Shown here piece after piece: positions 1 to 46,756 of a stretch of DNA of 46,756 nt. The position numbers and the translations under genes are program-made. The notes under the pieces are model-generated. The model had not been told where the DNA came from and did not search any database. It was given only the letters and a program-made list of their open reading frames with translations. Positions within the stretch are counted from its first letter, which is position 1, and every line of letters starts with the position of its first letter. Source of the DNA: Candidatus Acidiferrales bacterium. Its GTDB lineage: Bacteria > Acidobacteriota > Terriglobia > Acidiferrales > UBA7541. The stretch is taken from the NCBI GenBank assembly GCA_035258565.1, contig DATFXF010000279.1:1-46756 (forward strand). Direction: 5' to 3'.

Positions 1-616
1 CAAGCAACGCAGTCTGTGCCGGTAACTCCCCCGGCTTACCTTTCCTGGCAATAATGTACGCCGTCCCGCCGACGAAGCCGATGGCCAGTCCGCGCGCAAC
101 ATGGCTGAAGATCGCTCCCACCGCCGTGCCGCCCGAGATGCTCAGGCCGAGCGCCTCGGCGCCGCCCTTGATGTCGGGCTTCGCCTCCACGACCTGGCCT
201 TCTTCAACCCTCAGGTCCTTGCGCCCCTTTCCGCTCGACTGCGCAGAAGCATCCTGGATCGCCAGGATGCTCATCTGCACGGGAATCTGGCGATGGTCCA
301 CCTCGATAGATCGGAAGGCGAGGCTCATGGCCGCCTGCCCGCGAAACAGCGAGAGCCAGCGCTGCTTGACCACGCTGCCCACCAAGCCGTTGACCCGCGA
401 GCCCGCCGGCAGGAGCAACTGGCTGCCCATATAGACCGGCTCAGCCACCACGGCGGTGAATGGATCGCCATTACGCGCCACCGAGGTGCTTAGGCCGTTG
501 AGCAACACCAAGCGAATCTGCGTGCCTTGCAGGAGTTGGTTGGATTGAGCTTCGACAGGAAGCGCTGCGGAAAATACCAGGCAAACTGCAACGCCAAACG
601 ATACAAGACCCTTCAT
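1..616 (-). CDS. Secreted hypothetical protein, N-terminal 205 codons only. The ORF is open to the left window edge and is absent from the supplied ORF track.
   Basis: Reverse-strand ATG at comp(614-616) reads MKGLVSFGVAVCLVFSAALPVEAQSNQLLQGTQIRLVLLNGL... with no stop down to base 1. GGGAGGAA Shine-Dalgarno at comp(620-627). Signal-peptide-like N-terminus. The GDPFTAVV..PV..LLLPAGSRVNG pattern is reminiscent of TrbI/VirB10-type barrels (unconfirmed). Confidence 0.6.
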   Translation of the reverse strand, partial: MKGLVSFGVAVCLVFSAALPVEAQSNQLLQGTQIRLVLLNGLSTSVARNGDPFTAVVAEPVYMGSQLLLPAGSRVNGLVGSVVKQRWLSLFRGQAAMSLAFRSIEVDHRQIPVQMSILAIQDASAQSSGKGRKDLRVEEGQVVEAKPDIKGGAEALGLSISGGTAVGAIFSHVARGLAIGFVGGTAYIIARKGKPGELPAQTALL

Positions 617-863
617 TGGTTCCTCCCTGCCCCTTCTCGTGGGGCGTTCCGCTGGCGCTGCGGGGCCGGCGACACAGGGGTGAGCCGCCGACCAAGCTAC
701 GGAGGAATGGTAGCACGCGAAGAATACTCTTCCGAGAGAACATTCGCGCTAAAATCGCCGCTTGACGTTCCTAAGAGCAACCACCGAATTCGGAGCCCCA
801 ACATTTGCGAGCCTGAAGGGCCCGCAGTAGGCCGCGCGCAAATCCGTCTGAGGGTGCAGTTCG

Positions 864-1349
864 ATGCCCAAGCGAGCGACGCCAAGAGCAAACCTCGTCA
901 TCAGGCCGGCGCGGGACCTCAACTGGAAGCGCGTCTTGCGCGGCGCGGAGATGGCGGTCCTCGGCGGAGATCCAAAAGGAGCCGGTAGCCTTTACGCCAT
1001 CCGCATTCGGCTGCGTGACGCCTTTGTGACGCCTCCACACTGGCACCCGCAGGATGAGCACGTCACGGTCCTCGAGGGGACCTTTCTGCTGGGCTCCGGA
1101 CGCAGGTTCGATCCACGGAAGCTGCTCGTGCTTCGGCCGGGGACGCACGTTGTCGTTCCGAAAAGAAAGCCACACTTCAGCCGATCCCGGGGCAGGACCC
1201 TCCTCGAGGTATACGGCTCCGGACCGTTCAACACGATTTATGTGAACCCCGAGGAGGATCCGAACAAAAAGGCCAGGACCTTAAACCGAGGGGAGCGAAT
1301 TGCCACCCGGGAGAGAAATAGAGTATCTTCCCGCGCGAACAGAATGTGA
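864..1349 (+). CDS. Cupin domain protein without a signal peptide; paralogue of the next gene
   Basis: PPHWHPQDEHVTVLEGTFLLG cupin motif. By eye it aligns along its length with the 1359-1865 product, but it lacks that protein's signal peptide. Confidence 0.6.
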   Translation: MPKRATPRANLVIRPARDLNWKRVLRGAEMAVLGGDPKGAGSLYAIRIRLRDAFVTPPHWHPQDEHVTVLEGTFLLGSGRRFDPRKLLVLRPGTHVVVPKRKPHFSRSRGRTLLEVYGSGPFNTIYVNPEEDPNKKARTLNRGERIATRERNRVSSRANRM

Positions 1350-1358
1350 GGAGAGTCC

Positions 1359-1865
1359 ATGTGCAAGACGCCGAGACGCTTTTTTGTTGTCGTGGTGCTG
1401 ACGTCGTTTGGCTTCGCTGCCGCGTTCGGCAGCAAGGCTCAACAGAACGCCACGCCACCGAATCATTCCGTCATTCCGCCGCGCGACCTACATTGGGGAC
1501 CTTCCACGCTCCCGGGCGCTCAGATCGCAGTTCTCTCCGGCAACCCCGACAAGGCTGGCCAACCCTTTGTGATCCGCATCAAGACGAAGGACGGCACGAA
1601 GATTCCGCCGCACTGGCATCCCACCGATGAACACATCACGGTTCTTCAAGGCCTGTTTGCGATCGGCGTCGGCGAGAAATTCGAAAACAGCCGGTTGAAG
1701 GGTCTGGCGCCGGGAACGTACGCCTTCATGCCCAAGCAAGTGCCGCACTTCGCTTACAGCAAGGGCGAGACCATCGCTCAGGTGCATGGAATCGGCCCCT
1801 TCCAAACCATCTGGGTGAATCCCGCGGATGTTCCGGACCGCAAGGCGGACGCGCCAAAGAAATAA
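1359..1865 (+). CDS. Secreted cupin domain protein
   Basis: N-terminal signal peptide MCKTPRRFFVVVVLTSFGFAAAFG. PPHWHPTDEHITVLQGLFAIGVG cupin motif. Confidence 0.7.
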   Translation: MCKTPRRFFVVVVLTSFGFAAAFGSKAQQNATPPNHSVIPPRDLHWGPSTLPGAQIAVLSGNPDKAGQPFVIRIKTKDGTKIPPHWHPTDEHITVLQGLFAIGVGEKFENSRLKGLAPGTYAFMPKQVPHFAYSKGETIAQVHGIGPFQTIWVNPADVPDRKADAPKK

Positions 1866-1940
1866 TCGGCGGCCCGGTTTATTCGCGCGGCTCCGAGGGC
1901 CTATGTTAAACTGCGACTGCGGTCCTCGAAACAGGGACCG

Positions 1941-2065
<125 letters not shown>

Positions 2066-2087
2066 GGGGCATGGTTTTTTCGACGTC

Positions 2088-3776
2088 ATGAGCTATCAGG
2101 TGATTGCGCGGAAGTGGCGCCCGCAGAGTTTCGGCGAAGTTGTTGGCCAGCAGCACGTCACCCAAACGCTGGAAAACGCGATCCGCACCGGCCGCGTGGC
2201 GCACGCCTACATTTTTTCCGGCGCGCGCGGGGTAGGCAAGACCACCACAGCGCGCATCCTCGCCAAAGCGCTCAACTGCGCGAAGGGGCCGGCGCCCGAG
2301 CCGTGTAATGAGTGCGACTCCTGCCGCGAAATCGCTGCCGGCACTTCGCTCGACGTCATCGAGATCGACGCCGCCTCGAACCGCGGCATTGACCAAATTC
2401 GCGAGTTGCGCGAGATGGTGCGCTATGCACCCGCTGCCTCCCGCTACAAGGTGGTGATCCTCGACGAGGCGCACATGCTGACCGAGGAGGCCTCGAACGC
2501 GCTGCTGAAGACACTTGAGGAGCCCCCGGACAAAGTGATCTTCGTGATGGCCACGACGCAGCCAGAGGCGCTGGCGGACACGATTCGCTCGCGCTCGCAG
2601 CACTTCCACTTTCGCACGCTAGCCTTCAGCGAAATCGTGGCGGCGCTCGAGGGCATCGCCCAAAAAGAAAATCTGAGCATAGAGGCAGGCGCCCTGGCGG
2701 TGATGGCGCGTGCCGCCGAAGGGAGCCTGCGCGACGCGCTCTCCCTGCTCGAGCAAGCCGTCGCGTACAGCGGCCAGAGGATCACTGATGCGCAGGTTCG
2801 CGAGCTGCTCGGCATTGTTCCGGAGGAGGTGCTGGCCACGCTGGTTGAAGCCGTGCAGGCACGTTCAGCGGAAAAAGCGCTGGCGCTGGTGCACGCGCTG
2901 CTCGCCGAGGGACACAACCTTCAGCACTTCTGTCGCGAAGCCATCCGCCATTTCCGCAACCTGCTTGTCGCGCGCGTGTGCGGTGCTGACTCTCCATTAA
3001 TTGCGGCAGCCGCCGACCAGCGGCCGCGTCTCGCGCAGGCCGCCCAGCAGTTCAGCGAGGAAGATCTGACGCGCTTCTTCCAGATCTTGCTCGCAACCGA
3101 GGACGACATCCGGCGCAAGCCCGACCCGCGGCTGCACTTGGAAATGGGATTATTGCGGCTAGTCAACGCTGCGCGCCTTGCGCCGCTCGAAGAAGTCCTG
3201 GCCAAGCTCCACGAGGAGGCCGGCGCAACCCGGCCCGCTATAGCGGGGGCAGCGCGAAGCGCTTCCGCCGCGACGGCGGCGAGCGGGGAGGCGGCCGCTC
3301 CGGGTGTGGCGCGAAGCGATGAGCGCGTGCGAGGACCCGTGCCGGCCACGGCGCCCAGCCTCGTCGCCAAGGCTGCAGGCGCAGTGAACGGGCTTGAAGC
3401 GGCGCAAGTGGAGGCCATCAAGGCGGCCATCCTCGCGCAGCAGAAATTCTTGGGCGAGCTCGTGGAGCACGTGAGCCGCTGGGAATTCGAGGGTGGCGAG
3501 ATGCGCCTCTATTTTCCGACCGAGAGCCGCGCGCTCGCGGAGATGCTCCAAGCGCGCGACCCTATGGAGAAGTTGCGCACCATTACGAGCCGGGTGATCG
3601 GCCAGCCTGTGCGCGTCTGTGTTAAACTGGATTCCGGGCCGGTGCTGGGCGCGGCTCGTGGGATGCGCGGCTCACCCGAGTTGCGAGCGCGCTTTGAACA
3701 GGATCCCATCGTGCGAGCCATGCTGGAACGATTCGGCGGCCAGATCTCGGACGTAAAACGCCGGAACGAGGGCTAG
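2088..3776 (+). CDS. dnaX: DNA polymerase III subunit gamma/tau
   Basis: MSYQVIARKWRPQSFGEVVGQQHV, Walker A GARGVGKTT, Walker B VILDEAHML, Zn module CNECDSC. The start is moved from the track's 2028 to the in-frame ATG at 2088 because 2028-2087 overlaps the SRP RNA. Confidence 0.92.
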   Translation: MSYQVIARKWRPQSFGEVVGQQHVTQTLENAIRTGRVAHAYIFSGARGVGKTTTARILAKALNCAKGPAPEPCNECDSCREIAAGTSLDVIEIDAASNRGIDQIRELREMVRYAPAASRYKVVILDEAHMLTEEASNALLKTLEEPPDKVIFVMATTQPEALADTIRSRSQHFHFRTLAFSEIVAALEGIAQKENLSIEAGALAVMARAAEGSLRDALSLLEQAVAYSGQRITDAQVRELLGIVPEEVLATLVEAVQARSAEKALALVHALLAEGHNLQHFCREAIRHFRNLLVARVCGADSPLIAAAADQRPRLAQAAQQFSEEDLTRFFQILLATEDDIRRKPDPRLHLEMGLLRLVNAARLAPLEEVLAKLHEEAGATRPAIAGAARSASAATAASGEAAAPGVARSDERVRGPVPATAPSLVAKAAGAVNGLEAAQVEAIKAAILAQQKFLGELVEHVSRWEFEGGEMRLYFPTESRALAEMLQARDPMEKLRTITSRVIGQPVRVCVKLDSGPVLGAARGMRGSPELRARFEQDPIVRAMLERFGGQISDVKRRNEG

Positions 3777-3779
3777 ACC

Positions 3780-4106
3780 ATGGAAGTCAAAGCGCTGCAA
3801 CAAATCCTGTCGCAATTTCGGCAGATGCAGGAAAACCTGCAGAAGCAAGTGGACGCGGTGCACGTGGAGTCTTCAGCGGGCGGCGGAATGGTCGTCATCC
3901 AGATGAACGGGCAAAAGCAAGTAATTCAGGTCCGCATCGACCCCGAAGTGTTCGCGAGCAAAGACCAGGAAATGTTGCAGGATTTGGTCCGCGCAGCAGT
4001 CAACGACGCCAGCCGGCGCGTGGACGAGGAACTCGCCAACCAGGTGAAGAACCTCGCCGGCGGACTGCCCGGAATCGCCGGCCTGAAAATCCCCGGGCTG
4101 TTCTGA
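3780..4106 (+). CDS. ybaB: YbaB/EbfC family nucleoid-associated protein
   Basis: About 108 aa. The central ...ESSAGGGMVVIQMNGQKQVIQVRIDPEV...DLV..AVNDA pattern is typical of YbaB. Classic dnaX-ybaB-recR order. Confidence 0.9.
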   Translation: MEVKALQQILSQFRQMQENLQKQVDAVHVESSAGGGMVVIQMNGQKQVIQVRIDPEVFASKDQEMLQDLVRAAVNDASRRVDEELANQVKNLAGGLPGIAGLKIPGLF

Positions 4107-4170
4107 CGGGGATCCCTCATGAAAGAACAAGAGTCTTGCCGGTTGCGGCCGAAGCGCCGCGGCTACCACC

Positions 4171-4770
4171 ATGCCTGATTTCGCTGCCCCCATTGGGCGA
4201 CTGATTGACGAACTCAAGCGCCTGCCCGGCGTGGGGCAGAAGACAGCGCAGCGCCTGGCGTTTCACTTGCTACGCACGGCGCCCGAGGATGCCTTGGCGC
4301 TCGCCGACGCCATTCGCGACGCCAAACTGAAGATCAGCGAGTGCTCCGTCTGCAATAACATCACCGATACGAACCCGTGCCTCTATTGTGCAAGCCCCAC
4401 ACGCAACCGCAAGACCATCTGTGTCGTCGAAGAGCCGAACAACATCCTGGCCGTCGAGAAAACGCGGCAGTACAGCGGGCTCTATCACGTGCTCGGGGGC
4501 GCGCTTCGACCGCTCGAAGGCGTGGGCCCGGACCAATTGAAGATTAAGAGCCTGATCGAGCGATTGAAAAACGGTGCGGTGGATGAAATCATCATCGCTA
4601 CGAACCCGACGGCCGAAGGCGAGGCCACTGCTGTCTATCTCTCGAAGCTCATCAAGCCGCTCGGCGTCCGCGTGACTCGCATCGGAGTGGGTATCCCGGT
4701 GGGCTCCGAACTCGAGTATGCCGACGAGGTCACCATGCTCAAGGCCATCGAAGGCCGCCGCGAGCTCTAG
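4171..4770 (+). CDS. recR: Recombination protein RecR
   Basis: [17 protein letters not shown] helix-hairpin-helix, C4 zinc finger [16 protein letters not shown], Toprim region. Confidence 0.93.
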
Positions 4771-4881
4771 GCCAAGCCGGCACCACGGATTTTCTCTTGC
4801 GTCGCGCCTCACGCGGCGATATATATCAACGACCAGCGAAGGCCTCATTGGCGGCGCCGTCCCCAGCCTGAGAGGAGCCTG

Positions 4882-5196
4882 GTGCCAACTCTCGACGACT
4901 ACCTGGCCGAGTACGATCACGAGCACACGCGCTGGAGCAACAAGATTCTGCACAGCGTGGGCATTCCCTGCATCTTCGCCGGGCTCATCCTGTTCCTGTT
5001 TGCCTATTGGCGTACCGCTGCCGGGTTCTTTGCCGGCGGCTGGCTGATGCTCTTTCTAGGCCACCGCATCGAGGGGAACCACCCCGCATTTTTCCGCGGG
5101 CCCGTGTACTTCCTCATCGGACCCCTCTGGGTGGCCAAGGAAATCAAGGATTTCCTCCTCAGGCGGGGGCGGCCCGAGGTCTCGCAGGACCAGTAG
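4882..5196 (+). CDS. DUF962 / Mpo1-like small membrane protein
   Basis: YLAEYDHEHTRWSNKILHSVGIPCIF...GHRIEGNHPAFF matches the DUF962 pattern. GTG start preceded by GAGGAG. Confidence 0.7.
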   Translation: MPTLDDYLAEYDHEHTRWSNKILHSVGIPCIFAGLILFLFAYWRTAAGFFAGGWLMLFLGHRIEGNHPAFFRGPVYFLIGPLWVAKEIKDFLLRRGRPEVSQDQ

Positions 5197-5295
5197 GCTT
5201 GTGCCCAAGAGCTGGTTGACTGTTTCGCACGTCCTTCCCACGCCCCTCGACGCGTACCGGCAGCGATGTTAGTCTGACGAACGGCGCGAGGTTTA

Positions 5296-8007
5296 ATGGC
5301 CGAGTCTGTCCCCCATCCGAAGAACGACCCCACCAAGCGGCGAAGTACGCGCATCATCCAGGCTGTGCCACTGGTCGTGAGGGGTGTAGATGCGCTTGGC
5401 CGGCCCTTCCAAGAGCGCACCTCGACGCTGGCCATCAATTGTCACGGCTGCCGCTATCAGTCCAAGCACTACGTCCTCAAGAACATGTGGGTGACCCTCG
5501 AGGTGCCGCAACCGGAGGCCAACCAGCCGCCCCGAACCCTCCGCGGAAAGATCACGTGGATTCTGCGGCCCCGCACGGTGCGTGAGCTCTTTCAGATCGG
5601 TGTGGAGCTCGAAGCTCCCGGCAATGTCTGGGGCATCGCCTTTCCCCCTGAAGACTGGTTCCCGCCCCCCGAGAGTGCAGTGCCTTCAGCCCCCACCGGA
5701 GAGGCCGGGCCCCCTCCAACAGTGCCGCTTGATGAAGGCGCAGCTCGACTTGGAGTCGCGAGCGAAACCAATGTCCGCGTACTCCCCGGACCCGGGAGTG
5801 CGGAAGCCTCCCCCGTGCTGGCGCGCCAGGTGGCGCGTCTCGTCGGGGAAACTAAACAGCAGGGCCAAGGAGCGGCGCGCGAGGCCACGACCAAAGCGGT
5901 GAGCGCCGATGTCCAGGTACTGCTCGCGACTCTGCAAAACCAGCTCGGCTCCGTCGCTCAAAAGGCAGTGCAGGCCGCGGCAACCTCTTATACGGATCAG
6001 GTGGTCCGGCAGGCGGTTGTGAAAATCGAGGAAGCGAGGCAGGCTACCGACAAGGCCGCGCGCGAGCAATGGAGTCACGAGCAGGAACTGCGTTTCAAAG
6101 AAGCCCAGGAACGGCTCGCGGCGCAGCTTGCTCAAACGCTCGAGTCGCAGCGTATATCCTTCGAGAAGCAGCTTGACAGCCGGCTCGGCCCGTCGCTTGG
6201 CAAGGTGAACGAAATCGATCGCGAACTTGCGGCGACCGTTCGAAACACCGAGGCACGCCTCGAGCAATTGCGTCAGAGAGTCGAAGAGTCCATCGAAGCG
6301 GCCAGCAGTCGCTTGGAAGAACTCACCGAAGGTCGCGTCGAAGGCGCTGGGGCGCGCCTCGAATCGCTTGAGAAGGCGGCGCGGCGCTTGGACGATCTGA
6401 TCGCTGGCGCGATTGGGCAGGCTGAGACAGAGTGGCGCGCACGCCTTGAGGCTGATTTTGCAGCGGTCGGAACCCGTTGGAATCAGATGGTGGAGACATC
6501 AATCGAAAGCGAGGCGCGGCGGGCGGCTGAACGCCTGGCGCGGGATGCCCAGGCCTTTATCCAGGAGGTCGAGCAGGAATTCTACGGACGCGCCTCCGTG
6601 CTCCTGCAATCCCTCGAGCAGGCCGAGAGCACGGTGAGTACAATTCACCGAAGACTCGAGAGCGAAACCGCCCGGATCCAGGCCTCGCTGCAGGAGACCC
6701 AGCAGGCCGCCACCCGCGTCGAAGAGCAGGCCGCAGGGCTTGGCGCACTGAGCCAGGCTTCGAGCGCGGAGCTCGAACGGCGCCTGGAAGCCATCCTGGC
6801 CACCGCCAGCACGGAGCTCAATCGGCGGGCCGAGGGTGCGGTGGTGGGCATGGCCGAGCGGCTCCAGCCCATGGTCGAGGCTGCCGGGCAGCAGACGGTT
6901 GCGCGGCTGGGCGCAGAACTCGAGCAGCGGCTGGCCCCGCAGTTCGATCGCGCCAACGAACTCCTCGCAAAGCTTAACGAGGGCCAGGGTCGGGCCGAAG
7001 AGGCCTTCCGCGTGCACCACGAGCGCCTGCAAGAGAGCCTGGCAAAAGCTGAGCTGGAAGCCCTGTCACGCGTCCAAAGGACACTCAGTCGCTTCGAGAA
7101 AGAGGTCGAAGAGGGCGGGCGCGCCGCGACATCCCGGTGGTTGGCCGAGCTCGAAGAAAAGACTACCGACACCACTCACACCAGCTACGAGGCGCTTTTC
7201 AAGGCCTCCCAGTGGTACGAGAAGAAAATGCAGACGCAGATGCAGAGCACGATGGAAAAGGGGCTTGAGCAGGCCGCCAACAGCCTGCGCGACAAGGCCG
7301 GCGAAATCTCGGGTCTGTTCGCTTCGGAACTGAATCATTACAGCCGCAGCTATGTCGAGCACACCCAGAACCAGATGAACGAGGCGGTCAAGGAAGCCGT
7401 GGAAGGGGTGCGCCGCCGTCTTGCCGAGACCAGGGAGGCGGCCACAGCCAACTTCGGTGGGGATGTGGAGCGCGCCGCGCAGCGCGAGTTCGAGCGCTTC
7501 TCGGGCTCCCTCGGGAACTTCTCCGAACAGGCCACAGCACAGCTCGAAACGCATGTGGCGCAAGTGCGTTCAGGAATCGACGTGGAGAGCCGGCAGTTCC
7601 TTGTCGAGTTCCACAAGGGCATGACCGAGACTGTTCAGCGAGGGGTGACACAGGCACGCCAGGAGCTCGAAGCGCAGCTCGCGCCGATGAAGGAAGCCTG
7701 GCGCACCGAGCGCGAAGCACAGGAGCAGAAGTTGCGAATGAACGCCACCCGCCTGGCCGAAGAGTCCGTCGGAGCATACAAGCAGCGGCTGGAGAATGCG
7801 TCCAATTCCTGGCTGGTGGCTACCGTCGCGACGCTCACGCAGCAATCGCAGGATGTGGTCGGGACACTGGCCGAGGCCGCGGAGCGGCGCCTGCGAGATA
7901 CCTGCTCCGAGGTGTTTGGCGATGTCGGCCAAGCCCTGCACCGGCGGCTCCTGGAGCTTTCAGACCTCACTCGTAAGCCATTCCCGCCAGAGGAAAAGAA
8001 GAAGTAG
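5296..8007 (+). CDS. PilZ-like N-terminal domain fused to about 750 aa of apolipoprotein-like helical repeats
   Basis: The N-terminus KRRSTRIIQAVPLVVRGVDALGRPFQERTSTLAINCHGCRY has the RxxxR motif plus the NxHG beta-barrel signature seen in PilZ-like domains. The remainder is Ala/Glu/Arg/Gln-rich amphipathic helix with no TM segment or signal peptide. Confidence 0.65.
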   Translation: MAESVPHPKNDPTKRRSTRIIQAVPLVVRGVDALGRPFQERTSTLAINCHGCRYQSKHYVLKNMWVTLEVPQPEANQPPRTLRGKITWILRPRTVRELFQIGVELEAPGNVWGIAFPPEDWFPPPESAVPSAPTGEAGPPPTVPLDEGAARLGVASETNVRVLPGPGSAEASPVLARQVARLVGETKQQGQGAAREATTKAVSADVQVLLATLQNQLGSVAQKAVQAAATSYTDQVVRQAVVKIEEARQATDKAAREQWSHEQELRFKEAQERLAAQLAQTLESQRISFEKQLDSRLGPSLGKVNEIDRELAATVRNTEARLEQLRQRVEESIEAASSRLEELTEGRVEGAGARLESLEKAARRLDDLIAGAIGQAETEWRARLEADFAAVGTRWNQMVETSIESEARRAAERLARDAQAFIQEVEQEFYGRASVLLQSLEQAESTVSTIHRRLESETARIQASLQETQQAATRVEEQAAGLGALSQASSAELERRLEAILATASTELNRRAEGAVVGMAERLQPMVEAAGQQTVARLGAELEQRLAPQFDRANELLAKLNEGQGRAEEAFRVHHERLQESLAKAELEALSRVQRTLSRFEKEVEEGGRAATSRWLAELEEKTTDTTHTSYEALFKASQWYEKKMQTQMQSTMEKGLEQAANSLRDKAGEISGLFASELNHYSRSYVEHTQNQMNEAVKEAVEGVRRRLAETREAATANFGGDVERAAQREFERFSGSLGNFSEQATAQLETHVAQVRSGIDVESRQFLVEFHKGMTETVQRGVTQARQELEAQLAPMKEAWRTEREAQEQKLRMNATRLAEESVGAYKQRLENASNSWLVATVATLTQQSQDVVGTLAEAAERRLRDTCSEVFGDVGQALHRRLLELSDLTRKPFPPEEKKK

Positions 8008-8110
8008 AAGGCAACTCGCTGACCGCGTTGCTTGACACCTAACGCCATTGCGGGTTCCCCATTCTCGGGCAGGACCCCAGCAGCTTCAGCTGACCTGTAT
8101 AATAGGAAGG

Positions 8111-8785
8111 GTGGCGAATCCCGCTTATCTGAGCGTATGGGCAAAGGGCTTCTCCGAAGCCACCATGCTCGAACAGTTCGCGCAATTCTTGAAAACCGTG
8201 CCTGCCTCCACCGGGACTCCCAAGTTTAGCGAGCTGGTGATCCGCGCGGTGAACCCGTCAGAGACTTTGGTGATCGAGCGCGACCTGCGCGCGCGGCCAC
8301 TCGAAGCGGAAGAGGTAGTTGAGCTGGCGCGCGAGCACTTGCACTCCGATTCGGCCTATGAGGTAGGCAGCCACTGGGATCTGTGGACGTACGACGCCGA
8401 GACAAGGCATTGGAAGTTCGGCCCTCAAAGGTTGGAACTCCACTGCCGCGGCGAGGAGTACGATGACGGAGCCTACGTCGAAGGCGGACACTTCCAGGCC
8501 GAAATCGGTTTTGAGCATTTGTTCACTGGGCACGGGAGGTTGCTCGGGGCGCGTGCAGGAATCGTGGCACCCCCGGAGCATCCGGCCGAAGTCGAGTTTC
8601 TGGCCGCGATGTCGCGGCCTGAAAACCTGCGCGAATATCACCAGAAGACGCGTGAGAACATCCAGAAGCTACTGGGCTGGATCGGGGCACTCGAAGAGGC
8701 GCTGCCGATCGAGCGCTACCGGCTGTGGTCGGAAGGGGAGGAGAACTTTGAGGCGCGGCTCGATGAGATTCTGGCCGTTCGCTAG
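8111..8785 (+). CDS. Hypothetical cytoplasmic protein (start uncertain: GTG 8111 or ATG 8165)
   Basis: Long high-GC3 ORF with no recognisable motif. TATAAT at 8098-8103 lies just upstream. The track start at 8048 lies in low-GC3 sequence. Confidence 0.5.
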   Translation: MANPAYLSVWAKGFSEATMLEQFAQFLKTVPASTGTPKFSELVIRAVNPSETLVIERDLRARPLEAEEVVELAREHLHSDSAYEVGSHWDLWTYDAETRHWKFGPQRLELHCRGEEYDDGAYVEGGHFQAEIGFEHLFTGHGRLLGARAGIVAPPEHPAEVEFLAAMSRPENLREYHQKTRENIQKLLGWIGALEEALPIERYRLWSEGEENFEARLDEILAVR

Positions 8786-9350
8786 CGCCCTGGCGACGGG
8801 CCTGGTTTTGGCAGTCCAGCCGCTGGCTCTGCCGGCACAATCACCCGAAGCGCCGAAACGCGTGAACGAGACCATGCTTGCGGGGCTCCGCCCAGGCAAA
8901 GACACGCTCGCCGAGGCAGAAAAGCGCTTCGGCTCAAAGCTGCGGATCAAGACCGTCGATCGGGACACGTCGGCGGAGTGGTTGGACGAATGCTGGGGCC
9001 ACAAGGTGCACCTCGAGTTCGACGAGAAGCGCGTGATTCGGAGCGTGATTGTCTCGCTCCTGGGGGTTCAGTCTGGAGACTGCAGGGACACGCGCCACGT
9101 CGGTCCCTTGGTGATCGGAAAACTGAAAACAGGCCGCGGGCTTGCTCTTAAAGAAGCGAAGGACCGGGTGATCGGTCTTTACGGTGAGCCGAACTCGAGC
9201 GGGCCTTCCACGCAAGCTGGACGGGAGCTAGAATCGTTGTTTTATGCCTTTGACTGGGCAGGGTCTGACGTTCCCCAGGTGATGGAAGTCTCTTGCGACC
9301 GTTCGACCGGGCGTGCGGTGCAGATCAAGCTGGCTCTCGCCAGTCTCTAG
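8763..9350 (+). CDS. Hypothetical secreted protein
   Basis: Internal ATG at 8763 gives the signal peptide MRFWPFASALATGLVLAVQPLALPAQS. It overlaps the upstream gene by 23 nt. The track's upstream extension is Arg-rich out-of-frame overlap. Confidence 0.55.
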   Translation: MRFWPFASALATGLVLAVQPLALPAQSPEAPKRVNETMLAGLRPGKDTLAEAEKRFGSKLRIKTVDRDTSAEWLDECWGHKVHLEFDEKRVIRSVIVSLLGVQSGDCRDTRHVGPLVIGKLKTGRGLALKEAKDRVIGLYGEPNSSGPSTQAGRELESLFYAFDWAGSDVPQVMEVSCDRSTGRAVQIKLALASL

Positions 9351-9369
9351 GTGGCGCAGCGAAAAACCG

Positions 9370-9963
9370 ATGCGTGGGCTCCTGTTGATCGCGGTTCTCT
9401 CAGTCCTGGTACTGTTTGCAGCGTGCCACGAGCCGGCGCAGCCGAAGCCTGCGGAGGCACGGGCCAAGGCCGCCGCGCCAGCGGTGCCTGGGGAGGTTGC
9501 GCGGGTTGCCGAAACCTTGCTCGGCTCCCAGGCGGAGGTGCTTGCATTCGGAGACTTGGCACACACCGGTAGGGAACAGGTGCTGGTCGTGAATCGTTTG
9601 GCCAAGACGCCTCCCGGCATGGCCCCGGGCCTCCTGATTACGCGCGCGGTCGTTGCGGAAAAAGCAGACGGAAAGTGGACAGAAGTTTTCCGCTGCGACG
9701 AGCATTTGAAGAATCCAAACGGCTTTCTCGGTGGGACCCCGGTCGCCCCGGTGACGGGCTGGCGATTGCAGTATGAGCAGAACGGCGAAAAAGGGCTGTT
9801 TATGTATTTCACCCCTCTTGAGATGCTTGGCAGTAGCCATATCCCCACCGTCGGCGTGCGGTGGAATGGGAAAGGAAAGCGTTACCAGTCTCTCGACCGG
9901 AATTACGAACAGTTTCTCGGCGAAGTGCCGGCACTGGAAAAGATCAACTCGCATCTGAGATGA
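9370..9963 (+). CDS. Hypothetical lipoprotein
   Basis: ATG at 9370 gives MRGLLLIAVLSVLVLFAAC, a lipobox-like LFAAC. Confidence 0.55.
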   Translation: MRGLLLIAVLSVLVLFAACHEPAQPKPAEARAKAAAPAVPGEVARVAETLLGSQAEVLAFGDLAHTGREQVLVVNRLAKTPPGMAPGLLITRAVVAEKADGKWTEVFRCDEHLKNPNGFLGGTPVAPVTGWRLQYEQNGEKGLFMYFTPLEMLGSSHIPTVGVRWNGKGKRYQSLDRNYEQFLGEVPALEKINSHLR

Positions 9964-11873
9964 GCAGCGTCGCACAACCTCTGGCAGACCGGCCGCCGAC
10001 CAAGTCCCACGGCACCGGGTGGAGGAACCTCGGCGGCCTCCTGCCCTACCTCAGCAGGTACAAGGGCGGGATCGCTCTTGGCTTGCTGGTGCTGGCTGCG
10101 ATGGGGGTGGCCGGCAACGTCCTGCCACTGATCATCGGCTCGATCATCGATTCGCTTTCGGGCCAGCCGCAGCCAATGGCGCACCTGACCGGGGTGTCGC
10201 GATACTTGCTGCGGCCTCTGCTGTCCTTCTACCGCCCAGCGGACCGTCATGCCTTGGTCATCTTCTCCGCTGCGCTGGTCGTTGTCGTGGCCATCAAGGG
10301 TCTGCTCTCCTTCTGGACGCGGTGGATCCTGATCGGCGTCTCGCGCGATATCGAATATGATCTGCGCAACGACCTTCTCGCCAAGCTGCTCCAGCTCGAG
10401 CCCGCATTCTACGTGCGCAACCGCACGGGCGAGCTGATGTCGCGCGCCACGAACGACTTGAACGCCGTGCGCATGGTGTTGGGCCCGGGAATCATGTACA
10501 GCGCCACAACACTGGTCACGATGGCGCTGGCCATCGCGCTGATGCTGAAGCTCTCACCGATCCTCACGTTCTGGGTACTGCTCCCGGTTCCGGTGGTGGC
10601 CGTCACCGTCTGGTACTTCGGGAAGGTGATCCACGACCTCTACGAGAAAATCCAAGCCTCGCTGGCCACGCTTTCAGCGCGAGCGCAGGAGAACCTTTCC
10701 GGCGTACGCGTCGTGCGTGCCTATCGCCAGGAAGAAGCAGAGATACAAGCCTTCGACGCGCCCAACCGCGAATACGTTGCGCGCAACATCAAGCTGATCC
10801 GCAACTGGAGCTTGTTCATGCCTTCGCTCCAGGCCTTCCTCGGATTGTCGTTCCTGCTGGTGCTGGGGGTAGGGGGGCGCGAGGTGATCCAAGGGCGGAT
10901 CTCGCTCGGCACGCTGATTGCTTTCTACGGTTACCTGAGCCAGCTCATCTGGCCCATCGTCGCGCTCGGCTGGGTGACCAACATTTTCCAGCGCGGCGCC
11001 GCCTCAATGGGGCGGATGAACTACATCCTGAAGGCCCAGCCCGCCATCAACGATGCCGAGGCACGCGGCGGCGATGGCGCCGAGCTTCGCGGCGCAATCG
11101 AATTCCGCAACCTGACATTTGCCTATCCGACGGCCACGGATGGCCGTGCGGGGGGGACTACTTCTTCCGGCGGGCGCCCTGTCTTGCAGGAGATCAACCT
11201 GAGCGTGCCGGCCGGTTCGACCCTGGCGATTGTCGGCCCCACCGGCAGCGGCAAAACGACTCTCGCATCACTCGTGGCACGGCTGTGGGAGGCCCCACCG
11301 GGCACCGTCTGGCTGGACGGCCGGCCGGTCCGCGAATGGCCGCTGGCCGAACTGCGTCGCGCCATCGGATTCGTGCCGCAGGATACCTTCCTATTCAGCG
11401 ACACGGTGCGCGAGAACGTCGCCTTCGGCGTCGAAGGCGCGCCGGACTCGACCGTCGTCGAGGCCGCACAAATTTCGAGCGTCTACAGCGACATCCAGGA
11501 TTTTCCGGCGCGGCTCGAGACGCTGGTGGGCGAGCGCGGGATCACCCTTTCCGGCGGGCAAAAACAGCGCGCGGCGCTGGCCCGCGCGGTGATTCGCCAA
11601 CCCAAGATCCTCATCCTTGACGACGCACTCTCGAGCGTAGATACCGATACCGAGGAGAAGATCCTGCGGCGGCTCAAAGAGGTGATGCGGCAGCGGACCA
11701 CACTTCTGATCTCGCACCGCTGCTCAACGGTGCGTCACGCCGACCAGATCGTTGTGCTGCGCGAGGGTCGGATTGTGGAGCGTGGCACGCACGAGGAGTT
11801 GCTGGCGCTGGGCGGTTATTACTACGACCTCTATCAGAAGCAACTGCTCGAGGAAGAACTGGAACGCGTATGA
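9960..11873 (+). CDS. ABC exporter permease/ATPase fusion; the half carrying the degenerate catalytic residue
   Basis: Six-TM exporter domain, Walker A GPTGSGKT, signature LSGGQKQR, Walker B ILILDDA (Asp replaces the catalytic Glu), H-loop ISHR. ATGA overlap with the preceding lipoprotein gene at 9960-9963. Confidence 0.88.
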   Translation: MSSVAQPLADRPPTKSHGTGWRNLGGLLPYLSRYKGGIALGLLVLAAMGVAGNVLPLIIGSIIDSLSGQPQPMAHLTGVSRYLLRPLLSFYRPADRHALVIFSAALVVVVAIKGLLSFWTRWILIGVSRDIEYDLRNDLLAKLLQLEPAFYVRNRTGELMSRATNDLNAVRMVLGPGIMYSATTLVTMALAIALMLKLSPILTFWVLLPVPVVAVTVWYFGKVIHDLYEKIQASLATLSARAQENLSGVRVVRAYRQEEAEIQAFDAPNREYVARNIKLIRNWSLFMPSLQAFLGLSFLLVLGVGGREVIQGRISLGTLIAFYGYLSQLIWPIVALGWVTNIFQRGAASMGRMNYILKAQPAINDAEARGGDGAELRGAIEFRNLTFAYPTATDGRAGGTTSSGGRPVLQEINLSVPAGSTLAIVGPTGSGKTTLASLVARLWEAPPGTVWLDGRPVREWPLAELRRAIGFVPQDTFLFSDTVRENVAFGVEGAPDSTVVEAAQISSVYSDIQDFPARLETLVGERGITLSGGQKQRAALARAVIRQPKILILDDALSSVDTDTEEKILRRLKEVMRQRTTLLISHRCSTVRHADQIVVLREGRIVERGTHEELLALGGYYYDLYQKQLLEEELERV

Positions 11874-13747
11874 GCGACTTCCGCGAAGAAGAAGCACTCG
11901 GCAAGGCGTATGACTCGCGACTTACGCGGCGCCTGCTGCGCTACCTGAGGCCCTATAGATGGCGCGTGGTCTCCGCGCTGCTGCTGACCCTCGCGGTCAC
12001 GCCCCTCGAGCTGGTCAGTCCATACCTCTTCAAAGTGGGCGTGGACTCCTACATCGTGCCCGTGGTCGAGCACCGGCTTGCGCCCGACATCGGAATGCGC
12101 GGAATTCTTTGGGTGGCTCTGGCCTTCATCGTGACCCTGTTCTTGAGCTTTACCGTGCAATATGTGCAGATCCGCGTCATGCAGCGCGTAGGCCAGCAGA
12201 CGATGTACGACCTCCGGGGCGAGATCTTCCGCCACTTGCAGCGGCTGCCCATGAGTTTCTACGACCGCAGCCCGGTGGGGCGGTTGGTGACGCGCTTGAC
12301 CACCGACGTCGACGCGCTCAACGAGCTCTTCGCCGCGGGCATCGTGACCATGCTGAACGACTTCGTGCTGCTCGTGGGTATCGCCGTCTTTCTCGTGTGG
12401 CTGAATTGGCAGCTTGCACTGATGGCCTTCTCGGTGCTTCCGCTCATCCTGCTCGTGACCGTGCTCTTCCGCAGCAAGGTGCGCGACGCGAATCGCCGCA
12501 TCCGCACCGCCATCGCGCGGATCAATGCGTTCCTCCAGGAGCACATCAGCGGCATGGCGGTCGTGCAACTGTTCAACCGCGAGCGCCGGGCGCGGCAACA
12601 GTTCGAGAAACTGAACCGCACGCACATGCTGGCCTATAAGGACGCCATCCTGGCCTTCGCGCTGTTCTATCCGGTCGTCGAGTTTCTTTCGGTGACGGCC
12701 GTGGCGCTGCTGCTCTGGTTCGGCGGCCTGCGCGTTCTGGCCGGCACCCTGACGGTGGGCGTTGTCTTCGCCTTTATGCAGTATGCGCAGCGCTTTTTCC
12801 GGCCGATCCAGGACCTGAGCGAGAAATTCAACATCTTGCAAACCGCCATGGCCAGCTCGGAGCGGATTTTCAAGCTGCTCGACGAATCGGTGCCCGCCGG
12901 CGTGCCCGCGGAAGTCATCGAACTCGGCCAGCCGCGTGGCGAAATCGAATTCCGCAACGTCTGGTTCGCCTACCGCGGGGGCGCAAACCCCTCCAACGAA
13001 GATTGGGTGCTGCGCGATGTTTCCTTCCGCGTCGCGCCAGGCCAGACGGTCGCCATTGTGGGCCACACCGGCGCCGGCAAGACGACGATCATTCAGTTGC
13101 TGCTGCGCTTCTACGAAATCCAGCGCGGTGAGATTCTGCTGGACGGCATCGATACCCGGAGGCTCAGCGCGCGCGAGCTGCGCCGCCATTTTGGCATCGT
13201 GTTGCAGGATCCCTTCCTGTTCAGCGGGACGCTCGAGTCCAATGTTCGGCTGGGCACCGAAGACATCCAGCGTGACGCGGTTGAACATGCACTCGCCGAA
13301 GTGGGCCTGGGCCCGTTCGTGCGGTCGCTCCCCGCTGGAGTCGCTACCCCGGTGACCGAACGCGGCGCAACATTTTCGGTGGGCCAGCGGCAACTCATCA
13401 GCTTCGCGCGGGCCCTAGCTCACAATCCCCGCTTTCTGATCCTGGACGAGGCCACCTCGAGCGTGGACACGAAAACCGAACTGCTGATCCGCGCGGCGCT
13501 CGACCGGCTGCTCGAAGCCCGCACGGCGCTTGTGATCGCACACCGCCTGAGCACCATTCAACACGCCGACCGCATCCTTGTGTTCCACAAGGGACGCCTG
13601 CGCGAGCAGGGCTCGCACCAAGAGCTTCTGGCACTGCGCGGCATCTACTACCGGCTTTACCAGCTCCAGTACAAGGAGCAGGAGCTGCGCCTGCCCGTCG
13701 AGACGGCCGAAGAGGCGGCTGGCGCAGCGTTGCCCTCCAATGACTAG
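11870..13747 (+). CDS. ABC exporter permease/ATPase fusion; the consensus-site half
   Basis: Walker A GHTGAGKT, degenerate signature FSVGQRQ, Walker B FLILDEA, H-loop IAHR. ATGA overlap with the upstream ABC gene. Confidence 0.88.
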   Translation: MSDFREEEALGKAYDSRLTRRLLRYLRPYRWRVVSALLLTLAVTPLELVSPYLFKVGVDSYIVPVVEHRLAPDIGMRGILWVALAFIVTLFLSFTVQYVQIRVMQRVGQQTMYDLRGEIFRHLQRLPMSFYDRSPVGRLVTRLTTDVDALNELFAAGIVTMLNDFVLLVGIAVFLVWLNWQLALMAFSVLPLILLVTVLFRSKVRDANRRIRTAIARINAFLQEHISGMAVVQLFNRERRARQQFEKLNRTHMLAYKDAILAFALFYPVVEFLSVTAVALLLWFGGLRVLAGTLTVGVVFAFMQYAQRFFRPIQDLSEKFNILQTAMASSERIFKLLDESVPAGVPAEVIELGQPRGEIEFRNVWFAYRGGANPSNEDWVLRDVSFRVAPGQTVAIVGHTGAGKTTIIQLLLRFYEIQRGEILLDGIDTRRLSARELRRHFGIVLQDPFLFSGTLESNVRLGTEDIQRDAVEHALAEVGLGPFVRSLPAGVATPVTERGATFSVGQRQLISFARALAHNPRFLILDEATSSVDTKTELLIRAALDRLLEARTALVIAHRLSTIQHADRILVFHKGRLREQGSHQELLALRGIYYRLYQLQYKEQELRLPVETAEEAAGAALPSND

Positions 13748-13806
13748 CCCGCTCCCGCCAGATCCCCCTTTCCTCGAGATGGGCGGACACCACCCTAGCT
13801 CGCGCG

Positions 13807-14931
13807 ATGACCAAAGCTCAAGTCCTCATCTCGGCTGGTGAGGCGTCCGGCGAGATGTACGCCGCCCGGCTGGCCACCGCGCTCAGCCAGCTCGCGGACG
13901 TCCAGCTCTTCGGGCTCGGCGGCGTCGAGATGCGTGAAGCGGGCGTGGAGTTGCTCGCTGATAGCGCCGAAGTGGCCGTCGTGGGCATTAGTGAGGCGGT
14001 ACGGCGGCTGCCTTCCGCACTGCGCATCTATCGCCAACTCACCGAGGAAGCCGCTCGGCGCCGCCCACGGCTGGCCATCCTAGTCGACTTCCCAGATTTC
14101 AACCTGTGGCTGGCGCGGCGACTACACGAGCACGGGGTGCGCATTATTTACTTCATTAGCCCCCAGGTGTGGGCCTGGCGACCGAAACGCGTCCACCTGA
14201 TTCGCCGCCTGGTCGACCACGTGCTCTGCATTTTCCCTTTCGAGGAGGAGTTCTATCGCCAGGCGGGCGTGCCGGTGGATTACGTCGGGCACCCGCTGGT
14301 GGACCAGGTGCGAGCGAAGAGGTCGCGCGAAGAGTTTGCGGCCCGCTACGCCCTCGATGTGAGTCAGCCCATCGTTGCACTGCTACCCGGAAGCCGCCCC
14401 GGCGAGCTGGCCCACAACTTGCCGCCGATGCTCGAGGCCTGCCGCCTGCTTCCGCCCTGCCAGTTCGCGCTGGCGGTGGCGCCGGGGATGACCCGCGGGC
14501 AACTCACAAACTACGCGCGGTCCGATCTTCTGGTTCATCTCGTTGAAGGAGCCACCTATGACGCCCTGGCGGCCAGCGACGTAGCCATCGTCTCGAGCGG
14601 GACGGCCACGGTTGAAGCTGCGCTGCTCGGCGTGCCGATGGTCGTGGTCTACCGCGTTTCACGCGCTACCGCAATGGTCCTGCGGCGCATGGTGCGCACG
14701 CCATATTTCAGCATGGTGAACTTAATTGCCGGCAGGCGCTTGGTGCCGGAGCTCATTCAGCAGGACTTCACGCCATCGCGCCTGGCGGAGGAGGTTCGTC
14801 GTCTGCTCGGCTCACCGGAGACGCGAGAGCAGATGAAACGCGAACTTGGCGAGGTGCGTTCCAGACTTGGACCCGGCGGGGCGATCGAGCGTGCCGCCCG
14901 ACTCATTGCGGAGAGACTCGGGGCAAACTAG
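13807..14931 (+). CDS. lpxB: Lipid-A-disaccharide synthase
   Basis: The N-terminus VLISAGEASGEMYAARL...FGLGG..M, the length (374 aa) and the ...VSSGTATVEAALLGVPMVVVYR region are typical of LpxB. Confidence 0.88.
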   Translation: MTKAQVLISAGEASGEMYAARLATALSQLADVQLFGLGGVEMREAGVELLADSAEVAVVGISEAVRRLPSALRIYRQLTEEAARRRPRLAILVDFPDFNLWLARRLHEHGVRIIYFISPQVWAWRPKRVHLIRRLVDHVLCIFPFEEEFYRQAGVPVDYVGHPLVDQVRAKRSREEFAARYALDVSQPIVALLPGSRPGELAHNLPPMLEACRLLPPCQFALAVAPGMTRGQLTNYARSDLLVHLVEGATYDALAASDVAIVSSGTATVEAALLGVPMVVVYRVSRATAMVLRRMVRTPYFSMVNLIAGRRLVPELIQQDFTPSRLAEEVRRLLGSPETREQMKRELGEVRSRLGPGGAIERAARLIAERLGAN

Positions 14932-15013
14932 ACCAAATTGGCAACTCCCCCCGCGCCCTCTGGTATCCTAGAGATGCGCGGAATTCGAGGCACGGGATGA
15001 CACAACCTACCTC

Positions 15014-17089
15014 ATGACCAGGCTCGGAAAGCTAGCTCTCATGGCCCTGCTGGTTCTTCTGCCCGACCGGGCGCCGGCCCAGACGCCGCAGAAATTCGCC
15101 TTCCGCGCTGTACACTACGACGTGACGGCGGCGCTCAACCCGGCCGAGCAGATGCTCACCGCACGGGCACGCGTGGAATTTCAGGCCGTCGAGGCCTCGC
15201 GGCAGCTCGATGTGGAGCTGCATCCAAACCTGAAGATCAGCGCCGTGGTGAGCGGTGACGGAAAGGCCGAGAACTACGAACGCGATCCGAATCATCCGCT
15301 GGTGGTGCGCATTACCTTGCCGCAGCCGGCCGCGGTAGGGCAGAAGGTCACGCTCCTTTTTGAGTACGCCGGACCGCTCGCCAACGAGGAAAACAGCCCG
15401 GTAAAGGGCGTGCGGCTGGCCTCGATCAACCAGGACGGCGCGTACCTGCTCTTGCCGGCGCGATGGTTCCCGCTGACCGATTACCCGTCGAACCGTTACA
15501 CGGCGGTGTTCAATCTCGAGGTGCCGCAGAACTTCGCCGTGGTGGGCACCGGCAAAGCCTCGGCACCGAACCTGATGCCGGAGAAGCCCTCTGCGCCCGC
15601 AGGCAAAGCGGCCCGCGAGGCAAAAACTGGCCCGCACATTCTTTACACCTTTCGCGCTGAGCGCCCCGCACCGGTGGGAACCTTCGTGGCCGGTAACATC
15701 CAGCTTGCGCCGGTTAGTTCGGAGGGGCTGAACATCTCCGTGTATGTGCGCGCGGCCGACATGAAATCAGCGGCGGCGTACGGGGACTCGCTCGCGCACA
15801 TCGTAAACTTTTTCTCGGAGCAATTCGGCCATCTGCCCGAACCACACCTCGCTTTGGCGCAACTCCCCGAGGGAACCGTGCCAGGCTATTCCGCTCCCGG
15901 CCTGCTGCTTGTCAGCGTGCGGCGCTGGGACCCCCAGGTGAACTATCGCATCCTGGCGCAGCTCGCGGCGGGCCAGTGGTGGGGCAATGAGGTGCTGCCC
16001 GCCTCGGCTTCCGACGTCTGGCTGACAGACGGGCTGGCGCGCTACAGTGAAGCCCTCGACGTCGAGCAAACGGCCGGCAAGGAAGGCTTCAATCGCGAGC
16101 TCGAGGATTTCTCCGTCGGCGCGCTGACCTTCGAGGACGCGGCACCCATCGCGCAGGCGGCGCGGCTTGAGCCCTTGACCAGCGAGTACCGCTCCGTGGT
16201 GATCAATAAGGGCGCCATGGTCTTCCACATGCTGCGCGCCCAATTGGGCGACGACGCCTTTCACGCGCTCCTGCGCGAGTTCTACTCCAAGTATGCAGGC
16301 AAGAGCGCACGCCTCGACGACTTCGAAAAGATGGCTCAGCAGAAGGCCCGCCCCGCTGCCGGCAGCCCGGCTCGCTCGCCCGAGCTGAGCCCGTTCTTCG
16401 CGCAGTGGCTGAACTCGACCGGAGTGCCCGAGTTCAAGATCCAGTACGTCGTGTACCGGATCCGGAAAGGCTTCAAGATCGTCGGAAAGATTCAACAGGA
16501 CCTCGAAACCTTTCGCATGACCATCGAAGTGAGAGTGGAGACGGAAGGCAATCCCGAATTGAAAACCATTGAAGTGATCGGCTCGAGTTCTGATTTCACC
16601 ATCGAGACCTTCGGCCGGCCAAAGCCCGGCGGAATCGTCCTTGACCCCAACAACAACCTGCTGAAATCGAGTGCCAAGCTGCGCGTGCGCGCCTCAATCG
16701 CCCGCGGCGAAGAGCTGGCGGAGCAGGGCCGCTACTATGACGCGGTCCAGCAGTACCAGCGCGCGCTCGACCTGCAAAAGAACAATGCCCTCGCCAATTT
16801 CCGCATGGGTGAGGCGTTCTTCTATCAGAAGAATTACCAGGCCGCCGCGAATGCGTTCCGCGAAGCGGCAGAAGGCGACCTCGAACCGAGCTACCGGTGG
16901 GTGGAGGTGTGGTCGCACATCTACCTGGCCAAGATATTCGACATCACCGGCCAGCGCGAGCGCGCCATCAACGAATACAGCAAAGCGAAGCAGACGAACG
17001 ACGACACCGGCGGCGCCCAAGCAGAAGCGGACAAGTATCTGGCCCATCCCTACAAGGAAGAAAGCGGAGCCCGCCCCAGCAATCCGTAG
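15014..17089 (+). CDS. Secreted M1 aminopeptidase-fold protein with C-terminal TPR repeats; catalytic motifs lost (probable pseudo-peptidase)
   Basis: Signal peptide MTRLGKLALMALLVLLPDRAPAQ. M1 scaffold ...WWGNEV...WLTDGLARYSE. The HExxH position reads AQLAAGQWWGN and the GAMEN position reads GYSAPG. TPR-like C-terminus YYDAVQQYQRALDLQKNNALANFRMGEAFFYQKNY. Confidence 0.75.
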   Translation: MTRLGKLALMALLVLLPDRAPAQTPQKFAFRAVHYDVTAALNPAEQMLTARARVEFQAVEASRQLDVELHPNLKISAVVSGDGKAENYERDPNHPLVVRITLPQPAAVGQKVTLLFEYAGPLANEENSPVKGVRLASINQDGAYLLLPARWFPLTDYPSNRYTAVFNLEVPQNFAVVGTGKASAPNLMPEKPSAPAGKAAREAKTGPHILYTFRAERPAPVGTFVAGNIQLAPVSSEGLNISVYVRAADMKSAAAYGDSLAHIVNFFSEQFGHLPEPHLALAQLPEGTVPGYSAPGLLLVSVRRWDPQVNYRILAQLAAGQWWGNEVLPASASDVWLTDGLARYSEALDVEQTAGKEGFNRELEDFSVGALTFEDAAPIAQAARLEPLTSEYRSVVINKGAMVFHMLRAQLGDDAFHALLREFYSKYAGKSARLDDFEKMAQQKARPAAGSPARSPELSPFFAQWLNSTGVPEFKIQYVVYRIRKGFKIVGKIQQDLETFRMTIEVRVETEGNPELKTIEVIGSSSDFTIETFGRPKPGGIVLDPNNNLLKSSAKLRVRASIARGEELAEQGRYYDAVQQYQRALDLQKNNALANFRMGEAFFYQKNYQAAANAFREAAEGDLEPSYRWVEVWSHIYLAKIFDITGQRERAINEYSKAKQTNDDTGGAQAEADKYLAHPYKEESGARPSNP

Positions 17090-17126
17090 CGCCGCAAGTG
17101 GATCAAGACAGGGAACAGCAAGGCGG

Positions 17127-18263
17127 CTAAAGCGGCTCAAGACCGGTGAGCTGCGGCGAAACGACTCCCTTGTGCTGGATCATCACTCGGAAGACCTCTC
17201 CCATCCCCTCGGGGAAGATCAGATTCTTCCATAGAAGGCGGGCCTGGATGCGTTCGACTTCGTTCTGCCCTTCGTCGTAGAGTTCGGTGAGCCCGCTCCG
17301 GCGGCCCAGCGCCAGCAGGAACCGCGCCTGCGAGACGAACCCCGTCCGCTCGAGTCCCCCGTGCCGGCCCCAGAGTTCCAGCGCAGTGAAATTGACGTGC
17401 GCGGTTAAGTCCTGCTCGCCCGGCGCGCGGAAATAATCCTCGCTCGCGCGGTGCTGCTGATAGGCCAGCAGCGTGCCGCGCAGATGATGGGCGTTGTAGA
17501 GTTCGCGCGCTTCGTGGCCGTAGTCCACCGTGAGGACAAAGCCCCGGCCAAGCCTGCGGCTGACGTCCTCGATCCAGCGGCAGGCCTCCAAGCCCACCTC
17601 TGCCTGCTGCCCCTCGAGCAACTCGATATCCTGCACCTCAAAATACTCGGCCAGGGCGGGCGTCGACAGCGGGCGGACTTGCTCAACAAATTCATCATTC
17701 CGGAGCGTCACGAAGATCTCGCACGAGACGCCTTGCTTGTGCACCACCCGGTGAACCGGCAGCGCATCGAGGAGCTCGTTGGAAAGAACGCAGCCCGCAG
17801 GAATCTCTGGCGGTAATTCGGCAGCAGAAGAGGCGCAGCCGGCTTCGACATAGCGGGCCAGCGTGGCTGTCTGGGCGGCTTGGCGCTCCCGAGACTGCTC
17901 GACCACAACATAACTCAGCGCCGCGTAGAATTCGCGCAGCTCGCGCGCGGCAAAGTCGAGGATGTGCTTGGCAAGCCGTCCGATGCCGGCACCAGGCTCG
18001 ACCACCCAAAACGGCTCAGGCCGGCCCAGCGCCTGCCACATCTCAGCCAGCTGCCGTGCGAGCAGGCGACCAAAAATGGGGTGCACGTCTACACTGGTGT
18101 AGTAATCGGCAAAGCGTTGGGCCTCCCGAGCCCGGTAATAGCCGTGCTCAGAATGATAGAGGCACTCGCGCATATAGTCGGCAAACGAAATCGCGCCTTG
18201 CTCGCGGATGCGCGCCTTCAGCAGGCGAGCGAGCGGTGTTTCCGTGGTCGACGGGGGGGCCAT
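17127..18263 (-). CDS. MidA/NDUFAF7-family (DUF185) SAM-dependent methyltransferase
   Basis: ISFADYMRECLYHSEHGYY, ...VVEPGAGIGRLAKHIL (SAM motif I), ...LSNELLDALPVH. The start is placed at the internal ATG (MAPPSTTETPLARLL). Confidence 0.75.
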   Translation of the reverse strand: MAPPSTTETPLARLLKARIREQGAISFADYMRECLYHSEHGYYRAREAQRFADYYTSVDVHPIFGRLLARQLAEMWQALGRPEPFWVVEPGAGIGRLAKHILDFAARELREFYAALSYVVVEQSRERQAAQTATLARYVEAGCASSAAELPPEIPAGCVLSNELLDALPVHRVVHKQGVSCEIFVTLRNDEFVEQVRPLSTPALAEYFEVQDIELLEGQQAEVGLEACRWIEDVSRRLGRGFVLTVDYGHEARELYNAHHLRGTLLAYQQHRASEDYFRAPGEQDLTAHVNFTALELWGRHGGLERTGFVSQARFLLALGRRSGLTELYDEGQNEVERIQARLLWKNLIFPEGMGEVFRVMIQHKGVVSPQLTGLEPL

Positions 18264-18268
18264 GGCTT

Positions 18269-18538
18269 TCAAGCCTTGCGCTGGGGGTTCGAAGTGAACA
18301 TCTCGATTACATAGTCGTGCAGGCAATCGTAGAGCTGCTTCTGGAAGGTCCAGGGAAACTGGGGATGGTCAATCTCTCGGGGCTGCAACAGAAACAGATA
18401 GGTGTGGACCGGAACACCGCTGGGCTTGAAGCGGATCTCAACTTCGACGCCCTCGCGCGCAGGCCGCGCGTCAAAGGCAAATAGCGGATGCTCGTAGCGG
18501 GTGAGCTCCTGGCGGACCTTTTCGACGAGACTGCTCAC
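18269..18538 (-). CDS. Small hypothetical protein (about 89 aa; start uncertain, GTG 18538)
   Basis: High-GC3 ORF ending 5 nt before the methyltransferase start. The track's N-terminal 54 codons are Arg/Gly-rich and overlap the macro-domain gene. Confidence 0.4.
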   Translation of the reverse strand: MSSLVEKVRQELTRYEHPLFAFDARPAREGVEVEIRFKPSGVPVHTYLFLLQPREIDHPQFPWTFQKQLYDCLHDYVIEMFTSNPQRKA

Positions 18539-18662
18539 CGCGCATCGCCCGTCAGGTAAAGCTCCCGAACCCACTCCTCGAGGCGGACCCGAGATCGTCC
18601 GGGACTGCCAAAGCAGCGCGGCAACACTCGATTGCCCGTCGAGACGAACAGGATGCGCGTCG

Positions 18663-19241
18663 TCATCTCTTCGGCCGGCTGGACGCCTTGCCGGCCGCAT
18701 CGGCCTCGGCGTCGAGATGGCCCTCCGCTTTCATCCCGCTCCAAACCTCCTCGAAGACGTCGCGCGCCGCCTGGTCAAACAGCACGAAATAGACTTTCTG
18801 AACGCTCGTGGGCTGCTTCAGGTGTTCAACCACTTCGCGTAGCATGATCTCGGCGCACTCGCGCGTTGGGAATCCGGCGATGCCCGTGCCGACCGCAGGA
18901 AACGCGATGGTCCGGAGCCCCTTCTCTCGCGCGATGCGGAGTGCATGTGCGGTAGAGCTGCGCAGGGCGTAGGCAGTGGTGCGCCCGCCAAGTTGCATGC
19001 TCGCCGCGTGAATGACGAAGCGAGCTTTCAGCCGGCCGCCCGAAGTGATCGCCGCGTCGCCAACCGGGATGCTGCCGATCTCGTCGCACTCGTGCTGGAT
19101 GGCCTCGCCGCCTTTGCGGCGAATTGCTCCCGCGATGCCGCCGCCGAGCTTGAGGTCGTTGTTGGCGGCGTTGACGATGGCATCCACATCCATCTCGGTC
19201 AGGTCGCCTTTCTCGATCATGACCTTGTCGGCGATGCGCAT
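18663..19241 (-). CDS. Macro domain protein (MacroD/YmdB-like ADP-ribose / O-acetyl-ADP-ribose hydrolase)
   Basis: GDLTEMDVDAIVNAANNDLKLGGGIAGAI..., ...FVIHAAS..., ...IAFPAVGTGIAGFP are canonical macro-domain motifs. Confidence 0.85.
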   Translation of the reverse strand: MRIADKVMIEKGDLTEMDVDAIVNAANNDLKLGGGIAGAIRRKGGEAIQHECDEIGSIPVGDAAITSGGRLKARFVIHAASMQLGGRTTAYALRSSTAHALRIAREKGLRTIAFPAVGTGIAGFPTRECAEIMLREVVEHLKQPTSVQKVYFVLFDQAARDVFEEVWSGMKAEGHLDAEADAAGKASSRPKR

Positions 19242-19288
19242 ATCGACCCCGATGATAGCAGAGGTGGCCCGGCTGTTGAGAAGGCCGC

Positions 19289-20167
19289 TTACAGCTTGCC
19301 GTCGGCGGCCTTGGCTTCCGGATATTCGAAGACGCCGCGGCCCGATTTGCGCCCCAGCCGTCCCGCCTTGACGTACTGGCGGAGCAGCGGCGCCGGCCGA
19401 TACTTCTCGCCCAGGGTCTTGTGCAGGTATTCGAGGATGCTGAGCCGGACGTCGAGCCCGACGAGGTCCACCAGTTCAAACGGCCCCATCGGATGGTTCA
19501 GGCCGAGTTTCACAGCCTTGTCGATGTCTTCCGCGGATGCGATGCCTTCCCCGAGCATGGTGAAGGCCTCGTTGCCGATCAGGACGTTCAGGCGGCTGGT
19601 GATGAAGCCGGGCGATTCGCGCGCTACGACGACTTCCTTGCCCATGCGCTGGCCGACTTCACGACAGGTTTCGAGCGTGTCGTCGGAGGTTTCGAGGGCC
19701 CGAACGATCTCGAGCAGCTTCATCTTCGGAACGGGGTTGAAGAAATGCATGCCCACGCACTTTTCAGGCCGGCACGTCATCGCCGCCATCTCGGTGATGG
19801 AAAGCGAGGAGGTGTTCGAAGCGAAGATGGACCCAGGCTTCGCAAACCTGTCGAGCAGCGTGAAGATCTCGAGCTTCAACTCCATCTCCTCGGGCACCGC
19901 TTCGATGATCAGGTCTGCCTCGCGGCAGGCGTCTTCTACCGAGCGCGCGGTGGTGAGCTGTTTGAGCGCCGTCTCCCTCTGCTCGGATGTAACCTTGCCA
20001 CGCGCGAGCCCTTCGTCAAGCCCTTGGCGGATGTATTCGAGCCCCGCCTCGAGCAGGGGGGCTGAAATGTCTTCGAGAATCGTCCGATAGCCACCCAGGG
20101 CCGCCGCATACGCGATGCCACGCCCCATTGTGCCTGCTCCGATTACGGCAATGGTGTCGATGTTCAT
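19289..20167 (-). CDS. 3-hydroxyacyl/3-hydroxybutyryl-CoA dehydrogenase (Hbd/PaaH-like)
   Basis: The internal ATG gives MNIDTIAVIGAGTMGRGIA (Rossmann fold). NTSSLSI, HFFNPVP and GFITSRL motifs. AAGGAAG SD upstream. Confidence 0.88.
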   Translation of the reverse strand: MNIDTIAVIGAGTMGRGIAYAAALGGYRTILEDISAPLLEAGLEYIRQGLDEGLARGKVTSEQRETALKQLTTARSVEDACREADLIIEAVPEEMELKLEIFTLLDRFAKPGSIFASNTSSLSITEMAAMTCRPEKCVGMHFFNPVPKMKLLEIVRALETSDDTLETCREVGQRMGKEVVVARESPGFITSRLNVLIGNEAFTMLGEGIASAEDIDKAVKLGLNHPMGPFELVDLVGLDVRLSILEYLHKTLGEKYRPAPLLRQYVKAGRLGRKSGRGVFEYPEAKAADGKL

Positions 20168-20187
20168 CCGTGCTTCCTTGGCTTCCT

Positions 20188-20862
20188 CTAGCATCCTGGA
20201 ACCACTGGCACTCCACTCTTCTCCATCGTTCGGCTGCGCACCTCGTCGCCGATCTCGAGCAACTGACGTGCTGCGCGCCGGGCCGATTCCTGTGCCGGGC
20301 GCGTGACGGCGAGGCTCCCCAGCAACCGGCACCCCGCTTGTTGGTGACTCTCTTCATCGGGGTTGATGACCTCCCGGTAGAGGTCGGCGAGGTGCTCTTG
20401 CCCGATGCCTTCGAGAAACTTCAGGAACTGGGCATTGCGTCGGCCGCCCATGGCCTCGCGCGCCACCAGCGCGGCGGCGATGCGCTCGACAGTGGTCTCG
20501 AGCGTGCGCAGGTAGGCCAGCACGGGACTGGGCGGATCAAGCGGGTCATAGCCCTGGAGGCTGATGCCCAGCCGCTCGGCGTTCTCCGCGAGCAATTGGA
20601 AGTGTCGTGCCTCGTCGCCCGCATGGCGAGCGAAGACCAACTTGGCCTCGAGTTCCGGAGTCGTCGAGACCCACTCCGCCGCGATTGCTGCCGCTTCCAT
20701 CTCGTTCTTGAGCGCCATCTTGAGAAGCGCTCCGAGCGTGCCTACGGCACCCCCCTGCCCTGTCATGGCCGGAGCAGCATCGAGCTTGGCCAGCCACTTC
20801 TCGTTCTCGGCCACGAGTTGCTCGACGAACCCTTTGCTGTCCATGGCCGCATGCATGCTCAT
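20188..20862 (-). CDS. Ferritin-like diiron-carboxylate protein, function unknown
   Basis: Two E...ExxH pairs are visible: KNEMEAA ... DEARH and REAMGG ... EESH. The start overlaps the amidohydrolase stop in an ATGA arrangement. Confidence 0.6.
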   Translation of the reverse strand: MSMHAAMDSKGFVEQLVAENEKWLAKLDAAPAMTGQGGAVGTLGALLKMALKNEMEAAAIAAEWVSTTPELEAKLVFARHAGDEARHFQLLAENAERLGISLQGYDPLDPPSPVLAYLRTLETTVERIAAALVAREAMGGRRNAQFLKFLEGIGQEHLADLYREVINPDEESHQQAGCRLLGSLAVTRPAQESARRAARQLLEIGDEVRSRTMEKSGVPVVPGC

Positions 20863-21722
20863 GCGTTCTGAGGAATCAGCGGGAACAGCCGCGCCGCATT
20901 GTCATAGAGAATCTTGCGCCGGGCCAATTCCGAGAGCGGCAGCCGCAGGAACTTTTCAATATTGCCGCGCACGTCCGGCACACCCGGGCCCGGCCAATCC
21001 GTGCCGAACAAGACTTTATCGGCGATCTCCTCGAGCCGGGGAAAATACTCCAGCAGCTTCGCGGGCGGAATGCCAGAAATGTCCAGATGGAAGTTCAGAT
21101 GCCGGCGGACGAGGAAAAAGGCCTCTTTCATCCAGAGCGGACGCCCGCCGTGCGCCAGGATCACGACGAGGCCCGGAAAGTCTACGCCCAGGTCGTCAGC
21201 CAGCATCGGTTGAGCATGGACGTTGCGGGCCCCGGGAAAGATTGAAGTGCCCGTGTGGATCATCACCGGCAGGCCGTTCGCCTGCGCTCTTTCGTAAACG
21301 GCCGCCAAGGGTCCCAGGCCGTTGCGATAGGCATTGGGCGCAAACAACTGATGCGACGGGTGCACCTTGAGCCCGCGGATGCCGATCTTTGCCAGCCGGT
21401 CCACTTCGGCGCCGGCATCGGCGACGTATCTCGGGTGCACCGAGCCGAAGGCGATCAGCCGCTGGGGCGCGGCGCTCGCATAGCGTGCGACCCAATCGTT
21501 GACCTCCGGCGGGAATCCGATCACATCAGGGCTCACGTAGTTGATCAGTCCGGCGCGTTCCACACCCGCCTCGTCCAGAAATTCGAGAAAGGCCGACGGG
21601 TCCTTTGAGAACCTCTCCAGTTGGTCGAAATCGCGCCTCCCACGCTTCATGAGCTCGAGCGCCGCGGGCTTGAACAGATCGAGCGGCTGGATGTGGACGT
21701 GAATGTCGATTACCGGAAGCAC
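20859..21722 (-). CDS. Amidohydrolase_2 family metal-dependent hydrolase/decarboxylase (ACMSD/LigI/LigW-like)
   Basis: VIDIHVHIQP HxH motif, ...VHPSH..., ...VILAHGG..., ...FGTDWP. The start is reassigned to GTG 21722, preceded by AGGAG with a 6-nt spacer, 13 nt after the upstream stop. Confidence 0.75.
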   Translation of the reverse strand: MLPVIDIHVHIQPLDLFKPAALELMKRGRRDFDQLERFSKDPSAFLEFLDEAGVERAGLINYVSPDVIGFPPEVNDWVARYASAAPQRLIAFGSVHPRYVADAGAEVDRLAKIGIRGLKVHPSHQLFAPNAYRNGLGPLAAVYERAQANGLPVMIHTGTSIFPGARNVHAQPMLADDLGVDFPGLVVILAHGGRPLWMKEAFFLVRRHLNFHLDISGIPPAKLLEYFPRLEEIADKVLFGTDWPGPGVPDVRGNIEKFLRLPLSELARRKILYDNAARLFPLIPQNA

Positions 21723-21735
21723 CTCGAGCTCCTGG

Positions 21736-22755
21736 TCAGTTTGCCGCCGGAGGCGCGGGCCCGCCGTTCTCCGCCTGCCAGGCCTCCTCCAATGCGCGGC
21801 GGGTGAACAGGCGAACCATCTCACGGCGGTACACCGGCGTTGAGGCCGAAGTAGTCAGCGGCTTGCCCGTGCGAATCGCTTCGCGCGCGACGCGCTCAAC
21901 CAGTTCTGGGGAATACCGCTGGCCCGCCAAGTATTCCCCGGCCTCACGGACAATGAGTGGCGCCGGATTGAGCGCAGTGATCGCGACACGCGCATCGCGG
22001 CAGACGCCGCTCGGGTCCACCTTGAGCGTGACCGCAACACCCGCCAGCGGATAATCAATGGAATTGCGGATGCGCAGCTTGTGGTAGATCCCGCGGCGGT
22101 CCGCTGTGCCTCGGGGCAGGTAAACGGCGGTGACCAACTCGTCAGGCGCGAGGGCAATGCGGTTCATGCCGTCGTTCAAGTAGAACTCCGCGAGCGGCAG
22201 TCGGCGTGCGCCGCGCGGACCCGCAATTTCAATCTCCGTGTCGAGCGCCAGAAGGGCTGGCGCCGAATCGCCCGACCAGACGGCCCAGCAGCGCTTACCG
22301 CCGGGTGCCACGTGGCAGCGGTCACCGTCCTTTTTGAGGCAATATCCGAGCGATTTCCGCCAGAAATAGGACTGGTTGTACCAGAGGCAGCGCGTCTCGA
22401 GACACAGGTTGCCGCCGAGCGTGCCCATATTCCGCTGCAAGGGCCCGGCGATGGTCCGAACGGCGCTGGCCAAGACGGGGTACTTTGCGCGCACGACCGG
22501 CGACTCGGCAATCTCGCTCAGCGTCGTCAGCGCGCCGATGCGTAGCGTGCCCGCGGCGACAGTGGTGATGTCACGGAGCTCGCGAATCGGCTTGATGTCC
22601 ACGAGCACTCGCGGCGAGAAGAGCTTCATCTGCAGATTCGGCACGACGTCGGTGCCGCCGGCAATGATCATGGCCTCCGGGCCGTACTCCGCGAGGAGGT
22701 GCACCGCCTCGGGGATGCTCTTCGGGCGCGCCAGGGTGGCAGCCGGCATCGTCAT
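21736..22755 (-). CDS. FAD-binding subunit of a xanthine-dehydrogenase-family enzyme with an extra Cys-rich (probable Fe-S) insertion; 4-hydroxybenzoyl-CoA reductase beta-like
   Basis: IIAGGTDVVPNL FAD motif. Insertion C118-x4-C123-x15-C139-x7-C147-x8-C156 (NLCLETRCLWYNQSYFWRKSLGYCLKKDGDRCHVAPGGKRCW). 339 aa is longer than ordinary CoxM-type subunits. Confidence 0.7.
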   Translation of the reverse strand: MTMPAATLARPKSIPEAVHLLAEYGPEAMIIAGGTDVVPNLQMKLFSPRVLVDIKPIRELRDITTVAAGTLRIGALTTLSEIAESPVVRAKYPVLASAVRTIAGPLQRNMGTLGGNLCLETRCLWYNQSYFWRKSLGYCLKKDGDRCHVAPGGKRCWAVWSGDSAPALLALDTEIEIAGPRGARRLPLAEFYLNDGMNRIALAPDELVTAVYLPRGTADRRGIYHKLRIRNSIDYPLAGVAVTLKVDPSGVCRDARVAITALNPAPLIVREAGEYLAGQRYSPELVERVAREAIRTGKPLTTSASTPVYRREMVRLFTRRALEEAWQAENGGPAPPAAN

Positions 22756-25076
22756 CGCGCGCCGCCTTTCTCCCGTTTGACCGCTCCGCCGCCCCGCAGT
22801 TGCTTGTCGTGGAGCGCGGCCAGAACCTTTTCGGGAGTAATCGGCAGCGAGTGAATACGCACCCCGACCGCGTCATAGATGGCGTTGGCGACGGCCGGGA
22901 TGGTGGCCGCGAGCGAGCCTTCACCGGCCTCCTTGGCACCGAAGGGGCCCTCGGGATCCATGCTTTCGACGATGATGGACTCTATCTCCGGCGTCTCCAG
23001 CGTGGAAGGAATGCGGTACTCGAGCAGCGTCGGGTTCATCAGTCGGCCCTTGTTCCAGAGCATCTCTTCCTGAAGGGCCTGGCCGAGCCCCATATAAACG
23101 GAGCCTTCGATCTGCCCCTCGACGGTCAAGGGGTTGAGCGCTTTGCCGCAATCGTGCGCGGCGATGATCCGGTGGACTTGGATCTGGCCGGTCTCCGTGT
23201 CCACGGAAACCTCGGCGACCTGTGCGCTGTAGCTGTACGATGGCGAAGGCCCTACGCCGGCACCCTTGAATTTTCCGCCGCGCGCCTCTTCGGGCGGAGC
23301 GTAGGTGCCTTGAGCCACAAGCGCGCCGCGGAAATCGAGCGCCGCGCCCACCGCTTCTTCAAAGCGCAGACGAAGGCGCGAGTCGTCCAAAGTAAAAACC
23401 ATGTCGTCGCGCGCCTCGAGCAGCTGCGGGTCGCATCCGAACTTGCGCGCCACCCCTTCCAGGATTTGAGCGCGCATATTCTTCGCCGCTTCGAGACACG
23501 CATTTCCGGCCATAAACGTGACACGGCTCGAATAGCTGCCGAGGTCCACCGGAGTCAGTTCGGTATCGGCGGCAACGAGCTTGATTCGTTCCGGGCGCAC
23601 GCCCAGCACTTCGGCCACAATCTGCACCTGAATTGTGTCTGAGCCCTGGCCGATCTCCGAAGCGCCCGTGTATAGCGTCACCGCCGCATCTCGATCGATC
23701 TTGATGTGCACCGTGGTATGCGGCATGTTCGAGCGGATGATCGGGTTCGCTGCCCCGCTGACGTAATGGCTGCAGGCCAGGCCCACGCCGCGCCCAAAGG
23801 GCAACCGACCTTTCTTTGCCGCCCAGCCGGAGCGCTCAACGACCTTTTCGATGCACTCCGGCAGGCCATAGCTGGTCACGCGTAGTCCGTTGGCCGTGAG
23901 GCAGGGAGCCTTCAGGAGATTGCGCCGGCGGACTTCAGCGGGGTCGAGTCCCGCGTCGTGCGCCAGCGCATCGAGCATGACCTCAAACGCGAAGCGGACG
24001 TTCACCGTACCGTGGCCGCGCATGGCCCCGCAGGCAGGCTTGTTCGTGAGAACGCGGTAGCCATCAAAGCGCACGTTGGGAATGTCGTAGATGGCGCCCA
24101 GCAGCGCGCCCGAGTAGAGCACGGTGACTGGTCCGTAGCCGCAGTAGGCACCACCATCCTGCACGACCCGCGCCGCCACGGCGCTGATCTTTCCCTCGCG
24201 GGTGAGGCCAACCTTCAGGTCCACGATGGTAATGGGCCGGCCTCGATGCGCATAAAAAACCTCCTCGCGCGTATAAGTGATTTTCACCGGCCGGTAAGCC
24301 TTCTTCGCAAGCACCGGCGCGGCCACCTCGAGCGGGATCACTTCGCTCTTGCCGCCAAATCCGCCGCCGACGAGCGGTTTGATCACGCGGATCTGGCTCA
24401 TGGGCATCTCGCAGACTTCGGAGATGGTGCGATGGAGGTAGTAGGGGACCTGAGTGGAAGAGTAAACGGTCAGCCGGCCGTCGGGCTCCCAGACGGCCAG
24501 CGTCGAATGCGGCTCCATGGCCGCGTGCGTAACCTCACCTGCGAAGTAACGCTCCTCGCGAACGAACGTCGCCTCGGCGAATCCTTTTTCCACATCGCCG
24601 AACACATGGTGATACTCCTTTTCGATGTTGTTCGGCTTGCTTTCGTGAATCCAATCGCGCGTGGCCTGCATGGATTCGAGCGGATCGAACCATGCCGGCA
24701 GCAGTTCGTAATCCACCTCGATCAGGTCGAGTGCCTGCTCGGCGAGCTCGAGGCTCACGGCCGCGACGGCAGCAAGGTTGTCGCCGATGTAGCGCGCCTT
24801 ATCCAGTGCAAAGACACGCTCGTCGTGGCCGATGGGCAGGATGCCATAGGGGTGGGGCGCATCACCCCCCGTCGCAACCGCTTTGACGCCGGGCAGGGCT
24901 TCCGCCTTCGAGGTATCGATTGCGCGAATGCGGGCGTGGGCGTGCGGCGAATGAAGAATCTTGCCGTAAAGCATTCCCGGCACAAGGAGGTCGTCGGCGT
25001 ATTTGCCGAGGCCGGTGATCTTGGCCGGAGCGTCGGTCATGGGAAGGGGCTGCCCGATGATGGAATGAGGCGCCAT
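22752..25076 (-). CDS. Molybdopterin-binding large subunit of a xanthine-dehydrogenase-family enzyme (4-hydroxybenzoyl-CoA reductase alpha-like)
   Basis: 774 aa. Aldehyde oxidase/xanthine dehydrogenase a/b hammerhead and MoCo-binding patterns (GGGFGGK, ...GQG..T). 4-nt overlap with the FAD subunit gene. Confidence 0.8.
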   Translation of the reverse strand: MAPHSIIGQPLPMTDAPAKITGLGKYADDLLVPGMLYGKILHSPHAHARIRAIDTSKAEALPGVKAVATGGDAPHPYGILPIGHDERVFALDKARYIGDNLAAVAAVSLELAEQALDLIEVDYELLPAWFDPLESMQATRDWIHESKPNNIEKEYHHVFGDVEKGFAEATFVREERYFAGEVTHAAMEPHSTLAVWEPDGRLTVYSSTQVPYYLHRTISEVCEMPMSQIRVIKPLVGGGFGGKSEVIPLEVAAPVLAKKAYRPVKITYTREEVFYAHRGRPITIVDLKVGLTREGKISAVAARVVQDGGAYCGYGPVTVLYSGALLGAIYDIPNVRFDGYRVLTNKPACGAMRGHGTVNVRFAFEVMLDALAHDAGLDPAEVRRRNLLKAPCLTANGLRVTSYGLPECIEKVVERSGWAAKKGRLPFGRGVGLACSHYVSGAANPIIRSNMPHTTVHIKIDRDAAVTLYTGASEIGQGSDTIQVQIVAEVLGVRPERIKLVAADTELTPVDLGSYSSRVTFMAGNACLEAAKNMRAQILEGVARKFGCDPQLLEARDDMVFTLDDSRLRLRFEEAVGAALDFRGALVAQGTYAPPEEARGGKFKGAGVGPSPSYSYSAQVAEVSVDTETGQIQVHRIIAAHDCGKALNPLTVEGQIEGSVYMGLGQALQEEMLWNKGRLMNPTLLEYRIPSTLETPEIESIIVESMDPEGPFGAKEAGEGSLAATIPAVANAIYDAVGVRIHSLPITPEKVLAALHDKQLRGGGAVKREKGGAR

Positions 25077-25079
25077 GTC

Positions 25080-25586
25080 TCAGCGTTCCACCGGCGCCTG
25101 AGCGGCGGCAGCGCGGGATGACGCGCGCTCGATGGCCAGCTTCACGGATTCGTAGATCTGCATGTAGCCAGTGCAGCGGCAGAGATTCGAGGAGAGCGCA
25201 TCGCGGATCTCCTCAAGCGTCGGGCGCGGGCGGCGATCCAGCAGGGCCTTCGTGGCAATCAGAAACCCCGGGGTGCAGTAACCGCACTGCGCGCCGCCGG
25301 CCACCGCAAACCCTTCCTGCACGGGATCGAGCTCGCCCGGCGGCGCGATGCCCTCGACGGTGACAATCTCCTCCTCCTGGTAGCAGGAGGCGATGGCCAC
25401 GCAAGACAGCATGGGCACGCCGTCCACGAGCACCGCACAACAGCCGCAGCTCGAATCATCGCAACCGCGCTTGGAGCCTGTGAGGCCCAGGTCCTCGCGC
25501 AGCACATCGAGGAGCAGCTTGCTGGGCGGGACGGCAGCCTCGTGCACCTCGCCGTTCACCTTCAGACGAATCAGCTCTTTCGCCAT
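25080..25586 (-). CDS. [2Fe-2S]-binding small subunit of the same enzyme (gamma-like)
   Basis: GCDDSSCGCCAV plant-type cluster and CGYCTPG ... CRCTGY second cluster. 3-nt gap to the large subunit gene. Confidence 0.85.
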   Translation of the reverse strand: MAKELIRLKVNGEVHEAAVPPSKLLLDVLREDLGLTGSKRGCDDSSCGCCAVLVDGVPMLSCVAIASCYQEEEIVTVEGIAPPGELDPVQEGFAVAGGAQCGYCTPGFLIATKALLDRRPRPTLEEIRDALSSNLCRCTGYMQIYESVKLAIERASSRAAAAQAPVER

Positions 25587-25628
25587 GGAATCGAATCCCC
25601 TAGCCCAGTGGTCCGGGCTTGACGGCTC

Positions 25629-26552
25629 TCAATATCCGAAGTCGGCGGGCGCAGAGTAGGCATGCCGACGCACGCCCAAGGTTTCCACTCGGCACGCGCC
25701 GAGCCGATTCATATACTCACGCCGGTCAGCCACACCACTGACCCAGTGTTCGAGCCAGCGTTCGAAATCCTCAAGCTGCCGGCTCTGCTCGTGATACTGG
25801 CTGAAAAATTCGTGGTCGCGCCCGTAATAGCCCTGCACCGGCGAAGGGTGCGCGCCCCAGGGTTCGTGCACCACCGCCGCCACCAGGAACCCAGGAATGA
25901 CCGTTCGATTTGGATCCGAGGCGATGACCTCCGGCGGAACGATCTCCTCGGCGACCACGATCACCTTGCGAGCGGCTCGCGCGCCGTCCACGGCCACGCC
26001 CAGGTTGCCCCACAGATGCGTATTGCCAAACGCGTCGGCGCGCTGCGCATGGATGATGGCCACGTCAGGTCGCAGCGCACGCACCGCGATCAGTTTTTCC
26101 TCGTTCACCGGCGAAGAAAACTCGCGCAAGTTGCCATTTTTCTTAAGCAGGTCGCTGCCCAGGGTTGCATAGGTGGGCATGAACGGCACCCCCAGCGCCC
26201 CCGCATGCAATGCGAGCGCCAAGGTCAAATTCGAATAGTCCACCATCTGCACCGCCCGCGGGATGTGACGCTCGACCGCACGACGAAAGCAGTAGCCCAC
26301 ACCCGCCGAAACGTTGCCCACCCACGCCGCCAGGACCTTGGCGACCGAACCAGCGCCAATCATCTGGTCAAACAGGATGTCGGAAATCGGCCCCACGAGC
26401 GTGAGGTCGCGGCATCCTTGGCGGATGATCTCGTGTCCGGCGGCGAAGGGGATCATCTGCTCGAGCTGAGCGCCCATCAGAATCATCGAGCCCGAGGGTA
26501 CGTGCTGTGCGATCGCTTCCCCGATGGGAATGAGTTTGGAGGCCGCGCTCAT
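25629..26552 (-). CDS. Class I CoA-transferase subunit A (glutaconate CoA-transferase GctA-like)
   Basis: 307 aa. The N-terminus KLIPIGEAIAQHVPSGSMILMGA and overall pattern are typical of GctA/AtoD-like alpha subunits. Confidence 0.7.
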   Translation of the reverse strand: MSAASKLIPIGEAIAQHVPSGSMILMGAQLEQMIPFAAGHEIIRQGCRDLTLVGPISDILFDQMIGAGSVAKVLAAWVGNVSAGVGYCFRRAVERHIPRAVQMVDYSNLTLALALHAGALGVPFMPTYATLGSDLLKKNGNLREFSSPVNEEKLIAVRALRPDVAIIHAQRADAFGNTHLWGNLGVAVDGARAARKVIVVAEEIVPPEVIASDPNRTVIPGFLVAAVVHEPWGAHPSPVQGYYGRDHEFFSQYHEQSRQLEDFERWLEHWVSGVADRREYMNRLGACRVETLGVRRHAYSAPADFGY

Positions 26553-26565
26553 CGTCTTCCGACCC

Positions 26566-27345
26566 TCAGCGCCCTTTCCACACCGCTACACGTTTCTCGA
26601 GAAATGCCTGCACGCCTTCCTTGGCGTCTTCGGTTTTCGCCAGCTTGCCAAGATAGAGGCGCTCTGTCTCCGCCAGCCGCCGGTCGAAGTCATCCGCCGG
26701 AATCCGCCGCAATGCTCCACGAGCCATCCGCAGGATCGCCGGGCTCAGCCCGTTGAGCTCGTTCACCAGCGACTCGACGGAACGGGAGAGCCGCTTTTCC
26801 GGGACCACGCGCGTGACCAGGCCCAGCTCCTTTGCTTCCCGCGCCGAGATCGTGCGGCCGGTCAGGATCAGGTCCGTCGCCGCGAGCCGCCCAATCAGGC
26901 GCGGCAGGGTGACCAGCGCTACCGGCGGCACGCAACCCAGCTTGATTTCCGGCTGGCCGAACTGGGCCGAATCGGCGGCCACCACGAAATCGCAGAATGT
27001 GGCCAGCTCCATTCCCCCGCCCAGGCAGTAGCCGTGCACGGCGGCGATGGTGATCGAGCGAGCCCGGTTGAGTTGGCGGAAAATGGCGTGAAATGCCTTC
27101 AGCATCCCGCCGACGCGGTCGGGCGTGTGGTCGCGCACCTCCGCGCCGGCGCAAAACGCCTTCCCACCGCTGCCTCGAAAGACCAAGAAGTCACACCGCG
27201 CGGTCAGCGAACTGACCGCGCGTTCCAGTTTGCGCATCATGGGGATATCGAGGACGTTGAGCGGAGGCCGGTCGAGCGTCACGACGGCCTTGCGCCCTTC
27301 GATGACGACGTGAATAGTGGCGCGGCCCAACATCGGCGTACTCAT
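26566..27345 (-). CDS. Enoyl-CoA hydratase/isomerase family protein (both catalytic Glu present)
   Basis: FCAGAEV, GYCLGGGMELA, GQPEIKLG crotonase motifs. ATGA overlap with the upstream CoA-transferase B gene. Confidence 0.85.
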   Translation of the reverse strand: MSTPMLGRATIHVVIEGRKAVVTLDRPPLNVLDIPMMRKLERAVSSLTARCDFLVFRGSGGKAFCAGAEVRDHTPDRVGGMLKAFHAIFRQLNRARSITIAAVHGYCLGGGMELATFCDFVVAADSAQFGQPEIKLGCVPPVALVTLPRLIGRLAATDLILTGRTISAREAKELGLVTRVVPEKRLSRSVESLVNELNGLSPAILRMARGALRRIPADDFDRRLAETERLYLGKLAKTEDAKEGVQAFLEKRVAVWKGR

Positions 27346-28133
27346 CGTCCGGTCCAGAACCCCGCGGGATCGATCTCGCGCATGGCGGCAAGCTCGGCCG
27401 CGCTGGGCGATGGGGTCTCCAGCAGCTTGTCCGCCAGGCGCAGCGTCCAGCCGCTATTCGACAGCACGTCTTCGACGCGCACTCCGGGGTGGACGGAGGC
27501 GAGATAGGCCTCGCCGTCGTTAGTGAAGCGCAGCACGCCGAGCGTGGTGATGATCGCGGAAGGCCCCGAGCGTGCCGGCAGGCCCTGAGCGCGTCGCCAG
27601 CTATCGCCCGACCCATAGCCCGGCGAAGTGAGGTAGCTGACGCGCTCGACCAAACGCGAGCGGTCATGTTCGAGCAGCACCACGGTGCGTTGCGCAAGGC
27701 AGGCGATGTCGCAGGCGCCACCTGAGCCCGGCAGGCGGATGGTTTCTCCGCCTCGATGTCCCCAAGTGGAATTCAAGTTGCCGAAGCGGTCCACCTCCGC
27801 CGCGCCGAGAAAGCCCGTGTGCACCCGCCCCTGTTGCAGCAGACTCATGACGTCCAGCATCTGGCCGCACAGTGTGGCGCCGCGAAGATTCGGCGGGTCC
27901 GCCATCGTGTAGAGAAGTTCCTGGGCCGGCTCGTCGCGGATCACCCCGTTTTCGTAGAGACCGATGGCCGTCGGCGCGTGCGTGCGTCGCGCCACCAGGA
28001 ACGCCAGCAGCGGCAGGCGCATGCCCACAAACACCAACTCCGCGTCGCGGATTTCGCGGGCAGCGGCGGCCACCATCAGCTCTCCGAGCGAGTAGCCGCG
28101 GGCCGACATTTCCGTCTGTGTAGGGGAAGCCAT
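27342..28133 (-). CDS. Class I CoA-transferase subunit B (GctB-like) with the catalytic ENG glutamate
   Basis: 263 aa. GLYENGVI (the (S)ENG motif carrying the CoA-accepting Glu), ...LPGSGGACDIA. Confidence 0.7.
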   Translation of the reverse strand: MASPTQTEMSARGYSLGELMVAAAAREIRDAELVFVGMRLPLLAFLVARRTHAPTAIGLYENGVIRDEPAQELLYTMADPPNLRGATLCGQMLDVMSLLQQGRVHTGFLGAAEVDRFGNLNSTWGHRGGETIRLPGSGGACDIACLAQRTVVLLEHDRSRLVERVSYLTSPGYGSGDSWRRAQGLPARSGPSAIITTLGVLRFTNDGEAYLASVHPGVRVEDVLSNSGWTLRLADKLLETPSPSAAELAAMREIDPAGFWTGR

Positions 28134-28147
28134 CGCGCGCCGTGGTG

Positions 28148-29266
28148 CTATTCGATGGATCCTTTCGGGGTGATCCAGTTGGGCTCGTTCACCTGGATTT
28201 CATTTACCAGCTTGACGTCTTCCGGCTGCGGCAGCACTTGGCGACAGTGCTCCTCGTATTCGCTCTCGGTGAGCAGCTCGCCGGTCACGCTATAGGGCTG
28301 GTTGGCAAACTCGCCGATGTGACGGTTGAACTTCAGGTCTGGCACGTAGAGGTTCGGCTGGCCCGGAGCGATGTTCTTGTTGATCTGCCCGATCAGCTTC
28401 TGGCACTCCTGGTGAAAGAGCGCGCGGCTGTGCTCGTTCATATGCTCGAGGTCCGCTTCCTGCTTGGCCTGCGGCTCGTCGTAGCGGCCCTTGAGGCCCC
28501 AGACATAGAACCAGTGCGCCGAGCTCGAGCGGTCCACGCCGAACAGGTCATAGCTCACTGGCACCCACTTGTTGATGAACTTCTGCACGATCGGGAGCGG
28601 CACCACGCCGGCCTTGACGATTCGCTTCACGCCGTCCTGCCCGGTGCCCAAGTGGAAGGATTCCTCCTTGAGCATGGGGATCATGGATTGCGCCAGCGGC
28701 GCAAAGCCGGAGTAGCTGAGCATAGTGAGTTGGAACTTTCCGTCGCGATCGACGAAATCTGTGTAGGTGAAGAAGTCGAGCCAGTTATTGACATCCTGGT
28801 TGAAGGCACCGAGCAGGCGCCTCTGCTCAAACGCGCGCCGCTCGAGCATCTTCTGCGCTTCGACGCGCCCGCTGTAACCGAAATGGTTGATCAGCAGGTG
28901 GCACATCTGCCAGCCGTGGCGCATCTCCTCTGTCACAACGCGGCAGAGCGACTGCCGGTCGTGCTCCGAGGGAGCGGCCTCAAACAGCCGCCGCTGCTGC
29001 TCGACAGAAGCAAACTCCGTGTCCCCCTGATAGACGATCAAGTTGAGCAGCGCGTCGCGCATGCGCTGGTCCGGAATCTGGATCACCTTCTCCCATTTTG
29101 GCCGACCCTGGAAGGCGCCGAACTCGACTTCGTTTGAGCGCGTGGGGCCGAACTTGGCCTCGAACTTGTAGTTGACGATTTCCGGGTAGTCCACCCCGAT
29201 ATCCTTCTGCCAGACGCGAAACAGGTCCACCCAATCGTCAAAGGTGGCAATGCGCTTTGCGGGCAT
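28148..29266 (-). CDS. BoxB-like diiron oxygenase (benzoyl-CoA 2,3-epoxidase subunit B family), short form
   Basis: IVYQGDTEFASVEQQRRL, TEEMRHGWQM (ExxH), GAFNQDVNNWLDFFTYTDFVDRDGKFQL and LKEESFHLGTG (ExxH) correspond to blocks I recall from Azoarcus BoxB. At 372 aa it is shorter than the roughly 470 aa I recall. AGGAGGAG SD upstream. Confidence 0.7.
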   Translation of the reverse strand: MPAKRIATFDDWVDLFRVWQKDIGVDYPEIVNYKFEAKFGPTRSNEVEFGAFQGRPKWEKVIQIPDQRMRDALLNLIVYQGDTEFASVEQQRRLFEAAPSEHDRQSLCRVVTEEMRHGWQMCHLLINHFGYSGRVEAQKMLERRAFEQRRLLGAFNQDVNNWLDFFTYTDFVDRDGKFQLTMLSYSGFAPLAQSMIPMLKEESFHLGTGQDGVKRIVKAGVVPLPIVQKFINKWVPVSYDLFGVDRSSSAHWFYVWGLKGRYDEPQAKQEADLEHMNEHSRALFHQECQKLIGQINKNIAPGQPNLYVPDLKFNRHIGEFANQPYSVTGELLTESEYEEHCRQVLPQPEDVKLVNEIQVNEPNWITPKGSIE

Positions 29267-29421
29267 GATTGCGGCTCCTCCTGATTTGAGCTTGCGAAAC
29301 TCGAGATGGCTTTCCCCGAATGCGCTCGAACGGTGAGCCCGCCACTAGGGGCCGAGAACCCCGACCGAGCTCGGAATGTTTGGCTTCGCTCCGCAGGACC
29401 GCATTGGGGTACCTCGGTGCG

Positions 29422-30237
29422 CTAACGACCTTGGAAGCGCGGAGGGCGTTTCTCGAAGAACGCCCGGATGCCCTCTCCCGAGTCGTCGGATTCGAAGCAC
29501 CGCATCTGCGTCGCGACCTCGAATTCGAGTGCGCGCTCTAGCTCCGCGCGGTCGTTGCCAAACAGCACCTGTTTGATCCCGCGGACAACGAGCGGAGGCG
29601 CCTGGGCCAGACGCTCGGCAAGCGCGCGCGTCTCTGCGGCCAGCCGCTCGGGCGCGACGACACGGTTCAGCAGGCCCAGCCGCTCGCCCTCGCGCGCGTC
29701 GATCATTTCGCCAGTGTAAAGCATCTCCGCCGCGCGCGACGCTCCGACCAGGCGCGGCAACAAGAATGTTGCGCCGTAGTCCGGGAACAAACCCACGCGG
29801 GCAAAGCTCTGGCCGAGCACGGCCTCTTCCGAGGCTATGCGGATGTCCGAAGCCAGCGCCAGGTTCATTCCCGCGCCCGCCGCGGGCCCATTCACTTGAG
29901 CAATGATGGGCTTCGGCATGGTGCGCATCCCGACCACGATCTCGACCCCGGCGCGCAGCAGGGGCTCCAGCTCACGGCTCCGACCGCTTGCGCGCGCCTC
30001 CTGGATGAGCTTCAGATCGCCCCCGGAGCAGAACGCCCTCCCCGTGCCGGTCAGTACCACAACGCGAATCTGTGGGTCTTCTGCCACCCGCGCCATCGCC
30101 CGGGCAAGCTCGGTGCTCAACTCCACGTTGAGCGCGTTGAGCCGCTCGGGGCGGTTCATCGTGAGCGTGACCACCGGACCCTCGCGCGTTTCGAGCACGA
30201 GGCTGGTCCGGGTAGCGGGTTGTTCGGCTTGGGGCAC
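29422..30237 (-). CDS. PaaG-like crotonase-fold isomerase (1,2-epoxyphenylacetyl-CoA isomerase / enoyl-CoA isomerase type), lacking both hydratase glutamates
   Basis: VVTLTMNRPERLNAL, NGPAAGAGMNLALASDIRIA (Asn where hydratases have Glu), GQSFARVGLFPDYGATFLLPRLVG (no PE; Asp present as in PaaG). Closely resembles E. coli PaaG by eye. Confidence 0.7.
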   Translation of the reverse strand: MPQAEQPATRTSLVLETREGPVVTLTMNRPERLNALNVELSTELARAMARVAEDPQIRVVVLTGTGRAFCSGGDLKLIQEARASGRSRELEPLLRAGVEIVVGMRTMPKPIIAQVNGPAAGAGMNLALASDIRIASEEAVLGQSFARVGLFPDYGATFLLPRLVGASRAAEMLYTGEMIDAREGERLGLLNRVVAPERLAAETRALAERLAQAPPLVVRGIKQVLFGNDRAELERALEFEVATQMRCFESDDSGEGIRAFFEKRPPRFQGR

Positions 30238-30244
30238 GAACCTC

Positions 30245-30754
30245 CTAGTCCCTCAGGCCCTTCAGCACTTGACCGAGCTGGCGAAAGCGGCGGAGCTTCT
30301 GCCCGCGGTCGACGGCGTTTTGCCCGCTGGTCGAGGGCAACACGAAGACCAGTGCGCCGTAGAGCCGCTCCTTCTGCAAGCCAAGCTTGCAAGAACGCTG
30401 GGCAAATTTCTCGAACACTAGCTTGCCGTTGAAGGCAATGACGCGTGGCGCATACTGTTCAAGCTTGTGTGCCAACAGGACGCGGCCTTCGGCAACCTCG
30501 TGCCGGTCAATCTCTTCGATCCCTCGCGTGGGGCGCTTGACGAGATCGGTCAGCCCGATGCCGAACTCAATCAGGCGCTTATCGTCCTGGTAATCGAGCA
30601 GTTCCGGCACAATCCCCCCATCGTAGAGCAGGGGCCAGAACAGATTGCCGCGGCCAGCGTAATAGTGGCCCAGACGCGCCGAGCGTTCCCCGGGATTGAA
30701 GCCCACCACCACCAGCTTCATTCCGCGCCGCAGATAGTCGGGTAGCGTGCGCAT
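30245..30754 (-). CDS. mug: G/U mismatch-specific (Mug/family 2) uracil-DNA glycosylase
   Basis: MKLVVVGFNPGERSARLGHYYAGRGNLFWPLL and VLPSTSG match the Mug GINPG...N.FW and PNPSG motifs. 169 aa. The ATG abuts the aldehyde dehydrogenase TAG with no gap. Confidence 0.8.
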   Translation of the reverse strand: MRTLPDYLRRGMKLVVVGFNPGERSARLGHYYAGRGNLFWPLLYDGGIVPELLDYQDDKRLIEFGIGLTDLVKRPTRGIEEIDRHEVAEGRVLLAHKLEQYAPRVIAFNGKLVFEKFAQRSCKLGLQKERLYGALVFVLPSTSGQNAVDRGQKLRRFRQLGQVLKGLRD

Positions 30755-32224
30755 CTAGGCCAGGTTCACCCACACGCTCTTCACCTGGGTGTAGTGTTCA
30801 ATGGCGTGCATGCCGAGTTCGCGGCCGTAGCCGCTCATCTTATAGCCGCCGAAGGTCGCTGCGGGGTCGTAATTATTGTAGGTGTTGATCCACACGGTTC
30901 CGGCCTGAAGCCTGCGCGCCATGCGATGCGCCTTGGCGATATCGCGCGTCCAAACGGCCGCCGCCAAACCGTAGGGCGTTTCGTTCGCCTGGCGCACCGC
31001 ATCCTCGATCTCGCCGAATTCGATGCTCGCCAGGACCGGCCCAAAGATCTCTTCGCGAGCGATGGTCATGTCGTTGCGCACGCCGTCAAAAACGGTTGGC
31101 TGGACAAAAAAGCCTTGGCCGTCGCCCACACGGACCCGCTCGCCGCCGGCGACGAGCCGGGCGCCCTCGCTCTTTCCCTTTTCGATGTAACCCAGGACGG
31201 TTTGCATCTGCCGCTCACTGACCAGCGCGCCGAAGCGCGTCTTGGGATCGAGCGGGTCAGCCGGCTGGAGCTTCTTCGCGCGCTCGACCAGCCTCCCCAT
31301 GAAGTCATCGTGGATCTTCTTTTCGACAAAGAGCCGCGAGCCGGCCGCACAGACTTCGCCCTTGCCGTAAAAGATGCCGATCGTCGCGCCGCGGACGGCA
31401 GCCTCGAGATCGGCATCTGCAAACACGATGTTGGGCGACTTGCCACCCAGCTCCAGCGTGACGCGCTTCAACGTATCGGCCGAATCCCGCAGGATCTCCT
31501 GCCCGGTTCGTGTCTCCCCGGTGATGGCCACCTTGGCCACGCCGGGATGCCGGACCAGGGCCTTGCCCAACGTCGAGCCGGGCCCGGTGAGGACATTGAC
31601 CACGCCGTCGGGCACGCCGGCCTCCTGGCAGATCTCCGCAAAGCGCAGCGCCGTCAGCGGTGTCCAACTGGCAGGCTTGAGCACGACGGTGTTCCCCGCC
31701 GCGAGCGCCGGCGCCACCTTCCAGGAGGCCAGCAACAAGGGAAAATTCCACGGCACGATCGCGGCGACGACGCCCAAGGGTTCACGTAGCGTATAGTGGA
31801 GGAACGGCCCGCGGACCGGCACCGTCTCGCCGTGAATCTTCGTCGCCCAGCCGGCATAGTAGCGAAAAACCTCCGCCACCATGGGCATGTCAATCTGGCG
31901 CGACTCGGAGATAGGCTTGCCGTTGTCGAGCGTCTCGAGCCTGCCGAGTTCTTCCCTGTACTTGTCGATGAGGTCGCCGATCTTCCACAGCAACCGGGCG
32001 CGGTCGGAGGCGCTCATCTCCGGCCAGGGGCCGGATTCGAAGGCTTGGCGCGCGGCCCCGACGGCAGCATCTGCGTCGCGCTCATCGCCTTCGGCAATCA
32101 CCGTGAGCATCTCGCCCGTGGCGGGATTGATGGTGGGGAAGGTCTTGCCGGAGGCGGACTCGACCCACTTGCCGCCGATGAACAGCTTTCCTGGTTTCAC
32201 CTGAACCTGCGGTGCGCTGGCCAT
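30755..32224 (-). CDS. NAD(P)-dependent aldehyde dehydrogenase
   Basis: LFIGGKWVES...INPATGE, VTLELGGKSP, GEVCAAGSR (catalytic Cys), EEIFGPV. The start is placed at the internal ATG 32224, which has a GAGAGGA SD. Confidence 0.9.
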   Translation of the reverse strand: MASAPQVQVKPGKLFIGGKWVESASGKTFPTINPATGEMLTVIAEGDERDADAAVGAARQAFESGPWPEMSASDRARLLWKIGDLIDKYREELGRLETLDNGKPISESRQIDMPMVAEVFRYYAGWATKIHGETVPVRGPFLHYTLREPLGVVAAIVPWNFPLLLASWKVAPALAAGNTVVLKPASWTPLTALRFAEICQEAGVPDGVVNVLTGPGSTLGKALVRHPGVAKVAITGETRTGQEILRDSADTLKRVTLELGGKSPNIVFADADLEAAVRGATIGIFYGKGEVCAAGSRLFVEKKIHDDFMGRLVERAKKLQPADPLDPKTRFGALVSERQMQTVLGYIEKGKSEGARLVAGGERVRVGDGQGFFVQPTVFDGVRNDMTIAREEIFGPVLASIEFGEIEDAVRQANETPYGLAAAVWTRDIAKAHRMARRLQAGTVWINTYNNYDPAATFGGYKMSGYGRELGMHAIEHYTQVKSVWVNLA

Positions 32225-32379
32225 GGGATCCTCTCTTCCGTTGCTCAGATGGGGCACAAACTTTGCGCGGCTGATTCCTCATCGAGGCTGGTTTTCAGCG
32301 GAGCATTGCTCCCAGCCCGAGCCTTCCTCTCCACCGGCGTTCCTTCCTCGCCCACTTGAGAGTCTCCGGGGGCGCGCGG

Positions 32380-33189
32380 TCACTTGCCCCGGAACTGCGG
32401 GTGCCGCTTCTCCACGTAAGCCGAGAGCCCTTCCTTGGCATCCTCGCTGGTGAAAAGCAACTGTTGCAATTCGCGCTCCAGGGCCAGCGCTTCGGCAAAC
32501 GGCACCTCTGCGCCGGTCACCACGGCACGCTTGATGCGGCCCACCGCGCGGGCGGCCTTGTTGGGCGGGCAGAACTGCCGGGCATAGGCCATCACGTCGT
32601 CCCAGAAGGTGTCGCGGTCATAGAGGTAGTGGATCAGGCCGAACTCGAGCGCTTCTTCAAAGCTGAACGTGCGGCCGGTGGCCATCAACTCGAGAGCACG
32701 CGCCTTGCCGATGACGCGCGCGAGACGCTGCGTGCCTCCCGTGCCAGGCAGCACTCCGAGGTTCACCTCGGGCAAGCCGATCTTGCCGCCTTCCTGCTTG
32801 GCGATGCGGATGTCGCAGGCGAGTGCGATCTCGAGGCCGCCGCCGACCGTGTGACCGTTGAGCGCCGCGAGGACAAGCTTTGGCGTCTGCTCCAGCCGGT
32901 TCAACGTTTCATTGGCGTGCAGGCAGAAGTAGTATTTGAACTGCGGGTCGGCTTTGGCCAGCATGGGAATGCTCGCGCCGGCCGAGAAGAATTTCTGGCC
33001 CGCGCCGCGCAAGACCAGCACGTGGACGTTCTCGTCCATGCGCGCGCGCAGGATGGCTTCGTCGAGCTGCTGCATCATCTCGTAGGTGTAGGTGTTGGCC
33101 GGCGGGTCATCCATTTCCAAAATGGCCACACCGTTGTCCACCTGGTAGTGCAGCAACTCCTTCTGTTCAACTGCCTGCGTGGTCGCCAT
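32380..33189 (-). CDS. Enoyl-CoA hydratase (canonical, both Glu present)
   Basis: FFSAGASI, GHTVGGGLEIALACDIRIA, GLPEVNLGVLPGTGGTQRL. Confidence 0.85.
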   Translation of the reverse strand: MATTQAVEQKELLHYQVDNGVAILEMDDPPANTYTYEMMQQLDEAILRARMDENVHVLVLRGAGQKFFSAGASIPMLAKADPQFKYYFCLHANETLNRLEQTPKLVLAALNGHTVGGGLEIALACDIRIAKQEGGKIGLPEVNLGVLPGTGGTQRLARVIGKARALELMATGRTFSFEEALEFGLIHYLYDRDTFWDDVMAYARQFCPPNKAARAVGRIKRAVVTGAEVPFAEALALERELQQLLFTSEDAKEGLSAYVEKRHPQFRGK

Positions 33190-33227
33190 CGTTCTCCTCC
33201 CCTGGGTGAGAATTGGGGTTCTGAGGT

Positions 33228-33902
33228 TTACGCCGAGGCCCGCGCCCGGTGCTGCGGGAGGCCCCGCCCGATGGGCAGGGGCCGCGCCCGTCGAGCAGCC
33301 TGGCCGTTCCCCACGCCCTCAAGAAAAATGTCCGCCACGATCTCCGCCAGCCGGTCCGCCGGGGGATCCACCCGCGGATGGTGCCAGGTGTAAATCCAGT
33401 TCATCATCCCGAACAGGCTCAGGACGGCGACGCGCGGATTCATGCGGCGCACGCGACCGCCGGCCCGCAGTTCGTCAAAAATGCTACGCGCCAACTGGTA
33501 ATAGCGCCGCTTGATCTCCGCCACTTCCCGGCGGTAGGGGTCTTCGAGCGCCAGGTCTTCGTGGGCCAGGACCTTCATCTCCATGGGGTGGCGCAGGAAG
33601 TACTCAATGTGATTCGCGACCAACGTGCGCAAACGCTCCTCGGGGTCGAGCAGGCCGGCTAGGCGGCGTTCGAGGCGTTGCAGGATGCTCGTAAACGCAT
33701 GTATTTGGATGAGATAGAGGAGCTTCTGCTTGCTCTCGAAATAGTAGTAGAGACCCGAGAGCGAAACGCCACTGGCCCGGCTGATGTCGCGGATCGAAGC
33801 CCCCTCGAAGCCCTTTTCACTGAACACGCGCGCGGCCTGGCGCAGAATGCGCTGCAGCTTGGCCTGGGAGTCGCGGTGGTTGTTGGGAGCGCTTCGGGGC
33901 AC
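33228..33902 (-). CDS. TetR/AcrR family transcriptional regulator
   Basis: ILRQAARVFSEKGFEGASIRDISRASGVSLSGLYYYFESK helix-turn-helix. GTG start. It heads the minus-strand cluster. Confidence 0.88.
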   Translation of the reverse strand: MPRSAPNNHRDSQAKLQRILRQAARVFSEKGFEGASIRDISRASGVSLSGLYYYFESKQKLLYLIQIHAFTSILQRLERRLAGLLDPEERLRTLVANHIEYFLRHPMEMKVLAHEDLALEDPYRREVAEIKRRYYQLARSIFDELRAGGRVRRMNPRVAVLSLFGMMNWIYTWHHPRVDPPADRLAEIVADIFLEGVGNGQAARRARPLPIGRGLPQHRARASA

Positions 33903-33912
33903 GGGAATCTAG

Positions 33913-33928
33913 TCGAACGTTCGTTCGA
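33913..33928. promoter_or_regulatory. Candidate TetR operator: overlapping palindromes TCGAAC-N4-GTTCGA and CGAACGTTCG
   Basis: TCGAACGTTCGTTCGA lies 11 nt upstream of the TetR start, in the TetR / ECF-sigma divergent intergenic region. It contains a perfect 10-bp palindrome (33914-33923) and a 6-bp inverted repeat with a 4-bp spacer. Confidence 0.35.
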
Positions 33929-34018
33929 AAAATAGCGCGAGACGCCGAGAATGTCAAGGGCTGAAACGATCTGCATCCTGGGCCAGATCCATGGCGTCGA
34001 ATAAAGAGTAGGGACGAC

Positions 34019-34729
34019 ATGGGGAACCAAAGCAGCCAAAGGTATGCTACCCTCTCGGGCGCGAGGCAGTTGTGCCTTCCAGTGGGATGGCACACCGCAT
34101 ACCGCTTGAGTTCTGCCCACCCAAAACCGGCTGCATCGGCAATCGCCAAAGACGACGAAGGCGTTCTGGTCGCTTCGGCGAAAGCGGGAGACGCCTCTGC
34201 ATTCGAGGAGCTGGTCAACCGCTACGAAGGAAAAATCTTTCGGCTGGCCATGAACATCACGCAAAACCGCGAAGACGCCGAAGACGTAATGCAAGACGCG
34301 TTCCTGAAGGCCTTCGCGCATCTGCGGGAGTTTCAGGGGGACTCGCGCTTCTACACCTGGCTCGTTCGCATCAGCGTGAACGAAGCCCTGATGAAGCTGC
34401 GCAAGCGCCGGCCGAACCAGATTTCGCTCGACGAGCCAGTCGAATCCGAAGAAGACTTGCTGCCGCGCGAGATCAAAGACTGGGGCCCCACACCCGAGCA
34501 GCAGTTTGCGCAGAGCGAGTTGCACACCGTGCTCTCCAATGTGATCAGCCAGCTGAACCCCGCCTTCCGAATCGTATTCTTGTTGCGTGACATCGAAGAG
34601 CTCTCCACTGAAGAAACGGCGCAGCTGCTCGGATTGTCCGTACCTGCTGTAAAATCGCGCTTGCTCCGTGCTCGCCTCAAGCTGCGTCAAAAGCTGGATA
34701 ACTACTTTCAACGGAGTAGATCAAATTGA
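34019..34729 (+). CDS. ECF (sigma-70 family group 4) RNA polymerase sigma factor (start uncertain; the N-terminus may be shorter)
   Basis: Region 2 FEELVNRYEGKIFRLAMNITQNREDAEDVMQDAFLKAF...YTWLVRISVNEAL and region 4 FRIVFLLRDIEELSTEETAQLLGLSVPAVKSRLLRARLKL. Confidence 0.85.
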   Translation: MGNQSSQRYATLSGARQLCLPVGWHTAYRLSSAHPKPAASAIAKDDEGVLVASAKAGDASAFEELVNRYEGKIFRLAMNITQNREDAEDVMQDAFLKAFAHLREFQGDSRFYTWLVRISVNEALMKLRKRRPNQISLDEPVESEEDLLPREIKDWGPTPEQQFAQSELHTVLSNVISQLNPAFRIVFLLRDIEELSTEETAQLLGLSVPAVKSRLLRARLKLRQKLDNYFQRSRSN

Positions 34730-34965
34730 ACTGTCGAGGAGTGGTCCGAGAGCTTTCCGATTACCTGGATAGTGAGCTCGATGCGCACGCTCGCGAGGAG
34801 CTCGAACGCCACCTGGCAAACTGCATCGATTGTCGACTGGTCGTGGACACGACCCGTAAGACGATCCAGATCTTTTGCAACTCAGAGCCGGTGCCCCTGC
34901 CAGAGGACGTTCGCGCTCGCCTGCATAAGGCGTTGGAAAAGCGTTTGCGCCAGCAACCAACCTGA
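34726..34965 (+). CDS. Soluble zinc-binding anti-sigma factor (ZAS, zf-HC2; RsrA-like, no TM segment)
   Basis: 79 aa. Cys3 plus HLANCIDC (H-x3-C-x2-C). TTG start overlaps the sigma factor stop (TTGA). Confidence 0.7.
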   Translation: MNCRGVVRELSDYLDSELDAHAREELERHLANCIDCRLVVDTTRKTIQIFCNSEPVPLPEDVRARLHKALEKRLRQQPT

Positions 34966-34998
34966 GCCTAGCGTTCGAGTCACCTGCCGGGCGGCGTC

Positions 34999-35025
34999 GG
35001 CGCAAGCGATTGCGTCCAAGCTTTT
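34999..35025 (+). terminator. Putative intrinsic terminator after the sigma/anti-sigma pair
   Basis: A 7-bp stem GGCGCAA/TTGCGTC (one G-U pair) with a GCGA tetraloop, and a TTTT run 5 nt downstream. It sits in a convergent intergenic region. Confidence 0.4.
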
Positions 35026-35042
35026 GGCGGGGCCGCGCTACC

Positions 35043-36017
35043 TCATGAACCACCCGCTTCCCAGAGAGGAACCTGCCAGCCGACCTTCCGCTCCCGGGCC
35101 AGCTCGAAGACGCGCACCGCCAGCGCGACATCCCAGATTGCGATCCCATTGGATTTGAATAGGGTGACCTGCTGGGCATCAGTTCGCCCGGGCGTTTTTC
35201 CGGCAACAATTTCGGCCAGCTCGCGTACGGTGGTCCAACGCCCAGGATCCGCTCGAAACGCCTGGATCAAGTCGCCCGCTTCCATCTTCGACTGCTCGAT
35301 CAGATCGACCGCAATGATGGCGGCGCGACCCACCGCCTCGTCATCAAGCTCGCGCTTCTGCGGAAAATTCGCGCCAATGGCGTTCACATGCGTCCCCGGG
35401 GCAAGCCACGCGCCAAGCACAACCGGCTGCGAGGCCGTCGTCGCTGAAACCACGATATCCAGCCCGCGAACGGCCTCTTCAGCGGAACCTGCGGGGCGGA
35501 CGGGAATACCCAGCTTGGCCTCGATCTCCTCGCAAAACCGTTTGCGGCGCTCCCGATCTCGGCCAAAGGCGCGGATGCTTGTGATCTTCCGAACAGCAGC
35601 CAGGGCCTCGAGCTGCGTGAGCGCCTGGAGCCCGGTTCCAACAATGCCCAGGGTCTGCGCATTGGCGCGGGACATGAATTTCGTGGCCACGCCGCTTGCT
35701 GCTCCGGTGCGCATTTGGCCGAGGTAGCCGGCTTCGATCAGCGCGACGAGCTCTCCGGTACTGGCAAGGTAGAGCGGCACGAGAAATCGCAACACGCCGC
35801 GCACGCTGGTGTAGAGCTTCATACCCAGGTAGCCGCTTCCTGTGTCGGCAGCGGCCATGTAGTGGAGGAAGGCCTTTTCCGGGAGCTCGAGCCTCCGGCG
35901 CGGATGCACAATGGCCTCGCCCGCAGCCTGCCGCCGAAAAGCTTCCTCAACGGCCTCCAGGGCCAGGGGCATCGTCAAGAGCGCTTGCACATCGGCTTCG
36001 CGGAGTAACAGGGCCAT
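35043..36017 (-). CDS. Ornithine cyclodeaminase / mu-crystallin family protein
   Basis: The internal ATG with a GAGGAGG SD gives MALLLREADVQALLTMPLALEAVEEAF. G(I)VGTGLQA Rossmann motif and ...HVNAIGA. Confidence 0.8.
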   Translation of the reverse strand: MALLLREADVQALLTMPLALEAVEEAFRRQAAGEAIVHPRRRLELPEKAFLHYMAAADTGSGYLGMKLYTSVRGVLRFLVPLYLASTGELVALIEAGYLGQMRTGAASGVATKFMSRANAQTLGIVGTGLQALTQLEALAAVRKITSIRAFGRDRERRKRFCEEIEAKLGIPVRPAGSAEEAVRGLDIVVSATTASQPVVLGAWLAPGTHVNAIGANFPQKRELDDEAVGRAAIIAVDLIEQSKMEAGDLIQAFRADPGRWTTVRELAEIVAGKTPGRTDAQQVTLFKSNGIAIWDVALAVRVFELARERKVGWQVPLWEAGGS

Positions 36018-36073
36018 GGGGAGCCTCCTCGGACTGTCAAAGAGCGTCACCCAGTGCGGAACCGAACCGGGGT

Positions 36074-37123
36074 TTAGTGGTGCTGTCGAACCGATGCGCG
36101 TTCCCCTTCGCGCACCCGGCGGACCACGGTCTGGCGCATTCGGTAAACACGCTGCTGCTTGCCCAGCTTGCCCAGGGCGGCAAATCGAAACTCCGGCTCG
36201 CCTGTTGCGGCCGCTTTCTCCACTCGGATCGGAAGGTATCCGCACAGGCCGCTTTCGACGTAGGCGGTCTCATAGCGCTTGCGCCGGGCCCCCCAGGTGT
36301 ACACGCGGAGCATGGTGAAGTCGCAAGGTTGGCCTTCGCCGCCGCGCACGCCGGCGGCCAGGTATTGGGGCTTTTCCTCACCTTCATCGGGAACCCGATT
36401 CAGCTCAAACCACGCAACTACGCGCATGCCCGAAGACGACGTGTAATCGCGGATCGGCCCGGGCAGGTCCAACTCGACGAAGCGCGCCAGGACCCAGCCG
36501 GCAATGGGAATTGATTCCTCGGCCTTCACCATGGCGCTCTCGATTCTCCCGGCGCCGGTGCTACTCGAGGCGAAACCTCGCACCAGGAACCAGTCTTCGC
36601 GCCGAGTTTTCAGCTCCCGTTCAGACACCTCTTTAGCCGCTGGCTGGCCCTCTTCGGTCGAAGGCGACCATTCGGCCGCGGCCCGTAAGAGCACTTCGAC
36701 GGGCGCACCGTGCGGAAACTGGTAGATGCGCGGAGCCGCGCGCCCCGGTTCAATGCGCACGTTGCTGCTGACTTTGGTGCGGCCGCGCGCTTGCACGGGC
36801 ATGCCGCGCGCCTGGGCCAACCCTTGCCCGCAGCGCTGCCAGAGCGCGGCATCCATCAACACGCGCGCTTCCAACCAGCCGCGGAGACCCTGCGCTGTGC
36901 GGATTTCGGCCTGCTCCCCCCGGCGTTCGAGGATCGCTACCTTTTCGCCGTAGCGGAGCGTGGCCACCTGCTGTTTGACTTGCGCGAGGCTGCTCCAGAG
37001 AGCAGCGCTGCGCTCGCCGACATAAGCTTCGCTTCCGCTCTGCGGGCGGGGGCGCAGCCACCAGTAGCCCGCCATCAACACAAAAAGTGCGAGCGGCAGG
37101 ATTCGCCAGATGCGGCGCATCAC
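36074..37123 (-). CDS. Membrane-anchored hypothetical protein with SH3b-like repeats
   Basis: N-terminal TM anchor RRIWRILPLALFVLMAGYWWL. Segments such as LRYGEKVAILERRGEQAEIRTAQGLRGWLEARVL resemble bacterial SH3 domains. Confidence 0.55.
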   Translation of the reverse strand: MMRRIWRILPLALFVLMAGYWWLRPRPQSGSEAYVGERSAALWSSLAQVKQQVATLRYGEKVAILERRGEQAEIRTAQGLRGWLEARVLMDAALWQRCGQGLAQARGMPVQARGRTKVSSNVRIEPGRAAPRIYQFPHGAPVEVLLRAAAEWSPSTEEGQPAAKEVSERELKTRREDWFLVRGFASSSTGAGRIESAMVKAEESIPIAGWVLARFVELDLPGPIRDYTSSSGMRVVAWFELNRVPDEGEEKPQYLAAGVRGGEGQPCDFTMLRVYTWGARRKRYETAYVESGLCGYLPIRVEKAAATGEPEFRFAALGKLGKQQRVYRMRQTVVRRVREGERASVRQHH

Positions 37124-37318
37124 GGGTCATCCGTGAATGAGGTGCCCACGATGGAGCGGATGTCTAGGGTCATGAACTGTGGGGTGCGGTCGCGCCCGGA
37201 GATCCATTCTACACCATTCCCCGGCCGCGGCCGCGAAGCGGCGCGATCCTCGGCGCTGAAAAAGATTCTGTTAGAATGCAGGCGGCATGCTCCGCTGGGG
37301 AACAAGAAAGGAAGACCG

Positions 37319-37741
37319 ATGGACTTCCTCGAAAAACTGAAGCCGCTTGGGTTCCTGCTGCTGCGCTGTGCCCTGGGAATCATCTTCATCTCTCATGGCT
37401 TTCCCAAGCTTTTCGGGCAAACGGCGAACTGGCTCGAGGGATTCTCCCGCATGGGCTTCCCTCCGTATTTCGCCTACATTGCCGGCGTGGTCGAGTTTTT
37501 CGGCGGCTGCCTACTGATCGCCGGGTTGTTCACGCGCGTGGCGGGCTTATTGATCGCCGGGGAGATGGCCGTCGCCATCTGGAAGGTCCACCTGCCGCAG
37601 GGGATCTACGTCGTAAAGAACTACGAGTTCCCGATGGCCCTTTGCGCCGCTGCATTCACGTTGGCCACCGTCGGCGCGGGCGTGCTGTCGCTCGATCACG
37701 CCATCTTCCGCAGGAAGACAAAAGTCAGAACGAAAGGGTAG
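37319..37741 (+). CDS. DoxX family membrane protein
   Basis: The internal ATG with an AAGGAAG SD gives MDFLEKLKPLGFLLLRCALGIIFISHGFPKLFG...EFFGGCLLIAGLFTR, a typical DoxX sequence. Confidence 0.85.
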   Translation: MDFLEKLKPLGFLLLRCALGIIFISHGFPKLFGQTANWLEGFSRMGFPPYFAYIAGVVEFFGGCLLIAGLFTRVAGLLIAGEMAVAIWKVHLPQGIYVVKNYEFPMALCAAAFTLATVGAGVLSLDHAIFRRKTKVRTKG

Positions 37742-37750
37742 CGGTTCACT

Positions 37751-38143
37751 CTACCAGAGCTGTTTGCCGTGGACTTCCTTGAGGTAGTAGTCCCAGGGGC
37801 CATAGAGACCTGCATAGATGGCCAAGAACACCCATCCCACTCCCGCCGTTCCGATGGCGACCAAGAAGTACAACGCCGCCTTGGCCGGCAGGCCCTTGAA
37901 CAGATACCAGAAGGCACCAAAGAAGAAGGCTGGCCAGTTCCAGTGCGTCTGCATCTGGCTCGGTCGTTGGTCGAATCTCTCGAACATTTGCCGCCAGTAC
38001 GGCGGCAAGTAGTCATACTTGCCTCCGAGAGGCGCGGTGGCGCCGCTGGCGGCTCGAGTTGCCTCGGGGGCGGTCGGCGTGCCACAGGCCCCGCAGGACT
38101 GCGCCTGCTGTTCGAGAGGCGCTCCGCACTTGGAGCAGTACAG
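37751..38143 (-). CDS. Zinc-ribbon + DUF2628-like membrane protein (start codon unresolved)
   Basis: LYCSKCGAPLEQQAQSCGACG zinc ribbon followed by HWNWPAFFFGAFWYLFKG (DUF2628-like). There is no ATG/GTG/TTG between the upstream stop (38166) and the zinc ribbon. CTG at 38143 is the nearest candidate. Confidence 0.55.
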   Translation of the reverse strand: MYCSKCGAPLEQQAQSCGACGTPTAPEATRAASGATAPLGGKYDYLPPYWRQMFERFDQRPSQMQTHWNWPAFFFGAFWYLFKGLPAKAALYFLVAIGTAGVGWVFLAIYAGLYGPWDYYLKEVHGKQLW

Positions 38144-38165
38144 GTTCGTCTCCTCGGGAACGGCC

Positions 38166-38507
38166 TTAGCTCGACGGCGCAGCCTGAGCGGTCGTGGCCT
38201 CGACGGTCCGAGGCAGCGGCGCCTTAGGCATGATGATCCAGGCGGCCAAGTAGCCCAAAATCGCGGGCACGACCGGCACCGGCAAGACCACCAGGAACAC
38301 CCACACCAGGCGGACAATCGTGGAGTCCACCTCAAAGTATTCGGCGAAGCCGCCGCAGACGCCGGCGATCTTCGAATCGGTCGACGACCGCATCAAGCGC
38401 TTGCGAGTGGGGATTCCTTTCTGCGAGGCCGCCTGCTGGCGCGCGCCGCAGAAGTAGCAAAAGTTTGAGTACTCAGCAATTTCACGCTGGCAATTTGGGC
38501 AAATCAT
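38166..38507 (-). CDS. Zinc-ribbon + PspC domain membrane protein
   Basis: The internal ATG with a GGGAGGGA SD gives MICPNCQREIAEYSNFCYFCG. The PspC motif is KRLMRSSTDSKIAGVCGGFAEYFEVDSTIVRLVWVF. Confidence 0.8.
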   Translation of the reverse strand: MICPNCQREIAEYSNFCYFCGARQQAASQKGIPTRKRLMRSSTDSKIAGVCGGFAEYFEVDSTIVRLVWVFLVVLPVPVVPAILGYLAAWIIMPKAPLPRTVEATTAQAAPSS

Positions 38508-38611
38508 CGTTTCCCTCCCTGCTTCCACTGGGCCGAGCAGATGCAACCCTTTCGATTCTCTTTACGGGCGGCTCCTCGAGAAAGTTCCCTGGGCGCCGCC
38601 CCGGCGGACCC

Positions 38612-40768
38612 TCAAAAAGCCACCAGCTCGCGCACGGCGGCAACGATGTCTTCGGTCTGCGGGAGAATCTCATCCTCGAGCTTGGGCTGATAAGCGCAGA
38701 AGGTGTCCATGGCGGCGACGCGGCGGACCGGCGCATCGAGATCGCTGAAAAGCTCGTCCGCGATGCGTGCGGCAATCTCCGCCCCATAGCCCCAGGAAAG
38801 GGTGTCTTCGTATGCGACTATTACGCGGCTGGTCTTGCGCACCGAAGTCGTGATCGCTTCCCAGTCGTAAGGGCTGAGCGTGCGCAGGTCGAGAATCTCG
38901 AGCGAGACGTTCTCTCGCTCGAGCTGTGCGGCGGCCACCTCGGCGCGATGCACCACCGCGCCGTAGCTGACCACGGTCACATCGGTGCCTTCGCGGGCTA
39001 TGCGGGCCTTTCCGAACGGGATCGTAAAGTCCGGTCCGGGATAAGGCGAGCGGTTGTAGGGCTGCCGGTAGAGGTGTTTGTGCTCGAGGAACATCACCGG
39101 ATCGTCGGCACGGATGGCCGTGCGCAGCAGGCCGCTGACATCGAGCGCTGTCGAGGGCATCACGACCCGCAGCCCCGGACAGTGCGCGAAGATCACTTCG
39201 CCGCATTGGCTGTGGTAGATGGCACCACCGGTCAGATAGCCGCCGATCGCGACGCGGACCACTACCGGACACTTGAAACTACCCGCCGAGCGCCAGCGCA
39301 TGACCGCGAGCTCGTTGCGGAGCTGCATCATCGCCGGCCAGATGTAGTCGAAGAATTGGATTTCAGGGACGGGCTTCAGCCCCCGCGTGGCCATGCCGAT
39401 GGCACGGCCGACGATTCCCGCTTCAGCGAGGGGCGAATTGAAAACGCGTTTCGCGCCAAAGCGCCGCTGGAGGCCGGCGGTGGCCTTGAAGACGCCGCCC
39501 TTCCCCTTCACCTTTTCGAGATTCTCCTCGCGACTGCAATCGGCCACATCCTCGCCAAAGATCAAGATGCGCTCGTCACGCGCCATTTCGTCGGCAAGCG
39601 TGAGGGTGACCATCTCGACCATCGTCTTGGGCTCGCCTGGGAATTGCGGCGCAACCTCAAACTTGGGTCCGGTCGGGTCCACGTCGGGCGAATACACCCA
39701 CAGGACGATGGACTCCTTCGAAGGCAGCTCGGCCGCGAGTGCGCGGTCAGTGGCCTCGCGGACTTCGCGATCCACGTCGGCCTCGAGCGCTTCGAGCTCC
39801 TTTTCGTCCAGGATGCTTTCGCGCACGAGGAAGAGACCGAACTTCGGGAGCGGATCGCGCTGCGCTTCTTCCTCGCGCTCCTCCGGCGGCTTGTAGAGCT
39901 TCTCGTCGTCCGAGAGTGAGTGCGAATACGGCCGAATGACGTGCGCGTGGACCAGGGCCGGTCCCTTGCGCGCGCGACAGTACTCCGCCACCTTGCGGCA
40001 GGCCCGATAGCTTTCGAGCGGATCGGTGCCATCGCACTCTTCGATGTGCAGGTCGGGAAAGCCCGAGACGAGTTTTGAGATGCTGCCGCCGGCCGTCTGC
40101 ACCTCGATCGGCACAGAGATCGCGTAGCCGTTGTCCTCGACCATGAAAAGCACGGGTAGCTTTTTCGAGCACGCCACATTCAGCGCTTCGAAAAATTCAC
40201 CCTCGCTCGTCGTGCCGTCGCCGCCCGAGACGTAAACCACTTCGTCGCGCTCGTGGCCCACCGCGTGGCCAAGCGGCGCCCTCTGCGCCTGCTCGAGCGC
40301 ACGCGGAAATTCATCATAATAGAGAGAAGCCTCGGCCGCACCAACGGCCTGGAGCCACTGCGTGCCCGTTGGCGAAGACTTGCTCACAAGGTTTAGCTTC
40401 TGGCTGCCCCAGTGCGAGGGCATCTGGCGGCCGGCTGAGCTGGGGTCGTCTCTTGAGCCGACTGCCGCGAGCAACATCTCATACGGCGTCACGCCGAGCA
40501 TCAGGCAGAGCGCGCGGTCGCGATAGTAAGGATAGAACCAATCGTAACCCGGCTTGAGCACGAGCCCCGCCGCCACCAGAATGGCTTCGTGCCCTGCGCC
40601 GCTGATCTGGAAGAAAATCTTGTTCTGGCGCTTGAGTTGAATTTCGCGGTCGTCAATCCGCCGGGAGAGGTACATCGTGCGGTAGAGGCGAATCAAGGTC
40701 TCGCGGTCGAGCCCGTGGTATTTGCTGGCGTCAAACTTTCCTGCCTTGACGCGCGCCTGCACCGCCAT
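38612..40768 (-). CDS. 2-oxoacid (branched-chain/pyruvate type) dehydrogenase E1 component, fused alpha-beta subunits
   Basis: 718 aa. The alpha part has a TPP motif (...[10 protein letters not shown]...N) and the beta part has ...FGEDVA...[13 protein letters not shown].... No E2 or E3 gene is adjacent. Confidence 0.85.
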
Positions 40769-40820
40769 TCGCTGTCACCTCATTTCCTATCGTGCGCAAC
40801 CGTGGAGAGCCTCATTATAA

Positions 40821-40858
40821 CGAAAAGGAACACCGCCGGCCGAAAAACGATCGGCGGT
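40821..40858 (-). terminator. Putative intrinsic terminator after the 40878-41276 gene
   Basis: Perfect 7-bp stem ACCGCCG (40832-40838) / CGGCGGT (40852-40858), followed on the minus strand by GTTCCTTTTCGTT. A TATAAT (comp 40814-40819) follows and could serve the E1 gene. Confidence 0.45.
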
Positions 40859-40877
40859 ACTCGGGCGCATGGCCTGG

Positions 40878-41276
40878 CTACGGCAGGGAGTCAAAAAGCT
40901 CTGCGGTCCCCTCGAAGCCATCCTCGCCGTGACGGATGATCTTCGGCGCGGCGTCCTTGAATGGCTCCTCACCCGGGATGCGCTCGAGCCAGCGCTGGTG
41001 CGAGAGCTTCTCGTGATCGGAGAAGTCTAACCGCACGATCAGGCGGATGCGTTCTTGGGCGACCGTTTCCTCCCGAACGCCCTTGGCCGGCGAAGACTTC
41101 TTCTTCGGGGCGCCTTGCTTGCCGCTTTCGCCGACTTCGGCCTCCTGCCGCTCGAACTTGAGTTGCATCTTCTTGTCCAGGCGGAAGGCCTGTCTCCAGC
41201 CCGCAATGCGGTGACGTGCGTGTTGGGCAGCCTCCTCGTTCGCCCCGAAATCGAAAATCAGATACGATTGCGCCAT
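40878..41276 (-). CDS. Hypothetical protein (132 aa)
   Basis: High-GC3 ORF with a Lys-rich low-complexity centre and no recognisable motif. Confidence 0.5.
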   Translation of the reverse strand: MAQSYLIFDFGANEEAAQHARHRIAGWRQAFRLDKKMQLKFERQEAEVGESGKQGAPKKKSSPAKGVREETVAQERIRLIVRLDFSDHEKLSHQRWLERIPGEEPFKDAAPKIIRHGEDGFEGTAELFDSLP

Positions 41277-41602
41277 GTTTCGACGTATAGCCGCTTGCGC
41301 GCCTGCCTGTCAAGCGGCTCTCGTCCTTGCCTACGCGCTGGCCTTTCCGGCGCCACTCAGGGCCGAAGGCGAGAAAGTCCGCGCGGAACGATACGAGATC
41401 GAGGTCACCTTCCTGGTGAACTGGCCCGAAGCGCCCGATAAGACCACACGGCTCGTGCCGAGCTTGAAGCACTGGCTCACTAACTGTAAGCCAGCGATCC
41501 CGGGCAAACTTGGCCCTGCCGCAAGGCCGCGAAAATGGTTGCCAGGCCCGCCTCGAGCGTGGTAGCTTTGCCTTTGAGCGAAGAAAAAGCGAAGGAGGAG
41601 CC

Positions 41603-43984
41603 GTGCCCCATCCCCAGGCCGTTCTCCTGGAAGCTGGTGACTGCCTCGCGCGAGTCCACGACCTCGTCGCCCAGCTCGCCGCTCGCGATGCCACCGGCGA
41701 AGTCCTGACCGCCGTCGAGCATATCCCGGCGCGGCAAGCCGAATGGGCGCCGATGCCTGCCTGGGTGCGACCCGAGCTCGTTCGAGCCTACTGCGCAAAG
41801 GGCATCGAACGCCTCTACACGCACCAAGCCGCGGCCGCGGAACGCGTGCGCGCGCGACGCAACGTCGTCGTGGTCACGCCGACCGCTTCAGGCAAAACAA
41901 TCTGCTATAACCTGCCGGTAATTAACGCCGTCCTCGAGAATCCGGATACGCGGGCCCTCTACCTCTTCCCTACCAAGGCACTGGCCCAGGACCAGCTCGC
42001 TGAGCTCGACGACCTCGGCCGGCGCCTCCCGGACGGTTTCGGCGTCTTCACCTACGATGGCGACACGCCTGCTGACGCGCGCAAGTCTATCCGCGAGCTG
42101 GGACACCTCGTGCTGACCAACCCCGACATGTTGCACACCGGCATCCTGCCTCACCACACACGCTGGATGCGCTTGTTCGAAAACCTTCGCTACATCGTGC
42201 TCGACGAGCTGCACACGTATCGGGGCGTTTTCGGCAGCCACCTCGCGAATGTGCTGAGGCGCCTGCGGCGCATCGCGCGCTTTTACGGCAGCGAGCTGCA
42301 ATTTATCTGCTCCTCGGCCACAATCGCCAACCCGGGCGAGCTGGCCTCGCGGCTGATTGAGGCCGAGGTGGATGTGCTCGACTCGAATGGCGCGCCCGCG
42401 GCCGAGAAATTCATCATTTTCTATAACCCGCCCATCGTGAACCGCTATCTCGGCATCCGCCGCAGCTACATCAATGAAGCTTCGCGCGTGGCACAGGAAT
42501 TGCTAAAACGCAAGCTGCAAACCATCGTCTTCGCGAACAGTCGCCTGCACACCGAAGTTCTGCTGACGTATCTCCAGCGGGCGCACCGGCAACCGCCCAG
42601 CCAACCGGAGGCGATCCGCGGCTACCGCGGCGGCTACCTGCCCAGCGAGCGCCGCGAAATCGAGCGTGGCTTGCGCGAAGGCTCGATCCGCGGCGTAGTC
42701 TCGACCAACGCGCTCGAGCTCGGCATGGATATCGGCTCACTCGAGGCGGTCGTGCTGGCGGGCTATCCCGGCACGATTGCTTCTACCTGGCAGCGCGCGG
42801 GCCGGGCCGGGCGCCGCAGCGGCAGTTCCTGCGCCGTGCTGGTGGCCAGCTCCGCGCCGCTCGACCAGTTCATCGCCAAGCATCCCGACTACTTCTTCGG
42901 CCGCTCTCCCGAGCACGCCTTCATCCAGCCCGACAATCTGGAGATTCTGGTGAACCATCTGAAGTGCGCCGCATTCGAGCTCCCGCTGGGGGTCGAAGAG
43001 AAATTCGGCGAAGTGGATCTGCCGGCGCTTGCAGAGCGCTTGGCGGAGGCGGGCTTTCTCCACCGCACCGGTGAGCACTGGCACTGGACCGAGGAGGCCT
43101 ATCCGGCCGATACGATCAGCTTGCGGTCGGTCACTTCCGACAACTTTGTCATCATTGATATTGCCGGCGAGCCGGAAGTCATCGGCGAAGTGGATTTCCC
43201 GAGCGCTCTCACCATCTTGCATCCGCACGCAATTTATCTTCACCAAGGACAGCAATACCACGTCGAGCGGCTCGACTTCGCCGAGCACAAGGCCTACGTG
43301 AAGCGCGTGGAGGTAGACTATTTCACCAACGCGATCCGCTACACGCAGGTGCGCGTGCTCGAAGTCGCCGAACATGCGCGCGTCGGCCCGGCGCCTGCTG
43401 CCCGCGCCTATGGCGACGTCCTCGTGCGCTCGCAAGTTGTTGGCTTCAAGAAGATCAAGTTCTTCACCCATGAGAACGTCGGCGCAGGCAAGCTTGAATT
43501 GCCCGAAAATGAGATGCACACCACGGCGTTCTGGCTTACGCTCGAACGGCCGCTCGTGGAGTCGCTGCCGTTCCCGACGAGCGAGAAGCAGAACGGCATG
43601 TTCGGCCTGCTCTATGCTCTGGGCTCGGTGGCGACGCTGCTGCTCATGTGCGATCGCGGCGACCTCGGCACGGCCATCGGCGAGCGGCCGCCCCTCTCAG
43701 GGACGGAGGCCGGCTGGGCAGTGCCGCTCGAGGAAGGCGCGACCGAACAGCAAGGGGAGTTCTTTGAGCCGAATCTGTACCTTTACGATGCTTATCCGGG
43801 CGGCATTGGTTTCTCCGAGCCGCTTTACTGCAGACAGGACTTGCTGGTGCGCAGGACGCGCGAGTTGATCGCCGGCTGCGCGTGTGAGAGGGGCTGCCCT
43901 TCATGCGTCGGCCCCGCCGGGGAGAAAGGCGAACAAGCCAAGAAAGCCGCGCTGACCATTCTCGACGAGTTGTGCAGGGAGTGA
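41603..43984 (+). CDS. mrfA: MrfA/YprA-like DEXH-box helicase with a C-terminal DUF1998 (four-Cys) domain
   Basis: Nearly collinear by eye with B. subtilis YprA: VVTPTASGKTICYNLP, LYLFPTKALAQDQ, VLDELHTYRGVFGSH, GYRGGYLPSERREIERGLREG, TNALELGMDIG, QRAGRAGRR, and the C-terminal CACERGCPSCVG. The start is placed at GTG 41603, behind GAAGGAGGAG. Confidence 0.85.
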   Translation: MPHPQAVLLEAGDCLARVHDLVAQLAARDATGEVLTAVEHIPARQAEWAPMPAWVRPELVRAYCAKGIERLYTHQAAAAERVRARRNVVVVTPTASGKTICYNLPVINAVLENPDTRALYLFPTKALAQDQLAELDDLGRRLPDGFGVFTYDGDTPADARKSIRELGHLVLTNPDMLHTGILPHHTRWMRLFENLRYIVLDELHTYRGVFGSHLANVLRRLRRIARFYGSELQFICSSATIANPGELASRLIEAEVDVLDSNGAPAAEKFIIFYNPPIVNRYLGIRRSYINEASRVAQELLKRKLQTIVFANSRLHTEVLLTYLQRAHRQPPSQPEAIRGYRGGYLPSERREIERGLREGSIRGVVSTNALELGMDIGSLEAVVLAGYPGTIASTWQRAGRAGRRSGSSCAVLVASSAPLDQFIAKHPDYFFGRSPEHAFIQPDNLEILVNHLKCAAFELPLGVEEKFGEVDLPALAERLAEAGFLHRTGEHWHWTEEAYPADTISLRSVTSDNFVIIDIAGEPEVIGEVDFPSALTILHPHAIYLHQGQQYHVERLDFAEHKAYVKRVEVDYFTNAIRYTQVRVLEVAEHARVGPAPAARAYGDVLVRSQVVGFKKIKFFTHENVGAGKLELPENEMHTTAFWLTLERPLVESLPFPTSEKQNGMFGLLYALGSVATLLLMCDRGDLGTAIGERPPLSGTEAGWAVPLEEGATEQQGEFFEPNLYLYDAYPGGIGFSEPLYCRQDLLVRRTRELIAGCACERGCPSCVGPAGEKGEQAKKAALTILDELCRE

Positions 43985-45285
43985 CTTTGTTGCCCCCAGA
44001 TCGATTTGCGCGCCTGGCTGCACTGCGGCCCGCCCGGAAGCACGAGCCGGTAGCTCCAGAATCGACGCGGGAGAGCGCCGCCGAACCAGACGCTCTCCTC
44101 GGCTTGCTCGGTGCCAGGGTCAAGCGAAACCGTTACGGCGAGCACCTCGAGGTGCGGCAGTGGTTTTCGAGGCCTGAGGCTTGCGCGCCAAGCGCGCCGG
44201 CGCTCGATCTGCTCCTGCGCGAAAAACCGGAGCACGCCCTGGACCCGACCGAGTGGCTCTTTCTCGACACGGAAACTACCGGTTTGGCGGGTGGGACAGG
44301 CACTTACGCGTTTCTGGTGGGCCTGGCTTGGTGGGAGGCGGGTGGACTCGAAGTGGAACAACTCTTCATGCGCGACCACGGCGAAGAGCACTCACTGCTC
44401 CTCGAGCTCTCGCGTCGGATGGGCGAGCGGCGTGTGCTCGTCACCTTCAACGGCAAGAGCTTTGATTGGCCGCTGCTCGAAACGCGTTTTCGCATGACCC
44501 GCGCTATCCCACCGCGGCTACCTCGGACGCACCTCGACCTGCTGCATCCGGCGCGGCAGCTCTGGCGGTTGCGCCTGGGCTCAGTGCGCCTGAGAGAGCT
44601 CGAGCGACACGTGCTCGGGCGAGATGGGGTATCGCTCGGCTGGAGCCGCCAGGACGACATTGATTCCGCGCTCATCCCCCAGATCTACTTCGACTATCTC
44701 CACAGCGGGCGGCCGGAGTCGCTTGTCGCTGTCTTCCGGCACAACCAGATGGACCTACGCGGCCTGGCCGCGCTCGCTGGAAGGATCCTCGCGCTCCTCG
44801 GCGAGCCAGAGGCTTTTGCGCGCGCCACAGCGGACGTGCTCGAACTTTACGGGCTCTCGCGGCTGCTCGGGCGTTCGGGCAATGCACGAGAGGCGCGGCG
44901 GCTCTACGAGCGCGCGCTCCAGGCGGGCCTGCCCGGGGAAGTGGACCGCGCCGCGCGCCGCGAGCTCGCAGTCCTCGCCAAGCGTGAGCGCGACTACGCC
45001 CGCGCGACCTCGCTTTGGGAAGACCTGATCTCGGGCTCGAACGACGGCCTCGAGGCCTACGAACAGTTGGCCATCTACCACGAGCACCATGCCCGCCAGC
45101 CCACACGCGCCGCTGAGTTCACCCGCCGGGCGCTTGCCGCCCTCGGGAGAGCGCGTCGCGCAGGTTTGATCGAACCTGCCCGCTGCCGTAGCTTCCAGGC
45201 GCGCCTCGAGCACCGTTTGGCGCGGCTGGCCCGCATCACACAGCCGCCGAAGCATCGCTCTCTCCTCGAGCCTCCACCTCCCTGA
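43981..45285 (+). CDS. mrfB: MrfB/YprB-like RNase H-fold (DEDDh) exonuclease with C-terminal TPR-like repeats
   Basis: FLDTETTGL, FNGKSFDWPLL and HNQMDLRGL exonuclease motifs. TPR-like helical C-terminus. The GTG start overlaps the helicase TGA (GTGA). Confidence 0.75.
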   Translation: MTLLPPDRFARLAALRPARKHEPVAPESTRESAAEPDALLGLLGARVKRNRYGEHLEVRQWFSRPEACAPSAPALDLLLREKPEHALDPTEWLFLDTETTGLAGGTGTYAFLVGLAWWEAGGLEVEQLFMRDHGEEHSLLLELSRRMGERRVLVTFNGKSFDWPLLETRFRMTRAIPPRLPRTHLDLLHPARQLWRLRLGSVRLRELERHVLGRDGVSLGWSRQDDIDSALIPQIYFDYLHSGRPESLVAVFRHNQMDLRGLAALAGRILALLGEPEAFARATADVLELYGLSRLLGRSGNAREARRLYERALQAGLPGEVDRAARRELAVLAKRERDYARATSLWEDLISGSNDGLEAYEQLAIYHEHHARQPTRAAEFTRRALAALGRARRAGLIEPARCRSFQARLEHRLARLARITQPPKHRSLLEPPPP

Positions 45286-45352
45286 AACTCAATGCAGGGT
45301 GGATGAATCGAATGAGAATCACACCAAATGCTTGACCGACGGGAGAAAGCCT

Positions 45353-46339
45353 ATGGCCAAAGTCGAGAATGATTTCCTCCGCAACCAGCTACAGGAACGC
45401 CGACAAAAACTCGAAGCCGCCCTGGCCGTTCCAGCGGAAAATCAGGCGCTCGCCGAGTTGTTGCAGGAAGTGGATTCGGCACTTGAACGCATGGGGCAGG
45501 GCACCTACGGCATCTGCGAGACGTGCCACGAATCGATCGAACCGGGACGATTGATCGCCGACCCACTTGTCCGCTACTGCCTCGACCATCTCTCGGAAGC
45601 ACAGCAGCGCGCACTCGAGCGCGACCTCGAACTGGCGGCGCAGATCCAGCGGGCCCTGCTTCCTCCAACCGACCTGCGCGTGCCCGGCTGGCAGATCCAT
45701 TACCACTATGAGCCCGCCGGGCCGGTGAGCGGTGATTACTGCGACGTGATCCATTCTGAACACGGCGCAGGAAATCTTCATTTCGTCCTGGGAGATGTCT
45801 CCGGTAAGGGCGTGGCTGCGTCCATGGTGATGAGCCAGCTCCACGCGATGTTCCGCAGTCTGACCCGCGTGGGCCTGCCGCTCGAGCAACTGCTCGGCCT
45901 GGCGAATCGCTTGTTCTGCGAAAGCACAATGGCCGGGCTTTACGCGACACTGGTATGCGGCCGGGCAACCGGCGCTGGCGAAGTGGAACTCTCGAATGCC
46001 GGGCATCTGCCGGCGCTCCTTGTGCACAATGGCGAAGTCGCTTCGATCGAAGCCACCGGTCTGCCGCTCGGGATGTTCTGCGACGGGCAATACTCGGTGA
46101 AAAGATTGAACCTGGAGAAGGGTGACAGCCTTTTTTTCTACACCGACGGAGTTTCAGAGACGCGCGATCCGTCCGGGGTGGAATACGGCTTGGCACGCCT
46201 AGCACAGTTCGTCAAACAGTGTGGCGGGCTTCGTCCGGAGGGTCTGACCTCTTCCTGCCTCGCAGAGCTAACAGCGTTTGCCTCCGGCACGCCGAGGAGT
46301 GACGACCTGACCATCCTGGTCCTCCGCCGGGCAGACTAG
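45353..46339 (+). CDS. DksA/TraR-type zinc-finger domain fused to a PP2C/SpoIIE-family phosphatase domain
   Basis: An N-terminal coiled coil plus CETC-x17-CLDH (C-x2-C-x17-C-x2-H). The C-terminus has SGDYCDV, FVLGDVSGKGVAASMVM, YTDGVSE and DDLTILVLR PP2C/SpoIIE motifs. ATG 45353 is preceded by GGGAG. Confidence 0.75.
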   Translation: MAKVENDFLRNQLQERRQKLEAALAVPAENQALAELLQEVDSALERMGQGTYGICETCHESIEPGRLIADPLVRYCLDHLSEAQQRALERDLELAAQIQRALLPPTDLRVPGWQIHYHYEPAGPVSGDYCDVIHSEHGAGNLHFVLGDVSGKGVAASMVMSQLHAMFRSLTRVGLPLEQLLGLANRLFCESTMAGLYATLVCGRATGAGEVELSNAGHLPALLVHNGEVASIEATGLPLGMFCDGQYSVKRLNLEKGDSLFFYTDGVSETRDPSGVEYGLARLAQFVKQCGGLRPEGLTSSCLAELTAFASGTPRSDDLTILVLRRAD

Positions 46340-46363
46340 CTCGGTCGCTCGGAGATTATTCAT

Positions 46364-46756
46364 TTGACGCACGTTGAGACAATCCGGCTGTTTCCGAAGG
46401 AGCGGGTTGGACTGCTCGCCTATCTGGAGCGGTTCAACGCCGCCTGCGATTGGTTGTCCGCTATTGCTTTCCGGGAAGGATTGTGGCACTGGTTGCCCCT
46501 TCAGCGGCGTACCTACCCGGAGCTGCGGGGGAAGTTCCAACTCTCATCTGCCGCTGCGCTGGTGGCCATCCGCAAGGTGGCCTCCGCTTACAAAAACAAG
46601 AGCCGACGCACAACGGAAGCTCGCTTCCACCCCCGCGGAGCCATCCCGGTGTACAGGCATAGTTACAAACGCGACGGGACGGCGAGCCTATACGGGATGC
46701 GGGTTCCGTTCGCCGCCAGGCGCGACGTGGTTCTGAGCGGCAAGAAGCAGGCGGTT
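46364..46756 (+). mobile_element. TnpB-like (IS200/IS605 OrfB family) protein, N-terminal 131 codons, open to the right window edge and absent from the ORF track
   Basis: The TTG 46364 frame reads (M)THVETIRLFPKERVGLLAYLERFNAACDWLSAIAFREGLWHWLPLQRRTYPELRGKFQLSSAAALVAIRKVASAYKNKSRRTTEARFHPRGAIPVY...SLYGMRVPF with no stop. The pattern T.xL.P....L......FN.AC..........L....Y..R....L.S......I.KV..AYK......F.P.GA is the N-terminal signature of one TnpB subfamily as I recall it. GGAG lies 9 nt upstream. Confidence 0.55.

Follow-up and report, generated by a model that had tools for sequence, protein, structure and literature searches.

What is an uninterrupted minus-strand run of genes (19289-33902) for, when the CoA-thioester enzymes that it encodes stand in such different relations to oxygen? 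The run lies in the window, the whole 46,756-nucleotide stretch of DNA that we analysed from a soil Acidoferrales bacterium (Acidobacteriota). We consider its likeliest role to be the breakdown of para-hydroxylated benzoic-type aromatics as CoA thioesters by one repressor-controlled operon, a reading to which we give roughly even odds (about 0.5). From the open reading frame list and scans with Pfam and NCBIfam we count 15 genes, as against the 16 of a preliminary description whose own gene list also comes to 15; its gene order is borne out, and its family labels are correct at the superfamily level. With the most likely start codons its account of the spacing also holds, most genes being 0 to 47 nt apart or overlapping by 4 nt. 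The features, in the direction of transcription and with the distance to the following gene, are these:

33929-33957, minus strand: sigma70-like promoter of the TetR gene (TTGACA, 17 nt spacer, TATTTT)
33913-33928, no strand assigned: perfect palindrome TCGAACG-TT-CGTTCGA, core GAACGNNCGTTC
33228-33902, minus strand: TetR-family repressor of the acyl-CoA-sensing type (Pfam TetR_N and TetR_C_24); gap 38 nt
32380-33189, minus strand: ECH1, canonical crotonase-type enoyl-CoA hydratase (Pfam/NCBIfam); gap 155 nt, or 122 nt with the alternative aldehyde dehydrogenase start, GTG at 32257
30755-32224, minus strand: NAD(P)-dependent aldehyde dehydrogenase, betaine-aldehyde/phenylacetaldehyde-dehydrogenase-like (Pfam Aldedh, 616 bits); gap 0 nt
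30245-30754, minus strand: Mug/TDG-family DNA glycosylase (Pfam UDG; scores under cut-off for the NCBIfam mug families), its start abutting the preceding stop codon; gap 7 nt
29422-30237, minus strand: PaaG-type crotonase with isomerase signature (Thermus PaaG 6sl9, 187 bits); gap 155 nt
28148-29266, minus strand: short BoxB-family diiron oxygenase, 372 aa (TIGR03225, PDB 3per, AF2/Foldseek); gap 14 nt
27342-28133, minus strand: CoA-transferase beta subunit, like glutaconate CoA-transferase GctB (Pfam CoA_trans); overlap 4 nt
26566-27345, minus strand: ECH2, canonical enoyl-CoA hydratase (Pfam/NCBIfam), between the two CoA-transferase subunits; gap 13 nt
25629-26552, minus strand: CoA-transferase alpha subunit, GctA-like (PDB 1poi_A, 169 bits); gap 42 nt
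25080-25586, minus strand: HcrC-type subunit with two [2Fe-2S] clusters (Pfam Fer2_2/Fer2); gap 3 nt
22752-25076, minus strand: HcrA-type molybdopterin subunit of 4-hydroxybenzoyl-CoA reductase (TIGR03194); overlap 4 nt
21736-22755, minus strand: HcrB-type FAD subunit with a [4Fe-4S] loop insertion (TIGR03195); gap 13 nt
20859-21722, minus strand: Amidohydrolase_2, an ACMSD/LigW-like metal-dependent TIM barrel (Pfam), whose GTG start at 21722 follows an AGGAG Shine-Dalgarno sequence; overlap 4 nt
20188-20862, minus strand: DUF455-like ferritin-like protein (Pfam DUF455, 24.8 bits, below cut-off); gap 20 nt
19289-20167, minus strand: short-chain 3-hydroxyacyl-CoA dehydrogenase, Hbd-like, 292 aa, ATG start at 20167 (Pfam 3HCDH_N/3HCDH); gap 47 nt to a Macro gene, after which a small open reading frame and a methyltransferase continue the run

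Co-directional genes, tight spacing, a single promoter-like site and a single palindrome together suggest that the 15 genes form one repressor-controlled operon. Internal gaps range from -4 to 42 nt apart from the two 155-nt spacers, which are not conserved and contain nothing but a Shine-Dalgarno sequence. Terminator-like sites are in no excess (14, against 12.9 in shuffled sequence), no Rfam family or tRNA was found within the cluster, and GC content is even across the region. The operon is chromosomal; plasmid-borne homologues of HcrA reach at most 39% identity.

The repressor heads the unit, as had been described. All its NCBIfam matches fall below cut-off, among them a weak one to Bacillus FadR (60.4 bits against 200), and its best PDB matches are the TetR regulators 5k7f and 3vpr, presumably the CoA-ester sensors AibR and PfmR. 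The promoter, read directly and also recovered by a consensus scan (10 of 12 positions), is the only such site found for the 15-gene unit. The palindrome, which occurs once in the window, separates the promoter's -10 box from the start codon of the TetR gene. Related loci show the same -35/-10 layout ahead of the palindrome, and its core (GAACG-NN-CGTTC) recurs in all 55 TetR-headed loci in the -200 to +60 interval around the TetR start; these account for every match to the core in 1.1 Mb. The core also matches the operator consensus of Thermus thermophilus PaaR, CNAACGNNCGTTNG (PMC6651687). Thus the palindrome is probably the TetR operator, and a PaaR-like one.

The molybdenum enzyme bears out its earlier label as HcrCAB-like. 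HcrA scores 1031 bits against TIGR03194, above the NCBIfam equivalog cut-off of 994.55, and matches Thauera HcrA (PDB 1rm6_A) at 806 bits, with the next family at 294. HcrC reaches 174 bits with TIGR03193 (cut-off 258) and HcrB 340 bits with TIGR03195 (cut-off 405). HcrB aligns without gaps over the Cys-rich insert of 1rm6_B, so that the [4Fe-4S] loop is intact with all five cysteines conserved, and other members of the family align to HcrB solely outside this insert. Judged by these features, the trio is of the genuine 4-hydroxybenzoyl-CoA-reductase type. The Thauera enzyme is oxygen-sensitive, and such a reductase sits uneasily beside an oxygen-dependent partner unless the cells are microaerobic.

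That partner is the diiron protein. The preliminary description was right to call it BoxB-like, and it is not PaaA-like (39 bits against the PaaA profile), although it falls below the BoxB equivalog cut-off and lacks a BoxA or BoxC partner. It scores 237 bits against TIGR03225, less than half the cut-off of 499, and 186 bits against the BoxB structure 3per; Foldseek with its AF2 model (pLDDT 82) places BoxB first at TM 0.82 and the second match at 0.50. All six iron ligands are identical to those of BoxB, as are the benzoyl-orienting Gln116, Thr119, Ser123 and Phe193. The ring-orienting Phe206 is Tyr and Thr210 is Val; Tyr at 206 and Val or Ile at 210 are signatures of the short-BoxB family, whose remoter members (46-49% identity) are orphan genes. 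The 372-aa protein belongs to a distinct, uncharacterised subfamily of BoxB and, because of these two substitutions and the low profile score, its substrate is possibly other than plain benzoyl-CoA.

The missing partners noted earlier are missing here too: none of the long open reading frames scanned in the rest of the window, a class above small-ferredoxin size, encodes a BoxA, BoxC, thiolase, aryl-CoA ligase or ferredoxin. Canonical BoxA gave no tblastn match in the window or, out to 10 kb, at the 87 related loci; over the same distance those loci hold no BoxC orthologue, showing weak crotonase-domain similarity alone. ECH1 is not a BoxC-type ring-cleaving enzyme: it matches BoxC at 80 bits over 132 aa, has PDB entry 2ppy as its top match (247 bits) and carries both hydratase glutamates of a canonical hydratase. 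The crotonase gene adjoining the oxygenase bears the PaaG catalytic signature that its earlier label implied, lacking both hydratase glutamates and keeping the "PD" aspartate, as in Thermus PaaG 6sl9; it scores 163 bits against E. coli PaaG (4fzw_C) and 208 against TIGR02280 (cut-off 345). Its position immediately upstream of the oxygenase gene parallels the BoxC-BoxB order of the canonical box locus. ECH2 has both glutamates as well, and the dehydrogenase reaches 413 bits against NF006722 (cut-off 429) and 238 against PaaH (cut-off 669).

Whether these genes make up one linear pathway can be judged from their distribution. The arrangement was found in dozens of species-level genomes of two Acidobacteriota orders, which exceeds chance: TetR, ECH1, aldehyde dehydrogenase, BoxB-like oxygenase, CoA-transferase, ECH2, HcrCAB and amidohydrolase recur in Terriglobales and Acidoferrales, the Terriglobales BoxB-like protein at 61% identity. 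Pairwise identities of HcrA and the BoxB-like protein correlate at r = 0.93, so the two genes are co-inherited across both orders. The cluster is modular. Its core comprises TetR, ECH1 and the short BoxB, often with the PaaG-type isomerase and the 3-hydroxyacyl-CoA dehydrogenase (the latter in 36 of 60 loci); ECH1 almost always accompanies the BoxB-like gene: 58 of 60 well-flanked loci have it, among them two-gene units in Chloroflexi. An accessory set of aldehyde dehydrogenase, Gct-type CoA-transferase, ECH2, HcrCAB and amidohydrolase is present in about half of loci. All these co-occurrence counts come from phylogenetically non-independent loci. In roughly half of the 60 that are well flanked, the core stands without Hcr, CoA-transferase or aldehyde dehydrogenase. 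Therefore the core is independent of Hcr, and the single composite route proposed earlier is not an obligatory linear one.

Two genes appear to be co-transcribed passengers, not pathway steps as had been supposed. Mug and the DUF455-like gene hold the same chromosomal site in L086 and L087, genomes without any CoA-ester gene; the DUF455-like gene occurs in two of 60 loci, and its protein has 381 homologues. Nor is the aldehyde dehydrogenase of the BoxD/PaaZ type. Its top NCBIfam matches, BADH and StyD, all stay below cut-off, and the first 25 include no BoxD/PaaZ-type family. The gene is almost confined to Hcr loci (21 of 22), which agrees with an upstream step on an aromatic aldehyde no less than with oxidation of the aldehyde from ring opening. 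ECH2 accompanies Hcr in 17 of 18 loci. The CoA-transferase is of the glutaconate type: beta matches 1poi_B at 118 bits, its "ENG" catalytic glutamate aligning to that of GctB "ESG", and alpha scores well above its matches to IpdA (64 bits) and 5mzw (66), which we take to be AibA. The amidohydrolase, with homologues of 281-299 aa, appears from its AF2 model (pLDDT 82) to be structurally closest to aromatic-acid decarboxylases and LigJ; with TM scores of 0.6-0.7 and sequence identity near 20%, Foldseek returned 3irs, LigW, the 2,6- and 2,3-dihydroxybenzoate decarboxylases, ACMSD and LigJ.

A composite aromatic pathway is thus plausible but unproven, and the step order drawn in the preliminary description is presumptive. 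TetR would occupy GAACG-NN-CGTTC, abutting the -10 box, until an aryl- or acyl-CoA frees it, as with PaaR- and FadR-type TetR regulators. The accessory "funnel" would then ready the substrate: the aldehyde dehydrogenase may produce an aromatic acid from its aldehyde, the CoA-transferase may form the CoA ester without ATP, and HcrCAB, with electrons from a low-potential ferredoxin encoded elsewhere, may reductively remove the para-hydroxyl to give benzoyl-CoA or a close analogue. The amidohydrolase, of decarboxylase or hydratase type, and ECH2 might perform related side reactions. In the conserved "core" the ring would be dearomatised and then degraded. Short BoxB, supplied by an electron donor unlinked to the cluster, would use O2 to oxygenate the aryl-CoA ring, most likely by epoxidation; the isomerase, ECH1 and 3-hydroxyacyl-CoA dehydrogenase would work on the non-aromatic product, with thiolase and the remaining steps encoded elsewhere.

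We group the cluster with the box/paa "hybrid" pathways. A literature search gave no paper on it, in keeping with the earlier suggestion that it is undescribed. What distinguishes it is the combination, not described before, in one cluster of an "anaerobic-type" 4-hydroxybenzoyl-CoA dehydroxylase with a shortened relative of the oxygen-dependent ring-opening BoxB.

The minus-strand run of genes at 19289-33902 is best supported as a modular operon under a PaaR-like repressor. Its core, consisting of a short BoxB-like diiron protein, a hydratase, a PaaG-type isomerase and an Hbd-type dehydrogenase, would dearomatise and process an aryl-CoA. A co-inherited set, comprising an aldehyde dehydrogenase (ALDH), a Gct-type CoA-transferase (CoAT), a three-subunit Mo enzyme (HcrCAB), a second hydratase (ECH2) and an ACMSD/LigW-like amidohydrolase, would act as a funnel that converts a p-hydroxylated aromatic aldehyde or acid to the aryl-CoA of the core. 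We infer every substrate, and the order of the steps, in this model. Fifteen consecutive minus-strand genes make up the run; a preliminary description had counted 16, its own list also holding 15.

Genes of the cluster, with products assigned by Pfam and NCBIfam.
33228-33902, minus strand, TetR regulator
32380-33189, minus strand, crotonase ECH1
30755-32224, minus strand, aldehyde dehydrogenase ALDH
30245-30754, minus strand, Mug-type glycosylase
29422-30237, minus strand, "PaaG-like" crotonase
28148-29266, minus strand, BoxB-like diiron protein
27342-28133, minus strand, CoA-transferase B
26566-27345, minus strand, crotonase ECH2
25629-26552, minus strand, CoA-transferase A
25080-25586, minus strand, 2Fe-2S subunit (HcrC)
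22752-25076, minus strand, Mo subunit (HcrA)
21736-22755, minus strand, FAD subunit (HcrB)
20859-21722, minus strand, Amidohydrolase_2 protein
20188-20862, minus strand, DUF455-like ferritin-like protein
19289-20167, minus strand, 3-hydroxyacyl-CoA dehydrogenase HBD

Gene starts were picked by Shine-Dalgarno sequences and homologue lengths. Intergenic gaps range from -4 to 42 nt, save for the two of 155 nt that had been noted before; GC content is even across the region, terminator-like hairpins in the cluster are at background level only, and an Rfam search gave no match inside it. Thirteen of the 15 products are an acyl-CoA-sensing-type regulator or members of families for CoA thioesters and aromatic or aldehyde substrates. 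The absences claimed in the preliminary description (a BoxA-type reductase, BoxC, a thiolase, a ligase and a ferredoxin) hold among the window ORFs scanned, with no ferredoxin gene among the long ORFs, and no benzoyl-CoA reductase or other benzoyl-CoA consumer is encoded near the cluster.

By its best homologues, the window belongs to Candidatus Acidoferrales/Acidiferrales (Acidobacteriota). Housekeeping genes flank the run: upstream an ECF sigma factor on the opposite strand, and downstream, in the same direction, a Macro gene, a small ORF and a methyltransferase gene. The small conserved ORF between Macro and methyltransferase (18275-18541, in ORF 18269-18700, minus strand) has no Pfam family; its counterpart in 13 related loci, a protein of 94-115 aa in the equivalent position, shares 71% identity with it. 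Farther off, 38612-40768 encodes a 2-oxoacid dehydrogenase component of 718 aa in which E1 alpha and beta are fused (E1_dh, Transket_pyr and Transketolase_C); because this is not a ferredoxin-dependent 2-oxoacid oxidoreductase, it is not an obvious donor of electrons to Hcr. A bacterial small SRP RNA (1954-2052, 70.8 bits) lies directly upstream of dnaX (2028-3776), overlapping its called start, and recR (4171-4770) comes after dnaX, an ordinary housekeeping layout. At 41510-43984 lies a DEAD-box helicase whose C-terminus carries an MrfA Zn-binding domain, followed by an RNase_H_2-superfamily protein (43903-45285); together (41510-45285) they resemble the Bacillus DNA-repair pair MrfA/MrfB. 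Tandem small cupin-domain genes (864-1349 and 1359-1865) match ChrR-like cupin, and a 903-aa ORF at 5296-8007 has one Pfam signal alone, to helical repeats of the apolipoprotein A1/A4/E type, which at 42.6 bits stays below the cut-off (90).

The regulatory sites of the run lie at its head.

Promoter-like site and probable operator of the cluster.
33957-33929, minus strand, sigma70-like promoter TTGACA-17-TATTTT, the only good site at the head of the run on the coding strand
33913-33928, perfect palindrome TCGAACG-TT-CGTTCGA, between the -10 box and the TetR start

The palindrome core, GAACGNNCGTTC, has a single copy in the 46.7-kb window. All 55 TetR-headed loci among the relatives carry it in the stretch from -200 to +60 around the TetR start, and these TetR-linked palindromes were all of the matches in the 1.1 Mb searched. 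The order of -35 box, -10 box, palindrome and start codon is common to Acidoferrales and Terriglobales. No copy of the operator occurs in either 155-nt internal gap, both of which are also without Rfam matches or notable inverted repeats, and in the aligned spacer before the BoxB-like gene only the Shine-Dalgarno sequence is conserved. The lone promoter, the conserved operator at TetR and the internal gaps without operator thus support a single repressor-controlled transcription unit, in which weak internal promoters are possible. The closest solved relatives of TetR are 5k7f and 3vpr, which we take to be the CoA-ester-sensing regulators AibR and PfmR, and Bacillus FadR is a weak NCBIfam match. 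In Thermus thermophilus, the TetR-family phenylacetate regulator PaaR heads its own operon, with oxygenase genes after it, and has the operator 5'-CNAACGNNCGTTNG-3' (PMC6651687). The cluster palindrome, placed at TetR's own promoter, fits this operator in sequence and would be the binding site of the TetR. The likeness to the Thermus paa operon (TTHA0973) includes the layout, as both are headed by a repressor gene and run into a diiron CoA-ester oxygenase gene, and a PaaG-type isomerase with the same catalytic signature; the hydratase and 3-hydroxyacyl-CoA dehydrogenase of the cluster are analogous to PaaF and PaaH of the paa pathway. Unlike paa, however, the cluster holds no multi-subunit PaaABCDE, PaaK ligase, PaaZ, PaaJ or PaaI, and its proteins fall short of the PaaG, PaaF and PaaH equivalog cut-offs.

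The BoxB-like protein scores 236.9 bits against TIGR03225, in three stretches and at less than half of the cut-off of 499.1 (full length ~470 aa expected), and 38.6 bits against PaaA (TIGR02156, cut-off 280); no PaaB, PaaC, PaaD or PaaE partner genes were found among the window ORFs scanned. It has 372 aa rather than ~475, is 40% identical to a 475-aa BoxB in alignment, and, compared with that protein, is missing ~45 residues at the N-terminus, two stretches in the interior and the C-terminal tail. In a 1.84-billion-protein representative library, its full-length relatives, 367-383 aa long, make up a small group apart from the 445-495-aa BoxB proteins (32-45% identical). The AF2 model (pLDDT 82) has a Foldseek TM of 0.82 to the BoxB structures 3q1g/3pm5, with the next matches, SSO1313 and PaaA, at 0.50. 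Score (237 versus 39 bits) and predicted fold therefore both agree with the earlier view of this protein as BoxB-like and not a PaaA orthologue.

In BoxB, the diiron ligands are Glu120, Glu150, His153, Asp211, Glu240 and His243, and a second shell of Gln116, Thr119, Ser123, Phe193, Phe203/206 and Thr210 orients the benzoyl group (PMC5489048). All six Fe ligands are kept in the window protein and in nine of ten aligned short-family members; P0170 (33% identity) is a member in which most are lost. The window protein also keeps Gln116, Thr119, Ser123, Phe193 and Phe203. Position 206 is Tyr in every ligand-bearing short-family member examined and Phe in long BoxB, and Thr210, mostly retained in long BoxB, is Val or Ile in most ligand-bearing short members (Val in the window protein) and Gln in one. 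Because the BoxB fold, the six Fe ligands and most of the benzoyl-orienting residues are kept, short BoxB, judging from sequence and model, is very probably active as a diiron oxygenase, with an ester resembling benzoyl-CoA as substrate, and the F206Y and T210V/I substitutions may reflect a substituted substrate. It is not a BoxB orthologue and has no dedicated reductase.

The box pathway of Azoarcus evansii consists of the epoxidase BoxA/BoxB, the dihydrolase BoxC and the aldehyde dehydrogenase BoxD, and in a canonical box locus taken as reference the gene order is BoxC-BoxB-BoxA. The cluster has in common with this pathway a diiron protein of BoxB fold, in which the Fe ligands are identical and most of the residues orienting the benzoyl group are retained, as well as CoA-thioester chemistry and an aldehyde dehydrogenase. 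In the cluster, as at the canonical locus, a gene of the crotonase family immediately precedes that of the oxygenase. Its crotonase, however, is a 269-aa canonical hydratase whereas BoxC has 551 aa, its ALDH is not BoxD-like, and short BoxB differs from BoxB in its sub-cut-off equivalog score, Tyr for Phe206 and Val for Thr210. A tblastn search with BoxA gave no match in the window or within 10 kb in 87 loci, and one with BoxC gave only 80 bits over 132 aa, to ECH1. ECH1 was rejected as a BoxC equivalent, since this match covers the crotonase domain and the protein has canonical hydratase residues.

The Mo subunit HcrA passes the cut-off of TIGR03194, the equivalog model for the 4-hydroxybenzoyl-CoA reductase alpha subunit (1031 bits against 994.55), and scores 806 bits against Thauera HcrA (1rm6_A), with the next structure or family at 294, so that Thauera HcrA leads every hydroxylase structure 2.7-fold in bits. 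HcrB aligns without gaps through the Cys-rich insert (about 40 residues) of 1rm6_B, which carries an extra [4Fe-4S] cluster, and keeps five of five cysteines; its alignment with CO dehydrogenase, nicotinate dehydrogenase and other relatives is confined to outside the insert. HcrB (beta) scores 340.5 bits against TIGR03195, below the cut-off of 404.55, with the Hcr model still its top-scoring family, and HcrC (gamma) scores 173.6 against TIGR03193, below 257.8. On the strength of the alpha-subunit scores and the conserved [4Fe-4S] loop of the FAD subunit, we file the Mo enzyme as Hcr-type, a predicted 4-hydroxybenzoyl-CoA reductase, in line with the preliminary description of the trio as 4-hydroxybenzoyl-CoA reductase-like. 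Of the other-substrate clades which that description had considered, those for CO and nicotinate are set apart by aligning only outside the insert, and a furoyl-CoA-dehydrogenase-like reading is retained as a rival of low probability. Plasmid-borne Hcr homologues, tried as context, were uninformative (at most 39% identity).

HcrCAB of Thauera aromatica and HbaBCD of Rhodopseudomonas palustris likewise have three subunits in C-A-B order, and the alpha subunit and [4Fe-4S] loop match. The p-cresol (pcm) cluster of Geobacter pairs a 4-hydroxybenzaldehyde dehydrogenase with the reductase, much as Hcr here co-occurs with an aldehyde dehydrogenase. Unlike these systems, however, the Hcr of the window, in Acidobacteriota, shares an operon with an O2-dependent diiron enzyme, has a glutaconate-type CoA-transferase in place of a ligase for the proposed activation, has beta and gamma subunits below equivalog cut-offs, and is without a nearby benzoyl-CoA reductase or dedicated ferredoxin. 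The Thauera enzyme is oxygen-sensitive. The hmfABCDE genes of Cupriavidus basilensis bring together CoA-ester activation, a Mo enzyme of three subunits and a member of the crotonase family (PMC3223595). The cluster resembles them in combining a three-subunit Mo enzyme for an aromatic acyl-CoA with a crotonase-family protein and an activation step, but has a Mo enzyme of Hcr type with the [4Fe-4S] loop, no ligase and an extra diiron oxygenase.

Among the remaining enzymes, the PaaG-like crotonase has lost both hydratase glutamates and kept the 'PD' Asp, the pattern of Thermus PaaG (6sl9), whereas the hydratase 5zai has Glu/Glu and a Gly in place of that Asp. The shared signature backs the earlier assignment as a PaaG-like isomerase, with a TIGR02280 score (207.9 bits) short of the equivalog cut-off of 345.15 and several generic crotonase models scoring higher. 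ECH1 and ECH2 each have both hydratase glutamates; the best structure match of ECH1 is the Geobacillus hydratase 2ppy. HBD is Hbd-like and not PaaH. The best NCBIfam matches of ALDH (546-596 bits) are betaine-aldehyde, phenylacetaldehyde (StyD) and HpaE dehydrogenases, and no BoxD/PaaN (PaaZ-type) model is among its best 25, which replaces the BoxD/PaaZ-type reading with a betaine-aldehyde/phenylacetaldehyde class. For the CoAT pair, the best PDB matches are 1poi_A and 1poi_B, the glutaconate CoA-transferase, at 169 and 118 bits, and the 'yENG' motif of CoAT-B aligns with 'vESG' of GctB, conserving the catalytic glutamate. Because GctAB is the much better match and this Glu is kept, we read the pair as a CoA-transferase and rejected it as an IpdAB ring hydrolase or AibAB decarboxylase; IpdAB and 5mzw, presumably AibAB, score far lower (26-69 bits), which makes either function less likely. 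As in GctAB of Acidaminococcus fermentans, there are two subunits of matching size, but here the ECH2 gene lies between them. The amidohydrolase belongs to no named family. Its AF2 model (pLDDT 82) has as predicted structural neighbours in Foldseek aromatic-acid decarboxylases and hydratases (3irs, LigW, 2,6- and 2,3-dihydroxybenzoate decarboxylases, ACMSD and LigJ), with no lactonase among the listed matches, and its invariant H8, H10 and D242 fit the metal ligands of a TIM barrel with HxH in strand 1 and a late Asp.

Two genes that had been counted into the pathway, Mug and the DUF455-like ferritin-like protein, are better viewed as passengers. On two large contigs (L086 and L087, 8000-12700), the corresponding chromosomal site is occupied by genes for ECF sigma, anti-sigma, Mug, DUF455-like, Macro and methyltransferase alone, and CoA-ester genes are absent. 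Their presence there points to roles independent of the pathway, and these empty sites imply that the catabolic genes are dispensable at the locus. The start of Mug (30245-30754) abuts the ALDH stop codon, and Mug occurs with the PaaG-like gene in 40 of 41 loci. In four Thermoanaerobaculia loci (L061, L064, L070 and L077) a gene whose product, by eye, looks MutY-like follows the BoxB-like gene instead; the placement of two different DNA glycosylases beside a BoxB-like oxygenase may be coincidence. The DUF455-like protein (20188-20862) is from a small family (381 homologues at E <= 1e-3), contains two ExxH motifs and is labelled DUF455, MiaE or PaaA-like by different sources; it appears to act independently of the cluster.

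Scanning species-representative genomes with the BoxB-like query gave at least 596 stretches with a relative, the best 80 of which were fetched. Presence was counted in the 60 fetched loci with enough flank, which are not phylogenetically independent: ECH1 in 58, TetR in 49, Mug in 41, PaaG-like in 40, HBD in 36, HcrCAB in 28-29, the amidohydrolase in 27, ALDH in 22, the CoA-transferase in 20-21, ECH2 in 18 and DUF455 in two. In Terriglobales loci, with BoxB-like proteins 61% identical, the gene order is TetR-ECH1-ALDH-BoxB-like-CoAT-ECH2-CoAT-HcrCAB-amidohydrolase. A reduced form, TetR-ECH1-Mug-PaaG-like-BoxB-like-rhodanese-ArsC-like-HBD, is found in many Acidoferrales loci, Chloroflexi carry ECH1 and BoxB-like alone amid unrelated genes, and the more distant short-family members are orphan genes. 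The proposed gene set thus does recur, in dozens of species and two orders. As a single composite cluster it fares less evenly, with conserved linkage in its favour and a core that lacks Hcr in about half of the loci against it.

The funnel genes track one another. ALDH occurs with Hcr in 21 of 22 loci and ECH2 in 17 of 18, counts that ignore the kinship of the loci, and this pairing is seen in several distinct architectures; among these are loci that lack Hcr and ALDH alike yet still carry the CoA-transferase and amidohydrolase. All Hcr sets in the 80 loci lie just downstream of the BoxB-like gene, which was the retrieval query. Pairwise identities of BoxB-like and HcrA correlate (r = 0.93; 31 loci and the window), which fits co-inheritance followed by loss and not repeated acquisition. 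No reductase, thiolase or ligase family appeared among further conserved genes of the 80 loci, in which only a rhodanese and an ArsC/glutaredoxin-like gene recur as extras (41 of 80); the window has lost both. Where present, the single-domain rhodanese and the ArsC/glutaredoxin-like CxxC protein lie directly downstream of BoxB-like (L004, 11195-11518 and 11540-11893), and in L084 a rhodanese also stands ahead of HcrC. A helper role for these proteins in thiol or redox chemistry, or in Moco sulfuration, is conceivable. L084, one full-length relative of the cluster, further has a 124-aa glyoxalase/VOC-family gene between HcrB and the amidohydrolase (8674-9048) that is not in the window.

The families and signatures of the proteins, the operator and the conservation of the cluster are direct observations. 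The model has weaknesses: neither an electron donor nor a BoxC equivalent for ring cleavage was found, and likewise no thiolase or ligase, half of the loci have the core without Hcr, the active site carries substitutions, and Hcr of Thauera is oxygen-sensitive. It is conceivable, though we think it unlikely, that two separate modules share one locus and promoter, with the core acting on another CoA ester (a substituted benzoyl-CoA, say, or an aryl-CoA other than benzoyl-CoA) and Hcr, ALDH and CoAT making benzoyl-CoA for a pathway encoded elsewhere, so that Hcr would not feed the BoxB-like enzyme. The loci without Hcr, the lone ECH1 and BoxB-like pair of Chloroflexi, the tracking of Hcr and not the core by ALDH and ECH2, and the family-wide F206Y and T210V/I changes, which suggest a substrate other than benzoyl-CoA, all accord with this. 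Against it, Hcr and BoxB-like are adjacent under one operator in two orders with correlated divergence, every Hcr set of the BoxB-like-retrieved loci sits just downstream of BoxB-like, and no other benzoyl-CoA-consuming enzyme is encoded nearby. Still less probable is a core for aliphatic or branched-chain beta-oxidation, made up of a FadR/FadB-like pair and Hbd, with the diiron protein as an O2-dependent acyl-CoA desaturase or hydroxylase. The retention of the benzoyl-holding residues of BoxB, a predicted fold nearest BoxB with acyl-ACP desaturases far behind, a PaaG-type isomerase adjoining BoxB-like in 40 of 60 loci and an operator matching that of a phenylacetyl-CoA-responsive regulator all weigh against such a core, for which one may cite the nearest structural relatives of TetR, presumably acyl-CoA sensors, the weak FadR match, the canonical beta-oxidation enzymes ECH1 and HBD and the minimal loci without an aldehyde dehydrogenase.

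The Mo enzyme could alternatively be a heteroaromatic acyl-CoA hydroxylase, similar to furoyl-CoA dehydrogenase, in a Trudgill-type module unrelated to 4-hydroxybenzoate, where the amidohydrolase would be a lactone or ring hydrolase and ECH2 a CoA-ester hydrolase. Amidohydrolase_2 does include lactonases, the gene set resembles hmfABCDE and neither the beta nor the gamma subunit reaches its Hcr cut-off, but we find this quite improbable given an alpha subunit above its cut-off and closer to Thauera HcrA than to the hydroxylase structures compared, the full conservation of the [4Fe-4S] loop, the hallmark of the electron-inverted reductase, and an amidohydrolase nearer the ACMSD/LigW decarboxylases. 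That the run is a chance or merely syntenic set of unrelated genes on one strand is very improbable: Mug and DUF455 do look unrelated to the rest and the co-directional genes downstream are housekeeping, yet the arrangement is kept in dozens of species of two orders, spacing is tight or overlapping, a single operator is conserved and 13 of the 15 products fit the regulator or the CoA-thioester, aromatic and aldehyde families.

Our literature search, of incomplete coverage, found no description of the cluster, of the short BoxB subfamily or of an operon joining Hcr and a BoxB-type oxygenase, nor any account of an identical cluster already characterised. The nearest item was a genome survey of SAR324, which notes bins that contain both box genes and an Hcr annotation, unclustered. 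We therefore class the cluster as a variant of the CoA-thioester "hybrid" aromatic pathways whose own description was not found in this literature. A broader proposal, which we hold tentatively and at less than even odds, is that short BoxB and its crotonase partner might be an unrecognised aryl-CoA ring-oxygenating system that works without BoxA and BoxC, is a central aromatic route of soil Acidobacteriota and in many lineages is fed by Hcr. The central-route part rests on the matching stretches, at least 596 in number, in species-representative genomes. If true, reductive "anaerobic" dehydroxylation would take place in the same operon and cell state as O2-dependent dearomatisation.

Acidobacteriota are among the most abundant soil bacteria, and little is known of their use of lignin-derived and other phenolic acids. 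A route that spares ATP and works at low oxygen is suggested by the cluster, in which CoA transfer is followed by reductive dehydroxylation and a single O2-dependent attack on the ring. Short BoxB itself represents a large unstudied subfamily with a signature of Tyr for Phe206 and Val or Ile for Thr210 and no dedicated reductase, and the conserved operator and TetR could provide a handle for assays of effectors and with reporters. If Hcr and the oxygenase are truly linked, how an oxygen-sensitive Mo/Fe-S reductase operates beside an oxygenase becomes a question in its own right, and the box/paa "hybrid" CoA-thioester strategy would extend to hydroxylated aromatics.
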